In this document: positions 1 to 64,000 of the stretch, piece after piece | Numbering within the stretch: the first letter of the stretch is position 1 | How the letters are laid out: each line of letters begins with the position of its first letter | NCBI RefSeq assembly: GCF_004010195.1 | Contig: NC_057718.1 | Coordinates: 41,747,803-41,811,802, forward strand | DNA length: 64,000 nt | Source: Chiloscyllium plagiosum | Lineage: Eukaryota | Direction: 5' to 3' | Made by a program: the position numbers and the translations under genes | Notes under the pieces: generated by a model | Database searches by the model: none | What the model was told of the DNA's origin: nothing | What the model saw: only the letters and a program-made list of their open reading frames with translations

Positions 1-1639
1 AATGTACAACTGTACAGTGATGAGTATCAAGTACTTCTGAGAGGTTCTTTTTCATGTATCTTTAATTACATTGAACAATCCCAGCTTTCATTTACTCCAA
101 CATCCTAACATTTAATTCAAAGTTTAGAAAGGAATAAACAGTTATCAGCATGGCTGGATTGTGGAATTCGTTCCTATTTTCCTCTTTTTCATTCTACTGC
201 AACAAGCATAAAATAAAGAAAATTAATCTGATGCCCCTGTTCAGTTAATATCTGATTCATCCTGCATTTAGCAGTGACAACTTCTATTCTTAAAACATGG
301 AGTCTTGAAGTTTAATATTTCTTCTTGCCAGCCTTGTAAAAATATAAAATTATTTTGATCAGTCCATTTTTCAGAATATTGTTAACCAATTGTAAATGTA
401 ATCTTGGAAAAATACATCATGCTGGATTTATCGTGATGCCTTGCAATCAGAAAACAGACAACCAAATCTGAAATGAAAGTGAACGCAAAGCAAACTGTGA
501 ACACAGGATTGTTTTGAGTTAAGTGAACACAGAAATTCTTAGGATTGGGAATTCAAAGTGATTGAGACATTTAAGTTATATCTTTTATACAAATGGCAAA
601 TTGACAGGCTCCTATGCATTCGGTTCACTCGATAATGGAATGGGGGCACCTGGTGTTCCATTTAGTGCCAGTAGGTGGCGGATTTGTGACACATGTTAAG
701 TAAAAGCCAAGTGCTGGTATAAAACCATTGATCAAATCCATACGATGAAAGGTAGATCAATCTGCATTTTAGAGAGCGATGAGAAAGTCCCATCCAACCC
801 ATCTAGTTCACTTTCTCATTTTGGTCCATGTTCAGGATCTGCAGAGATAGAAACAATGGTAGATGTAAAACCTGTGGCTGGCACCTGAGCTGGCTTCTTT
901 TGAGGAAACTGAACACACCATTTTGACTTCTGAAATTATTGTCTGAAACTTAGACTTTGATCATTCTGAGTTATAGTCTGGATAGCCCAATGTCTTTTTA
1001 AATATGACACTTGAGAAATATTCAAGTGTACGTTCAGTAAACTCACTACCATTCATTCTGTCATTCTTCTGATTGATGCAAGGTGGAACAGGGCAAAGAA
1101 AGGGAACTTGTTTATCCTCTGCCCCTGAGCAACAGACCAAATCTCTCTGTTACATCCTCTGACCATACAGTAACCTGAATCAAAGTGATTGATGAAATAT
1201 TCAATCGGGTTTGAGCAGTTACCAATGTCAGCACACAAAACAAAACACATCCAAGACAATCTGTGATTCAGGCCATCTCAGTATGTTAAAATGGAGGCAC
1301 TCATCTTCCTGGTCTTGTATTCTGAAAATTCCTTGAACGTTCCTTTAACTAGTATAAGGTAAAATAATATTCAGAGCTGCTCTCAAAATTTGAAGGAAGA
1401 ATGAAAGTCGTCCAAAATACCTCAAAGAATTAGATGAGAATAATAGGTTCCCTTTATATTGTTCAAAGACCAAAGAAAAAATGCGAACAGAACAATTGCT
1501 GTAAAGAATGTGAAATGCATGTTTATTCTTTGTATTTTTAATTATTCTTTTTTAAACTTAAGTAGTGAATGCGAAGTGAGCGTTGCACAAACGGTTTCAA
1601 CTAGCTTGTGAGTTTTCCTCAGTCGGCAGGTGTGTGTAT

Positions 1640-2050
1640 GGGAGTGACATTTTTGAAGGCAAGAAGAGGAGGGGAGCTAATTGCTGAGTGGACGGTTCCA
1701 GTTGTGATACGCATTATTGCATTCAACTGAGGGTCAACAAGGTGTGCCTGTGGTCACGTATGCCAGACCTGTGCACAGTACTCAGCAGTGGGGCATGAAA
1801 GGGCAAAGGTTGAAATCCAGAGTGTTGTGGATCAGTGCCTCATAGATCCAGCAAGTTTGGGCAATAGATTGCATTTTGGTTTGACCTTGGCTCCTCTTTC
1901 TTCAAATGCTCCCAGAAGGACACAGATTTATCTTGAGTCAAGCCCAACTGGATCTTCCTTCAGATCATGGGGATGATAGTTACTCTTTAAACCAACAGCT
2001 TGGTTACTTCATAACATGGAGTTTCTTGCATCCCAACAGGCACTGCACTT
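1640..2050 (-). mobile_element. Degraded Vingi/Ingi-type non-LTR retrotransposon fragment (RT C-terminal region)
   Basis: Minus-strand translation with stops/frameshifts gives LGLTQDKSVSFWEHLKK...NLLPKLAGS...TAEYCAQVW...HLVDPQLNAIMRITTGTV. This resembles the Vingi pattern LGxTLDRxLxF..HL / KLAG..WGA / AEYCAPVW / VDxQLNxxMRxITG. Confidence 0.7.
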
Positions 2051-2699
2051 CAACTTAATGCTTTGCATCTGTAAAATGTTTTGAGACATCATGAATTTGT
2101 GAAAGGTGCAATATGAAGTCTTTCTTTATTTCTTTTTTCTTTCACTCATGAAGTGAACACATTGCCTAGAAGTACTCTGGTCACTAAGGCAGGAAATTTA
2201 ACTTTTCTAAAAAGGCCAGCAGATAAAATCTTACTTTTCACAAAAACAATGAAAAGTTGCAATACTGTTGCCTTGGAAATAAAAGAAATGTAGAACAGTT
2301 AGAACTTTAAATACGCTAAAGAATCCTTTATATGGAAAAGACAACATTCTTGATGTACTAAAAGAGGTTGATAATTGGATAAAAATGCTTTATGGGAATG
2401 CAATAAATGATCAACTTGTATTAAAAAAAAGTTAAAAACAGTGGCAACCATGAGGTGGGAAATAAGATTTTGTAGCAAAAGTTAAATATGCCAGAGAAAC
2501 ATCTTCTTTGTAAAATTAAATTACATTAACATGAAATTTCAGTGGAATTGGGTAGTAGTAGGAAAATCACCTGGCTCTAAGAAGGTGGATATATGGAAAC
2601 TGCAGGATGTACTTGCTTTACATTGTGATACCAGTCTAAAGTACCTCGGGCTGTGGGTGTCAGCATGTACATTGTTACTGAGGCCACTTACCTCTTATC

Positions 2700-3035
2700 T
2701 TTACATCAGGTTGTTCAATTCCATATGTACAATAACACTTCTTAATTTACATCTTTGTATAATAGGCTCCCAAATGCAGCTCTCGAGTGTAATGTCTCAG
2801 ATCTCTCTCTCTTCATATGCTCATTTTAGCTCATGTCTTCTCTCTCACTAATGTTAGAGCCATGTGGTCAATTGTATCATTCTGAATGTTACTATTCCCA
2901 CAAACTTATCTCCTTAACAAAGCTTTTGCTTGTTCTGACCTAATATCTCATCATTCAACTTCAGTTCATATTTTGTTTCATAATGCTCCTGTGGAGCTCC
3001 AGGGGTTGTTTCAGTACATTCACAGTTCTAAATAA
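2700..3035 (+). mobile_element. Old L2-type LINE 3' end
   Basis: Ends in gctcctgtggagctcc...tacattcacagttctaaataaat, resembling the L2 3' terminus; highly diverged. Confidence 0.4.
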
Positions 3036-3454
3036 ATTTTCATTGCGTAACTAAGGCAAATCTTGCTGCTCAAGAAATTCCACCTTTTACACCAAAATTG
3101 AACTTTGTCGATTTCAGTTCTGTATGTGAAAGGGGAATAACTTGAACATTGAAACATTGAGACAGAAACTTGTCAGTGCCCAGTTTTGTACAAAGATGCA
3201 GTAGTGTGTGCTTCATCTAGGTGCTTGAGGCTGGTCCAATATTGGGCCATGGGTCTTATCAACATAACCTGGATGCTTTGCCAATGCCTGCAATATCTTT
3301 TCAGGCAACATGCTGAGCTGTCTGCCTCCTTGGCAGCTGTTTTCAGTAAGCCCCAAGGGGACAAGAACAGTATAAAAAGGACTGATTGAAGGAGGCCTGT
3401 TCTCTTGGGCCCACAGCAACCTTTTACAACATTTTTATTTAAGAAGCAGTTAGA

Positions 3455-3855
3455 TATTTAGACTTACCTACATACCCTTCATTGTACTATCTTCCACATG
3501 CCTATCCAAGAGTCGCTTACATGTCCCTAATGTATCTTAATCTACTATGACTGCTGGCAGTGCATTCTACACACACACCAATCTATGTAAAGAACCTACC
3601 TCTGACATCTCCTTTAAATCTTCCTCCACTACCTTAAAATTATGTCCCCTAATGGTAGACATTCCTGCCATGGGAAAAAGTCTCTGGCTATCCACTCTAT
3701 CTATGCTTGTCAACATCTTGTACACCTCTATTAGGTCACTCCTCATCTTTCTTCAGTCCAATGAAAAAAGCCCTAGCTCCCTCAACCTTTCTTCATCAGA
3801 CATGCCCTCCAGTCCAGGCAGCATCCTGGTAAATCTCTTCTGCACCTTCTCTAAA
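3455..3855 (-). mobile_element. CR1 LINE 3' fragment
   Basis: Minus strand encodes a CR1 ORF2 C-terminus-like sequence (LEKVQKRFTRMLPGLEGMS...RLRELGLFSL). Confidence 0.8.
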
Positions 3856-4284
3856 ACTCCCATGTTGTACAAGATTAGTGTCAACATAGACTAGTTGGGT
3901 TGAATCGGTGTTATTTCTTTCTGTATAACTCTATGTGAAGAGCTAAGGAATTAGAAGGCCTGAGGAAATGCAAGAGGTAGATCGAAAGGAAAACTGGTAG
4001 CATACATCATACGGCATGTGTCAATTCGCCACCATCCATACTGCAGCCCAGAACTTTCAACTATATTGTTGATAAAACTTCCCTTGAACTTTAAAAAGAA
4101 TTGTGTGAGACCAATGTCCAAGGAGTAAAAGAAGAAATGGGAAGGAATGGTGAAACATTGGTAGCTCAAGAACGCACTTGCAAAAAGAATATAGATGAAT
4201 AGAAAATAGTTAATATGTCAACATTTAGGTAGTCCAACAAAGAGGAGATTGCTCTGAGAATGCGTAAATGCAGTCTATTAGACT

Positions 4285-4745
4285 AAGGTTTACAAGGATG
4301 TTGCCAGGGTTGGAGGATTTGAATAGGCTAGGGCTGTTTTCCCTGGAGCTTTGGAGGCTGAGTGGTGACCTTATAGATGTTTATAAAATCATGAAGGGCA
4401 TGGATAGGATAAACAGACAAAGTCTTTTCCCTGGGGTGGTGGAGTCCAGAACTAGAGGGCATAGGTTTAGGGTGAGAGAGGAAAGATATAAAAGAGACCT
4501 AAGGGGCAACTTTTTAATTCAGAGTGTTGTACATTTATGAAATGAGCTGCCAGAGGAAGTAGTGGAGGCTGGTACAATTGCAACATTTAAAAGGCATCTG
4601 GGTATATGCATAGGAAGGGTTTGGAGGGATATGGGCTGGGTGCTGGCCGGTGGGACTAGATTGGTTTGGGATATCTGGTCAGCATGGAGGAGTTGGACCG
4701 AAGGGTTTGCTTCCATGCTGTACATCTCTATGACTCTATGACTTA
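4285..4745 (+). mobile_element. CR1 (HER1-like) LINE 3' fragment
   Basis: RFTRMLPGLEDL...GLFSLE...GDLIDVYKIMKG...SRTRGH; 3'UTR ends in ctctatgactctatgact. Same family as the 6452-7928 copy. Confidence 0.92.
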
Positions 4746-6115
4746 TACGTGATTGTGTTTTGTTTCAGAATTCTAGCATCTCTGATATTTTGGGCTAACA
4801 TTGCTGGAAACAAGTAGACCTGATCTTACAATGCACAATCTTTTAAAACAAAATCTACATCTACTTAGTAGATGAAAAGCAGAAAACTTTAATCTTTGCC
4901 TCCCAACAGCTCTCTTCCATTAAAAAAAACAGCAAATACTAGAATCAAGAAGTGCAAAGTGATCAGTTTCAATTCAGAACCCCTTTTAACCCAACATTGT
5001 CACATATATTTGATTGGCAAGCTAAAAGATCTTTCTTTGCCACAGTCTCATAAAAATGAATGTAACGTGTGTAGACAAAATGAGCCTTTGATGTTTTGTG
5101 TCTATTCGCTGAAATGAACGTTGGACACGACTTGCGACCATGCGCAAAATTGAACCATTCTTGCTGGATTCAAGAAATGTATATGATAGCGTTATGCTAA
5201 CGAGATGCCCATCCACCATCATTCATTTTCTGAATTAGCCATGCAAAGGATACTCTTCTTATTTTAGGTCATTTAACCATTACATATATTGTATTTCTCT
5301 TCACTTATTGCATTTCTGACTCCGTGAAGACAGCTTTCATTTTTGTATTTTAATTTGCAAAAGGAAAATTTATGTTTGTGCTTATTGTAGACAGTCTATG
5401 GAGAAAGTAGACGCAATGGTTTTGTCTAATTTCTCCTTTACTTGTGAAATAAGTTAGTTCTATCTAGTTCAGTATCCTTGCAACACTTGACAGAATTATG
5501 TCCAGGAACAAGCCGTTGTTGTTTGATGACATTCTTTTGTTCGTGATTATTATAACAATTACGTATCAAATTTAATTACTTTGCAAAATGAGAAATATGA
5601 TATTGGTAAGCAGGAATTTTCTGATTGCTAAGCATAGTGTCAGTATAAAATGCACTCTGAAATAATATTAACATAGTGAAATATATAAATCAAAGCTATT
5701 CTTCTTCTGAGCTAAATCAATTGCTTTGATGATGTAGTTGATATATTTCTGTCTTCAGTAATAACTCATTGCAATTATGATATTTGCCAGCTAAGGTCTG
5801 ACCAGCTGAAAACATAGTGAAGGAACTGGGCAGTTATTGTACAGAACCAGAGGAGGTTTACTGGACAGACATTGAAATTATTGCATTGAAGACTGTGAAT
5901 TGCTGTGCAATGTAGAAAGGTGGTTCAAGAAATTGAGAATGGATTATGAAGGGGAAAGATTAGGTGCAATTGCAACGGAGGGGTGTGAAGGCTAATAGTT
6001 GATTCAACAATAAAGTACTTCACAGAATCAGAAAATGGGTACAGTACAGAGCAAGGCCATTTGGTCCATCATGTCTGTAATGGCTATTTGAGCATTTAAA
6101 CTTAATGCTGTGCTT

Positions 6116-6328
6116 CTGGATCAGTGGTGCTGGAAGAGCACAGCAATTCAGGCAGCATCCGAGGACAGGCAAAATCGACGTTTTGGGCAAAAGCCCTTTC
6201 CTGATGAAGGGCTTTTGCCCGAAACGTCGATTTTGCCTGTCCTCGGATGCTGCCTGAATTGCTGTGCTCTTCCAGCACCACTGATCCAGAATCTGGTTTC
6301 CAGCATCTGCAGTCATTGTTTTTACCAC
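6116..6328 (+). mobile_element. Short Penelope-like pLTR insertion with inverted 5' copy (fold-back) and 15-bp TSD
   Basis: TSD cttaatgctgtgctt at 6101-6115 and 6329-6343. Arms 6114-6198 and 6207-6291 are reverse complements with 1 mismatch. Sequence closely matches the PLE terminus at 63304-63435. Confidence 0.9.
6198..6231 (+). ncRNA. Minimal type I hammerhead ribozyme motif (intact core)
   Basis: tc-CTGATGA(6201-6207)-A-GGGC-tttt-GCCC-GAAA(6221-6224)-C-GTC-ga. Palindromic ACGU stem III; predicted cleavage after C6228; stem I only ~2 bp. Confidence 0.75.
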
Positions 6329-6451
6329 CTTAATGCTGTGCTTGCCATTTCCCCATAGCCTTGCATATTACTTCTGTTTAAATGGTTATCCATTGCCATC
6401 TTGAATGCTTATTTGATCCTGCTTTCACTACACTTCCACGCTGAGATATTT

Positions 6452-7928
6452 GTATCATCGATAGTCACAGGTGAGGTGCCGGAAGACTGAAGGTTGGCTA
6501 ACATGGTACCACTGTTTAAGAAGGGTGGTAAGGACAAGCCAGGGAACTATAAACCAGTGAGCCTGATGTCGCTTGCGGGCAAGTTGTTGGAGGGAATCCT
6601 GAGGGGCAGGATGTACATGTATTTGGAAAGGCAAGGATTGATTAGGGATAGTCAACACGGCTTTGAGCGTGGGAAATCATGTCTCACAAACTTGATTGAG
6701 TTTTTTGAGGAAGTAACAAAGAGGATTGATGAGGGCAGAGTAGCAGATGTGATCTATATGGACTTCAGTAAGGCGTTCAACAAGGTTTCCCATGGGAGAC
6801 TAGTTAACAAGGTTAGATCTCACAGAATACAGGGAGAACTAGCCATTTGGATACAGAACTGGCTCAAAGGTAGAAGACAGTGGGTGGTAATGGAGGGTTG
6901 TTTTTCAGACTGGAGGCCTGTGACCAGTAGAGTGCCACAAGGATCGGTGCTGGGTTCTCTACTTTTTGTAATTTGCATAAATGATTTGGATGCGAGCATA
7001 AGAGGTACAGTTAGTAAGTTTGCAGATGACACCAAAATTGGAGGTGTAGTGGACAGCGAAGAGGGTTATGTCAGTTTACAACAGGATCTTGACCAGATGG
7101 GCCAATGGGCAGACACGTGGCAGATGGAGTTTAATTCAGACAAATGCGAGGTGCTGCATTTTGGGAACGCAAATCTTAGCAGGACTTATACATTTAATGG
7201 TAAGGTCCTAGGGAGTGTTGCTGAACAAAGAGACCTTGGAGTGCAGGTTCATAGCTCCTTGAAAGTGGAGTTGCAGATAAATAGGATAGTGAAGAAGGCG
7301 TTTGGTATGCTTTCCTTTGTTGGTCAGAGTGTTGAGTACAGGAGCTGGGAGGTCATGTGCGGCTATACAGGACATTGGTTAGGCCACTGTTGGAATATTG
7401 CATGCAATTCTGGTCTCCTTCCTATCGGAAAGATGTTGTGAAACTTGAAAGGGTTCAGAAAAGATTTACAAGGATGTTGCCAGGGTTGGAGGATCTGAGC
7501 TATAGGGAGAGGCTGAACTGGGTGGGGCTGTTTTTACTGGAGCGTTAGAGGCTGAGGGGTGACCTTATAGAAGTTTACAAAATTATGAGGGGCATGGATA
7601 GGATAAATAGACAAAGTCTTTTCCCTGGGGTCGGGGAGTCCAGAACTAAAGAGCATAAGTTTAGGGTGAGAGGGGAAAGATATAAAAGGGGCAACTTTTT
7701 CACACAGAGGGTGGTACGTGTATGGAATGAGCTGCCAGAGAAAGTGGTAGAGCCTGGTACAATAGCAACATTTAAGAGGCATTTGAATCTGTATATGAAT
7801 AGAAAGGGTTTGGAGGGATATGGGCCAGGTGCTGGCAGGTGGGACTAGATTGGGTTGGGATATCTGGTTGGCATGGAGGGTTTGGACTGAAGGGTCTGTT
7901 TCCATGCTATACATCTCTATGACTCTAT
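6452..7928 (+). pseudogene. 5'-truncated young CR1 (HER1-like) LINE with RT domain, frameshifted
   Basis: ORF 6494-7441 has the motifs PGNYKPVSL, QHGF, YMDFSKAF, VPQGSVLG, KFADDTK and DLGV. Frameshift near 7357 into RPLLEYC. Tail ctctatgactctat ends at ~7928. Confidence 0.95.
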
Positions 7929-9338
7929 TACATTGCCAAGCTATCCATTGTGTAAAATAGCTTTTTCTCATCTCATATTTGCATCTTTTGCAAAGCATTT
8001 TAAAACTGTGGCTTCTGGTTCTCAATCCTTTTACAAGTGAGCACCATTTCTCCTTATCCATTTTGTTGAGACTCCTCATGATTTTGAAAATGTCTATGTC
8101 ATCTCCTCTTAACATTTTCCTCTACAATGAAAGTAGTTCCAATTTCTCCAATTTTCCCTCATAACTGAAGTGCTTCATCCTCGGAAACATTTTTGCCAAC
8201 TTCAATAATGTGCTCACATCCTTCCTACAACATGATGCACAGAATTGTACATAATATTCCAGCTGAGATCTAGCTAGTGTCTTATTTAAGTTCATCACCA
8301 CTCCCCTGCTTTTGCACTCTATGCCCCTATTTATGAAGCCTGGAATACTGTATGCTTTATGAACAGCTTCTGCTATCTGCCCTCCCACCTTTGATGACTT
8401 ATGCACATATACACTCAAATCTCTCTGTACCTGTGCACCCTTGAGAAGTGTTACCTTTCTTCTATACCATTGTCTGCTACCTATTCATCCACTCAACCAA
8501 TGTGTCAAATTCCTCTTGAAGTTCTACACTCTTTTCCTCACAGTTTTCAACTTTTCAAAGTTTTGTGTCATCCACAATCTTTAGGATTGTCCCCTGCACA
8601 TCAAGATCTAGATCATTCATATATATCAGGAAAAGCAAGGCCTGAAAAATGACCATTAACCATAACTTTCAGTTCCTTATTCTTCAACCACTTTTGAATC
8701 TATTTGTGACTGTCTCTTGTATTCATTGACCTTTGACTTTCCTTAGAATGTCTGTTATATGACATTATAATTGAACACCTTCTGGAAGTCAACATATACC
8801 ACATCAATGGTGTTTGCCCCATTCAACATTTTCTGATATCTCTTCAAAATTTCCAGCAAGTTAGACATGGCTTTCCCTGAACAAATCAATGCTGATTCTT
8901 CTTAAGCAATCCATATCACTATGAAATCTATCTTGACTATTTGTTTTGAGAAGATTCTCCGCCACTGAAGTTAAGCTTATTGATTTGTAATTGCTAGGCT
9001 GATATTTACAACCCTTTTGATCAAGGGCATAATGTTTACAATTCTCTACTCTTCAGCCTCATTCCCACCCCCGCCTCCCAGCCCTCCAGGAATATTGAAT
9101 AATTATTGCCAGTGCCTCTACCATTTCCACTTCCAACTCAATCAATATTCTAAGATTCCCCTCATCTGATCCTAGTGTCTTAACATTTTTTTAAGTACCA
9201 ATAGCCTATCCAATGTCTCCTCCTTATCAATTTTGGAGGATTTCCTCCTTTTGCCATCATAGCCTAGGTACTATCTTTCTCATAGATGAAGACAGAATGC
9301 AAAGTATTAATTCAACATCTCATGATACATCTTGCCTT

Positions 9339-10229
9339 TGCAATGATACTAAGAGGTGATACTATGGCTTTAAGAGGTGTATTTTGTCCTGATTTTTTTG
9401 AAAGCAGGCTTTGAGGCAGAGGTACTGAGTTGTCACTTTCAAGCCAATAAAATAAATAGGTTGTGAGGCCCTAGATTTTCTTTAAAGTTAGAACAATAGA
9501 AGCAGCATCAATGGGTGGAGTCAGACTCCCACTGCAACAAGGTTTTAGTGTAGCTTTCAATTGTTGGGGTTTTGAAGTTGGCTGTGGAAACTGTTGTACA
9601 TCTCCTTCAGCCACAGCAAAAAACTAATGTTCTTGCTCTGCCAGAATTTTCTCTTGGTGTTCGTTTCTCTTGAATTGGAGAAATATCAATGTTACTGAGG
9701 CTGTTTTTGTTGGAGAGAAGAAGGTTGAGAGGTGACTTAATTGAGATGCATCAGATAATCAGAGGTTTAGATAGGGTGGACAGTGACAGCCCTTTTCCTC
9801 GGATGATGATCAGATTAGTTTCACAGGTCGGCGTAACATCGAGGGCCGAAGGGCCTGTACTGCGCTTTAACGTTCTATATTTGATATATAAGACAATCCA
9901 TCTTACTGAATCCATCTTACTGAATCTATCTTTGCCAAGGGTGTAGTTATGGGCCGTTACTATATTGGGACAGTAGCTGTTTAGTAGTTAAATAATCCAT
10001 TATTCTGTTTAAGTTTTCCGATAGAGTTAAAGTTATATCAATTCATCTTTCTTTTTGCATTTTAACTGTAGGCTAAGAATAAAGTGTGTTTTGCTTAAAG
10101 CTAATTGGTGTAATCAATTGAATCACATTTGGAATACAGTACCTTACTCTTGCCTACAAAAATAGAAAAACCTAGGGTCTAGGCCATCTCTTTGACATAT
10201 TTGAAGGGGGTTTGATATGGTCCAGAACA
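9339..10229 (+). mobile_element. Solo LTR (TG...CA) containing a CR1 fragment
   Basis: Starts TG, ends AACA, AATAAA at ~10078, flanks cctt/cctc. It interrupts the old CR1, and its 3' part is similar to the 62351-62950 element. Confidence 0.6.
9694..9880 (+). mobile_element. Internally deleted CR1 3' fragment within the LTR
   Basis: LRLFLLERRRLRGDLIEM...RGLDRVD followed by the CR1 3'UTR gagggccgaagggcctgtactg. Confidence 0.8.
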
Positions 10230-12569
10230 CCTCTAAATATAAATCCCTTTTTGGTCAATAATAGTCCCTACTCCTCATTTTACCACCCTTTTACTATTGA
10301 TGTGCTTTCAGAAGACTTTAGAACATTTCTGTGTTTTTTCTCATAAAATATCTTTGCTTCTCACATGCTTTTTCAGCTCTGTTCTGAACTTTCTGCATTC
10401 AGCTTAGTTCTCAATAGCATTACTGCTTAAAACCGGTTATAAGCACACTTTTTGTGCCTCAACTTAATTTGCATCTCCTTTAACATCCAACAAGCTCTGG
10501 GTTTATTTGTCCCATTTTTCCCACCTCAAGGAATGCACCTTGACTGAGCCCAAACCAACTCCTCTTCTCAAAGACAGCTGGAGATGGTCAATAAATTCTA
10601 GCCTAGCCAGTGACACCCATATCCCACATTCTATATCCGTGGGTGATTAAACAAAAGGTAGTCCATTATTCAACTGTTTCTCCTGCCAACCTTTGGATCC
10701 AGTCTATCTAGGCCAGCTCTGTTCTTGACTTTTCATTGTCATCCTAAACCTTATGATAGAACAATCACTCCCTCCTAATTGTTTCCTCACTGTCACCACT
10801 TGCTCCACCTCATTTGAAACAGATAGAGTGCTTCATCCTTTTTGAGCTGGACACAGCTGCTGGATGAAATTCTCCTGGACATTTTAAAATTTACTTTATT
10901 TATTCATTTATGGGATATGGGCATTGCTTGCTGGCCAGCATTTATTGACCATCCCAAATTGCCCTTACAAAGGTGGTGGAGAGCTGCAATGTGTTATAAG
11001 TTGAACCACAAAGCCCTTAGTGAGGGAATTCCAGGATTTTGACCCAGCAACAGTGAAGGATATATTTCCAAGGCTGGATGGTGATTGATTTGGAGGGAAA
11101 CTTGCAGGAGGTGGTATTCCTAGGAATTCCTTTGAGATGGAAGCAGTCATGGGTTTGGAAGATGCTGCCTAAGGACCTTTGGTGAACTTATGCAGTGCAT
11201 CTTGTAGATTGTACTCACTGCTGTTACTAAGTGTTGGTGGTAGAGGGAGTGGATGTTTGTGGATTTGATGCCAATCAAGTGGGCTATTTTGTCCTTGATG
11301 GTGTCAAGCTTCTTGAGTATTGTTGAATCTGCATCCATCTAGGCAAGTGGGGAATATTCCATCACACTACTGCCGTGTGCCTTGTAGATGGTGAATAGAC
11401 TTTGGGGACCAGTAGGTGAGTTAAACACTGCAGTATTCCTAGTCTCTGACCTGCTGTGGTAGCCATTGTGTTTATCCTGTGAGTCCAGTTGAGTTTCTGG
11501 TCAATGCTAAGTCTAAGGAGGTTGATAATGGGGATTCTGTGTGGCTAACGCCATTGAATGTTAAGGGGCAGTGGTGAGATTGTCTCTTATCAGAGATGAT
11601 TATTGCCTTGCATTTGTGTGATGTGAATGTTACTTGCCATTTGTTAGCCCAAGTCTGGTTATTGTCCCGATCTTGTTGCATTTGAACATGGACTGCTTTA
11701 TGATGGAGGGAAGGTCATTGATGAAGCAGCTAAGGATAGCTGGACTTGGAAAATCCCCTGAGGAGCCCTTACAAATATATCCTGGAGCTGACATGACTGA
11801 CTTCCAACAATCGCAACCATTTTCCTATGTGCTAGGTATGACTCCAACTGGCAGAGAGTTTGCCCCCTGATACCCATTGACTTCAGTTTTGCTAGGGCTC
11901 CTTGATGCCACACTTGGTCGAACGTGGCCTTGATATCAAGGGTTGTCACTCTCAACTCACCTCTGGAATTCTGCTCTTTCATCCACGCTTGAGCCCAGGC
12001 TGTAATAAGGCCACAAACCCAAACTGGGCATCACTGAGCCGGTTGTGATGAGCAGCAGGTGCTGCTTGATAGCACTGTTGATGACACCTTCCATCACTTT
12101 GAATAGTGATTAAAAGTTCACTGATTGGGTGGTAATTGGTCGAGTTGGATTTATCCTGCTTTTACAAATAGGACATACATGAGCAATTTTCCACATTGTC
12201 AGATAGATGCCAATATTGGAACTGTATTGGAACAGCTCAGCTAAGGAAGCAGCAAATTCTTGAGCACAAGTCTTCAGTACTATTGCTGGAATGTTGTCAA
12301 GACCCATAACCTTTGCATTACCCTCCTACCAGTGCCTCCAACCATTTCTTGATATCATGTGGAGTGAGTTGAATTGACTGAATACTAATATCTGTATTGC
12401 TGGGGATCACTGGAAGAGGCCAAGATGGATTTTCACTTCTAGCTGAAGATTGCTGCAAATGCTTCAGTCTTATCTTTGGAATGATGTGTTGGGTTCTTCC
12501 ATTATTGAGGATGGGGATATTTGTGGAGCTTCCTCCTCCAGTGTGTTTAATTACCAACCACCATTTGTG

Positions 12570-12712
12570 CCATTGGATAGGTACATGAAAAGGAAAGGTT
12601 TGAGGGATATGAGCCAGGAGCACGCAGGTGGGACTAGATGAGTTTGGGATTATGTTTGGCATGGACTGGTTGGACTAAAGAGTCTGTTGCAGAGCTGTAT
12701 GACTCTATGACT
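12570..12712 (+). mobile_element. CR1 3' tail inserted in the minus-strand LINE
   Basis: LDRYMKRKGL, then gcaggtgggactag and a tatgactctatgact tail. Confidence 0.8.
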
Positions 12713-13779
12713 GAAAGTGACAGGATAGCAGAGTTTAGAACTGATCCGTTGGTTGTGGGGTCACTTATGCTTTGTCTATCACTTGCTGCTTACACTGCTT
12801 GACATGCAAATAGTCCTGTTTGGTAGCTTTACCAAGTTGACACCTCATTTTTAGATAAGCCTCATGCTGCTCCTGCCACGCCCTCCTGCACTCTCCATTA
12901 AACCAAGGTTGATCCCCTGGCTTGAATGTAATTGTTGAGTTGGGAATATGCCAGGCCATGAGTTTGCAGATTGTATTGATAGATGCCCAGTTTTGATTTG
13001 CTACATCTGTTTGTATTCCGTCCAATCTAGCTCTGTGATAGTGTCTCACAACATGATGGAGGGTTTTGTCAATATGAAGACTTAGTCTCTACAAAACTGT
13101 ACGGTGGTCACTCTTACTCATAGACAAGTAAGTGTGCAGCCAGGAGATTCGTAATTATAAGGTGAAATATGTTTTTTCCCCTTGTTGGTTCTCTCACCAC
13201 CTGCCGCAGAGCCAGTCTAGTCGCTATGTCCTTTAGGACCAGACCACTCAATCAGGAGTGCTGCTGCTGAGGTATTCTTGGTATTGGGCATTGAAATCCC
13301 CCACCCAGAGCACTTTCTGCACCCTTGCCACCTTTAGTACTTCCTCCAAGTATTGTCCAACATGGAAGAATACTGATTCAACTGCTGAGGGAAGACAGTA
13401 TGTGGTAATTAGCAGGAAGTTTCCTTGCCCATGTTTAACCTGAAGCCATGAGACTTCATGGAGCCTGGAGTCAATGCTGAGGATGTCCAAGGCAACTCCT
13501 TCCTGACTGTATACCACTGTGCTGCTGCTGCCTCTGCAGTCTAGCTGCTGGGACAGGACATATCCAGGGATAGTGATAGTCGTGCCTGGAAACATTGTCT
13601 GTAGGTTTGATTACATCGAGCTGTTGCCTGAGTAGTCTTTAAGACTGTTCTCCTAATTTTGACACTAGATGTTAGTCAGGAAGATTTGCATGGTTTACAC
13701 AGCTGTTTTTACCAGTGTCCTATCCAGCACCTACGTCAATGCCAAGTGGTCAGTCCGGTTTCATTTCTTTGTTGAGAGT

Positions 13780-14081
13780 GGTTTGCTAGACCATTTTAGA
13801 GTGCAGTTGATAGTCAACGACATTGGTATATGTCTGGAGTCACATATAGGCCAGACTAGGTGAGGAATGGCAGATTTCCTTCCCTGAAGGATAGCAGTGA
13901 ACCAGATGAACTTTTCTAACAATCAACAATGATTGCATGGTCATTAGAAGATTCTCAATTCCGTATATTTGTAGTTGAAGTCAAAATCCATTATCTGCTG
14001 TGGTGGGATTCGAACCCAGAACATCAGCTACATTTCTAGATTATTAGTCTAGAGATAATAACACTCGGCTATCAACTCCCC
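13780..14081 (-). promoter_or_regulatory. tRNA-like Pol III internal promoter plus Deu-domain-like core (SacSINE1-like head)
   Basis: Minus strand: A box TAGCCGAGTG (14062-14071), perfect B box GGTTCGAATCC (14006-14016), then catctggttcactg..ccttcagggaaggaaatctgcc..tctggcctatatgtgactccagac, which I recognise as Deu-like. Confidence 0.7.
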
Positions 14082-14396
14082 ATGCATAATCTAGGATTGC
14101 TCGTCTCTCCCTAACTCTACCATTATCCCTGTATTGAGTTAGGCAGACTGATTAACAATTATAGCTTTTCTTTACTCCTTTGACATGAAAAATGAGATTA
14201 TTATGAAGAGAAATAGTGTAGGACTTAGCTTTGATCATATATTTTAACAAAGGTAATCTGATATTTAAAGAAGTAGTTTGCTGTCATATTGAGAATTTTA
14301 TGCCACAATTAGAGAAGGAACACATGCAAGTCACTACCGAGGTGGACAGGACAGAAATTTGGGCAGGACTTTTGTTTTAAAATAATTCACAACATG

Positions 14397-14762
14397 GGTG
14401 GCACAGTGGCTCAGTGGTTAGCACTGCTGCCTCATAGCACCAGGTAACCGGGTACCATTCCAGCCTGGGTGACTGTGTGGAGTTTGTACATTCTTCCTGA
14501 GTCCGCGTGGGTTTCTGCTGAGTGCTCCAGTTTCCTCCTACATTCCAAAGATGTGAAGGTTAGGTGGATTGGTCATGCTAAATCACTCTGCAGTGTCCAG
14601 GGATGTGTAGGCTTGGTGGATTAGCCTTGGTAAATGCAGGGTTACAGGGATAGACAGGGGACGGGGGGCCTGGGTCTGGGTGGAATGTCATTTGGAGGGT
14701 CAGTGCAGACTTGATAGGCTGAATGGCCTCTATCTGCAATGTAGTGATTCAATGATTCTATG
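14397..14762 (+). mobile_element. HE1-like V-SINE
   Basis: A box tggctcagtgg, V-domain gtggagtttgtacattct...gtgggtttc, and a CR1-like tail ending gattcaatgattcta. Confidence 0.85.
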
Positions 14763-14764
14763 TG

Positions 14765-15600
14765 GTCATCGCTGGCTGGTCCTTTCATTATTACTCAACC
14801 CCAATTGCCCTAGTGAAGATGTTGATAAGCTGCCTTCTTGAATAGTTGCAGTCCTTGAGATGTAGGGACATCAATAGCACTTTTCAGAAGGGAAATCCAG
14901 GATTTTGACTCAGCAACTGTGAAGGAACATCGATATAGATCCAAGCCAGGATGGTGTGTGGCTTAGAGGTGGTATTTGCATATGATGGTATTCCCACAGA
15001 TCTGTTGCCCTTGTTCTTTTAGGTGGCAGGGAATGTTATTTGGAAATACTGTTAAATCAGGCTTGGTGAATGAATGCAGGGGATTCATTGATTGCCATGC
15101 TGTTGAATGTCAAGGAGAAGTGGTTACATTCTCTCGTGCTGGAGATAGCCAATGCTTAGCACTAGTGTAAAGTGAATATTGTCACTTATCAGCTCAAGCT
15201 TGAATAGTGTCTTGCCGCATATGGAGGAAGCAAACTGTTTTTTGTGCCTGAGCAAATTTTTAAGGCAGTGCTTAGGATATGGAATGCACTGCCTAGAATT
15301 GTAATAGAGGCAGTTTTAGTTGAGGCATTCAAGAGGACATTGGATGAATGTTTGGAAAAATTAATCTGCAAGGATATGGAACAAAGCAGGAGTTTGACAC
15401 TAGGAAAAGGTGCTGCTACAGGTACAAGGCACCAAATGGCCTCCATTATTTGCTGTAAGTCACCTCTGCGATTCTGAATCATGAATGGTACTGAACTCGG
15501 TACAATCATCAGAAAATATCCCCACTTCTGAACTTATGATAGAAGGAATGTAGTGAATGAAGAAGATGAAGATGCTTGGGTTGGATACTACCCTAATAAA
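14765..15600 (-). mobile_element. Deleted fragments of the 10896-14081 LINE family, with a plus-strand CR1 tail at ~15235-15478
   Basis: Shares aatccaggattttgactcagcaactgtgaagga with 11028-11060. The ORF at 15244 reads RIWNALP...FKRTLD. Confidence 0.65.
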
Positions 15601-15664
15601 CCCCTGCAGAAATGTTGGTAACATTCCATTTTCATATTGAGGATATCCTCCATCTTTGGCCTGG

Positions 15665-15878
15665 CACTAAAGGTAAAATCACCTTGGTCCCAGAGGACCA
15701 TCATCTCATTACGGAGAGATGACTGGTTGTGGTTTAACCTGACAGTCACCACACCACAGACAGAAGAAAAGTTGAGAAGGAGAGTTCTTTACAATAATCA
15801 CAGCCAATGCAGGAATTGAACCGCAATGTTGATTCACTTTGCATCACAAAGTGGCCATTCAACCAACTGAGCTAACCA
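15665..15878 (-). mobile_element. tRNA-derived SINE, second family
   Basis: Minus strand starts ggttagctcagttgg (A box) and has ggttcaattcc (B box). The body differs from the V-SINEs. Confidence 0.7.
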
Positions 15879-16144
15879 ACCCTAACCAACCACAGGATAA
15901 ATCGAACAGTCTTCAAATAGATCTAGCAAATCAAAACTGAGTATCCATGAACTGCTATGAGGCATCAACAGAAGCAGAACTGTATTCAATAATCATTTTC
16001 GCCTCAAGGCCCAGTGTATTACAACAACTCTTCCATTACCATCGAGGCAGAAGATCAACCCTGGTCTATTGAAGAGTAAAGGAGCAATACCAGGTACTTC
16101 ACAAACTAGGTGTCAATCTGATGAAGCTATGGCATAGGACTAGA

Positions 16145-17280
16145 ACTTAAGACCCTAAAAAGTAGGTACAGGAGTGGGCCATTAGGCCCCTCAAACTTGC
16201 TTTGCCATTCAATAGCATCATGGCTGACCCAACATTCCTCATGTCCACTTTCCTGCCCTTGCCCCGTAACCCTTGATTCCTGTTCTGATCAAGAATCTAT
16301 CTATCTCAGCCTTAAATATATACAAGTACTCTGTCCCCACAGCTCTCTGTGGCAAGGAATTTCAAAAGCTGATAAACCTTTAAGAGAAGAAATTCCTCCT
16401 CAAATCAGTCTTAAATTGGTGTCCCTTGCTTCTGAGATGATGTGCTCTGGTCATTGACTCTTCCACGATGGGAAACAACTTCTCAGCATTTAACTTCGCA
16501 AGCCTCTTAGAAATCATATATGTCTCAATTAAATTGCCTCTCATTCTTCTAAACTCTGTGAATCCCATCTGTTTAGACTCTGTTCATAAGACAATCCCTC
16601 CCATACCAGGCACGATCCTAGTGAACCTTCTCTGAACCACTTCCAACTAAATGATATCTTCCTAATATAGGGGACCATAACTGCTCATAGTGCTCCAAAC
16701 TGATCTCACCAGGACCTTGTACAGTTGCAGTAAGACTTCCCTACTCGTATACTCAAAACCCTCTTGAAGTAAGGGCCAACATTTCATTAGTTTTCCTGAT
16801 TACCTGCTGCACCCATGTGCTACCTTTCTGTGTTGCGTGCACAAGCACCTTCAAGTCCCTTTGTGTTGCAGCTTTCTGCAATTTTTCTCTATTTAAATAA
16901 TATTCTGTTCTTTTGTTCTCCTTTCCAAAATGAACAACTTCAAATTTTCACATACATACCCCATGTGCCAACTTGTTTGCCCACTTACTAAACCTATCAA
17001 TATCTCTCTGTAAACTGTTTTATGCCCCGGACAACCTGCCTTTCCACCTATTTTTGTGTTGTCTACAAATTTGGTGACAGTACATTCACTTCCCTCCTCC
17101 AAGTCATTAATATACATTGTAAACAGTTGCAGTCCCAGCACTGATCTCTGGTGAACCCCACTGGGCACAGGTTGTCAACCTGAACAAAGATTCCTTATCT
17201 CCATTTACAGTTTCCAGCCTATTAGCCAATTCTTAATCCATGCCAATATACTATCTCCATTCCATAGGCTCTTACCTTAT
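16145..17280 (-). mobile_element. 5'-truncated CR1 LINE (RT to 3'UTR), decayed
   Basis: SGVHQRSVLGLQLFTMYINDL...KFVDNTKIGG (16893-17168) and RRMRGNLIETY...RRNFFS (16380-16568). Confidence 0.9.
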
Positions 17281-17841
17281 CGTTTCATGTCAAACAGAGG
17301 AAGCAGTATGCAATAGATAGGCTGAGCCATCCCACAATCCTCAGCTCTGCAGGCCCTCCACATCCATTTGGGAATGATGGTGGATAATTAAAGAACTCAT
17401 TGAGTACATTTAAAACTTGAGATGAATAGGTTCTTGAGTATCAAGGCGATCAAGGGTTATGGGAAGAAAGTGGGAGAATGGGGTTGAGAAACTTAACAGC
17501 CATGATTGAATGGTGGAGCTGAATCAATGGGCTGAAAAACCTGATTCTACTCCTTTGTCGCTTGGTCTTATGGTCTTAACTAACAGGGCAGATGCTCTAC
17601 AAATATCCCCAAGCGCAACAATGGGGAAGCCCAGCACATTGGTGCAAAACACAAGGCTTAAGTATTTTTATCCATCTTCAGCCAGTCATGCCAAGTAGGT
17701 GATCCCACTGAGCCTCCTCCTTATGACCCTAACATCACAGATACCAGTCTTCAGATTCATGTCTTTTTCAAAAGCCAGCATTAAATCTGCCTCCATCATA
17801 CCCTCAGGCAGTCAATGTTATCCCCTGTTGCACTTCATGTC

Positions 17842-17945
17842 AGCTCTGATGCAGGGTCATCTAAACTCAAAACGTTAGCTTGCTCTCTCTCTCTCCATGG
17901 ATACTGACTGACCTGCTGTGATCTCCAGCATTTGTTGTTTTCAGT
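17842..17945 (+). mobile_element. PLE pLTR remnant with degenerate hammerhead
   Basis: agct-CTGATGc-A-GGGTC..ACTC-aAAAC-GTT-agct (4-bp stem I), followed by the tail gacctgctgtgatctccagcatt. Confidence 0.65.
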
Positions 17946-18319
17946 ACCTTTAGGAAATGTCTTGCAGATCCTAATCATTGGTGCATAAAAAGGTTTTCTC
18001 TCATGGCACCTTTTGTTCCTTTGTCATTTATCTTAAATCATTGTTTCCTGCCTGCTGATCTTTCTGCCAGTTTCTCTCTATTTGCCCTGTTCAGACCAAG
18101 ATTTTAAACAACATTATCTAATCTCCTCTCAACCTTCCGTTCAAGAGGAAGAGACCCAGCTATCTCTGTATCTGAAGTTCCTTATCTCTGGCACCTGTCT
18201 CATAAATCTTTGCTGCATCATAGCCAATGCCTTCACATCCTTCTACAAGTGTGATGGCCAGATTTACAAAAAAATACTTTGGATGAGGTTGATCCAGTGA
18301 TTTATAATCTTCCAGTCAG

Positions 18320-18672
18320 GGCGGCGTGATAGCTCAGAGGTTAGCACTGCTGCTTCACAGTGCCAGGACCTGGGTTTGTTTCCAGCCTCGGGCAACTGTG
18401 TGTGTGGAGCTTGCGCATTCTCCCCATGTCAGCGTGGATTTCATCCGGGTGCTCCGCTTTCCTCTCACAATCCAAAGGTGTGCAGGTTAGGTGAATTGGC
18501 CATGCTAAATTGCCCATAGTGATCAGGGATGTGTAGGTTAGATGCATTGGTCAGGGGTAAATGTAGGATAAAAGGGTAGGGAAATGGGTATGAGTGGGTT
18601 ACTGTTTGGAGGGTCGGTGTGGACTTGTTGGGCTAAAGGGCTTGTTTCCACACTGTAGGGATTCTATGATTA
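18320..18672 (+). mobile_element. HE1-like V-SINE
   Basis: Head tagctcagaggttagcactgctgc, V-domain, and tail ctgtagggattctatgat. Confidence 0.88.
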
Positions 18673-21600
18673 TAACTTTCTTCCCTTCGTTCTTTCTGCT
18701 TCTATTTACAAAGTCCAGGACCCATGTACTTTATTAACCACTTTTACAATTGGATTAGGGAAGAGGTAGGAGAGCTGCAGAGGAGAAATGGTAGGTAGAG
18801 CATCAAAGGTGAAGGCATCTGGAATAAATTTATGAGAACTTGTTTTTCAATGCAGGTGGGGAGTAAAGATTATTGGAAAGTAATAAGGGGGACAAAGAAT
18901 GTCAAGAGATAACGCCATCAGTGAATCAGATAACAGGAAAATAAAAATTTAGAGAGCTGAAGAGGTGGGAGGAAGTGTGTGTGTGTGTGGGGGGGGTTGG
19001 TACAGAATATGAGTGTGAAATGTTATGTTGAGGCTGAGATTGAAGGAAAACAGAACTACTTGAAATAAAAAATGATTACTTCTTGTACCAGTGATTTGTC
19101 CAATGCCCTATTTCACTGCTTGAATTCTCCATCCATTTGTCTGAAAAAAAAAGAAAAAGCATTTGTGATTGGAATTGACTTGGAATTGACGTAGAAATTG
19201 GTACCAGGCCTTGAACTCTGATTTCCTAATTTCAGAATTCCAAATAGTGGGTTTCAAATTCCTGGAAAGAGCAATGAATTCCATGGACTGCTTGAAATGT
19301 GACATAGCTGCTGCCAATCAGGCTTTCAAGTACTGCTATAATTCCGTTCACTCTTGATCCTTCCATCCAAGCGAATTCAAATTAAACACAATGCAAGTCA
19401 AATGTCCAGGAACAACATAGATTTAGAAGACTGTATAGCAATTTCCTTTTGTTGTTTCTGTGCAATTAACAATCTTTCACTCCTGCATGCTATTTCACAA
19501 TGGAGACAGACATCATTGAAGTCCAACTACTTAGTTGAAGATCGATTATTATATTTTGCTTGAACAAAACCCGATCAAACAACATATAAAAATAGACATA
19601 AAACACTGAATCAGTGAGGTTCTGCATTTGAAACTGACCGCAGTATTTCCAAACTTCTTCATAGATGCCTTAAGGCTCCTGCTGCACAGGGAGCGTGTTG
19701 CTATTTTCATATCAGTCCAGCAGATGCTGCACTTTACTGTTAGTATTAGCTTCTCAACAACACTAGAAAGCTAACACCCCACCACCACCCCAACAACCCA
19801 TAAAACATACACCAACCTTCACTAACAATATGCAAATTACAAAGCCTGTTATTTCCCACAGAATCTCTCAACATTCACTAACAATGCTCAAAAATACACA
19901 TAAATTGTCATATTCAGATTTATGATTTTGCATCATTCTTAAAAGAACTGTAATACTGGAACATCTGATGGCACATAAAATAGATTCCTAATTATATGTA
20001 GTTTTGTGAGTTAGAAAATTTACTTTGTATCTCTAAATGTTTCCTAATATTTTCTAATTCACTGTCATGCTTTTAAATGGGATTTAATTGCTTTTAACTA
20101 AGCAGTTTCATAACTTCAACAAGGAATAGGGAGCGAGGTCTAAAATAATGTGCACTATTGTCTAGAATTTGTAGAGAAATGCATTTTCTTGTAATCCTTT
20201 CCATGTGCCACTTGAGATATTATGATGACTCCAGAATTCTGAATGGTCAAGAATTTTGACAAAGTTTTTAAAAGAGACTTTCCTTATACACAGATATATA
20301 ATTGCAAATAATTGAAATAAAACACACTGTTCTTCAGGTAATTAATTATGCAATACAATAAGGCTAACAATTTTGATTACAAACAAGTATAGATACAAAT
20401 ATCCCTCTTCAGAGTAAAGGAGTAACATGAGTAAGCAAGTGGCTGGTACTTTTTAAAAGAAATATTGGAAAATGTTTCTCAAAATCTCTAATTAGGTTCT
20501 GTCACACAATGGATTGCACATTAGTTCCTACATCCCAATCACTTTGCTATATTGTTCTTCTCATTGGTAGTGTTATTAATATTATTAATTATTAATTAAC
20601 AATTCTTTCTTCTTAGAAATGTAAATGTAAAAGTTAGAGTCAATGGCTCAGTCTAAGTGAGCTTACCATTTTTTACTTGTGAAATAATCATGGTTCACTG
20701 CACGGCAATAACAAAGCAAGAATCTGAAAACAACACTCAAAAATATTGAATAGAAAATAATTCCAGCTAGGTCAGCACTAAATATTATTATGTCCTGGAA
20801 ATAGTGGAATGTGCTTATTACTTAGTAACTAAACAATATACAAAACTAGTTTAAGGGTTGTCTATATATTTACAGTTATTGTCACAAAACTACATTGGAG
20901 TGGGAAAGGGTTAATTTTCGATCTATAACGAAATGATCAATTTATCATATGTTGCCATGATTGTGCAATATAGAGATAAGCAATGATTTTACGCTTATGA
21001 AAAAGGTGAAGATTATGGATGCCCCCTCGCAGATTTTAGTAATTCACGATTATTTGATTTACAGTGCTTTTTATGCTTGATATTAATTCAACTAGTTTAA
21101 CCCTCATACACAAAACCCAAGCACAGTGTTCAGCTCTTTAAAATCAACAATCAAGAACCCTGGGAATCTTGGAAAATCATCTCGTCAGAGACTCTGAGAC
21201 TCCAACTGGGAGAGATGGTTACTTTGTACCTGCAGTCATTAATTAATTCTACAAGGGAAGTAAATTTCTAGCTTCTATGAATAAGGACTAAAGACTCAAG
21301 GCTATATTTTCACAAGATGTGTGGCTCCACAAAGCCTTTCATGGAATGCATTTCTTTCACACATACAGCCTGTGGATGTTTTATTATTTTTCCGAAGTCT
21401 AATTCTTAGCACTTGAGGCTGTGGGGCTCACAGCCAACATTTCCCACTGCTGTAAGGGAATGTCGCAAATCATTATTGTTACGATATAATTTTAAAAACC
21501 TTATTTAATATGAAGACCTTACTCTTGACCTCCACAGAGTACCTAAGGCTTGTCCAGAGGCCTCAATGAAAAGTTGATGAAATCACCTCCGTCACTTCGA

Positions 21601-24600
21601 CAACTTGCTGCTCTTTTCCAGTGACCTCCTGCTGGTCCATACAGCTACATAGCTTGCATTAATTTATTTAGTGTGGAAGGAAATCTGAAGACTATTTTCA
21701 ACACTGAGGAACAATAGATTAAGGAAAGGATCACATTCTATTTTGAGCACACTGTCAGCATCAAACATTCCTAGATAAGGTTAAAACTAGAGAAGGTGTG
21801 CGGCAGCTAATGATATTGAGAGCTGGTAATTTTTGGCTTAGGATTTGTTTCCATCTAATTTCCATTTAAATTTCCTCCTCCTGGTAGTGGCAAGTTAGGA
21901 TATACTAATGTTTGGTGAAGAGACTTGATGTGCATCTATTTATTGCCAGTCAGTACAATTCATTCAACAGAAAAAAAAAACTGCAGTTGGGTTTGACTCT
22001 ATTTCTGGAACATGATTTGTACGAATGAGTTCCAAAACACTACTGCTTATCATCCTGTACAAATATTTGTCAGGACCTCAAGATGTGGAATCCATTTTAT
22101 TTCCAAGCCAAAATGACAACACAGCAAAACCACTTTCAGACCTAAAATTAAAATCTTAATTATAGCTAGCCAGTAATTAACTTTATGGTTCAAGAATTTA
22201 GTGGACAATTTTAACTCTCTCTAACCACCAGAAGCCAGGCTAAAAATGAGTTAAGATACAAAATGACATGCTGATGTTCAATTTCCTGTCTCATGGCAGT
22301 TTTAATATCACTATTTTCTTTGCATCTGTGACATCTTTGAGACTTGGGCATGAGCCTTATTGAAATAGGTTAATCAGGGTGATGATCAAATGGGAGCCCA
22401 ATTCAATTTTAATTTGAACATTGGGACATTCTTTTGAAACCATGAAGAACATTTTGGTTATAGTCATTTCCCATCCCTTCCATGAAACACCCATAATTCA
22501 CTCATGACTTACATAACTAGTGACCTGGCAGCCTCTGGGACTCTTGATTCGCATTGATTGCCAGGCTCTAACACCCCAGTTTATTTTCCAACAGCACTAA
22601 AATTTAATCTAATGTCCTTATGTATCTGAAGGAGGCCCCTCCTAGACTAATGGGATACTGCCATTTCCCACAGCAACAATCCTTGCGGTTTCTGTTTATG
22701 AGAGTTTTATTTATTGAGGAATCAAGGTGAAGGATAAAAGCCCATATGGCAGTGCACAACCAAGGTTGAGCAGAAGAACATAGATGTGATAAATCAGGAA
22801 GTTATAATTAGATGCTAAGCTTGTGGAAGGAATCAACGATAAAGGCTGGGATTTTAGTTTGCCTTTTGCCTGCCAGCCCGCGCTTTTCCTATCCATTAAA
22901 ACTGAATAGGAGAAATGGTTAGCTGCTTACTGCAGAGATGGAAAACCTTAGACAAAAAAAAACAAAAACTCCATAGTTTTGAAGGAACACATGAAAAAAA
23001 AGACGAACTTTAAGTAATTTTGAGATTGAGACAAAAAGGAGAAGGATGAAATTTTAATTAAAGATTCTAATTCCCTCTCATTTAGTTTGAATGGATTTGT
23101 GGAACCTAGCAATTCCTATGAAAGGTGGATACGGTGCTATCCTTGGCATTCCAGGAAGATCTACCACCTAAGCAAATTGAGAAAATGATTAATAAAGAGA
23201 TAAATTACATTGGGTTATTGGTAGTTATGGACTGATGGATTTGTACCTACTTGAATCTGGGCTGAGAATGAATCAATTCATTTTCATTAGAATCTAGAAA
23301 GATATATACAGAAGGCACCTTATCATTCTGGCTAGAAAAATGAAAGTATTCTAACCCACTGTGCTGTCCATTTAAGTCTAATTAACATTGATTAATTTCA
23401 TACGGCCATAGAGTTTGCCCTAACACCACAAGTCCACTGAAAGAGGACCTTTTTCAACATATAATCTAATGTTGCCTTTTTAAAAGAACAGAAAGAAATT
23501 AAACAGCCGTGTTACCTAATGAGTATATTGAGCATAAAGGCTGAGCCATGTCTAATTTGGGTTAATGCACCCTACCACTTAAGGTGAGCCAAATAACTTG
23601 GATTCTTTGGAGAAATATACAGAGCAGGCAGAAATTAAGAATAGCTTGTGAGAGCGAACATCCTCTACCAGTGACCCAGAACTGCAGGTGGAGGTCATGA
23701 GGTGGAGGATTTAGAAACAGCTGCATGTTATCCCAGAGGATGCTACGAACAGTAGAACGTTTTGTGTTTACAGTGCAAGAATGAAATGAGGGGGAAAAAC
23801 ATGATTCGCACAGTTGCTGATTTTATAAAATAAAGAAACTAAATCTAAGATCATTTCATCATGATTATTTCAAATAAGTTTTCCTTTGGGATAGTTTTGA
23901 AGTTTGCTCAGTTTTGCATTTTTCAACAGCCTATTACAGAATAAAATAGCATAGCTATGCAGCTTTGAATAAAGTGCTGAATAAATACTTCAAGAGGATA
24001 ACTTAAATGTTCGCTCAAATAAATTGAACTTCGAAAAGCCAATACTCAGATGTGGTCTCATTTCAGTAGATCTCCACAATCTTATTCATTTCAAGGGAGT
24101 TCCGAGATATCCTATTTTAATATAATTCTTTCTGACCAGTGAAAATAGCTTAATACATGATTTGAATAGATTTGAAATTTGTGTCACTTTTTTAAAATTG
24201 TCAGTCATGATTCAAATATTTATTTCACTTGTATGATCCTGCAAAATGGAGTGTCATACTGTCTCTCGTAAGCTTGTGTGTCCTCACCATCCTGGCGTCC
24301 TTTATATAGTATTCAGTTTGTTTTTGATTATTATTTATGCTTAATTTCAACATTTTGGACCTGATTCTGTGCAGGGGACAGGAGCAAAAGAGTTTTGTAT
24401 TAACACAGTTCCTCCAAAGCCGTCTCTGAAACATTATACCACACGTGATTTGCAGTGCAGTAGGTTAGTTATTTTTGTAACCTGGAAGTAATATCAATGA
24501 TGTCACAAATTGGATCACATAGTGGTCATGACCTTCAGTTTTTCTTTTACATTCCATTTATTAAAGTGATCAGATTAATTTATTTTCATACATAAAACAA

Positions 24601-25028
24601 GGCAAACTAGACAGATACATACATACATATATATTCAAAATTCATGACTCATTAAACAAGCCCTCCCAAATATCCCCCAAGAATGCATTATATATTACCA
24701 GTCTTTTAGGAACACATTACATTCAATGGGACGTGTCAATGAGTCCATGCATTTCTGTTAAACATTACTCCTTGCATGTGGCAAAGATTCTTTGCCTGTG
24801 CATATGACATCCTCAAAGTATTAAATGTAAGGAGTTACTAGGTTTTTTTATTACAAGAACATACTTACAAATAGAGTTGTTGATTGCAACGCAATGGGGA
24901 ATTGAATTTGGATTAGTGAATTCTGTGGCTCACACATTCAACTTTATATCTTAGCAATGTCACTCGGGTAAATCACATTTTCAGTGGTTCTTGTCAATAA
25001 ATTTACACACTACTATAATTCTTTGATA

Positions 25029-26277
25029 GAGTCAATAAGAGTGGTGCTGGAAAAGCACAGTCGGTCAGGCAACGTCCGAGGAGCAGGAGAGTCGATGTTT
25101 CGAGCATAAGCTCTTCATTAGGAATGTGGGTTGGAGGGTGCCAAGGGGACTGAGAGATAAATAGGAGGAGGGTGGGGCTGGGTATAGGTACATGAAATGG
25201 GGGGTGATTGACGGTGATAGGTCGGAGCAGAGAGTGGAGTGGAGAGGTTGGAAAGAAAAAGGATAGGCAGGACAGTTCAAGAGGGCGATGCTGAGTGAGA
25301 GGGTTGGATCTGGGATAAGGTGGGGGGAGGGGAGATCAGGAAACTGGTGAAATCGGCATTGATTCCATATCGATGGAAGGTCCCAAGGCGGAAGATGAGG
25401 GGTTCTTCCTCCAGGTGTTGGGTGGCTAGAATTTGGTAGTGGAGGAGGCCCAGGATTTGCATGTCCTTGGCGGAGTGGGAGAGAGAGTTGATGTGTTCGG
25501 CCACAGCAGTGGGGTTAATTGGTGCCTGTGTCTCAGAGATCTTCTCTGAAACATTCCGCAAGTTGGCGTCCTGTCCTGTAGAGGAAAACACATCGAGAGC
25601 ACTGGATACAGTAGATGAGGTGGTTGAAGGTGCAGGAAAATCTTTGCCAGATGTGGAAGGATCCTTTGGGGCCTTGGATGGAGGTGAGGAGGGGAGGTGT
25701 GGGCGCAGGCTTTACACCTCTTGCAGTGGCAAGGGGAGGTGCCAGGAGTGGAGGGTTGGTTGGTGGGAGACATAGACCTAATGAGGGAGTTGTGGATGGA
25801 ATGTCTCTGCAGAATGTAGATACATGTGGGAAGGGAAATATGTCTCTGGTGATGGAGTCTGATACATTGTATTCAGAGGTTGATGGGGTGGAACGTGAGG
25901 ACTGAGGCGTTTCTGTCCTTGCTGCAATTGGAGGAGTGGGGTTCAAGGGCAGAGGTGCAGGAAGTGGAGGAGATGCACTGGAGGACATTGTTCACCACGT
26001 GGTAGGGGAAATTGCGGTACACCTCACCTTCTGCCTTGGGACCCTCCAACCACATGGAATCAATGTCAATTTTACCAGTTTCCTGATCTCCCGTCCCCCC
26101 ACCTTATCCCAAATCCAACCCTCCAACTCAGCACTGCCCTCTTGAACTGTCCTACCTGTCCATCTTCCTTCCCACGTCTCCGCTCCACCCTCTGCTCCGA
26201 CTTATGCTGCCTGAACAGCTTTTTCAATGCTCCACTTTTTGACTCTGGTTTCCAGCGTGCGCAGTCCTCACTTTCTC
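25029..26277 (-). mobile_element. Penelope-like element (Neptune-type GIY-YIG), 5'-truncated with inverted 5' segment and 16-bp TSD
   Basis: TSD ctataattctttgata at 25013-25028 and 26278-26293. Relic protein CKRCKAC...FSCTFNHLIYCIQCSRC..LY..TGRQLAECFREDL. 26020-26200 is an inverted copy of ~25215-25400. Degenerate HHR at 25091-25125. Confidence 0.92.
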
Positions 26278-28769
26278 CTATAATTCTTTGATATTTCATT
26301 CAGTCACATGTCTATTTGACCTGCATTACCTGAAGCAACATGATAACGTATTCAGACTGTGAACTTTTTTTAAAATTATAAAGTATCAATGATAATTGAG
26401 ACATTTTCTGGTCACAGATCATTCATTACTTTTTTATATCAATGTCAATAAATTCTATTGTTGACTTGCATGAGAAATGTGAATGCTCAGATTTGCAATG
26501 TTCAGCAGCAATGTTGTTCATTGGAAGTCTGATGGCAGCAGATGATTGACTTTGTCACTGGCTCTGTGCTGCTCCTGAGTCAAATTCGGAAACTTCAACA
26601 CCACCATCCATTTATATTCAATAACTTCTGAACAATGGAAGCTGAAACAAAAGATGGAAGCTGGAAGTATTGGATGGCTTGAAGATCCTCTAATGTTCAT
26701 GGCATATGGATACAATATAGTAAGCAGGAAAATAGGAAGGAGCTATATTAGGATAGCTCACCAACATGCTCCAACCTCTGGGTAATTTTCCAGGGTGGTC
26801 TGGGAAACAGATTAGTTGCCCATTCCATTGCAGCTGTTTCATGCAATAAAGCCCGTTTTGCCTTGACATTGGGATTTTATTGGCAGTGAACCATACCCCA
26901 GCACATGGGGAGGCTGGCAGCACAAATGAGGTGTGTGGCCTTTCTGTGGCACACTAGGGGCAACTCTAACCAGAGGCTTGATGCCCCAGTGATGGTACCG
27001 TGAGGATGAAATTCCCCATGTGCGAATGGCCCTATGAAAGCTTTTTCCCTCCAAACCAAAGGATCCACTAGCTTTTGACCTCTAATTAATTATGCCTGTC
27101 CAGGCACATGGGAACACGTCCATATTAATGCATCCTCATGCTCATTTGCCTGCAGTGGCCACCTTCTGCATTGGCCTGCAGCATCAGGAACCTGCCTGCC
27201 ATCCTTAATAGCAGAATAAGCGTGGAGGTGGCCAATTAGGAGATGGTTGCTCCTGTGGGTGCTCTGTTGTGGAAAAGTTCAGAACCTCCAGCTAAGCCTA
27301 ATATCAGCATCCAGAAGCTCGCTGGTGAGTCCGGCCTGTTATTTCAGTCTAATATCTTGGGAAAGTGCACAGCATCGCAAATGGGGATGTCTGTCATTCT
27401 CTATACACACCAGATCTGCAGTGTGGACTCCACCCCACTGCATCACCATTTGGAAAGATCATGAAGGAAGGGAGTACTTCTTTCAGGGTGTGCCCTGTGC
27501 CAATAGAGTTATGACCCCTCAGTTTGTGCCTCCTGCCTGAATTTCAAAATCCAACACTCATTCCCTCCATAGGGTGCCCAATCCCTCTCCACCCAAAAAT
27601 ACCTAATTTGTCTGTCTCAAGTATCCATGACACTACTCTGTGGGCCTCCTTGCAATCCCAGTCATACCACTACTCTCTTCTGGTGTTATTGGGATTACAA
27701 CAGCAAGTCTGCCTTCCATCAAGGGGTGAAAGTCTCATTTTCTGCTTGTTTAAACTGCCCATATAGTGATATTGCTGTGCAGCAGGTTTTTGTTAAAGTC
27801 AGTCACGACCAGGCATGGGAACAACATACTCAGTCCTAACCCTTATTTTACTCACTGTAAAATTGTCAATGTTATTTGATTATTGGTGCTGTTCATTTCC
27901 TGGTCGGCTGTCTGTGAGAACTCTTTAATATGATTAGCTGCTTGACCAAAATGGAAGACATCACTATACCTTAATATTGGAAACATCCAATGAGCAGGAT
28001 TACAAAAATGCCTGTTTCCAACATAGAGATTATTCAACAGGTCAGTGAGATTTTCATTGAGGTCAGCTATGAATGCCCTAGCTAAGTTGTTGTAAATTGA
28101 CAGTGCCACATCACTCACTTCCCAGTTAATTTATTTTTTAATTACTTATGCTATCAAGATGCTAAATAACTGATTTCCAACAAATATGATTTCTTTTTAC
28201 CTGTTTTGTGCAGGGCATGGGCACCTGGGTATCTGTAAGTATGCAGATTTATACCAGTAAAATAATTGGCTAGATTTTTAACCTGAGAATTGTGTGGCAA
28301 AGCTGTCTTGGGCCTGAAGATGTCACTGAAAGGTGAGTTAATTTTAGTTTAATTTCCTTGTGTGCACTGCAACAAAATCCTGGGCCATTTTTGCCTTGCA
28401 GTATTTTTTTTCCTCCCCACACTGCACTAAATCCTTCCTAAATACTCATCTGATTACCAGAGATTATTCCTTTGGGTTTCGAAAACAGCCTCCCGCTGTT
28501 CAAAATACCACCATGTTGAGGTGCAAGATTGATGCGGCCCTGCAGTTAAAATCTCCTGTATCTCTTGTTGCGGAAAGCTGTGCAGTTTACCATCTGCCTC
28601 AACCCAAACATCTGCGCGAGTTAAATTTGGCTCTTTAATTGAAAAACAAAATCTCAGTTTAACTTTCTCTTAGCGAAGTCTACTGCAATGCAAATAATCC
28701 CACCACTCAAATTTCTAATCATAATAATATTTTCTCATTCCTGGCATTATCCTTGCAAATGATATTGTA

Positions 28770-29106
28770 CGTATCTAGGTTTATAATATCATGAGGGGCA
28801 TAGGTAAGGTGAATAGCCAAGGTCTTTTCACTAGAGTAGGGGAGTCTGAAACTTTGAGATGAGAGGGCCAAGATTTAAAAGGTTCCTGAGGGGCAACTTT
28901 TTCCAGAGAGTGGTGCATATATGGAATGAGCTGCCAGTGGTTGAGATGAGTACAATTACATTTAAAAGACATTTGGACAGTTACATGGATAGAGGGGTAT
29001 GGGCCAAACACAGGAAAATGGGACTAATTCAGCTTAGGAATCCTGGTCGGCATGGATGAGTTGGGCCAAAGTGTCTAATTCCATGCTTTACGACTCTATG
29101 ACTCTA
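28770..29106 (+). mobile_element. CR1 3' fragment
   Basis: RGNFFQRVVHIWNELP...FKRHLD; tail gactctatgactctat. Confidence 0.88.
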
Positions 29107-30839
29107 TTTTCCAGATTGATATGCCCAAAACCTCAAACCATGCTATTATTGTGGTCCAATCAGTGATTTGTATAAAGCCAACATTATTCATTTTCCCGAC
29201 TATAAAATCCAAAATTCTCCCTGTTTGTTTGAGTGACATTTTCTGCCTATCCTGATACTGACATGAATGTATTCAATTTTTTTTCACTGTTTATTGACAT
29301 CTTTCAAGACATGTCACTTAGATATACTTCTTGTCTTTACATCCCGTGACTATGACCTCTCACCTGTCCACATTAAATTGCACTTGCTAACTGCATGTCA
29401 ATTATACTAATCTGCCTCTTTCTGAAGTCTTTTACAGTCTTATCTCAAATTGTCAAACCATATACTTTTGTGACATCAACGTATTTAATATTGTGATCCT
29501 ATATCCAAATGTAGATTAGTTGACTATTTTGCTTCACTTAACTCTCCCACTTAGCCAGGCTCAACTTGAGGAACAGAGTAACATATTTCTCCTGGCCACT
29601 CTGTAGTTGCATGTGATGTTCATCATAACTGTTTTTCATACAGCAAGGTGTTGTTTGGTGGATGGGTCTGCAGGTGCATATCAGAGGGGAGGCAGTTTGG
29701 GATTTGGAACATGGAACATGGAACAAGAAGCTGGGGAAGAACCCACAACCTGGGAGGTAGCTTTTTCCTTTCTTTTAAGGTCCAGTCTAAATTCCATTTT
29801 TAGAGCTTCGCAAACATCTTACAAATATTATTTTTCCCTTGTTATTTTATTTGTTTGGGCCTGTCATTTCAGTCTTTTAACTACAAAACTGTGTGTTTTA
29901 ATGTCTTTCCATTATTGTGCTGATTGATTTCAATGCCATCTGAGTTCTCTATTTGACAATGTGTAGGCCATTCAACCCATTGATTGGTCAGATGTCCACC
30001 TTGATCCTTATTTTTATCCTTACTGAACTGTTTGGCTATTTTTGCTTTTTGTTCTAACAAAGGATCGACACTGGAGACAATAACCCACTTTTTCTCTCTG
30101 CATGGATGTTAACTTCCCTGCGGTGTTCACCTCTGTTTTTACTTCAGAATCCCAGCATTTGCAGTTTCCATTTCTTTTGTAGTTGCAAATGTCGGTTTTG
30201 GTTCACTGACCCAAGGATAGACTGAAAGACTTGATGGATGATAGAAAGTCATGAAAACTAAAACCAAAGGGAAATATAACATTTTTAAAAATTAAATTAA
30301 ACCAAGTCATTTGTTAATTGGAAAACGAATGAACAATTTAGCTCAAAAATGGAAGAAACCTCACTATGGACTGGATTAGTGTAGTTTCTGGTTTCCTTTC
30401 ACTGCCAACCAGAATGACTAACATAGCAGACAGCAAATTACATACATTGTTCAATGTTTACAGCAATTTCTTCCATCTAGAACTGGAGATGTAGTGATCC
30501 CATTCTGAATCTCACGATCCACCCCTCCACCTTCCTTGCACCATGGCAGAAATACGTTTTGTTTTAAAGAATGCGTTGCCAAGGTTTACTGAGCTTTATT
30601 GGACAGCATTCCCCCAGACCAGTGACTTCTACCACTGAAAGAACAAGATCATGGGAATATCATAACCTCCAGGCTCTCCTCTAAATTACACATCATTCTG
30701 GCTGTTCCTATTTATCATGTGATCCCTATCCTGGACTTCCCAATCGAGCACCAAACTGAGAGCCCCTCCAGCATAAGGAAAACTCTATTAGCACATTTCT
30801 CAGTTCAACTAGAGGTGGACAATAAATGCAGCATTGTAT

Positions 30840-31451
30840 GTAAGGTGACAGGATTGGTGGAGAGATTGGTTAATAAAGCATACAGTATCCTCATATTTTA
30901 TTAATAGGGACATCAAGAACAAGGTGTTTATATTGCACCTGAATAAGTCATTCGTTAGACCTCAGCTTGAGTATTGTGTATAGTTCTGGGTGATACACTT
31001 CAGGAATGATGTGAACTCACTGAAATGTAGAAGAGATTTACAATAATGTTTCCGGAGATGGGAAACTACAGTTATGAGGAAAAATTGGAGACACTGGGAA
31101 AAGGAGGAGATGAAGAGGAAAATGTAAAGAGGAAATCTGAAAGGAGTTTTCAAAAATATGAACAGTTTGGACCAAGTGGATTGGGAGGATCTGATACCAC
31201 TCATAAAAGTATTGAGAAGGAGAGGGCACAGAGTTAAAGAAATTTACAAAGGAAGCAAATGCAATGCAAGGAAAAGCTTTGTCTCACGGCGAGTAATTAA
31301 GGTCTGGAACACACAGTCTGGAAAAATAATAGTGGTAGTTTCAATCAAAGCATCCAAGAGGGTATTATATGGTTAAAAGAATAGAAACATTCTACACGGT
31401 TTTGAGGAAAAGGGAGGAGAACAGCATTAAGTCATAATGGTCATTTGAAGT
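30840..31451 (+). mobile_element. Old CR1 3' fragment interrupted by a PLE
   Basis: gttagacctcagcttgagtattgtgta (VRPQLEYCV) and RVIKVWN; the sequence resumes after the TSD at 31772-31786. Confidence 0.75.
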
Positions 31452-31771
31452 TTTGAATGTTGGTTTGTTCGCTGAGCTGGAAGGCTCATTTCCAGATGTT
31501 TCATCACCCTAGTGGGTAACATCTTCAGTGGGCCTCAGGTGAAGCACTGCTGAAAAATCCTGATTTCTATTTATATGTTTGGGTTTCTTTGGGTTGGTGA
31601 TGTAATTTCCTGGGGTGATGTTATTTCCTGTGGTGAAGTCACTTCCTGTTCCTTTTCTCAGGGGGTGGTAGATGGGGTCTAACTCGATGCGTTTGTAGAT
31701 AGAGTTCCGGTTGGAATGCCATGCTTCTAGGAATTCTCGTGTGTGTTTTTGTTTGACTTTTCCCAGGATGG
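31452..31771 (-). mobile_element. Penelope/Poseidon-type PLE 3' end with 15-bp TSD
   Basis: TSD atggtcatttgaagt at 31437-31451 and 31772-31786. Minus strand encodes ILGKVKQKHTREFLEAWHSNRNSIYKRIELDPIY, like a GIY-YIG C-terminus. Confidence 0.88.
31492..31531 (-). ncRNA. Minimal hammerhead motif (CpG-decayed stem III)
   Basis: cca-CTGAAGA-T-GTTACCC-acta-GGGTGAT-GAAAC-ATC-tgg: 3-bp stem I and 7-bp stem II with wobbles. Confidence 0.7.
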
Positions 31772-33582
31772 ATGGTCATTTGAAGTAGACACAATAGGAT
31801 GAATGGCCCCATCTGCATATAATTTGATGATAAGGTCAGTATCAACCAAATCCCCAGGAATAAATAAAATACTGATTCATAGCATCTACTCAGACAGAAT
31901 ATGAGAGTGATTGTGTTCTTTAGGCTGAGGTCTGCACATTTTTCTAGTAAAATGGGATCTATCTTTGATGCTCTTACCCTCCTGATTATGATCAAGTGAG
32001 TCCTGCTAGAAAACCTACAGTTGTTCAGCCTGCTAACATACATTATCAAAGTTAGCTTGTAAAACAATGATCATTTTGGTGAAGTACTGGTGATCCACAA
32101 GAGACCATCAAAACATCAAAAATAATCACATCAGAAGGTGATAAGGAAAGGGGAGGCAAAAAAGAAATGTGTGAAAAAGTGCCTCTCCTCTTATATTATC
32201 TGAAGGAACACAAAATCATAAAGCACATAACAACCATAAAAGGCCACTCTTTTGTTGGAAGTAAATACCACATGCTAATATATTTAACCAAAATTTCTCT
32301 CTTCATTATTTTATTTGAAGTTTAACTCACTTACATTTGTGGAAAATCTCCACCAGAACTTTTAATAATGTAATGGCAAGAGGCTCTTTAGGCAAATGAG
32401 ATACAGTTTACCTGCTAGTAATCCACAGTGATTCTCGTGGCATATTTATCAAAAACCTTGAGAGGACATGAAGGCTTTCAATCCAACCTAAACATATCAC
32501 ATGCATCCTTGCACTAAGGTTCGGAACATCCAAGGTCACATAGAATAATGTCAACTATAAAATGTTTTAATAGCCATGAACTGGATTTTACACACCCCCA
32601 ACATCCCCACACGCCCCCCTCCAAATGGCATGTTGTCAGAGTTACACAAATAGAATATGACACGTGGCTAACCATACCCTGACTTTCTACCCCCTCCCTA
32701 ACTCCATAAAACAATAGGCTGCTGGCTGCTGAAATAGGCACCCTGCCCACCAATTTTTAACAAAATGTTAACAGACAATTGAGCTTGTTAACAAGTGAAT
32801 TGGCCCAAATCCCAAAGATTACACTGTCTACACCATAATGCAGTCAATGTGGGCAGGCAGGCAGGGGTCAGAAGGCTGTGTCACAACCTTTATTTGAAAA
32901 AGGACGAGGGAAACAAATTATTTGTGGGGGTCGCCTGTGTACATCAAGGGTATTCTCCACTAACTCCTCTCCCACTCTCAGATGTTATCTCCTCCCCTTG
33001 TTCTCCTCTTCCTGGCCTCAAAAACCTGCCCTCACCCCAGATCCCACCCCTCTTGGAGTCCACAATCCATTCCCATCCAAAGCCTGGGGCCTAATTAGCA
33101 GTAGTGCTCCACTGCCTCAAAAACAGGATTCCCAATCACTGAGGGAAAGAAGTCTGATGCTCATCCCGAATTGGCTACCTGGAAAGTGGTGTGACTGTTT
33201 TTCCTTCCAGAGAGTGTGCATCCTGTACAGTTCATACCCAGTTTTGACTGTCAGACTAGATTACGTTTAGCTGCCAGTTTATTTCAGAGATTTACTGGAA
33301 GCCAAAGAAAAAATGCTGTAAAGCTAATATCGGGCTTACTGATAAATAAATGTGTTTCATGAAGTCAAATAGAGTCCATACAACTGAAAAGGCTCTATAT
33401 TTGATTTTGGGACAGGAGTTTGGTGGCCACACAGAAGCAGAAACTAAGACAAACAGATGTGTAATTTCCTGACATTAGTCTTCACACAGGCTTTCTGACT
33501 TTGTTTCGAAGGCAAGTGATTTTATGCAGGAGGGAGAAGATGACATCTGCCTAGCCCCTCAAATCTGAGGAATGATCAATAA

Positions 33583-33898
33583 TCATAGAATCATAGAATC
33601 CAAACAGTGTGGAAACAGGCCCTTCAGCCCAACAAGTCCACACCGATCCTCCGAAGATTATCCATCCAAAGCCATTCCCTGCTACTCTACATTTACCTCT
33701 GAATAATGCACCTAACCTATACATCCCTGAACACTATGGGAAATTTAACATAACCAATTTACCTAAACTGCACATCTTTAGATTATGAGAGGAAACCCAA
33801 GCAGACATGGGAGAATGTGCAAACGCCACACAGTCGCCCGAGGCTGGAATTGAACCCAGGTCCCTGGCGTTGTGTGGCCGCAGTGCTAAACACTGAGC
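33583..33898 (-). mobile_element. HE1-like V-SINE
   Basis: Minus strand: gctcagtgtttagcactg, B box ggttcaattcc, partial V-domain, and a (gattctat)n tail. Confidence 0.88.
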
Positions 33899-34499
33899 AA
33901 TTAAACCTGTTAAATTTGTTATTGACAGCTCATTAAGGGGTAGTCTATCGTTCTTGTTGGAAGGCATAGGATCCTCACTGAATCCGGGATGGGTCAAATA
34001 AAAGGAAGTGGCAACACAGCCGACAGCCAATTGTGACTAGCTTAAAAGAGGTGGACTCAGAAGGATGCAGGGCTGAGAGAGGGCAGCCATCCATTGACAT
34101 AGAGTTGCCATTGGCTGAGTACAGTGAGTGCAGCTAATGGCTTGTTCAACCCCTATCACTGGGAGAGATCATGCCCCTTCAAGTTTTATGGGGCCATGAG
34201 ATTGGTATAGTAACATTATGAATGCAGTTGAATCCAAGCAAGACAAGAGCTGGACATGGGTTTAAGGTCCTCAGAAATGGTGGCAAGTAGACATTCTCAG
34301 GAATAGATGCAGGGCACCTGGCAAATAGGGGGGTTGGGGGCAAAGGAGAGCAACAAGGAAAAAGAAGCAAATAAAGGTCATGCTCTTAGTATTGATTCCA
34401 CCAGTGAAGAAGCAGTTTACCCGGATGTGTGAGAGAATCAGTGTCTATTTTGGCAGATAGTGATGAGGATAATTGTCTTACTGAAGAAAATCTCAGACC

Positions 34500-35130
34500 T
34501 TGCACTGTTGCTTTCCACACTGTGCACAGAGCAGTTAAAACACAGTGGCCTTGGATTTCTTCACCTCTGGCATATTCCAAGGATCACTTGCAGATATTGG
34601 TGGTGTCTCTCAAGCAACAGCACACAAATTTCATCTGACAGGTAACAGGCATCCTATTTGGAAAAACTGGGCAGTATGTAATCTTTCAAGAAAAGGGAGC
34701 CTTACAGGCACAAATGGCCATGTTTCCATTGCTGGCTTCCCATAGGTGCAGGGCATGACTAACTGCAGCCACATGGGCATCAAGGTGCCAAGTAAGCAGC
34801 CAGTGAGATTCCCAAGCAGGAGAAGGGCTTCCACTCTCTAAAGGTTTCACTGGTATACAGCCATAGTGTTTTCAACAGGTGTCTCCAGTTTTTCTATTGG
34901 CTGTCATGTCTCTCATCCTGTGGAAATTTAGAGTGCTACTGCTATTTATGTTGTCACTGAGATTCCATAAACGGCTTCTAGGGAATAAAGGATATCTCTT
35001 GAAGCGATGGGTTTAACACCTCAGATGTTCAGAGAAAGGCACAGAGATGTTAAAGCCAAAACCACTTGCTTATAACGATGACACTGAGCAGACCATTGGC
35101 CCTCTGACAGTGCAGTTCTGGTGCCGGGCA
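34500..35130 (+). pseudogene. PIF/Harbinger transposase relic (HARBI1-like)
   Basis: Ordered motifs VALDFFTSGIFQGSLADIGGVSQ, IAGFP*VQGMTNCSHMGIK, RKGFHSL, LLGNKGY and EQTIG match Harbinger motifs (FQ..GISQ, GFP..G.IDCTH, NRKG.HS, LLGD.GY, E..IG). Stops and frameshifts are present. Confidence 0.85.
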
Positions 35131-36986
35131 AAGTGGGATGCTACCTCTCCAGTCCCCTCCCACAGGGTCTCACACCTTGTGTTCTTCCTATCATGCTCCT
35201 CCAGAGAGCTCTGGACCTTGAAAAAGGGTGAAATAATAAAGTGTCATAGTTCATTAGAGTTAGAGGAAGATGAAGACTTGTTCTGATCTTGCTGATAACA
35301 CTCGTACATGTTTCTTTGCCGTTCTCAGTTTCAGAAATCATTGCTTCTTCTCAGAGAACAAGAAAATTGCTTTTCTCACACAACTTCGTACATGACCTCA
35401 ATGTTGGGATCATTAAATCGTGGGGTTGCTCTGCATGACCCCTTCTCTTCATCACTTCTTTCTATTTGAGTCAAGCCAACACAAGAGCTCTCTGCCTCTT
35501 TTCTGCGCTTGCCACTACAAGGTGGCTGTTAAACTCTCTCTCTAGTCCATTAGGGCTGACCTCCTGGAAAAAGGCAACTTGTATCTCCTTTCGCTGCAAT
35601 GTGGAGTTGAGACCCAGAAATATTATTGCCATTGGAGAGTCCCAATCTTAAATTAAAAATTGCTTCCCCAGGTCTCTGGTGAGAAATTTAATCCTACCCA
35701 GGGTTCCAACACAGCAAAATATTTATTTCACATTGTAGCTATGGTCACAGATTTGAAAAAGTAATTAGTCCGTCATGTATTCAGTGACCCTTGATGGAAA
35801 TGTGCACATTAGATGGTGTAATGTCTGATTGGACACACTCATTCATATGTGTTCTGCCTGAAGGTCGATCATAGAGCCATAGAGCCATACTGCACAGAAA
35901 CAGATCCTTCAGTTCAACCAGTCCATGCCGAACATAATCCCAAACTAAACTGGTTCCACCTCCTGCTCCTGGCCCATAATTTTGTCAATGGTATTTTTCC
36001 ATTGGTTTTCAATGCAATTGCAGGTCTTAAATTTACCTCAGTCAAAAAGGGGATTGAATTCACATTGTTGCAGCATTTGGAATCATGTGCAAGCCAATGG
36101 AGCTAATTGCCCACCTATTATGATTCACCCACCATTAATTAACCTGTCACCGCATTGTTGCATGCTGGCACATTGAGTGAGTTTTAGAGGTCTGTTGGTA
36201 CCAGCAGAATATACACAAGCAGGAGTTAACCTCTTCAGAAGAGAAGTAAAAAAAAATTATCGCAAAGAATGTGACATGTGAACATTTTCTGTACGGCTCC
36301 GTTATAATGTCCTGCATTGCGATCCAACTTGCAAACAGACTCAAGAGTGCAGCCCGTTTGCAAACCAGAGACTGCCCTCATTACTTTAAAACTTACAGTT
36401 TAATCATCCAAAAAAATGTAAGAGAAAATTGCTTTCACCATAAAATATATGCACAGATGCAGAGGTAGAAAAGGGAAAACCATCAAGCTTAGTAATATTT
36501 ATTCTTCAATTAGGATAATAATCATCAAGCAGAAAATTATCTCAAGATTATTATCAATACCTAGATCCCAGGTAATGGAGAGAAATGATCTAACATATTT
36601 TCAACCAATTCATGTCACATATGTGAGGTTTTTGAGATACTTACTAGGAAAGAATAGTGGAAGTGCCTTCCCCAAACATTTTAATCTTTGGTCAACATTC
36701 TCATGGGTGGTCTGCAACCAAGCAAGTGGAATCTCACCTGTCCTTCACCCAGAGAATGGTGAGCCTGTAAAATTCTCTGTAATTAAAAGCAGTTGAGGCC
36801 CAAAATATTGAATGTTTCCAAGAAGAAGTTAGATATAGTTCTTAGGGCTAAAAGGATCAAAGGATATGGGGATCAGCAATGATCACATTAAATGGTGGAA
36901 TAGGTTCAAAGGGCCAAATAGCCCACTCCAGCTCCTGCTCCTATTTTCCATGTCTCTATGTTTGCAATAGGAGTCTTACCTGCACC

Positions 36987-37872
36987 CATTTGGCATAAGT
37001 ATCCCTGTTGGATGTTAAGTTTGAGGTAATCTTTGCCCACCAGAACTGTCTAGAATTGGTTCAAATGCAACTATTCTGACTCCGAGGTGGGAAAATACCA
37101 ATAAGCTCTCAGCCATCTGTGCAGAAATTAATACATCATGGAGTATTCAGCTAGCATTTAGAGACAATTATGCAGTCTCTGTTATGTTATAATAATGGTA
37201 AACATTGATTTTCAATATTTGACTCCCATCATTTGATTTTAATATATAAGACATGATATATTGGACTGAAAAGGGTTTTAACAAAGGACAATACTGGCTA
37301 TAAATGGCTGCTGTGATCACCTGACTAGATTGAACCAAGCTCATAAGAGGACTTTGAAACTCAAATCTGTATTTTCCTGCTGATTCATCTAGAAGTTGCA
37401 CATTGCATTGAAATATTGCCTATGGAGCATTCAGCTTGGAAAAACAATATCTAGACTCAGGAATATATAAATCGACCTTTACTGACAGCTGATCCGAAGT
37501 AACACAGGAGAGACAAGAAAAAAATGGATTTGCAAGCAAGAACTGGAGGACACCATTTCTGCTTGTCACTCTCTCGCAACCTCAAAATCCTTTGCCAGTG
37601 AAAAAGGAATCTTGGAGCAACTGCTCACTGGTACCTCAAGATCTACCAGCTTTTCTACTCCTGAAGAAACAAGACTGCAAACAAATTGTAAACTCAAAAA
37701 ATTGTAAACTGCAACTGTCTCTACCTTCCTGTTTTTTTTAAACCAGATGCCTTTGCTCTCCCCTCCTTCTGTACGTGCATTTGATGTTGCATTTTTAAAA
37801 ATGATCTTGCGTTTAACAAATAAGATGTCATTTGGCACAAATATCCCTGTTGGATGTTAAGTCTGAGGTAAT
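36987..37872 (+). repeat. 44-bp dispersed direct repeat (36987-37030 and 37829-37872)
   Basis: catttggca[t/c]aa[g/a]tatccctgttggatgttaagt[t/c]tgaggtaat, 41/44 identical, period 842 bp. Confidence 0.9.
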
Positions 37873-40339
37873 ACCAAAGAAACAGGAAAACTTTGACACT
37901 GACTTATTTTTATTTTTGTCTAGTCAACTATGTTTAATTGACATATGATAGCTACATCCTTAATAAAAAAAAATAAAATATTTGTTGTGATTGATCACAG
38001 CGGAGGGAAATTTTGGAAGAAAGATGTCACCCTACCTCCTCACCTGGTTCTAACAAGCTGTAGGATGAATTTGTCTTTTTCTGTCGCTGAAGTGAGAAGG
38101 CTAACATTAAGCTAACAGCAAGCTAACAGCTTAACTCGAGATCAATTATTAAAGGTAAACGTCTCAACTCAACCATATATTTATTTGTCTGCTCTTGAAA
38201 TCATTCATATAATTTCTTAACGAGATGCTTAGAAACTTTCTATTCCAGACTCTTTAGACTATAGACTTCTGCATTGACAACAACTAATGCTGTAGACTAT
38301 CATGAAACATCACCACCTTTTTAAAATAAGAGCTAAAGATATTCCGCATATTGTATTCCTTTGCAGCATTAACACTCTACAAAGTTTGTTTCCTGGATAT
38401 ATTTGTTACAATACTTACTGCGAATAAATGGCAAATTTGACCTCAATGAAGAGGTCAAAACAAAAATATAAAAAAGACAATCGACCATCACTTACAAGGC
38501 ATGTCTGACAGCACGTTTTGAGCATAAATGTCTGCAGTGATTACTACTTTTGAATTGGGTCTAATTATTTCCTTTGGTAAGAAAATAAGTCTTAGTTTAG
38601 TTTGTCACAAATTTGCTATTTATCTTCTGAAATGGACAAAAAAAATATATAATCCAATGCCAATTAGTATACTTCAATTGATAGACATCTTAAGATTTGT
38701 GAACAATTCATGATGTTTACAATCTGGTTATACTGAATCATGAATATTTTGGGATATATTTGAACAATTACAGTAAATATTACAAAGCTGAAAATTGTAG
38801 TAATTTGAAACAATTTATTATCAATTCATAATACACCTTCTAGAAAACTTAAGGACCATAATGCATAGGAGAGAAAATAACTGTATACCTTGCCTTTGCA
38901 GCATAAAAAAAATGATATGGTAGCCTATTTTGTGACACTAAAAAAAGTGATAAATCTGAGAATTTGTTTTAATATTAAGACCATTTTAAAATGAGAATGT
39001 TGATCATTAGTTTTGCAGCAGCTGATACTTGCAGAAGTAGACAATATGATGGTAAACATCAGTAGTGGCGACTAATTACGTCCTCCACAGGGCCAAGCTC
39101 TGAAAGGAGTAACACATTAACCAAGTGGATGTTCAGGATTGCCCAAAAACCCCACTGCGTTGACTATCAGAGGATCCAAAGGAGGTCAAAATGGTGTCAT
39201 CCCTGAGCTGTGTGTTTGCAAGTAGCAGATGGTAGTTTAGTATAGTAGCAAATTAATGAGGAAGCCAATTTTCTTGGCTACTTTTACCAAGCCAAATTGA
39301 GTACTGCAATATGACCAGGTCAATTTGTTCACGTCAGGAACTGGTTAAAGCTCTGTTAGATCATATTCTCAGCAACGGTTCTGATTGCAACTGGACAAAT
39401 AACCTCAGCAATAGCTAAGGACAATCTTTGTCAGTTCCTGAGTGTCACATAAATTGGAACATCGCTCCTTCTTTGCATCACAACAGCAAAGCAATACACC
39501 ATGGCAAACAAGAAAGAACAGCAAATCAAAATGCAAAGAAGAAAACATTTTTACTGTTCAAGGTTCAATAACTACTACTCACCACTCCTAATTAAGTAAA
39601 CTGTCGGGACAAAATATATATATTTTTCTCTTTTTAATGATAGAAATTGATTAAATAAAAAATGAAAATAATAAGGTTATTAATAATATTTCTCGGTAAT
39701 CATTTTTGTTTCAAATAGATACTGATATAATTTAAAGCTAAATTACTGTCCATTCTCTCCTATGGTTTCCTGTTCTATGAAATTAATCATTTTAGGATTT
39801 TTTTGTGCGGCTTTGCATTGCACAATCCATTCTCACTGTTGGCAGTGCTAATATATTAGGTTGTTCATTATCTGCATGTGACCTGTGTGTGTAAGTATAA
39901 CACTGTAAGCCATTTTATTCTGAGTATTAAAATTCTTTTTTCAGAATAAAGATTGAATTATTATAGTGCAAGCTTTTTGTGTGTTTCTCTAAATGATGCA
40001 TAAAAATATAAGTAAATAAACTGCATATTTATATTACTAAACACATGTCACAGACATGTCACAGACAGTAGATCAAACATTTTGTAGGTCTGTTACAGGA
40101 TCCATTTCACAAGGTATACCAACTGCTAAAGAGATGAGACATTTTTGTTCCTGCCACTTATAATATATTAAAAGAAGTCCCTAATCAGAATAACACACAA
40201 CTGATAACCATTATTACATACAAACTATGTAAAATAACAACCTTAGGTTGTTGGAGAGTGGAGGAGGTGTCAGCAATGAGAAAAACATCACTTCAGCGCA
40301 GAATTACAAAATGACTTATCATTTTCAGTAGCAACATAA

Positions 40340-40980
40340 TGAACCTATGTAAGCCCTTCTACATCAGTGTTATCTTTACATGAGTTTCATTTAGCAGAGT
40401 TTAAAATGTATGGAAGGAGAAAACATAGGGTGGGTGAAGGGTAGTCTTGCTGGTAGGGAGGATCTGACAGCTATTGAAATAGTTGATTTAACCTCAGATG
40501 AGGGGAGGTCTGAGTCAATTTAAGTGGAAAACTGCGACAGCAAGGGAAGCAAATTAATAATTGGGGATTGCAAAAGACGACCAGGGTGAAAGGAGAAACT
40601 GATATGGAATTATTCAAGCAAATAAAGAGTGCATCAGAGAAAGGGAGGGTATTAATTCTGGGTGATTTTAATTACTTGAAATTGAAGCAGGATGAGGGTC
40701 CAGACTCTTCAAAGGAGGAGGCAAATTTATTGAGTTAATACAGGACTGTTTCTTGATGCAGCAGGTTAAAAGGGGAATGAGAGAAAGAGACATGCTTGAT
40801 TTAGTATTTGGGAGTGAGCTTGAGATAGTGGCAAATTTGTAGGCTGGATAAAACTGTGTATCAGCGATTATAATGTCATTAAGTTTGATATTGTGGTATG
40901 GACTAGAGTAAGGATTAATTGAGAGGCAATTTCAAACCAATGAGTACAGAATTGAGGAGGTTACAGTGGGGATTAGTACT
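40340..40980 (+). mobile_element. Ancient CR1 APE-domain fragment
   Basis: attctgggtgattttaattac (ILGDFNY), caggactgtttcttgatgcag (QDCFLMQ), cttgatttagtattt (LDLVF). Confidence 0.7.
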
Positions 40981-41429
40981 AAAGAAGAAAATATTTCAAA
41001 ATTAAATACTTTTCACACATGTGATGGAGTAAGTGTGAATAGAGTTGTGCTGTGCAATGTGTCTTATATTAATGTCAATATTAGATCTAATTAGATACAA
41101 AAGATAAACAAAATAAATATAAAAGAAAACTAGAGATTCTTTTACTGAGAAAATACATCACAATTATGAAAGAATACGCAATGTTAAAAGTAATCTGGAT
41201 GAAAGGAAAACATTGTTAAAATCACAGCACTGGGAAAGGAGAAGAGATTTATGTATTTTCGGTATTTGAATATTTATATAACTCTTTTCCAATTCTTGAC
41301 TCTACTAGAAATGTGCCAGCAGAATAGATAGAGGTTGCAGAGGGTGAAATCTGCAGGAGAAGTCAAAACTTGGGTTGTCATTTAAATACCACAGAACCTG
41401 AGGAGTAGAGTGTATGAAACTTACGCAAA

Positions 41430-41635
41430 ATACTAGGGATGCTGGGAATCTGAAATAAATGCAGAAAATGCTGGAAAAGCTCCACAGAACCTGCGGAGAG
41501 TGAAGCCGAGTTAATGTCTCAAGCTGCTGATCTTTGATCAGAATTCTCCTAATGAAAAGCCTTTGACCTGAAAAATTAACTCTGTCTCTCCCTCCACAGA
41601 TGCTGCCTGACCTGCTGACCATTTCCAGCATGCTC
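41430..41635. mobile_element. Old PLE pLTR fold-back remnant
   Basis: Left arm gaaaatgctggaaaagctc...gagttaat is inverted relative to attaactctg...gacctgctgaccatttccagcat. A decayed cctaatgaa core lies between the arms. Confidence 0.6.
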
Positions 41636-42689
41636 TGCTGCTATAAATTGATCTGCATCTTACCCAAATACAAGAGTGGGAAATTAACCCATACATGACA
41701 TTGCATTACTGCTAATTATGTCCTTAAGTCATGTGAACCAGCAATGCGAAGTTATAGCTTTGCCTACTACTGATACAGAAAATCAGGTGTTGGACGTATA
41801 TGAGTAGATGCATAAAACTTCAGCTTCTCTCACACAAATTTCTGTTACAAATCTAAAATTGCCATTTAAAGTTGATGTGTTAACAGTTTGGCAATGATCC
41901 TTACTAGCGACATGAGTAATTGCTTTTGCTAGTTATATTCCAAAGTTAGTGCCTTTCATTACCTAGATATATCAAAGGATTGATAGCAGCAGCAGGCTGA
42001 AGTATTTTGAAGTATAGCATTGTAACATAGGATAGCCTTTGATTATTGCGCACACTAGTTATAAAAGGGTTACTGAATTTACTGCTCATACAATGGGTAT
42101 TGCAGACTCTAGTAATTGCAATTTCTTAATTGACAGGAAATGCATCGCACCAATGCAAAACAAATCAAAATGAGCAGGAACATTTTCAGTCCAACTATTC
42201 TCATTATTGAAGATGCATTTTAATTTTTGCTATCAACAGCAGAGTTAAGAATAAAAGGCTTATTCAGGAAAAAAAAAGAAAAACTGCAGTATATAACAGT
42301 AATCATAACCTCAAGCCACTTTAAACTGCTTTACAGTCAAAGAAGTTGATGTTGAAGAGTAGTTATTCAGAAAGAACAGATAGGAACTCGATTTGAAATA
42401 GTCTCAGCTGGATTGTACTGAAGGCATCTAAGAAACAGATAATTCTACTGGATTTATCAGAAATCCACTAGGGACTCAGATTCGCTGAGTTGACCCCAGT
42501 TCTTATCAGCTAGTCATCTTCAATTCACCTGTTGTCAATTTTACTAAATTTCAACACCCATTGTAAAAGTTCTTTTATCCCTCAATTTTCACACAGCAAA
42601 ATCCTAAAGACAACAATGTCGTAATGATTTGTTATCATTTGTTTTTAGCCATTTGTTGAAGAATACATATTAGGATGTCAGACAGAACT

Positions 42690-42860
42690 CTACCTTTACT
42701 CTCCCAACTGTGGAACTTTTCACATCCAGCAAAGTGGTGTAGACATCACGGCCTCAATTGAGTGTTTCATCTGAAAAGATCTTTGCCAGTGCAGCAATTC
42801 TTCAACATAGCATTGAAGTGTTGGCCTATATTTTGAGCTCAATCCAGGAGTAGGTCAAAG
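42690..42860 (-). mobile_element. Ancient LF-SINE-like fragment
   Basis: gtttcatctgaaaagatc..cagtgcagca..ttc..agcattgaagtgttggcctata resembles the reverse complement of the LF-SINE-type core as I recall it; diverged. Confidence 0.45.
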
Positions 42861-45800
42861 GTTGCATGATTTAACTATCACTTAATATTTTAAACTGGGT
42901 AACTGATCACTGTAGTTTTCTAAAGATTGGTTCAGGCACCTTTGCCATAAAGTGTATTAATAAACAAGAAGAATGCATGTACATATTGTTTATGTGCAGG
43001 TCACAAGTTGTGTGGAAAAGAAGCTGTACAAGGTGACTAATATTGTTTAGAATTTCAAGACAGATTTAACAAATGAGCAAATTACAATTATCGTTATATT
43101 GTGCTACATAAAGCAATATTTTCCAGTACCAAAAGTAGCAAATGGAATCATACAATGAAAAGTTAGTTATTAAGTGAAGCAGGAAACACATTAGGGTGGG
43201 CAAATCAATGAAATTTGGAATGTTTTGTTGTCCTGATTTAAGTAATTGTCAAGGCAGATAGAAAATTAGTGAAAAGTCACACAGCACACATTTGAGAAAG
43301 TGATACTAACACAATGAAACATTTCACATAGAGTGGTGAAACCAGACTTGATCAGTATACTTCTGCAAAAAAGTGCTAAGTCTAAACAGATCCTGTGACT
43401 ATTTAAAACTAAACTAAATAGACATTCATCCCTCTAGGGTGATACTTTATAGTTTGAACTAGGATGGAATTTGGTGCAATTTTTAAAAAATTATGTTGGG
43501 GTCAAATAAAGTTGAGGGAAACTCCTTTCCGTGAACTAGCACAGGACAAAAGTACAAACACGTGAAGTAATATGATGGTGGGAACAGATTGATACCTTGA
43601 ACAATGAATACTGAAACATTATCAAAGAAAATACTCGGGTAATCAAACTTCTTGTTCAATCTCAAGCTGAAAATTAACTTGGCGTCAAAGCAAAAGGTAT
43701 ATAACAGTAATCTGTCAGGATATAGACAATTAAATAAGTTAGTTAAGTTCAACAATCTTTGCAAATGTCTATTACTCATAATGTTCAAGATGTAACATTT
43801 AACTCAGCATAAGATTTTAATAGCTACAAGGGGTAAAGTAGAATAATCCTAACATTAATGTTGAAAATGTATGTGATGAATGAGAACAGTCTCACCTGCT
43901 AAATCCCTATCTCAAGAACTACAATAGTCCTTCGTGCTAACATTGTTTGTGTCCAGTGATTAATACTACATATGTTGTTTTTTTTTATTAACAGGGAAAC
44001 TATATAATGTACGCTTCTAATAGCATCTCTCTGACTTAAGCATGCATTTTCTGCAGCTACCAATGATGTTGTTAAAGATAGATGACTATTCATTGACAAG
44101 GATTGACAGCATTAGGGTAAATAATCTGTTTTATTTTTATGTTTCGTTGTGCCACTAAGCATTGTGGAGTAGTTATAAAAAGTGACAATATAATAAGCCC
44201 CTGGAAATGCAGCCTGAAGCCCAACCTTGAATAGGACATGTCCTTTAAACTAGTAATAATCTGTTTTTTAAATTTTATTTTTCATCCTGAGCTCGATTAA
44301 AAGGCCCTGAAAATTAATAACGCATGTTATAGCAAGAGTTACACAAAATCTTTTACATTTTAAGATTATAGCATTTTAATTTTTCATTAAACTTGAATTA
44401 TAACTTGCACCAGTTTGTTAGGCCAATAATTGCAGCATTTATTGGATTCTCTGTCTTCTTTAATGACCTCGCAAAACCAGGACCTTGGGCTATAAACACA
44501 ATAGCGTCCTTTAAAATGATTTTGCTGTTATATTTAAAATGGACACATCTTGCCACTTACCTTCATTACTTTACTCTCCAATGTGAAAAAAATGAAATGT
44601 TCATGTCAGTCTGTCATATATAAAGTAATATAACTGAAAAAGATAAACATGTTTCTTTTTTATTCCAACAGCTGTATTTCAAAGCCATAAAAAATATCAG
44701 GAGGTGTGGCTAACAAGGCATTATTCACTTAAAGGGGAGCTCAACCAAATTTTAAGAAGTAACAAATTCCAATAATTTACACAGAGAAAATCAGGTGGCA
44801 TATCATTAGAAGTATGCACTTTCATGTTGTATATGTCAATTTGTTACACAATACAAACTATGAAAAGATTACAATACACCAGAATATATGAAGTTAAGAT
44901 GAAACAATATTTCTTGAAGGAAACCATTCCTTGTGACTAAGTAGACTTCCTAGAAAACACATAGTGCAGAATACTTGCAAAATACTTTTCATAAAGAATA
45001 ACATAACTTATTGTAGAATTAATTGTGTGCATCTTTTTGAAAAATGCAGCAGCATCTGGATGTCACATATAGCTCAAAGTCTTTACTGCAGCTTGCAAGA
45101 GATGTTTTGGGACAATCCAGGATTGCAAACTGTGTGAATATCTGTCTTAGTGCCCTGTAATTGTAAACATAGATTTAGGCAAGAGGTTGCAGATCTGCTT
45201 CTCCTTCTCAAGTGCACCAAAGACGTTAGTCAGAATGATGATCAAAAAGTTTATTGTTCTAAAAGACATTAGCTAGAAATTGATACTTAAAAGGGAAGAA
45301 AATAACAGTTCTCCCTCCTATCGACAAGGTCTATTACCTTTCATATCAATAATATTGACAAATCTGCTGAAATGTAATATAGTGCAATGCTCTGACTTTA
45401 GCTTTCCTGTACTCAGGAATACAATTGTGTTTTGATTCAAGAAAGTTTTACTCCTGTGACCAGTTTCTGCATAGCAATAGTGACCTCAAGCCTCTGCAAC
45501 CCCCACACTCAGCAGCTATTTGTTATCTTCTGTTGAGAGTAGATCTTTGCCAATTTCCCACTTTTGTTTGGTGCATGGTTCCAAGTGGAATGCCTGACCT
45601 GTTGTTTAATGACATTGGCAGCATATGGCAGTGAGGGAATGCAAACTGGACTTGTAAAGGACTTCTCTCACTGAAACCAGTGTACAGCATCTCTTTGAGG
45701 CTGTATCATTCCACTTGCTAGTCAATTGGTGAATGCTCTTGTGTCTTGTATAATGCCTCTAACCAATACCAGCAGCCAACCAAGCCAATAGCATAATCTT

Positions 45801-46739
45801 TGCTAGACAAAGTTGAACTGATTACATGGTGCTGTAGCTTCTTTTAATAAGATTACACTTATGGATTTCTAAAGAATCTTTACCAAATGTGTGTGACAAT
45901 GTTACAGTTTCATAATAATCCACTGAGGATGTATTAAGGCTCATCTTCACATATATTTGAATGATAAGTATCATATGTACAAGCTTTATAATTTTGGATA
46001 TATATTTTCCTGTCATTGTGCAGCACTCTTTGCATTTGGTTATGTGGCAGGAAAAGGATACATGTCCCAAAGGAGAGCGATGCTCCTCTGTCATGATTTT
46101 TTACATCAATTAGGATCCTTCTTCCAAAATTCCTTTCTTAAACTTTCATTTGAGAACACATATTACAATTACAGATTCTGTTAAATTCCATTTCAGTTTA
46201 CCTTGTCATAACAATTTTATGAAACGTTATTATTCTTCAAGCGCTCTGATGCATTATTCCTCACTATGTGTGTAATCAAATACTCACACCCCTCCAACTT
46301 CCTTGTTCTAATGCACATCTCAAAACTTTAACTTGCAGAACCTGAATTGTTTTGTAAGCCCAAAATTTGTGTTACATTTTCGTCTGATATCAGAGATGGG
46401 ATTGGCCAACAGTTACTCATATATACGTTTTTTTAAAAAATGGTCATCCAGTACAGAAGTAACCCAAAATGGAAAAAAAAATCTGTTTTGTTTGTTATTG
46501 CATCTCAGTGATAATATTACCGAACATCAGGGGCTGGGGTTGGGTTGGGGATAGGGTCTAAAGTGTCTGTTTACAAACTGGCCACTACATGAAACTATTT
46601 GCACATCGTTGGCTGGTACAAATTTTCAATAAATATTGACAGACTGCATCATTGAGGAGCAATAGGGCGATTTAATTTGACTATTGTGCAAAATATGCAT
46701 TGTAACCCTGAATGCTGGAGAGGGAATCAAATCATAGTC

Positions 46740-49150
46740 AACAACCACGTTTCGCTGTTAGTTGTGGCCAACCTTTACCAGCCTCAATGAATAAACTATG
46801 TTTTTTTTCTCCAAGGAGCCTTTCCCACGCGTCTTTGTTCGTCGGCAGAACCAATTCACGTCGTTTGAAATGTTTACAATCGTCTTAAATTAGCAACAAG
46901 CAAAGGAATGGATTGGAAAATGAAACGACGTCTGGTGTTTTAATTCTGTTCCTTCACCAACCCGCTTTACCTGCAGCTTGCTACACAAATAGCTCTGTCC
47001 AACATAATATGCGCTACACGGATATTTATACAATTTAGAAATATACATGTCCTCACGGGCTAAAAAGAACGGAATTCTCTTGATGCAGTTGTACAGCTTG
47101 CACACTTGCAGATTCTTAACCTCCAAAAGATTTTGTGTGCGTGTTGCCAGTTCTCATTTGCATGCAGAGATTTAATTTCCCTCACTAAATATGACGAATT
47201 ACATAGATTTTCTCCAGTTAATGCCGTTAACAGCTCCCAATAAACTTCATTAATCAGTATAGCTCTTGGCCCGATGTGCACACTGGAACAGCTCATTTGG
47301 CTGATTAGCTGGTGACTTAGCAAATAACCAGGTGGATCATCTGAAAGCTTTAAGGCTTTAATTACACCCTAATCAGTTCAGTGGCTGGCTGCAAAGGCAG
47401 CCACAAGCACGCTTTCTCCACCCAGCCCGCTGCAACACATATTCTTTCTGTCACTTTAGCCCCACTGACAAATCACTTCAAGGGCAGTCTAACTTTGAAG
47501 GACAAGACAAAGCTTTAACATATGGCACATTCCCCAGATGTTCCTTTTTAAAGACGGCCAGTTTCGAAACCGGCAGTGATTGTGAAAACTTATAGCCAAC
47601 TATCAGCTATTATTGTTCCTTTTTATAGCTTCCCAAAAGGGGGAAGCCAACCCATCAGCGATTTGCTGAAACATTTAGCTGAAAATGGTAATTCCGCCAT
47701 GCACATTCATCATTTGTTCCAATATTTCCAGTGCAGGCACGTACACGGTATTTTTTTAAAAGAGAGGTCAGTGAAGGGACTGTTAACATTGTTTAGTAAA
47801 TTACAGTATACACAATTTGGCCACCTAACTATAAAAATATCCCTCTCCCACGATCAACTGGTACACCCATATTAACCCGGTTAACATGGTGACTGATCTA
47901 TTTCCAGTCTTTTCAAACTCTAAGCACGATTTTTACGTTTTAAAATAATTAGCCTACATAATTTCTGGTAACTGACAAACTGAGGAAACAGACTTGTCTG
48001 CAATGATCTGATGGCTCATGTTTTTTACGGATCAACAAATAGACATCAATTAGTCAGAGGTGGGAAAGGAATTTTGACCCGCGCTTGAATCTGACTAAAG
48101 TCCTGTCGTAATTTACGTTGTAGGTGACGAGTTCGTGTTTTGACACTTTCTAGGTGAAGCTCTATTCGCTCTGCTTCTGCTTCACCTTAATCATTCTTAA
48201 CATAGGATGCTTTTAAAATTTCTGAAAACTTCTTTTTTGGAAATGATTAGGGAGTGAATCCGGTTGAAAATATCATCCGAAATTAAACGAAATCGGAGGA
48301 AGAGACAACTAACCCTTTCCCCAGCGCAACTCGGGACCAAAGTAGCTGATGTTTCATTTAACAGGGGGCGGGGGGAGAACTTCGATGTGTTTTGCTTCAT
48401 CGTTTTTTAATATTCGACGTTCAAACTTGTCAGAATATGATGAGATTAAAAACTACAGAGGAAATTCGTTAATGAATCAAATTGACAAAGATAATTCATT
48501 TAAAAAATGCATTTGCTGGGCACAGAATTACCGTGTTCTATTGGATTATTAGTCTCTGCAAAGTCCATTTTGCGAGAATTAACAAATCAGGATTCAATAT
48601 ATTAATGTTTAACTGTTGCTGGCTTGTATTGTCAATGTAATGGCCAAAAGAAGTGCGCATACTTATATAAATGATCTCGTCGAGTGCAAAAAAAATCCAC
48701 CCCAAACTAGCCCAAAGCAAGACAAAAGCACAGAACCACATGTATAGGACTCGGGCACAGCACTCAATCATAACCTGTCATAGGTGCAGCCACTATGCAT
48801 TATCCCGCAGTGATTGATAGACTGCAGTGAGCAGGCTGGGGAGCTGGGCACAGCTCAGCGTGAGACTCGACGGTCAGACTGCACCGCACACACACGTGTT
48901 CACTGCTTACAGGACTTCTACTTTGTTGTTTTAAATAATACGTTTTAAAAAAAGTTACACCAGTATACTCAGCCACGCGGGTGAACTTTAATTTGGTGGA
49001 TAAGACTGGATATCATGTTCTCGCCCTAAGAATGATCGTTTCACATGTGGCCAGCGTCGCCAAAGTCTGACAACTTTGATAAACAAAAAAAATACATTGG
49101 AGATTTTGCATGGATTATTTTTGGGTTAAGTCGGAATCGCCTAATCTGAA
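46740..49150 (+). promoter_or_regulatory. CpG-enriched, repeat-free promoter/enhancer-like region
   Basis: Visibly higher CpG density than the flanks. Motifs: octamer ATTTGCAT 47156-47163, ARE-like TGACTTAGCA 47313-47322, GC box 48365-48373, ATTGG 48540-48544, TATATAAA 48664-48671, CACGTG 48893-48898. Confidence 0.6.
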
Positions 49151-49877
49151 AAAGACTGAATTTACCTTGGGAAGAATTGTTTTGTTTACTATGTGTAGAC
49201 AGACAAAACAGTTCCAAAATATATTCATGAGGTGCCTCTACATTATGGCCCAGCTAATTCTCTCCTCCATTTTAATAGTCTTTAACCAGTAAAGTTATCG
49301 TTCAATAGATTGAATGTTTAATAACATGTTCAGTAATATGATTTCATGCGTTTTTAAACATACTTCTTTCCAAGAAAATAGTCAATTTTGTAAATAACTG
49401 GAAGATGGATTAGACAATTTATCAATTACATCAATGTGCCTTTAATTGAAAAATGAATCTTAGTTTGAGAAGTTGAGATAACCAAGGGGAATTCTATATT
49501 GCATATGCATATTGAAGTATGTTATGAGCCATGAGCACATTGTTAGGTTCAAAAACCTCAATAGTCCACAACAATAAGGCATGTTATTTGGTCAGAAGCA
49601 ATTTCCAAATTGTGCTATTCCACATAATAGTAGACTAGTTTCAGGCAGAGATTTTATTCCATTTTCACCAAGTTTATTTGATGGATGTCTCAGAGGATGG
49701 TAATAAATAGGATTCTGTAAAAGAATGACATAAGTCCAATGGTACTGAGTATTGAATGTTAATTATCTGGTGCATTGTAGCAGCCTGTGGTGAAGGACCA
49801 TTTGAGAGGAAAAGCTCAGGCAACAGCAGCAACAAACATTAATGAAATTCTTCAAGCATAATAAAAAATCATATCAT

Positions 49878-50015
49878 GCTTATATGATAAAACAAAGAAT
49901 TGCGAAAGCTGGAAATCTGAAACAGAAATTGCTAGAGAAACTCAGCAGGTCTGACAGCATCCATGGAGAGAGAAACAGAGTTAACGCATTGAGTCCACTG
50001 ACCCTTCTTCAGGAC
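49878..50015 (-). mobile_element. PLE pLTR remnant with degenerate hammerhead
   Basis: Minus strand: gtc-CTGAAGA-A-GGGTC-agtg-GACTC-aatgc-GTT-aac, then gatgctgtcagacctgctgagtttctc. Confidence 0.65.
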
Positions 50016-52654
50016 AGGGTCTACTAGAACAGCATCCTAACATGCTTTACAGGAATGTTTGATGTGATGGGAGATAGGAACAATTTTTAATGAGCAATTT
50101 TTAATTGAGATTGAAAGAAGGTTAATGATGTACTTTTAAACTTCTTGCAAGCTTTGGTTTCAACTGTATTAACGAAGATATGCTGAGCACAAGCTAAGTA
50201 TCAACATTATTTTGTAGTGAGGGGCTCAAACAGAGGATAGAGTGCAATTCATTAGCACAAGGTGCTGTGTTGTCAGGGAGAGAGAAAAAATACATCGTTA
50301 CATATTTGAAATGTACAAAACTCATGACGAGTTGAATACTCATTGTGAAGAAGCAATTTTATGGAATTCCAGAATCTGAACAATATGTTGTTCAGTTTCA
50401 AACTTTCTTTCAATGCCATCTTGGTTGAAATCATGTTTGATTCAGCACTGGCTCTGCAATGCAGTAGTATGTAAGTCTTGATATCACAGGACCAGATAGA
50501 AATTGCAAACTTAAAATGATTTAATTTGAATGACTTCAGTGTGACTCTCAAATCCTTAACCTTACACCTGATTCAGCCAAGTTGGCTTTAGAAAGCCTGT
50601 CCTTCAAATTACAGGACAGGCAAAATCAATGTTAGCATTTTGCATTTCTTTCCCTAACTTTTTCCAATCAGAGCAAGTAGCCACTGTCTGTGATTGGAAC
50701 CATTATCACACAAAGGGCTTTCATTTGTAGGTTTCTGAAATTTAAGTTCAAAGTGTGTTGAAGAAGGGGGTGTGTATTGGTCCAATTTCTCACAATCAGG
50801 TGGTGGGAGGATATGCACTTGTATTGTGGGTAAGTGTCGTCTGATTCCTCATAAGCTAATGGAGGGTGATTGTCGTATATTTATTTTGAGTGAGAGGCCT
50901 TTTAATCCTAGTAATTTCATGGTGAAGAAATTTTTCTTTTTGTGAGGTTGTGAAGATGAGTGTCTGTCTGAATTTTGAGAATGGAATGGGAGGGGAGGTG
51001 GTTTTAAACTGCTTGAGGGTCTGTACAACCTCAGCAGTCTAACGGAATTGAAAGATGCAGAACTGTGGTGAATAGTCATCTATCCAATTATTGGTAGTTG
51101 AACAGAAAGGGAACAAGCAGACTCATGGCAATAAATATGTCAAAATTCTAGCGAGTCTTATCTTTTCCTTTCAATATCGGGGAAGCTACTCTGAAATCTA
51201 CATGGGAATTTGGTTATGAGTGTCAGCCATATTTATTAACGTACAGAAATAGTTAAAATGAAGGTTTCAGTGTGAAGCACATAAAGTTCAGACTTCCTTA
51301 ACTACAAAGACTGAATTAATAGGACAACTTATTTGTAGAAACCTATGGCTATGCTATATGGCTATTTGCCTTCATCTATTGTTTATTGATTAGCAAATTG
51401 TCCATTTAAAAGCTGAATTTCAGTTGAAATAGGAAAGACATTGGTGGTTTAATGTACTTAAATTAGAACACATCTATTACTTGCTAATTACTTGTGTTTA
51501 GGTTTGGCTGATCTGAAATCTATCTTTTCTGATTCTGAACTTTCAGTCTTATATTATGAGCCAGAGTAAAGAGTAACTGCCACACAGTCTCTCAATGAGG
51601 ATTTGGATGTAACAGTAGTTAAATTAGCACAAATGCTGGTAATTTTTGCAAACACTTTTGTGTTAGGGAGGAATTTATCTTGTGTTTGATTGAATATTTT
51701 TACCTACGCTAAAAAGCAGTGTGAGCATATCTGTCATTTAAATTTGCATACTACATATGCCTTATAATTGAGTTCTGTCACAGCCATTTCACCTGTGTTA
51801 CTCAGCTTGGATGATAATCAGAACAGATGCACATTAACCACTGAATATATATCTTTATCATTTATATACCAAAGGAATAGACAAAAATAAGAAATCTGAA
51901 ATAGAAACAGAAAAATCATTGAATTATGTATTGTGTGAAACAGAAAACACAGTCTACAATTTTGGATCAAACCTAATATCAAAATTCATGTTTTATTGAA
52001 ATATCCTATTCAAATCATTATTTTCTTTTAAGCCTCTGACCAACTTACTGTGAAATTTCCACCATTTTGATCTTTTCATCATAACACTTGAACTAGAAAG
52101 TTAGTTAGGTAGAATTAACATCGGATGTCCAACTAATTTGAGCAAAGTAAAAGGCCCAGGCTTCTATTGGAAGGTGTTTATGCAGTTATTTGTTGCGCAG
52201 GGACAGAATTGAGCTTACACAATCTGCTTGCCAAGCTCAGTTTGCTGACATTTATTATCTTGGCAAATACATGCAACATGTTACTTGGATGAGGGAACAA
52301 AAGACAGCAGAGACCGATAAAACTATTTCTTAGCAAAAACTGATAACCTTCTATACAACAATTTGTATTTCTATAATATTGGTTAACATGGTAAAATATG
52401 TTAAGGCATATCAAAGGAGCATTATCATACAAAATAGAGCACCAAACATCAGCAAACAAATGTTTCTAAGTTACATAAGGAAATATTACAATAAGCATTC
52501 AAAAGCTTTGCAAAAAAAAATGACAAATGTCTTAAAGGAAGAGAAATAATAGGAGAGGTTTCAGGAGGAAGTTCCAAAAACAGAAAACAAAAAGTAAATT
52601 AGTTGAGCTCAGTTCACTAAATGGTTAATGCCATTTAATCATAGCATCCTTAAG

Positions 52655-53390
52655 TGTTGAAGTAGGCCACTCAGCTGATTGAGCCCACCCCAACCCTCTA
52701 AAGAGCATCCCCACCTAAACCCATTCCCCTACCTTATCACTATAATCCTGCATTTCCAGCTAAACTGCACATTTTGGGCAATTTAGCATGGTCAATCACC
52801 TATCCTGCACATCTTTGGCCCGCGGGAGGAAATCCACTCAGTCAATAGACAATAAACAATAGACAATAGGTGCAGGAGTAGGCCATTCAGCCCTTCGAGC
52901 CTGCACCGCCATTCAGCATGATCATGGCTGATCATTCCTAATCAGTATCCTGTTCCAGCCTTATCTCCATAACCCTTGATTCCACTATCTTTGAGAGCTC
53001 TATCCAACTCTTTCTTAAATGAATCCAGAGACTGAGCCTCCACTGCCCTCTGGGGCAGAGCATTCCACACAGCCACCACTCTCTGGGTGAAGACGTTTCT
53101 CCTCATCTCTGTCCTAAATGGTCTACCCCGTATTTTTAAGCTGTGTGTTCTGGTTCGGCACTCACCCATCAGCGGAAACATGTTTCCTGCTGCCAGAGTG
53201 TCCAATCCTTTCATAATCTTATACGTCTCAATCAGATCCCCTCTCAGTCTTCTAAACTCAAGGGTATACAAGCCCAGTCGCTTCAGTCTTTCAGTGTAAG
53301 GTAATTCCAGTCACCAAAGACTGGAAATCAAACCTGGGTCCCTGGCACTGGGAAGCAGTAGTGCTAACCACCAAGCCACTGTGCTGCTCA
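52655..53390 (-). mobile_element. HE1-like V-SINE split by a young CR1 insertion
   Basis: The tRNA head lies at ~53310-53385 (tggcttggtggttagcactac...ggtttgatttcc) and the body/tail at ~52655-52844. cagtca occurs at both junctions. Confidence 0.75.
52845..53300 (-). mobile_element. Young CR1 3' fragment, second CR1 family, open ORF2 C-terminus
   Basis: ORF 52942-53271 reads EFRRLRGDLIETYKIMKG...FTQRVVAVWNALP...GIKGYG. The tail is (ctattgt)n-like. Confidence 0.93.
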
Positions 53391-54340
53391 AACTGTTCCT
53401 AATTGTGTGGTCTATAGCCCAGAAGTTTCATTGGACCACTCTTGATCCAGCACCAAAGTGCTGCAACAAGCACTTTGCATTCTTAAATGAGGTTTTAAAC
53501 TGGGCTTCCAGAATAAAAAAAATGGCAGTGAAGTTAGAACAGGGCTGACTATGTTCCTGGATTACGGATATTGAGGACCTGCATTTTTACAAGTGTCAGG
53601 AACTACAGATGTTGACAGCTTGCAAGTCTGCATATCATCTATATTAGACTGGATTTGATTAAACACAAACAGACAGACATATGCATTTTAACTCTAAATT
53701 TGGATAAATTCTGAATTGTTTGCATAATTATTCAAGTCAATTGAACTGGAGGCACATTCAGGTCAGATTGAGTTAAACCTGTATTTGTACAATGTTCGGC
53801 ACAGCAGTTTTATCAGTTTTTATCTCCATAGCTTTCAGAATAAAACAGCAGTGATCAGAACAGAAATCAATAAACAAAAATTCCAATTACTTGATTGGGG
53901 AAATGTTTCTAACCCTGTGTTTGTCACATTACAACACATCAAGTAAAACATTTCGACCACCAAAAATATTTAATAGCTCTTCAAAGTAAATAGGTGTGCC
54001 AGCCAGAATAGCTCGGAACTTCACAGCATAAATCCATCTTCCCTGCAACTAATTGTATTAATCTGAAACTCTATCCACAGATGAGAATTTGCAATCCTGT
54101 GTACATTGGCTTTACAGTTTCAAGGAAATGACTAACAAATACAGCACTGTTATAGATGCCATACTTGTTATTGATATTAATTTTATTTAATCCAGTCACA
54201 GACCTCTGATATAGTCTATAAATATACAAAGATAGTGATATTTTTCAGCATAGAAAACAAACCTAAGTTCACTAGCTCTGGTGAATGTGGGTCAGCACTT
54301 TTTTTTCGACAATGCCAATTTGGCTACTAAATAAAAGCTT

Positions 54341-54534
54341 AAACCAGAAACAAAAAACAGAAGTTGGTGGAAAAGCTCAGCAGGTCTGGCAGCATATGTG
54401 AAAAGAAATCAGAGTTAATGTTTGGGGTCTGGTTCTGAGGAAGGATCACCTGACTCCGAAACGTTAACTCTAATTTCTCTTCACAGATGCTGCCAGACAT
54501 GCTGAGCTTTTCCACCAACTTCTGCTTTTGTTTC
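54341..54534 (+). mobile_element. PLE pLTR fold-back element with central hammerhead
   Basis: Arms ~54347-54430 and ~54452-54534 are inverted (gaagttggtggaaaagctcagcaggtctggcagcat / atgctgccagacatgctgagcttttccaccaacttc). Confidence 0.85.
54431..54469 (+). ncRNA. Minimal hammerhead motif (core intact, bulged stem II)
   Basis: ggtt-CTGAGGA(54435-54441)-A-GGATC-acct-GAcTCC-GAAA(54458-54461)-C-GTT-aact. Stem I 4 bp; predicted cleavage triplet GUU. Confidence 0.65.
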
Positions 54535-54550
54535 CATTTGGATGCTAGTC

Positions 54551-54585
54551 CACCTGATGAAGGAGCAACGCTCCGAAAGCTAGTG
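54551..54585 (+). ncRNA. Minimal type I hammerhead ribozyme (best-formed copy), in a PLE tail spanning ~54535-54639
   Basis: cac-CTGATGA(54554-54560)-A-GGAGC-aac-GCTCC-GAAA(54575-54578)-GC-TA-gtg. Palindromic AGCU stem III; predicted cleavage after A54582; ATTAAA follows. Confidence 0.82.
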
Positions 54586-55213
54586 TGCTTCCAATTAAAC
54601 CTGTTGGACTATAACCTGGTGTTGTGTGATTTTTAACTATGTTTCTCTAAACATTATTGAGGCTGGCCCAATGAACATTTCAAAACTAAGTTTGTTATTT
54701 GATAACTAAAATATGAATGGTTATAGAATAAAGTTGGGTAAATGGAGTTAAGATATAAATAATTTATGATCCAATTGAATGATGGAACAGGCTAAAGACA
54801 AAGATTCACTTCTGTTCCATATTCTTAAGCAACATAGCCTCAGCACCAATCTTAAGTATTGATAGTATTTAGTTTCCATGCAATACTGGTGCATGCTACA
54901 GGAGTGTATACAAATTTCAGTGCATGAATAGCCCTTCCAGTGAAGAAACATCCAAGATGTGAGTCTGTGCAGTAAGGAAGTCACAAACCCAATTCTTTAC
55001 ATGTTATTGTGTTCGTAGCCATAAAATAAAAATATTTTACCTCTGTACTTGTGGCATCAATGAACCAATGTAGTTCATTGGACTATTTATAGTGCTTTTG
55101 TGGAGAAATAAATATCAGATCTCCACTAGCATGACTTCCCAACATGGTATGAGCAGGCAGTTCCTATTGATTTTCTGATAATAACTGACTAAAATTCTTT
55201 TTAAAATTGTTTT

Positions 55214-55553
55214 GGGATGGCACGTGACTCAGTGGTTAGCACTGCTACCTCACAGCGCCAGGGAACTGGGTTTGATTCCCGCCTTGGGTGACAGTCAGTG
55301 TGGAGTTTATACATTCTTCCTGTGTCTGTGTGGGTTTCCTCCGGGTGCTCCAGTTTCCTCCCACAATCCAAAGATGTGCAGGTGAGGTGAATTGGCCATG
55401 CTAAATTGTACACAATGTTCAGGGATGTGTAGATTAGGTGCATTAGTCAGTGGTAAATGTAGGGAAATAAGTCTGGGTGGGTTACTTTTTGGAGGGTTGG
55501 TGTGGACTTGTTGGGCCTAAGAGCTTGTTTCCAGACAGTAGGGAATCTAATCT
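55214..55553 (+). mobile_element. HE1-like V-SINE
   Basis: Head gactcagtggttagcactgct, B box ggtttgattcc, V-domain gtgggtttcctccgggtgctccagtttcctcccac, and tail aatctaatcta. Confidence 0.9.
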
Positions 55554-58102
55554 AAATTTTCTCATAGCTTGTTCAGTTTAACTTTGAGCGTAACCAATAT
55601 CAAGTTGTCAGTGGGGGCTGCTTTTATATTGTGTATGCAGGATTATGAAAAGAGGGAGTATAACATGCAAATTGGAGGGCTCCTGTGGTACAGTGATGGG
55701 TCCACTGAGTCATGAAGGGTTCGGGTCTCATCTGCTCTTGTGCTGTGTCACAGCATATCTGATTAACAGTATCCTAAAATGCAAATGCACATTGGTTCAC
55801 TTTCTGACTACAAAGGCAGTCTTATGAACATAGAGTAGCTATAGCATAAAAGCAGCTGGTGTAAAGCTCTACCAAATGAAGTTAACAGATTAAAATTAGA
55901 AGAAAATTTGAGTTGCTCAATCTGATGCCATTGATGCTTTATTAAAAGAAAACTGATTGCCTCATCAGTATTTTTCAATAATCAAAACTCCACAGCTAAT
56001 CAAAGGGCAGTATGGCTCCCAACTCAGAACAGAACTAAATATTACTCACTTTGCTATAGCATCAAATAGTAACAGATCTTACAGAATCATGCTTCTCACC
56101 AAAGGTTTGCAATATTTATTCCTTGAGGAAACCTAACTTCACAGCTAACGGTGGTTGAGTTCACAAATGGTTATAAATAGAGACTGTGTCATTCATGGCA
56201 GTGAGATATGATAAATATCTCTACTCTTGAGGCTGATCAGATAACTCACGATTGGAGAAGTCACAAATGAATTATGGTCAGTCTCATGAGTGGAGATATT
56301 CATCATATCTCACTGCTGACCACAACATAATCTATCTATGACACAGTATGTTTTTGACTTAAAAATGAAAACAATTTTAAAAAGAATTTTAGTCAGTTAT
56401 TGTCAGAAAATCAAAAGGAATTGCCTGCTCATATCATGTTGGGAAGTCATGCTAGTGGAGATCTGATGTTTATTTCTCCACAAGAGCACTATAAATATTC
56501 CAACCTACATTGGTTCATGGATGCCACATATACCAGAGGTAAAATATTTTTATTTTATGGCTACAAAAACAATAATGTGTAAATAATTGGGTTTGTATCT
56601 TCCATATTGCACAGACTCATATCTTGGATGCTTCTCCACTGGAGGGGCTATTCATGCACTGAAATTCTCTGTTACATAATGGTTGGCTTATACGGAATGT
56701 AAAATGATGTCTGAGAGCAGATTATCTACCGAAATTCTTAGTTTCAACTCATATGTTATCATAAGGGATGAAATGGGAGGAAATAATTTCTAGGAAGATT
56801 TCCTTTGTTGCTTTGTGTTATAAAATGATAACTGCATTCTTTAGTATGTCTATTTCTGACTTTTTTAAAGTTAGGAAATACTGGAAATATTAAAGAAATG
56901 CAACTATCTTTAAATAGGAGCTAACTCCTGGTCAATTAGCATGGAGTTATTCAAGCAAAAAATGAAATGGACACTGTAAATACTGCTGCCTGCATGCATT
57001 GTTGTAGTGCAAGGGTTATGCCATCACCAGAGGTACCTGACATAACTACAATAATCTGTCACTTACATACACATTCCATTTCACCCACATTTCCTAGTGT
57101 TTGCTTGCCTTTAATTTGGGTCTCCACACAATATTCCTGATTGAAGAGAGGCCATTCACAGGTCTCCAGTCCTGTGCACATACCTGTTTGTAATAGCCAC
57201 TGAGTGATGTGTGAACATTTCTACACTCGACTGGATTTTAGTTTTTTCTTCTTGTGGGAATGAAGGCTCTTGTTGCTTCTCCAAAAGGAAATCAAGACTT
57301 CTCCTTGTAAAGAATTGCACCATTTTGTGATCTGGCACAGTAATCACTATATCATCATAGTATTGGAAATTTGGGATATGAATTTGCATATGATAATCTT
57401 AACAAACTTGATATTCACTAAACTCTAGATTCGGTCTGTACTTCTCTATTTATATCTTTCTTTTAAGAAGGTTCTTAAAAGCTAGGGTTTTTTGACCTAG
57501 CATTTGACCTAGCTTTTCTCATACCTATATGTTTCGTGCCAAATATTGTTTGATAATGCTTCTGTGAAATGCCTTAAGATGTTTTATTGCATTAAAGATG
57601 CAATAATGCGAGCTAGTGTGTCTGTGAAAAGGTTAAGAATCAACTAAGCGATAGTCTTAATGACTGTTATGTCTAATGCTCATACGCAACTTGAAAAGTC
57701 AAAAAAATCAAACTCTACTATTAAAATACTTAAATGTAAATAGTTGCTCAGTTGGCATGGACAACTATGCATGCTTTTGCTTCTGTCTATTAAGAATGTA
57801 CTCTGATGTGTGTGATAGTATCAGCAAACCTGTTTAGGAAAGAATGTAGAGGAAAATATCAGGATTACAATGACATCACTTGCCAGTCAGAATATATTAT
57901 AGGCTTTTGGGTTAATACTGCTTCTGTATGTTCACAGTTCCAGAAAATGTGCGACCTAAATCAACAAGACCACAGATGTCAGAATCATCTTCAGCTACCA
58001 AGTCCTTAACAGGGGGAAAAAAAGTTTCTTTTCACGGGCAGAACTTTTATTTAGCTGGTTTGCAGAATCGTTTTGTCACTGCTCTCCTTCATCTCCCGGT
58101 AG

Positions 58103-58362
58103 GCTGAGCTGCCTGGTTGATCCGTCCAGGGGGACGGGTGTCAGACCAGTGCAGGTGTCAGTGGCTGCTAGTGAGTGATTGCACCATCAGCCTCCCACTG
58201 TGATCTATCATGCGGGCCAGGCCAGTGAAGAATCACAGCTACAGCAAGGTGCTGAGCCCAGCAACATATCATTAAACAAGGTTACAAGGAGCAGATTTGT
58301 TCCTATGATCAATCTGGTCAACAGTGGTTCCACTTTACTGTTTTTCAGCAAAGCGTAAACAG
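58103..58362 (+). other. Candidate 260-nt non-coding (5'UTR-like) exon with two short uORFs
   Basis: Acceptor ctctccttcatctcccggtag| and donor CAG|gtactg bound a GC-richer, non-repetitive island. All three frames contain stops. ATG ORFs at 58210-58275 and 58305-58358. Confidence 0.45.
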
Positions 58363-61300
58363 GTACTGTGAGCAAACTTAGGATTAACCATTTCACTTAC
58401 TTCACCTACTTGTGCTGACATTTCATATATGGGCTTTTAGAACCTGAGTTATTGAGTTCCACTTCTGCTTTATTGCACTTACAGTATTCAATACTTTGGA
58501 ATTGTTTCAAGACGCATAATGCAATAGAAAGGATTTGTTAACATCTTAAATAACCAAAGCAAAATGCAAGTAGTTTTGAAGTTGATCTGAATGCCAAGGT
58601 TGCATTACCTCTTTGAAACCCAATTCCAGTCTATTTAACTTAATCTAAATACTTAAAGACATACTGGGATTTAAAAATGATCTCTGCTAAGGCTACCATC
58701 CTGTGGAATATGAATGAAGGACTAGCTGGTAAGTAGGAATTGACAATGGAATAAGTAAGAGTTGATGGCACTCTGTGATAATATGGGAGCAAATTGGCTG
58801 TCACTGTAATTGTACTGTTCTACCTAAAATATGATGAGACATGATTCTTACTCGTATTGCACATTTTGGTTTTAAGGATTTGTACTGTGGCTTTTAGTTC
58901 ACTATGCCTGGTGGTTTAACTGTTATGTTAACTCTTTCTGCAAACATGGATGTGTGACATTGTTCATGGGATTCCATGACTACTGGTGCGATGTCTTGTT
59001 GATTGGATCCTTCCTCACCCCAGGTTGGGAAGTTTTTTGTAAAAATCTTGAACAAGCTCAGGGCAATCTTTACATTTGTGAGATATGCTGAACTGAACAA
59101 AAAAAATCTATGGAGTCAGTTGCTGTCGACAAGTTGCTCCCACCCTTAAAGTAGATGCTGGGAGCCAGAAGTTAGAAGAAGATTGGAATGGAAGTGTTTT
59201 AAAGAAAGAAGGTACAGTATCAAATTAATTGTTAAATTAGCCAACTAATGAAAAACAACATTACAATAGGTGAAACTGAATAAAACTAAAGTGTGAAGAA
59301 TGAGTAAACAGCAAAGTGTTTACAATTTTCCTCAATCTTGCATATGAACTGTTTCATAGACCAGTATCATGTTGCTGCAGCAAGCTTTTCTCAACATTAC
59401 AATAACTTCATTCCTGAAATAATTTGTTTCAACAACATAGCATATCAAGGACAACTTTAATTTGCTTGCTAACTTGAAGAGTTAAAGACCAATTACTTTA
59501 ACTCGAAGAGAGAAAGACCAACTATTGAAAACAAAAGTGGGGGTGGATGGAGAAAAAGACCACCTGAAAACTTACACCAAAAATTAAAATGCTAGAAGAT
59601 TCTCTTCCACATATGCTTTAAGATAAACTCAAGATGCAGGATCAGCAAATAAATATGTTATCTTCTCAAAATGTTCTTGAACTTGTCAATTCTTGGAATC
59701 GTGAAAGACCCCACCCAAGTTGCCAAATAGACAGGACTAAGCATTTTGGAAAGTAGAGTTAAGACATGACTATGTTACAGTCTCATGAATTTCAACAGTG
59801 AATTAAGTAGAAATTCTTCCATCAGGTAATATTGTGGAATGGCCTAAACAGCTCTGATCTAAGATTTACTGACTTTGCTTTAGAGGTTTCAGGATTTTAC
59901 AAGAGAAAAGCTTTTTATTTAATGGTGTCGTGAGGGTTAGCTTGCATCTCCTTTCCTTGCAGTTCCTATGTAGCATGCACGGAGATATGGTATGTATTAA
60001 TTAGATGCACATGCACAAAGCTGAGCAGTCAGTAATGCAAGGTGAAAGATAGGATGATACAGTTGACCTGGAATTTTGTTAAATTAAATGATAATTTCTT
60101 TTTGTCTTGAGTATGTGCAGCATTAAATGCTTCTGCATTTTGATTAACCACCATGGCCTGCGGCCTTCGCATTTAATCAGTACAGAAGCTGTTTATTGCT
60201 TCATACTTCCCAGCCAATGAAATTTATGGGTATAATGCTACACTGCCTGGCCTGAAACATTTGAGGAAAAAAATGATAATTTACAAAATAATTTAACTGA
60301 GTTGTAGCCTCTGAGAAAGACCAGTAAATATCTGCAGAAGTGTTTTACCCAAATTCTAATACTGTACCTCACTACCCCCAACCCAAACATATTCTTTTAG
60401 TCTTTAGCTTTTCACTGCAGAAAGTTCTGCAAAGGATGCAATTAGCAATTAGACAAAGAATCTACATATCGAAGGATGTCATACGGCCAGAGTTTATTAA
60501 TGTTGCATACCAGTCAATGCTAACACCCAACACAGAAATGCTCCCGAGTGAAGGTCAGTACCCAATCATGGCACTGACTGATATTAGGGTGTATCAGCAG
60601 GTATTGTGATTGGTCAATGGCATTTACTGGGCTGTACAAGCTTAGAAGAGATTACTTTCAAAGAACCATTATTCCAGATTATTTATTTGCCGATTATACC
60701 ATATTCAGGAAGGTTACTGACCTTCCATTATAATAACTAGCTCCTGTTTATGGAAAAAGAAACACACCAGCTTGAGTTTAATAACACACATAAGCTACTT
60801 TTATTTAAAAATAGTCACAAATGGATTCTTATTTGTGGTTTTGTGGAAAAGTTTTCAATGTAGCTTTTTGTGTTATTAGATGTTCTTGTGATGATTTTGC
60901 AATGTAATTTCAAACAGTAGTAATGCATACAACAATGAAAAAATACTTTTACATCATTGTTTAAAGACAATTAACTATATAGGTGCCATGATTGTTTTGC
61001 TTCTGTGTTGCATCCTCAAGAGAAGTCTTGCTTTACCATTTCAGTTTTTTGTTTGATTGGATAGCTATCAGTTTATTAGGTTTTTATGTTTGACTGATCA
61101 ATATTGTGTAGTGCTAAAACACTTGTGGAAAATATTCTCAAAACGTTTCCGGTTTGAACTGATCTATATTATATATTACAATTGATTTTAATCTTTTGAG
61201 GCCCTCCAAAGCCAATAATGTATTATTATTGTGAGATGTTTTCAGACTATTTTTGCATTAGGATATTTAATGCTTCTTTTTGATTTGTTGAATTACACTG

Positions 61301-62350
61301 CCAAAATTATAAGAACAGCCCTCATAAAAAGCAACCGATAGATTGTGACAAGTCAGCTACATTCCATTCTTCACATTTCAGTTGTCCCATTATAGGATAA
61401 GTCTTCTGTAGGTTGAACTTTCTCTCCATGCTATTTTTAGCATAGTGTTTAATGCATTTGTGTCAAATTTCTGAGTGCACTGTATAAATGAAGCTGTTCA
61501 GTTGCTCAAAATAAATGGGATGATGTTGTTAAAATAGCACTCAGAAATTTAGTGCAAACACATTAACAGTGATCTAAATATAACATAGAAGATTTTCAAC
61601 CCCATGAAGTTTATTTTTCAATCAGATTGACTATTTATTTCTGGTCCAAATATTATTATCTTTCTTGATGTTGGATCTCTTTGTCCTGCTTTGATATATA
61701 ATACACACAAAACTCTTGGGGCTTGAAATTATGCTGTTACTATATGTGTAAACACATTGCTCAGAAATCCCTAACTGTTATTAATCTGTTTAAGATAAGA
61801 AAAGATTTTCCAGGCAGGTGCGTTATTAATAAATACATATTATCCCCAACATAATTTCTTGGCCTTGATAAAATGTGATGAAATTGTAATATGAAATTAT
61901 TGAAAATGTAAAAAATCCCTTTCACAATTTGTACAAAAAACATAAAGCTTAAGTAGCAATAAAACTAGTTTCTAATCTTACATCGAGTCCTATAGCAGTG
62001 TTCCCAGTAATGCTACTTGTTTTTATGCAAAAGTGTTCTTGGATTTATGGCATGCTCTTCTTCACTGCCAAGCACATTGTTTTCTATTTTTTTCTCTTTC
62101 TGCCAGCTGCTCGGTGTGACTAGTGTTCATCTCAGTCAATAATTGTCCAGTCCCACTTTGCTTCTCAATGTTGCCACTCATCATGTGAGCAGAAATCTCT
62201 CCCTCCTGATTGGTTCTTCTTAATGTTGACATTGTTCCTCCAAATGTATTACCTCTCAGTGGTTCCACCTGCTCATCACTGGCAAACTCCCTCAAGGCTG
62301 CCATCTCCACTTCAAATTCTCATGAATGAATTGGGATGAAAATTGAGCAT

Positions 62351-62950
62351 TGTTATGGATCAGCCCAGACCCCTCAAAACATTTGAAAAAAGTAGCCCAG
62401 ACTCTAACTTTTCTAGATATTTTAAGTAGGTGTGGAGTGGATATACCAGGAATGATGCAGCTGGCCCAACCACTTAGTTTTAAATAAAACTGAATTTATT
62501 TGTAAGATTACTGAATGAAACAAACAAGAGAACAGAACATAGAATAACTTAACCTATCTGAAAACCCAATAGATTATCCCAACTTAATGATGTTGTTCCA
62601 AATTCCTGCAACAATCCCCATAAACATCCGTTCAGGAGAGGTGACAGAGAGAGAGAGAACGAGAGAGAGAAAACGAGAGAATGAGAGACACAGAACCAGC
62701 ATGGAGCTGTTTCTTTGACCAGCAGCCTCAAAACTTGAATGCTTGCTAAAACCAAACCAAACCATACCAGAGAAAAGCTGAGCTGGGAGAACTGGCCACT
62801 CCCTTTTCATTATACAAGTGTTTTTTTTTTCAAAAAAGTAAAAACTTTTATGAAGTAGATAAACCCAGATATTTCAGAACCTGTGTCTTTATGAGCCCTC
62901 TGAAAAAAACCCAAGGATAACATAACCTTGCTAAAGGAGCAGCATTGTCA
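62351..62950 (-). mobile_element. Solo LTR, 600 bp
   Basis: Minus-strand termini TGACA...TAACA; flanks gagcat/tagcat (6-bp TSD, 1 mismatch); AATAAA on minus at 62495-62500; 3' part similar to 10075-10229. Confidence 0.7.
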
Positions 62951-63303
62951 TAGCATAACAATCAACATTTTTACTTTGTTAAGTATTTTTATATTGAGAT
63001 TAACTATGTTAAACAATGGAAATATTAGAATGTGTAGAAAAGTGCTATAAATAACAGGTAGTACATCACATTGTGGAACTGAATGCTTTACCAGAAAACA
63101 AATTCCCACGAAGATAAATTACATAACTGTTGTATCATCCATGAGAAGAAACTTTGATAGCCAGGACGTGTCGGGCGCTATTGGGACTATTTTCTGGATT
63201 GAGATATAATTCCTCCTTAAATTCCCAGTAAAACGCAACGCATAATGTTAGTAACTCACAAGGCTTCTTTATATTGGATATGCACAACATGCTGAATATT
63301 ATA

Positions 63304-64000
63304 GGTAAAAACAATGAGTGCCGATGCTGGAAACCAGATTCTGGATTAGAGTGGTGCTGGAAAAGCACAGCCGTTCAGGCAGCATCCACGAAGCAGGAAA
63401 ATCGACGTTTTGGGCAAAAGCCCTTCATCAGGAATAGAGGCAGAGTGCCTGCAGAGTGGAGAGATAAATGAGAGGCGGGGAGAAAGTAGCATAGAGTACA
63501 ATAGGTGAGTGGGGGTGGGGATGAAGGTGATAGGTCGGGGAGGAGGATGGGGGAAGGTAACACAGAGTACAATGGGTGGATGGGGGTAGGGATGAAAGTG
63601 GTAGGTAAGAGAGGAGGGTGGAGTGGATAGGTGGAAAGGAAGATAGGCAGGTAGGACAAGTCATGGGGAGGAGACCGCATCGGGAGCAACGGATACAATA
63701 AATGATATTAGTGAATGTGCAGGTAAAACTTTAATGGATGTGGAAGTCTCCTTTAGGGCCTTGGATGGAGGTGAGGGAAGAGGTGTGAGTGCAGGTTTTT
63801 CAATTCCTGCGGTGGCAGGGGAAGGTGCCAGGACGGGAGGGTGGGTTGTAGGGGGGCGTGGACCTGACCAGGTAGTCATGGAGGGTCTTTGCGGAAGGCG
63901 GAAAGAGGTGGGGAGGGAAATATATCCCTGGTGTAGGGGTCCGTTTGGAGGTGGTGGAAATGTTGTCGGATGATTTGGTTTATGCGAAGGTTGGTAGGGT
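63304..64000 (-). mobile_element. Penelope-like element (Neptune-type) 3' end, running off the window
   Basis: Minus strand reads TSIQGPKGDFHIH*SFTCTFTNIIYCIRCSRCGLL, then an internal deletion, then the pLTR with HHR ttc-CTGATGA-A-GGGC-tttt-GCCC-aAAAC-GTC (63400-63434). Tandem duplication of period ~71 bp at ~63488-63606. Confidence 0.9.

Follow-up and report, generated by a model that had tools for sequence, protein, structure and literature searches.

The window analyzed here, a 64,000-nucleotide stretch of contig NC_057718.1 from the shark Chiloscyllium plagiosum, carries hammerhead ribozyme motifs in remnants of Penelope-like elements (PLEs) (Table 1). All eight sites reported in the initial annotation of this DNA were found at their coordinates, four with intact cores and four decayed, and a ninth, decayed motif that it had overlooked lies at 41549-41577 on the forward strand. 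Block-wise dinucleotide shuffling (20 shuffles) left no intact core, compared with four in the window, and on average 0.5 cores with one mismatch, compared with seven. One of these seven matches, at 1591-1622 on the reverse strand, is not a family member; it has no repeat partner and a poor fold, and it may be a chance match. An Rfam scan of the window returned 10 matches at E values of at most 10, none to a hammerhead model and only to sub-threshold microRNA hairpins, so the hammerhead call rests on the descriptor and the literature.

Table 1. Hammerhead motifs and PLE insertions in the window
Feature	Position	Strand	Remarks
Hammerhead, intact core boxes	6201, 54435, 54554	+	core descriptor
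Hammerhead, intact core boxes	31495-31528	-	core descriptor
Hammerhead, one core change (G12 lost at CpG)	63404-63431	-	core descriptor
Hammerhead, one core change	25094-25121	-	core descriptor
Hammerhead, two or more core changes	17846	+	core descriptor
Hammerhead, two or more core changes, second box destroyed	49983-50012	-	core descriptor
Family A (Neptune-type) head-to-head fold-back	6114..6326	.	short arm (inverted) 6114-6198; tailed arm (direct) ~6198-6326
Intact minimal type I hammerhead	6197..6232	+	core 6201-6228, predicted cut after 6228; hairpin-locked if read from upstream
Family B solo remnant	17840..17945	+	core 17846-17876 with two core changes; outer ends approximate
Family A older copy	25029..26274	-	3' UTR, decayed hammerhead 25094-25121, inverted arm from 26019
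Family D (Poseidon-type) 5'-truncated copy	31452..31771	-	endonuclease frame end; TATA-like box within the 3' UTR; hammerhead 31495-31528
Family B decayed remnant	41452..41640	+	ninth hammerhead relic, core 41549-41577; short inverted piece; ends approximate
Family B solo remnant	49880..50015	-	relic 49983-50012, second core box destroyed; ends approximate
Family B head-to-head fold-back centered on hammerhead	54347..54536	.	core 54435-54465(+), boxes intact, stem II weak
Family C (distinct Neptune-type) short solo insertion	54551..54639	+	begins 3 nt before core 54554-54582
Family A copy	63304..64000	-	GIY-YIG fragment 63668-63998, 3' UTR, hammerhead 63404-63431 (G12 lost), tail; extends past window

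Judged by sequence, the window motifs are minimal type I hammerhead folds, mostly decayed. Both core boxes and the UH triplet of the PLE version of this fold are intact in four of the eight motifs and in the majority sequences of all four families described below. Stem II has the G10.1-C11.1 pair and an extra base after A9, and its first pair, which is preserved across families, is formed in 0.95 of 66 classified matches; the palindromic positions 15.2/16.2 are kept in all family majorities and in 0.82 of the 66 matches. Stem I is two to four pairs long. The stem II and stem I pairings that had been listed earlier are all present; stem II of the motif at 54435 has just three contiguous pairs, and stem I of family A has just two. 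The stem III palindrome is disrupted at 25094 and 31495, and core, stems, and palindrome are jointly kept in three of the eight motifs (6201, 54435, and 54554), the best formed in the window being that at 54554-54582 on the forward strand. A heterodimer of 54435 and 54554 would be unlikely to form and was rejected, because the stem III palindromes of the two differ. When the motifs at 6201 and 54435 are read from upstream, each pairs with the inverted arm of its own insertion in a long hairpin (-106.8 and -73.7 kcal/mol, respectively).

The proposed origin of the motifs in PLE terminal repeats (pseudo-LTRs) was borne out, and four families can be distinguished, which we provisionally assign on sequence grounds to three Neptune-type families (A, B, and C) and one Poseidon-type family (D). 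Frames encoding a GIY-YIG endonuclease (EN) adjoin the hammerhead repeat in all four; Pfam gives E values of 3.5e-4 for A and 3.9e-4 for C, both just under the curated cutoff, and in B and D the GIY-YIG motifs are visible in the frames. A Pfam search of 14 reading frames from the window yielded no PLE domain and only pieces of LINE reverse transcriptase (RT). The RT part of the families is represented by a DKG motif and pieces of the thumb, and the interiors of young copies read as N. No intact full-length reading frame was seen; frames of 900 to 1300 amino acids that resembled intact ORFs proved to be runs of N and so are no sign of activity in the families. A cysteine linker between RT and EN is present in A and C, and in B the EN end alone is visible. 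The putative Neptune label for A, B, and C is based on this linker (seen in A and C), which Nematis also has; Neptune was chosen because the linker-bearing clade is reported in vertebrates. At locus L246 of family D, the thumb passes into GIY-YIG without a cysteine linker; the family D hammerhead has an ATG at stem II. The pseudo-LTR, optional tail, inverted arm, and target duplication that are traits of EN-bearing PLEs were all found in these families.

Within the window, the family A fold-back has arms of 85 nt that are 99% complementary and is flanked by a 15-bp target duplication (6101-6115 and 6329-6343). The older family A copy retains a broken RT-thumb, linker, and GIY-YIG fragment at ~25355-26013 and lies within a 19-bp target duplication with one mismatch (25010-25028 and 26275-26293), and the family D copy, in whose hammerhead stem II opens with an ATG, lies within one of 15 bp (31437-31451 and 31772-31786). 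The arms of the family B fold-back are 74 nt long and 91% complementary; a target duplication was looked for around this insertion and around the family B remnant at 17840..17945, and none was found. No window motif has a same-family partner nearby, and tandem units, a trait of non-LTR retrozymes, were not found in the window.

Each motif is preceded by the 3' UTR of its element and followed by two alternative 3' ends, which are separated by ~35 nt. In head-to-head insertions, one arm runs to the first of these ends and the other arm to the second, and a single target duplication encloses both arms. Exactly one arm is tailed in 42 of 45 A-type pairs and 13 of 14 C pairs, a count that leaves out the A2 and B rows as mixed families. 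The 5' ends of Neptune copies are concentrated before the ribozyme core: among 317 copies, 100 end at -10 to -1 and 12 at -60 to -21, and among 145 copies at least 93% like a reference the corresponding numbers are 45 and 5 (another end count, also covering solo copies, used 395 copies less 17 that border N runs). No cut-site peak was detected in these 317 Neptune copies (4 at the cut versus 6.1 expected), numbers that would still accommodate a small peak. A target duplication of at least 10 bp was found for just 18 of the 131 solo copies tested, with 4 control matches, so that the 5' ends of most solo copies are placed by alignment alone. Genome-wide, the pattern for fold-back junctions at the ribozyme front edge gave 2,112 counts; moved 20 nt upstream it gave 13, and moved 14 nt downstream it gave 97. 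The patterns differ in subfamily breadth, CpG content, and N-run exposure, and symmetric junctions were counted twice. An AT-rich box lies at -35 in A, where it is not a canonical TATA, at -34 in B (the second-best window), at -37/-38 in C, and at -46/-47 in D. The short ends of D are shifted upstream (10 versus 11, compared with 15 versus 150 in the other families; P = 4e-5) and are spread over -26 to +7 with no sharp peak. The concentration of Neptune 5' ends before the core likely marks a transcription start. Short microhomologies are used at many seams.

Family D was also searched for the junction predicted from ribozyme cleavage. All 40 scored places, which were selected by that junction, are head-to-head insertions spanning it, and at 14 of the 16 examined places (likewise junction selected) the two arms meet bluntly, each beginning exactly at the predicted cut, the other 2 places having one or two extra letters. 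A control junction recurs only loosely, in 2 of 40. Two exact and two near cut-site cases were present among 60 unselected loci, and unselected D copies have a small excess at the cut site (3 of 121 versus 0.73 expected; P = 0.04). The 28 arms of the D cut-site palindromes share no private letters, and arm similarity is 0.895 within one insertion and 0.901 between different insertions. Near-cut junctions also occur in a second D subfamily (L351 and L356). These mirror-image insertions likely record cutting of the element RNA by its ribozyme in the germline.

We consider it probable that the motifs belong to the terminal repeats of four PLE families, left behind as short, mostly decayed insertions, and that the ends of these insertions mark the start of the copied RNA. 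The element RNA would begin a few bases before the ribozyme, and the enzyme would nick both target strands. Reverse transcription would be primed at two internal sites ~40 to 100 nt past the cut site, as occurs in vitro for an anole element, and both cDNAs would run off the 5' end of the RNA. Joining of the cDNAs to each other would produce a fold-back, and joining of one of them to the target would produce a solo insertion. Neptune insertions would end at the predicted transcription start, ~31 nt after the AT-rich TATA-like box, because their template is likely uncut; in the Poseidon family, a minority of templates had likely already been cut by the ribozyme, and both arms copied from these would begin on the first base after the cut. 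Selection on the fold would act in source elements, and the dispersed copies, for want of a promoter or a partner, are likely inert. We lean toward reading the insertions as a fossil record of template RNA ends, with germline cleavage in D and copying of the 3' product onto both target strands, and with run-off at a start before the ribozyme in the Neptune families.

The concentration at the front edge could instead result from an RNA fold or bound protein that stops RT, or from the endonuclease nicking its own AT-rich site. The peak of family A at -4 falls where stem I ends on its outer side and where an ATT triplet lies; ATT is also the motif at which the enzyme of the anole element cuts that element's repeat (PMC11167929), and the microhomologies at many seams would fit such a process. 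However, family C has no ATT triplet and its solo copies nevertheless peak at -9 to -7, the ends of D shift upstream along with its TATA-like box, and copies end after the fold was copied and not before, so that a transcription start is preferred and this alternative is unlikely. It is also unlikely that the D cut-site palindrome arose once and then spread as a nonautonomous unit, recording one event and not repeated cutting. Priming of a palindromic RNA at the two sites would regenerate the palindrome, the junction is identical in 14 of the 16 places, and 27 of the 28 arms share a letter that is found in 67% of unselected copies and for which the query selects. Against this stand the lack of private shared letters, the arms that are no more alike within than between insertions, the junctions in the second subfamily, and the two places with extra seam letters, and a single origin would still require an end exactly at the cut. 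Self-priming on antisense RNA, the published model for such palindromes in rotifer elements (PMC3846280), gains from the presence of both strands in RNA reads and from a private duplication shared by both arms of locus L093. We regard it as improbable for the shark insertions, since it predicts neither that the two outer ends lie on the priming sites of the sense strand, with a tail on exactly one arm, nor that solo copies have the same 5' boundary, and priming of sense RNA at two sites has been demonstrated in vitro (PMC11167929).

The density of motifs in the window, from which the initial annotation had extrapolated, holds genome-wide at one intact core per ~12 kb; 80 intact cores were found in an 832-kb sample and 9 in the control, which extrapolates to ~300,000 in the genome. 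The covariation it described stands insofar as the stems of different families still pair although their letters differ, but it lies between four source lineages, with no per-copy signal, and thus represents a handful of independent events. Among matches chosen by core alone, stem II pairing is 0.84 to 0.89 versus 0.33 in the reversed control, and pairing with cross-family partners is 0.90, 0.60, 0.47, and 0.26 versus 0.95, 0.91, 0.92, and 0.91; the core served as the anchor for these counts, because family D was misplaced when the nine motifs were simply aligned. Position 7, which is free in the core, differs among subfamilies (32 to 51% in A2, B, and D), and other non-CpG core positions have 3 to 9% changes. 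The further suggestion of a self-cleaving RNA repertoire was not supported in that wording. In genomic copies the core decays about as fast as the flanks, with changes at G12 in 13 to 32%. Core and palindrome are both intact in 32/75, 18/38, 1/22, 19/50, and 9/55 full-length motifs, and just 3 same-family, same-strand neighbor pairs occur among 66 classified intact motifs (88 ten-kb stretches). RNA reads (1,223, on both strands) revealed no position where many molecules begin or end, in one single-cell polyA run that was read for families other than C and whose 3' design and mixed subfamilies cannot reveal a start. It is therefore highly improbable that the scattered copies act as a very large working repertoire that processes host transcripts, despite the extrapolated number of intact cores, the occurrence of the repeat in RNA reads, and 549 exact matches with a tail-to-ORF continuation (most of the 30 viewed were short tandems, possible cis dimers). 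Besides this neutral decay and the scarcity of intact folds and neighbors, monomers of the type are reported not to cleave and dimers to cleave weakly (PMC4209133), and 1 of 9 Xenopus dimers cleaved (10.64898/2026.07.22.740005). Because the copies are mostly lone, truncated, and neutrally decaying, they appear to constitute a stock of motifs and not a demonstrated stock of cleaving RNAs.

Minimal hammerheads in PLE terminal repeats are a known arrangement (Cervera and de la Pena 2014, PMC4209133), with which the shark motifs share the core boxes, the extra base before stem II, the G10.1-C11.1 pair, the short stem I, the palindromic loopless stem III, the pseudo-LTR location, the predominance of single dispersed motifs, and the presence of many families per genome. 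The density in the shark is unusually high; the same report, using another descriptor, gives ~4,000 in coelacanth and ~9,000 in Xenopus, compared with the extrapolated shark value. Its available text does not locate the ends of insertions with respect to the ribozyme, as is done here for the shark. The initial annotation held the repertoire of this lineage to be poorly characterized; the hammerhead class had been described, and no shark-wide count was found in the literature searched, although Lunse et al. 2017 may contain shark counts and the supplements of the 2026 preprint may contain its chondrichthyan counts. The preprint survey covered one cartilaginous fish, in which motifs were present (10.64898/2026.07.22.740005). 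The role of the PLE hammerhead has been called unclear (PMC8557442).

The closest experimental parallel is PAc, a Poseidon element of the green anole (Frangieh et al. 2024, PMC11167929), in which two internal priming sites account for an optional tail and both target strands are extended in vitro. In PAc, as in family D, stem II begins with an ATG, and the PAc ribozyme is protein assisted. No RNA ends were found at its cut, and cleavage was unnecessary for insertion in vitro, whereas copies of shark family D start at the cut; head-to-head insertions are not discussed in the main text of that report. One-tail inverted-pLTR insertions with an inverted 5'-truncated arm, a single-end tail, and a target duplication have been described (Arkhipova 2013, PMC3846280; Craig 2021, PMC8557442), and a TATA and initiator were noted in a rotifer pLTR in these reports. 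The shark units differ from those described there in being ORF-less stubs, in numbering tens of thousands, and in having seams fixed at the ribozyme. They offer a sequence-level test of two-site priming versus antisense self-priming, and the shark genome gives exact family-specific predictions, namely, for three families a capped start lying a few bases upstream of the core, and for the fourth the cut product as template. If the preferred reading is true, the insertions provide genomic evidence of in vivo cleavage by a PLE hammerhead, and two-site priming explains the one-tail inverted structure. Animal non-LTR retrozymes likewise have type I hammerheads in short PLE-related repeats, with up to 120,000 in axolotl (PMC7229834; 10.64898/2026.07.22.740005); unlike these, the window motifs are not in tandem arrays. 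Short tandems, a minority, occur elsewhere in the shark genome; the internal seam differs from unit to unit in these, unlike in rolling-circle copies.

The eight hammerhead sites listed in the initial annotation were all located in the window sequence, and the observation is correct; the class is an already known one, the minimal hammerheads that Penelope-like elements (PLEs) carry. A descriptor scan recovered four intact minimal type I cores in the window (6201+, 54435+, 54554+, and 31495-31528-) and seven matches with at most one core change, compared with means of 0 and 0.5, respectively, in 20 shuffles. The motifs at 17846 and 49983-50012 are further decayed than the other sites, and a ninth relic, absent from the original list, lies at 41549-41577. 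The claimed stem pairings are present, although stem II of 54435 has only 3 contiguous pairs; stem I of family A has only 2, and the stem III palindrome is broken in 25094 and 31495. The Rfam hammerhead models gave no match to the window at an E value of ≤10. The hammerhead-like core at 1591-1622 (-) has one mismatch and lacks a repeat partner; it was set aside as probably due to chance. At least four families had been proposed, and self-comparison together with the genome sample told four apart, with the clade names (Neptune for A, B, and C; Poseidon for D) assigned by motif alone. Families C and A share 26% identity across a 186-residue stretch of thumb and linker, and the ATG position of family D is the same in the anole Poseidon element (PMC11167929). 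No intact open reading frame (ORF) was seen in the copies examined, since young copies read as N in their interiors.

Hammerhead motifs (named by lowest core coordinate) and other repeat features of the window
Feature	Positions	Description
Family A	6201, 25094, 63404	Downstream of cysteine linker and GIY-YIG frame
Family B	17846, 41549, 49983, 54435	Older; tail common to A; downstream of similar endonuclease end
Family C	54554	Separate family bearing linker
Family D	31495	Without linker; ATG at stem II start
Fold-back, family A	6114-6326	15-bp duplication
Fold-back hairpin	6173-6234	Rfam mir-722 match, 38.4 bits (E 4e-4), below threshold of 81
LINE reverse transcriptase fragment	6491-7441	316 aa (Pfam RVT_1, E 2.5e-30); presumably CR1-type
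Related LINE 3' ends	~4285-4742, 7461-7931, 12599-12712, 28772-29110	
tRNA-like SINE copies	14401-14760, 18329-18670, 33584-33863, 53323-53384, 55224-55549	Presumably shark HE1
Inverted arms (in 54913-56666)	54913-55213, 56368-56666	90-95% complementary; flank SINE at ~55224-55549 and second hairpin at 56198-56316

The high motif density noted in the window extends genome-wide, at about one core per 12 kb in a sample of 88 ten-kilobase stretches taken at fixed steps along large contigs (832,156 non-N bases), which would amount to about 300,000 in the 3.56-Gb genome if the sample is typical. A core-only scan of these stretches gave 80 matches compared with 9 in reversed sequence; with stem filters, 757,319 bases (80 stretches) yielded 41 intact cores, compared with 0 in the control. 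Exact-pattern matches genome-wide numbered 16,037 for the family A ribozyme and 27,240, 29,309, and 3,860 for the tails (optional 3' extensions past the ribozyme) of A1 (a subfamily of A), C, and D, respectively. Earlier reports put such motifs at about 4,000 (coelacanth) and 9,000 (Xenopus) (PMC4209133) and the retrozyme copies of axolotl at up to 120,000 (PMC7229834). No shark-wide hammerhead count was found in the literature searched.

Stem II positions were paired in 0.84-0.89 of the 80 core-only matches, compared with 0.33 in the control. Among the 66 matches that a script classified to family (8 of the 14 unclassified were family members by eye), pairing reached 0.95, 0.91, 0.92, and 0.91 with the motif's own partner versus 0.90, 0.60, 0.47, and 0.26 when partners were swapped between families. 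Pairing has thus been kept despite different letters, as the covariation claim held, but in only four lineages. Within families, non-CpG core positions were changed in 2.7-8.7% (medians, 1.5-10%) and downstream positions showed a similar median change of 4-14%; G12, which lies in a CpG, was changed in 13-32% of copies, and free core position 7 differs between subfamilies. These patterns fit selection on the fold in source elements and none in dispersed copies. Same-family, same-strand neighbors amounted to 3 pairs among the 66 motifs, and continuation of the tail into the ORF, a setting allowing dimers in cis, gave 549 exact matches compared with 27,240 tails. Reading from upstream sequesters two of the window's three best motifs (6201 and 54435) in fold-back hairpins. 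With decaying copies and few same-family neighbors, the working self-cleaving repertoire that had been envisaged is unsupported; the motifs occur in four families at very high density, predicted to be mostly inert stubs.

What the present analysis adds is a map of where the insertions end, pointing to transcription that starts ahead of the ribozyme in families A, B, and C and to real ribozyme cleavage in family D. In the literature searched, no paper was found that relates the ends of PLE insertions to the position of the ribozyme cut. Each copy was anchored on its tail, which lies downstream of the predicted cut, and was aligned against long natural copies (525 rows, 395 after removal of duplicates, with 17 rows bordering N runs excluded). 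Counted from the first core base, 100 of the 5' ends in the 317 copies of families A, B, and C fell at -10 to -1, 50 at 0 to 9, 13 at -20 to -11, and 12 at -60 to -21, and there was no peak at the cut (4 ends versus 6.1 expected from neighboring positions). The modal end in family A is -4. About 31 nt upstream of the end peak there is an AT-rich box, which in C and D is clearly a TATA box; B has a variant, and the one in A is non-canonical. The seam between fold-back arms at the ribozyme front edge had 2,112 matches genome-wide, some double-counted (about 70% of those listed were A1), compared with 13 for the pattern shifted 20 nt upstream and 97 for that shifted 14 nt downstream, controls that differ from it in CpG content and N-run exposure. 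Only 18 of 131 solo (single-arm) copies had a target duplication of at least 10 bp, making the exact position of solo ends less secure. One single-cell polyA run gave 1,223 reads on a family A end; they lie on both strands, and at no site do many molecules begin or end, but this library type is unable to reveal a start or a cut. A second run gave no reads there.

In family D, the box lies 10 nt further upstream and the short ends are also shifted upstream (p=4e-5), but they are spread rather than sharply positioned, and 72 of 121 copies reach >100 nt upstream. Ends at the cut numbered 3 of 121, compared with 0.73 expected (P=0.04). Sixty newly fetched, unselected D loci included seven inverted copies ending ≤60 nt from the core or downstream; in two, both arms begin at the base directly following the predicted cut, and in two more one arm begins there. 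In a search with the cut-site seam, all 40 scored places (of 222 candidates) spanned it, whereas for an ordinary D seam serving as a control, the only places among 40 to span it were its own and two loose matches. Of 16 seams examined, query included, 14 were blunt and exact and 2 had 1-2 extra letters; their flanks differ, with a duplication of at least 8 bp in 12. Microhomology does not account for this seam, because the D element has no palindrome centered there. The main rival is that a single cut-site palindrome arose and then spread as a unit. The 28 arms have no private letter in common, however, and likeness within one insertion is no higher than between insertions. We interpret the cut-site seams of family D as the outcome of the ribozyme's 3' product serving repeatedly as a template.

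Of the head-to-head pairs, 42 of 45 (A-type) and 13 of 14 (C) have exactly one tailed arm; the set includes loci picked as fold-backs beforehand, and the pairs usually lie within a single target duplication (about 10-16 bp). The one-tailed inverted layout is already described in earlier work (PMC8557442, PMC3846280). Because the anole element primes at two sites and extends both strands in vitro (PMC11167929), two-site priming would be the simplest reading of one-tailed fold-backs. Elsewhere in the genome, the fold-back at locus L093 has a private short duplication common to both arms, which may reflect the same template RNA, an arm copied from the other arm, or later conversion. At L240, an inverted C arm is followed by a D piece and then a C tail; the joining of C and D pieces in one fold-back suggests that copying switched from one clade's RNA to that of another. 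Family A loci in which the tail runs into the ORF start (L283-L312) are mostly short tandems whose internal seam differs per unit, even within one array (L297), and these unequal seams point to repeated template jumps.

The mir-722 match of the window hairpin includes visible letter likeness, and it is conceivable that a fish microRNA derived from such a fold-back; the literature searched made no mention of mir-722. The inverted arms flanking a SINE and a second hairpin look like a non-autonomous DNA transposon.

What the first reader, a model, noticed from the sequence alone, without database searches (positions are those of the whole stretch)
10896..14081. LINE with a tRNA-derived Pol III head plus Deu domain and no room for ORF1
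Seen: on the minus strand, A/B boxes and a Deu-like core (13780-14081) lie under ~200 bp upstream of the APE relic (~13600), followed collinearly by RT and a 3' tail. The older host CR1 APE sequence appears to resume on both sides of the whole block (~10860-10885 and ~14086-14170), suggesting a single insertion. Recalled knowledge: shark SacSINE1 consists of a tRNA head, a Deu domain and a LINE-like tail resembling the one at 10896-10970. Inference: this may be an autonomous single-ORF LINE with a SINE-type promoter, with the SINE as its internal-deletion derivative. That would bear on the origin of DeuSINEs.
Basis: partly seen in the sequence, partly recalled or inferred. Interest (0 to 1): 0.7.

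Follow-up and report, generated by a model that had tools for sequence, protein, structure and literature searches.

The report
Shark Zenon LINE with tRNA head
This is a decayed full-length copy of a known shark and ray jumping gene (Zenon) whose family begins with the tRNA-like promoter normally found only on short non-coding SINEs, which hints that a protein-coding retrotransposon is copied by RNA polymerase III; the 'Deu domain' label is wrong.

Summary
The structure is real: minus strand, 14081 to 10896, tRNA-like head (A and B boxes), non-coding core, APE starting about 400 nt from the 5' end, RT, A-rich end, no room for ORF1. The head-APE junction is a family trait. All 7 published elasmobranch Zenon consensuses (Stuart et al. 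2026, PMC13343379, Table S2; first 400 nt read by eye) begin with this head, core and linker, and whale-shark gene models from other loci join core or linker to APE. The family and its lack of ORF1 are therefore known; that paper's main text never mentions tRNA or Pol III. The core is not the Deu domain (two published Deu motifs absent), so the SacSINE1/DeuSINE-origin idea is unsupported. Runs of T are selectively scarce on the coding strand (3 or more T: 21 against 33.6 expected; CR1 controls enriched), which fits Pol III transcription but does not prove it. No in-frame AUG precedes the APE. A SINE-like internal-deletion form is only weakly seen. The scan noted a similar element four times before in other genomes.

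The parts
13995..14081 (-). tRNA-derived head; 14081 corresponds to base 1 of the published RhiTyp_Zenon-1 consensus (55 of the first 67 nt identical, by eye)
14062..14071 (-). A box (position +11), decayed in this copy; canonical in the whale-shark consensus (by eye)
14006..14016 (-). B box, strict consensus match, the only one in the window
13910..13994 (-). A-rich spacer of the 5' UTR, variable in length between species
   Evidence: by eye
13683..13774 (-). linker: basic Arg/Lys-rich peptide in the APE frame in other copies; conserved AUG at 13764 lies in another frame
13070..13682 (-). APE endonuclease relic (frameshifts and stops)
12573..12712 (+). inserted CR1-type 3' fragment, opposite orientation, not part of the element
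11493..12316 (-). reverse transcriptase relic with internal deletions
11150..11492 (-). C-terminal part of the ORF, homologous to intact relatives
10896..11010 (-). 3' tail with AATAAA at 10946-10941 and a short A-rich end; three other copies of this tail in the window

Best explanation
A dead, full-length copy of the elasmobranch Zenon LINE (CR1 group, single APE-RT ORF, about 3.3 kb). The lineage carries at its 5' end a tRNA-derived head with internal A and B boxes. SHOWN: anatomy, family-wide head-core-APE linkage, absence of ORF1, scarcity of T-runs on the coding strand. INFERRED: the head is the element's promoter and RNA polymerase III transcribes the whole 3.3 kb, which is why Pol III terminators (4 or more T) are avoided; because the promoter is internal it is copied with each full-length insertion; the uncapped RNA is translated with help from the conserved core, from a non-AUG codon or by a frame change after the AUG at 13764; the APE-RT protein then inserts the RNA by target-primed reverse transcription from the 3' tail. 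The head is a derived gain (template switch onto a tRNA or SINE RNA), since hagfish, coelacanth and butterfly Zenons lack it. Identity and anatomy about 0.95; Pol III as the working polymerase about 0.6.
For: 7 of 7 elasmobranch Zenon consensuses from five species start with the head, core and linker; 0 of 3 hagfish and coelacanth ones do (first 400 nt, by eye). Five B-box 10-mers occur 6 times in the held text of that supplement (about 1,000 CR1-group consensuses, first 400 nt each), all 6 in elasmobranch Zenon rows. Whale-shark gene model P0030 has core and APE (37.7 bits against at most 23.9 in 20 shuffles); P0027 and P0034 have linker and APE (26.2 bits each); P0034 continues to RT. The window's RT sits in a 100/99 clade with shark and ray pieces, apart from the window's CR1. 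Sense-strand runs of 3 or more T: 21 against 33.6 (5 of 1000 shuffles as low), while A, C and G runs are not depleted and CR1 controls are enriched (79 against 48.7); runs of 4 or more T 4 in 3046 nt against 17 in 3692 nt of CR1 (p 0.012); Phe codons TTT:TTC 5:10 against 26:7 (p 0.004), other T/C codon pairs not significantly different (p 0.14). No TTTT in the first 400 nt of 7 of 7 elasmobranch consensuses, present in 3 of 3 others (by eye; the seven are one lineage, not independent). Butterfly Zenon-derived Persaeus has no tRNA homology or Pol III promoter (PMC6740152).
Against: No direct evidence of Pol III transcription. Against base-composition shuffles alone, runs of 4 or more T are not significantly low (64 of 1000), and against dinucleotide shuffles only the 3-T count is borderline (p 0.033; 4-T p 0.27). 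The second, fragmentary copy shows no significant depletion (11 against 15.4). The controls are one other family, so family-specific codon habits could explain part of the contrast. AATAAA about 45 nt from the 3' end fits ordinary Pol II polyadenylation. Pol III processivity is held to limit SINEs to 100-700 bp (PMC10886601) and its RNAs are uncapped (recalled). The lay at 80% identity shows only 1-2 contigs at 13703, so it does not itself show the junction in other copies. P0011, P0018, P0026 and P0029 matches to the 5' region score within the shuffle range, and gene models may hide introns. Only 400 nt of each consensus could be seen, and comparison was by eye.
Confidence: 0.6

Rival explanations
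1. Same family and anatomy, but Pol II makes the RNA (promoter in the core or from host read-through); the tRNA head is a retained passenger, an insulator/TFIIIC site or an RNA-stabilising structure, and T-run scarcity reflects codon bias.
For: LINEs are described as Pol II units (PMC10886601; PMC5786205); AATAAA near the 3' end; 4-T depletion not significant against shuffles; capped RNA would ease translation.
Against: A and B boxes are kept at +11 and about +70 in consensuses from sharks and a ray while the neighbouring spacer and anticodon change (by eye); depletion is specific to T and to the sense strand; several upstream AUGs and no in-frame AUG fit poorly with cap-dependent scanning.
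Confidence: 0.27
2. The head serves for RNA processing rather than promotion: a tRNA-like fold is cut by RNase P out of host read-through transcripts to give the precise 5' end, the job that self-cleaving ribozymes do in R2 and RTE.
For: Consensuses start within a few bases of each other at the head; ribozyme-made 5' ends are known in six LINE clades (PMC5786205).
Against: No cloverleaf in this copy; does not explain T-run scarcity.
Confidence: 0.08
3. One reading: the core is the Deu domain and this LINE is the parent of SacSINE1 and a source of DeuSINEs.
For: tRNA head plus conserved core plus LINE tail is the general plan of a DeuSINE; two contigs join core to tail. The SacSINE1 sequence itself could not be seen, and the published alignment covers only about 130-140 nt of a domain given as 330 bp in vertebrates.
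Against: Both Deu motifs absent; no resemblance by eye to AmnSINE1/EbuSINE Deu rows; SacSINE1 tail is L2-type, this tail belongs to a Zenon; the head is missing from non-elasmobranch Zenons although Deu is far older.
Confidence: 0.03
4. Chance juxtaposition: an independent SINE landed just upstream of a 5'-truncated LINE at this locus only.
For: Low contig depth across 13606-13724.
Against: Same junction in published consensuses of five species and in gene models of other loci; this copy has small deletions there that lower mapping.
Confidence: 0.02

Closest known systems
Elasmobranch Zenon LINEs (RhiTyp_Zenon-1, CarCar_Zenon-1, ScyCan_Zenon-1, SquAca_Zenon-1/2/3, HypSab_Zenon-1; Stuart et al. 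2026, PMC13343379; also named CR1-Zenon-like in the whale-shark genome preprint 10.1101/443036)
   Same: Same 5' 400 nt (head, core, linker) by eye, about 3.3 kb, no ORF1, APE+RT, distinct from vertebrate CR1. This copy is a member.
   Different: The paper's main text has 0 occurrences of 'tRNA' or 'polymerase III', the preprint 0 of 'tRNA': the head, its promoter boxes and the T-run scarcity are not remarked. This copy is decayed, about 250 nt shorter, with a CR1 insert.
Lepidopteran Zenon and its internally deleted derivative Persaeus (PMC6740152)
   Same: Same clade name, 3.3-3.5 kb, gives short elements made of its 5' and 3' ends.
   Different: Stated to have no tRNA, 5S or 7SL homology and no Pol III promoter.
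Bipartite-LINE model of SINE bodies (Kojima 2018, PMC5786205: RTE and Vingi; Bov-tA)
   Same: tRNA head joined to LINE 5' and 3' parts.
   Different: There the head is added to an already deleted, non-coding element and only RTE and Vingi contribute; here the head sits on the complete coding LINE of the CR1 group.
SacSINE1 / DeuSINEs (PMC5499810, PMC4824008, PMC7245038)
   Same: Shark, tRNA-derived head, conserved core.
   Different: Deu motifs absent; SacSINE1 is 463 bp, non-coding, with an L2-type tail.
Single-ORF L2 elements such as ZfL2-2 (PMC3880073)
   Same: Autonomous without ORF1.
   Different: Different clade; no tRNA head reported in the passages read.
TRIMp3 (Cassandra, Helenus, Ajax; PMC10886601)
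   Same: Retroelements other than SINEs with a Pol III promoter from a small RNA gene.
   Different: Short, non-autonomous LTR elements; no protein.

Membership tests
Elasmobranch Zenon (CR1 group) | Sequence identity with the published family consensus | tested here: met
   By eye on the first 400 nt held: collinear from base 1; 55 of first 67 nt identical to RhiTyp_Zenon-1. The rest of the consensus is cut in the held file; no computed alignment.
Elasmobranch Zenon (CR1 group) | No ORF1 | tested here: met
   399 nt from 5' end to APE; longest AUG-started frame there 34 codons.
Elasmobranch Zenon (CR1 group) | ORF2 with APE and RT | tested here: met
Elasmobranch Zenon (CR1 group) | Poly-A tail | tested here: inconclusive
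   Only a short A-rich end remains.
Elasmobranch Zenon (CR1 group) | RT falls in the Zenon clade, outside vertebrate CR1 | tested here: inconclusive
   Tree of 24 rows separates it from the window's CR1 and groups it (99/96) with unnamed intact ORFs, but held no labelled Zenon, L2 or Crack reference.
DeuSINE / SacSINE1 | Deu (Nin) domain after the head | tested here: not met
   Two motifs from published alignment: no match within 3 mismatches in 13780-14081, window-wide matches at chance level. SacSINE1 itself not seen.
DeuSINE / SacSINE1 | L2-type 3' tail (L2-2_CM / CR1-4_DR-like) | not testable with these tools
   Supplement and original paper not held; the tail here ends a Zenon-type ORF.
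Meta-SINE and UCON3-SINE | Meta or UCON3 domain | tested here: not met
   No resemblance by eye to published alignments; core motifs have 0 hits in both supplements.
SINE2 (tRNA-derived SINE) | tRNA-derived head with A and B boxes | tested here: met
SINE2 (tRNA-derived SINE) | Short and non-coding | tested here: not met
   3.2 kb with APE-RT.
Pol III (type 2) transcription unit | No internal runs of 4 or more T on the sense strand | tested here: inconclusive
   4 runs of exactly four T and none longer in this decayed copy, at least one (13986) absent from the consensus; lower than CR1 controls (p 0.012), not significant against shuffles.
Pol III (type 2) transcription unit | Transcribed by Pol III from +1 | not testable with these tools
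   Needs bench work; RNA reads laid show no shared start.
Vertebrate CR1 (HER1-type) | RT in the vertebrate CR1 clade, usually with esterase ORF1 | tested here: not met

The most novel reading that the evidence does not exclude
Elasmobranch Zenon is an autonomous, protein-coding LINE transcribed by RNA polymerase III from a captured tRNA-type promoter, kept across sharks and rays, with a coding strand purged of Pol III terminators and a conserved 5' UTR core that drives cap-independent, non-AUG translation; simple internal deletion of it yields a ready-made SINE, a second route to SINE birth.
Probability: 0.5. Interest if true: 0.82.

Novelty: new variant of a known kind. Interest (0 to 1): 0.62.

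Why it matters
Reviews state that LINEs use Pol II and SINEs Pol III, and that Pol III is too poorly processive for long elements (PMC10886601, PMC5786205). An abundant 3.3-kb coding LINE with a conserved tRNA head would break that division, give a natural case of a long Pol III messenger RNA whose translation can be tested, and offer a route to SINEs in which the head is gained by the full LINE first. It also means that many 'SINE' hits in shark genomes may be 5' ends of this LINE. It does not bear on the origin of the Deu domain.

Tried and rejected
Own genome not held, so no copy census. No RNA holder listed; the one RNA run laid (poly-A single-cell, about 2% read, 1232 reads, 5 at 99% identity or more) shows both strands and no common start, so it says nothing about the polymerase. 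Metagenome scan: 1 locus of 84 candidates, a bacterial false positive; viral scans empty. First homologue search gave 1 hit among 97 candidates; 2 of 23 hits of the representative search (P0023, P0024) were unrelated repeat proteins and were dropped. My idea that the ORF starts at the AUG inside the core (13823) was rejected: the spacer between core and linker differs by non-multiples of three between species and that frame stops in several (by eye). No Rfam family, including ribozymes, matches head or core. No target-site duplication. The host-CR1 claim for the flanks stays open: Pfam blank, tblastn weak. Look-ups of earlier scan notes by sequence found nothing, so their identity with this family rests on description and length. 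Literature: ten full-text searches listed no paper describing a tRNA-headed or Pol III-driven Zenon; Repbase, Dfam, subscription journals, the authors' Zenodo files, Nishihara 2006 and the PNAS version of the whale-shark paper could not be seen, so absence from print is not established.

Full report
What is there. On the minus strand, 14081 to 10896 (3186 nt, 3046 without an inserted 140-nt CR1-type fragment at 12573-12712), lies a decayed LINE. It opens with a tRNA-like head: a loose A box at +11, a stem with a 7-nt loop, and a strict B box at 14016-14006 that is the only one in the window. ARAGORN and Rfam do not call it. APE, RT and C-terminal regions follow in order, collinear with intact 960-1050 aa relatives. 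The first APE motif lies 399 nt from the 5' end, and the longest AUG-started frame before it has 34 codons, so there is no ORF1. Public contigs laid at 80% identity pile up over 10900-14081 and fall to single-copy depth outside in 3 of 3 DNA runs. Near-identical contigs cross the core-APE junction and both ends in organisms B and C as well as A (records 7, 9, 15, 16, 23, 24), so the insertion is no assembly artefact and predates their split.

Is the junction unique? No. The lay alone could not show this: only 1-2 contigs cover 13703, where this copy has small deletions. Protein searches returned ab initio whale-shark gene models from other loci. Of 77 stored proteins tested against 13685-14081, P0030 matches the core (37.7 bits; best of 20 shuffles 23.9) and continues into APE; P0027 and P0034 match the linker (26.2 bits) and continue into APE, P0034 on to RT; P0011, P0018, P0026 and P0029 are collinear but score within the shuffle range. 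RT pieces also occur in Mobula, Scyliorhinus, Heterodontus and Heptranchias models. In a 24-row tree the window's RT joins the shark and ray pieces (100/99), sister to unnamed intact ORFs (99/96), away from the window's own CR1; no labelled clade references were available.

What family. Stuart et al. 2026 (PMC13343379; parts 1-3 of 8, passages and supplement searches read) describe Zenon elements in five elasmobranchs, coelacanth and hagfish, all without ORF1 and with a poly-A tail. Their Table S2 is held with cells cut at 400 nt. By eye, 7 of 7 elasmobranch consensuses (2886-3314 nt) begin with this head, core and linker; the window matches RhiTyp_Zenon-1 from its first base (55 of 67 nt); 0 of 3 hagfish and coelacanth consensuses have the head (these may be imperfect at their 5' ends). 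Five B-box 10-mers occur 6 times in the held supplement text, which lists about 1,000 CR1-group consensuses, and all 6 are in elasmobranch Zenon rows. The main text has no occurrence of 'tRNA' or 'polymerase III'; the whale-shark preprint names CR1-Zenon-like LINEs once and tRNA never (passages). So the family and its single ORF are known; the head is deposited but apparently unremarked.

Not Deu. The published Deu alignment (PMC7245038 supplement) does not resemble the core by eye, and two motifs from it have no match within three mismatches in 13780-14081, with window-wide matches at chance level. Meta and UCON3 domains do not fit either. SacSINE1 is 463 bp with an L2-type tail (PMC2746220 passages; PMC5499810 parts 1-3 of 6; PMC3747384 passages). 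I could not see SacSINE1 itself, and the alignment covers less than half of the 330-bp vertebrate domain (PMC4824008 passages), so a small doubt remains. The claim about DeuSINE origins falls. A SINE-like short form is hinted at by 2 contigs that join core to tail among 12 joints shown of 439; no common breakpoint was seen. The claim that host CR1 APE resumes on both flanks was not confirmed.

How it most likely works. A Pol III unit must avoid runs of T. On the sense strand, runs of three or more T number 21 against 33.6 expected (5 of 1000 shuffles as low), A, C and G runs are normal, and five CR1-type stretches of the same window are enriched (79 against 48.7). Runs of four or more: 4 in 3046 nt against 17 in 3692 nt (p 0.012); five or more: 0 against 8 (p 0.008). 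Phe codons favour TTC here (5:10) and TTT in CR1 (26:7; p 0.004), while other T/C codon pairs do not differ significantly. Against this: four-T runs are not significantly low against shuffles (64 of 1000; dinucleotide shuffles p 0.27), and the second copy's fragments show no significant depletion. By eye there is no TTTT in the first 400 nt of the 7 elasmobranch consensuses, and there is in all 3 others. I therefore infer, at about 0.6, that Pol III transcribes the element from the head. Translation is the open problem: no AUG lies in the APE frame upstream of the APE; the conserved AUG at 13764 is in another frame, and the AUG inside the core is not a conserved start. The core is more conserved between species than its flanking spacers (by eye) and folds modestly (z -2.27, 5 of 200 shuffles), which suggests, without showing, a role in cap-independent initiation. 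The head looks like a derived gain, as butterfly Zenon-derived Persaeus has no tRNA homology or Pol III promoter (PMC6740152 passages).

Comparison and novelty. ORF1-less LINEs are known (ZfL2-2, PMC3880073 passages; Zenon, Rex1). tRNA heads on LINE-derived parts are known for non-coding SINEs from RTE and Vingi (PMC5786205 parts 3-4 of 5 and passages), and Pol III promoters on non-autonomous LTR elements (PMC10886601 passages, which states that non-LTR retrotransposons use Pol II). Bivalve SINEs borrow Zenon tails (PMC11481361 passages). Ten full-text searches listed no description of a complete coding LINE with a tRNA head, but Repbase, Dfam and closed journals were out of reach. Four earlier notes of this scan describe 3.0-3.3 kb elements of this kind in other genomes; they are unchecked, sequence look-ups did not link them, and they are not counted as support.

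Verdict. Real, family-level, a new variant of a known kind: known family, unremarked SINE-type promoter, Pol III use plausible and directly testable. Interest 0.62.

Noticed in passing
window 14745-17758: A second copy of the same family with its parts in opposite orientations: RT to tail on the minus strand (15615 to 14745) and the APE-end to pre-RT part on the plus strand (about 15630-17758), split by later CR1-type and SINE insertions. The layout resembles a 5' inversion by twin priming (term recalled, mostly known from L1) with about 600 nt missing.
   Followed up: partly
window 10564-10628 (+) and 30540-30843 (+): Two further 5'-truncated 3' ends of the family; the second is much older looking.
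   Followed up: partly
window 12573-12712: CR1-type 3' fragment inserted into the Zenon copy in opposite orientation, so CR1 was active after this insertion.
   Followed up: partly
window 10700-10890: The downstream flank reads like the C-terminal end of another APE domain (weak match, E 0.033); family not established.
   Followed up: partly
window 6114-6291: Near-perfect hairpin: 85-nt arms, 99% complementary, 8-nt loop, made of a repeat found also at 25035-25125 and 63345-63435.
   Followed up: no
window 54913-56666 and 25217-26205: Long inverted arms (two pairs of 133-136 nt at 90-95%, and 187 nt at 86%), possibly DNA transposon ends or inverted duplications.
   Followed up: no
window 14400-14760, 18329-18670, 33584-33863, 55224-55549: Copies of another tRNA-headed short repeat with an internal 51-nt duplication and a CR1-type tail; by recall HE1 (V-SINE), not tested.
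   Followed up: no
window 6443-7924 (+): Long, fairly intact CR1-type RT and 3' end, used here as control.
   Followed up: partly
P0013, P0041, P0045, P0048, P0051 (NCBI gene models): Pieces of this LINE's ORF are spliced into annotated shark and ray host-gene models; mis-annotation or exonisation.
   Followed up: no
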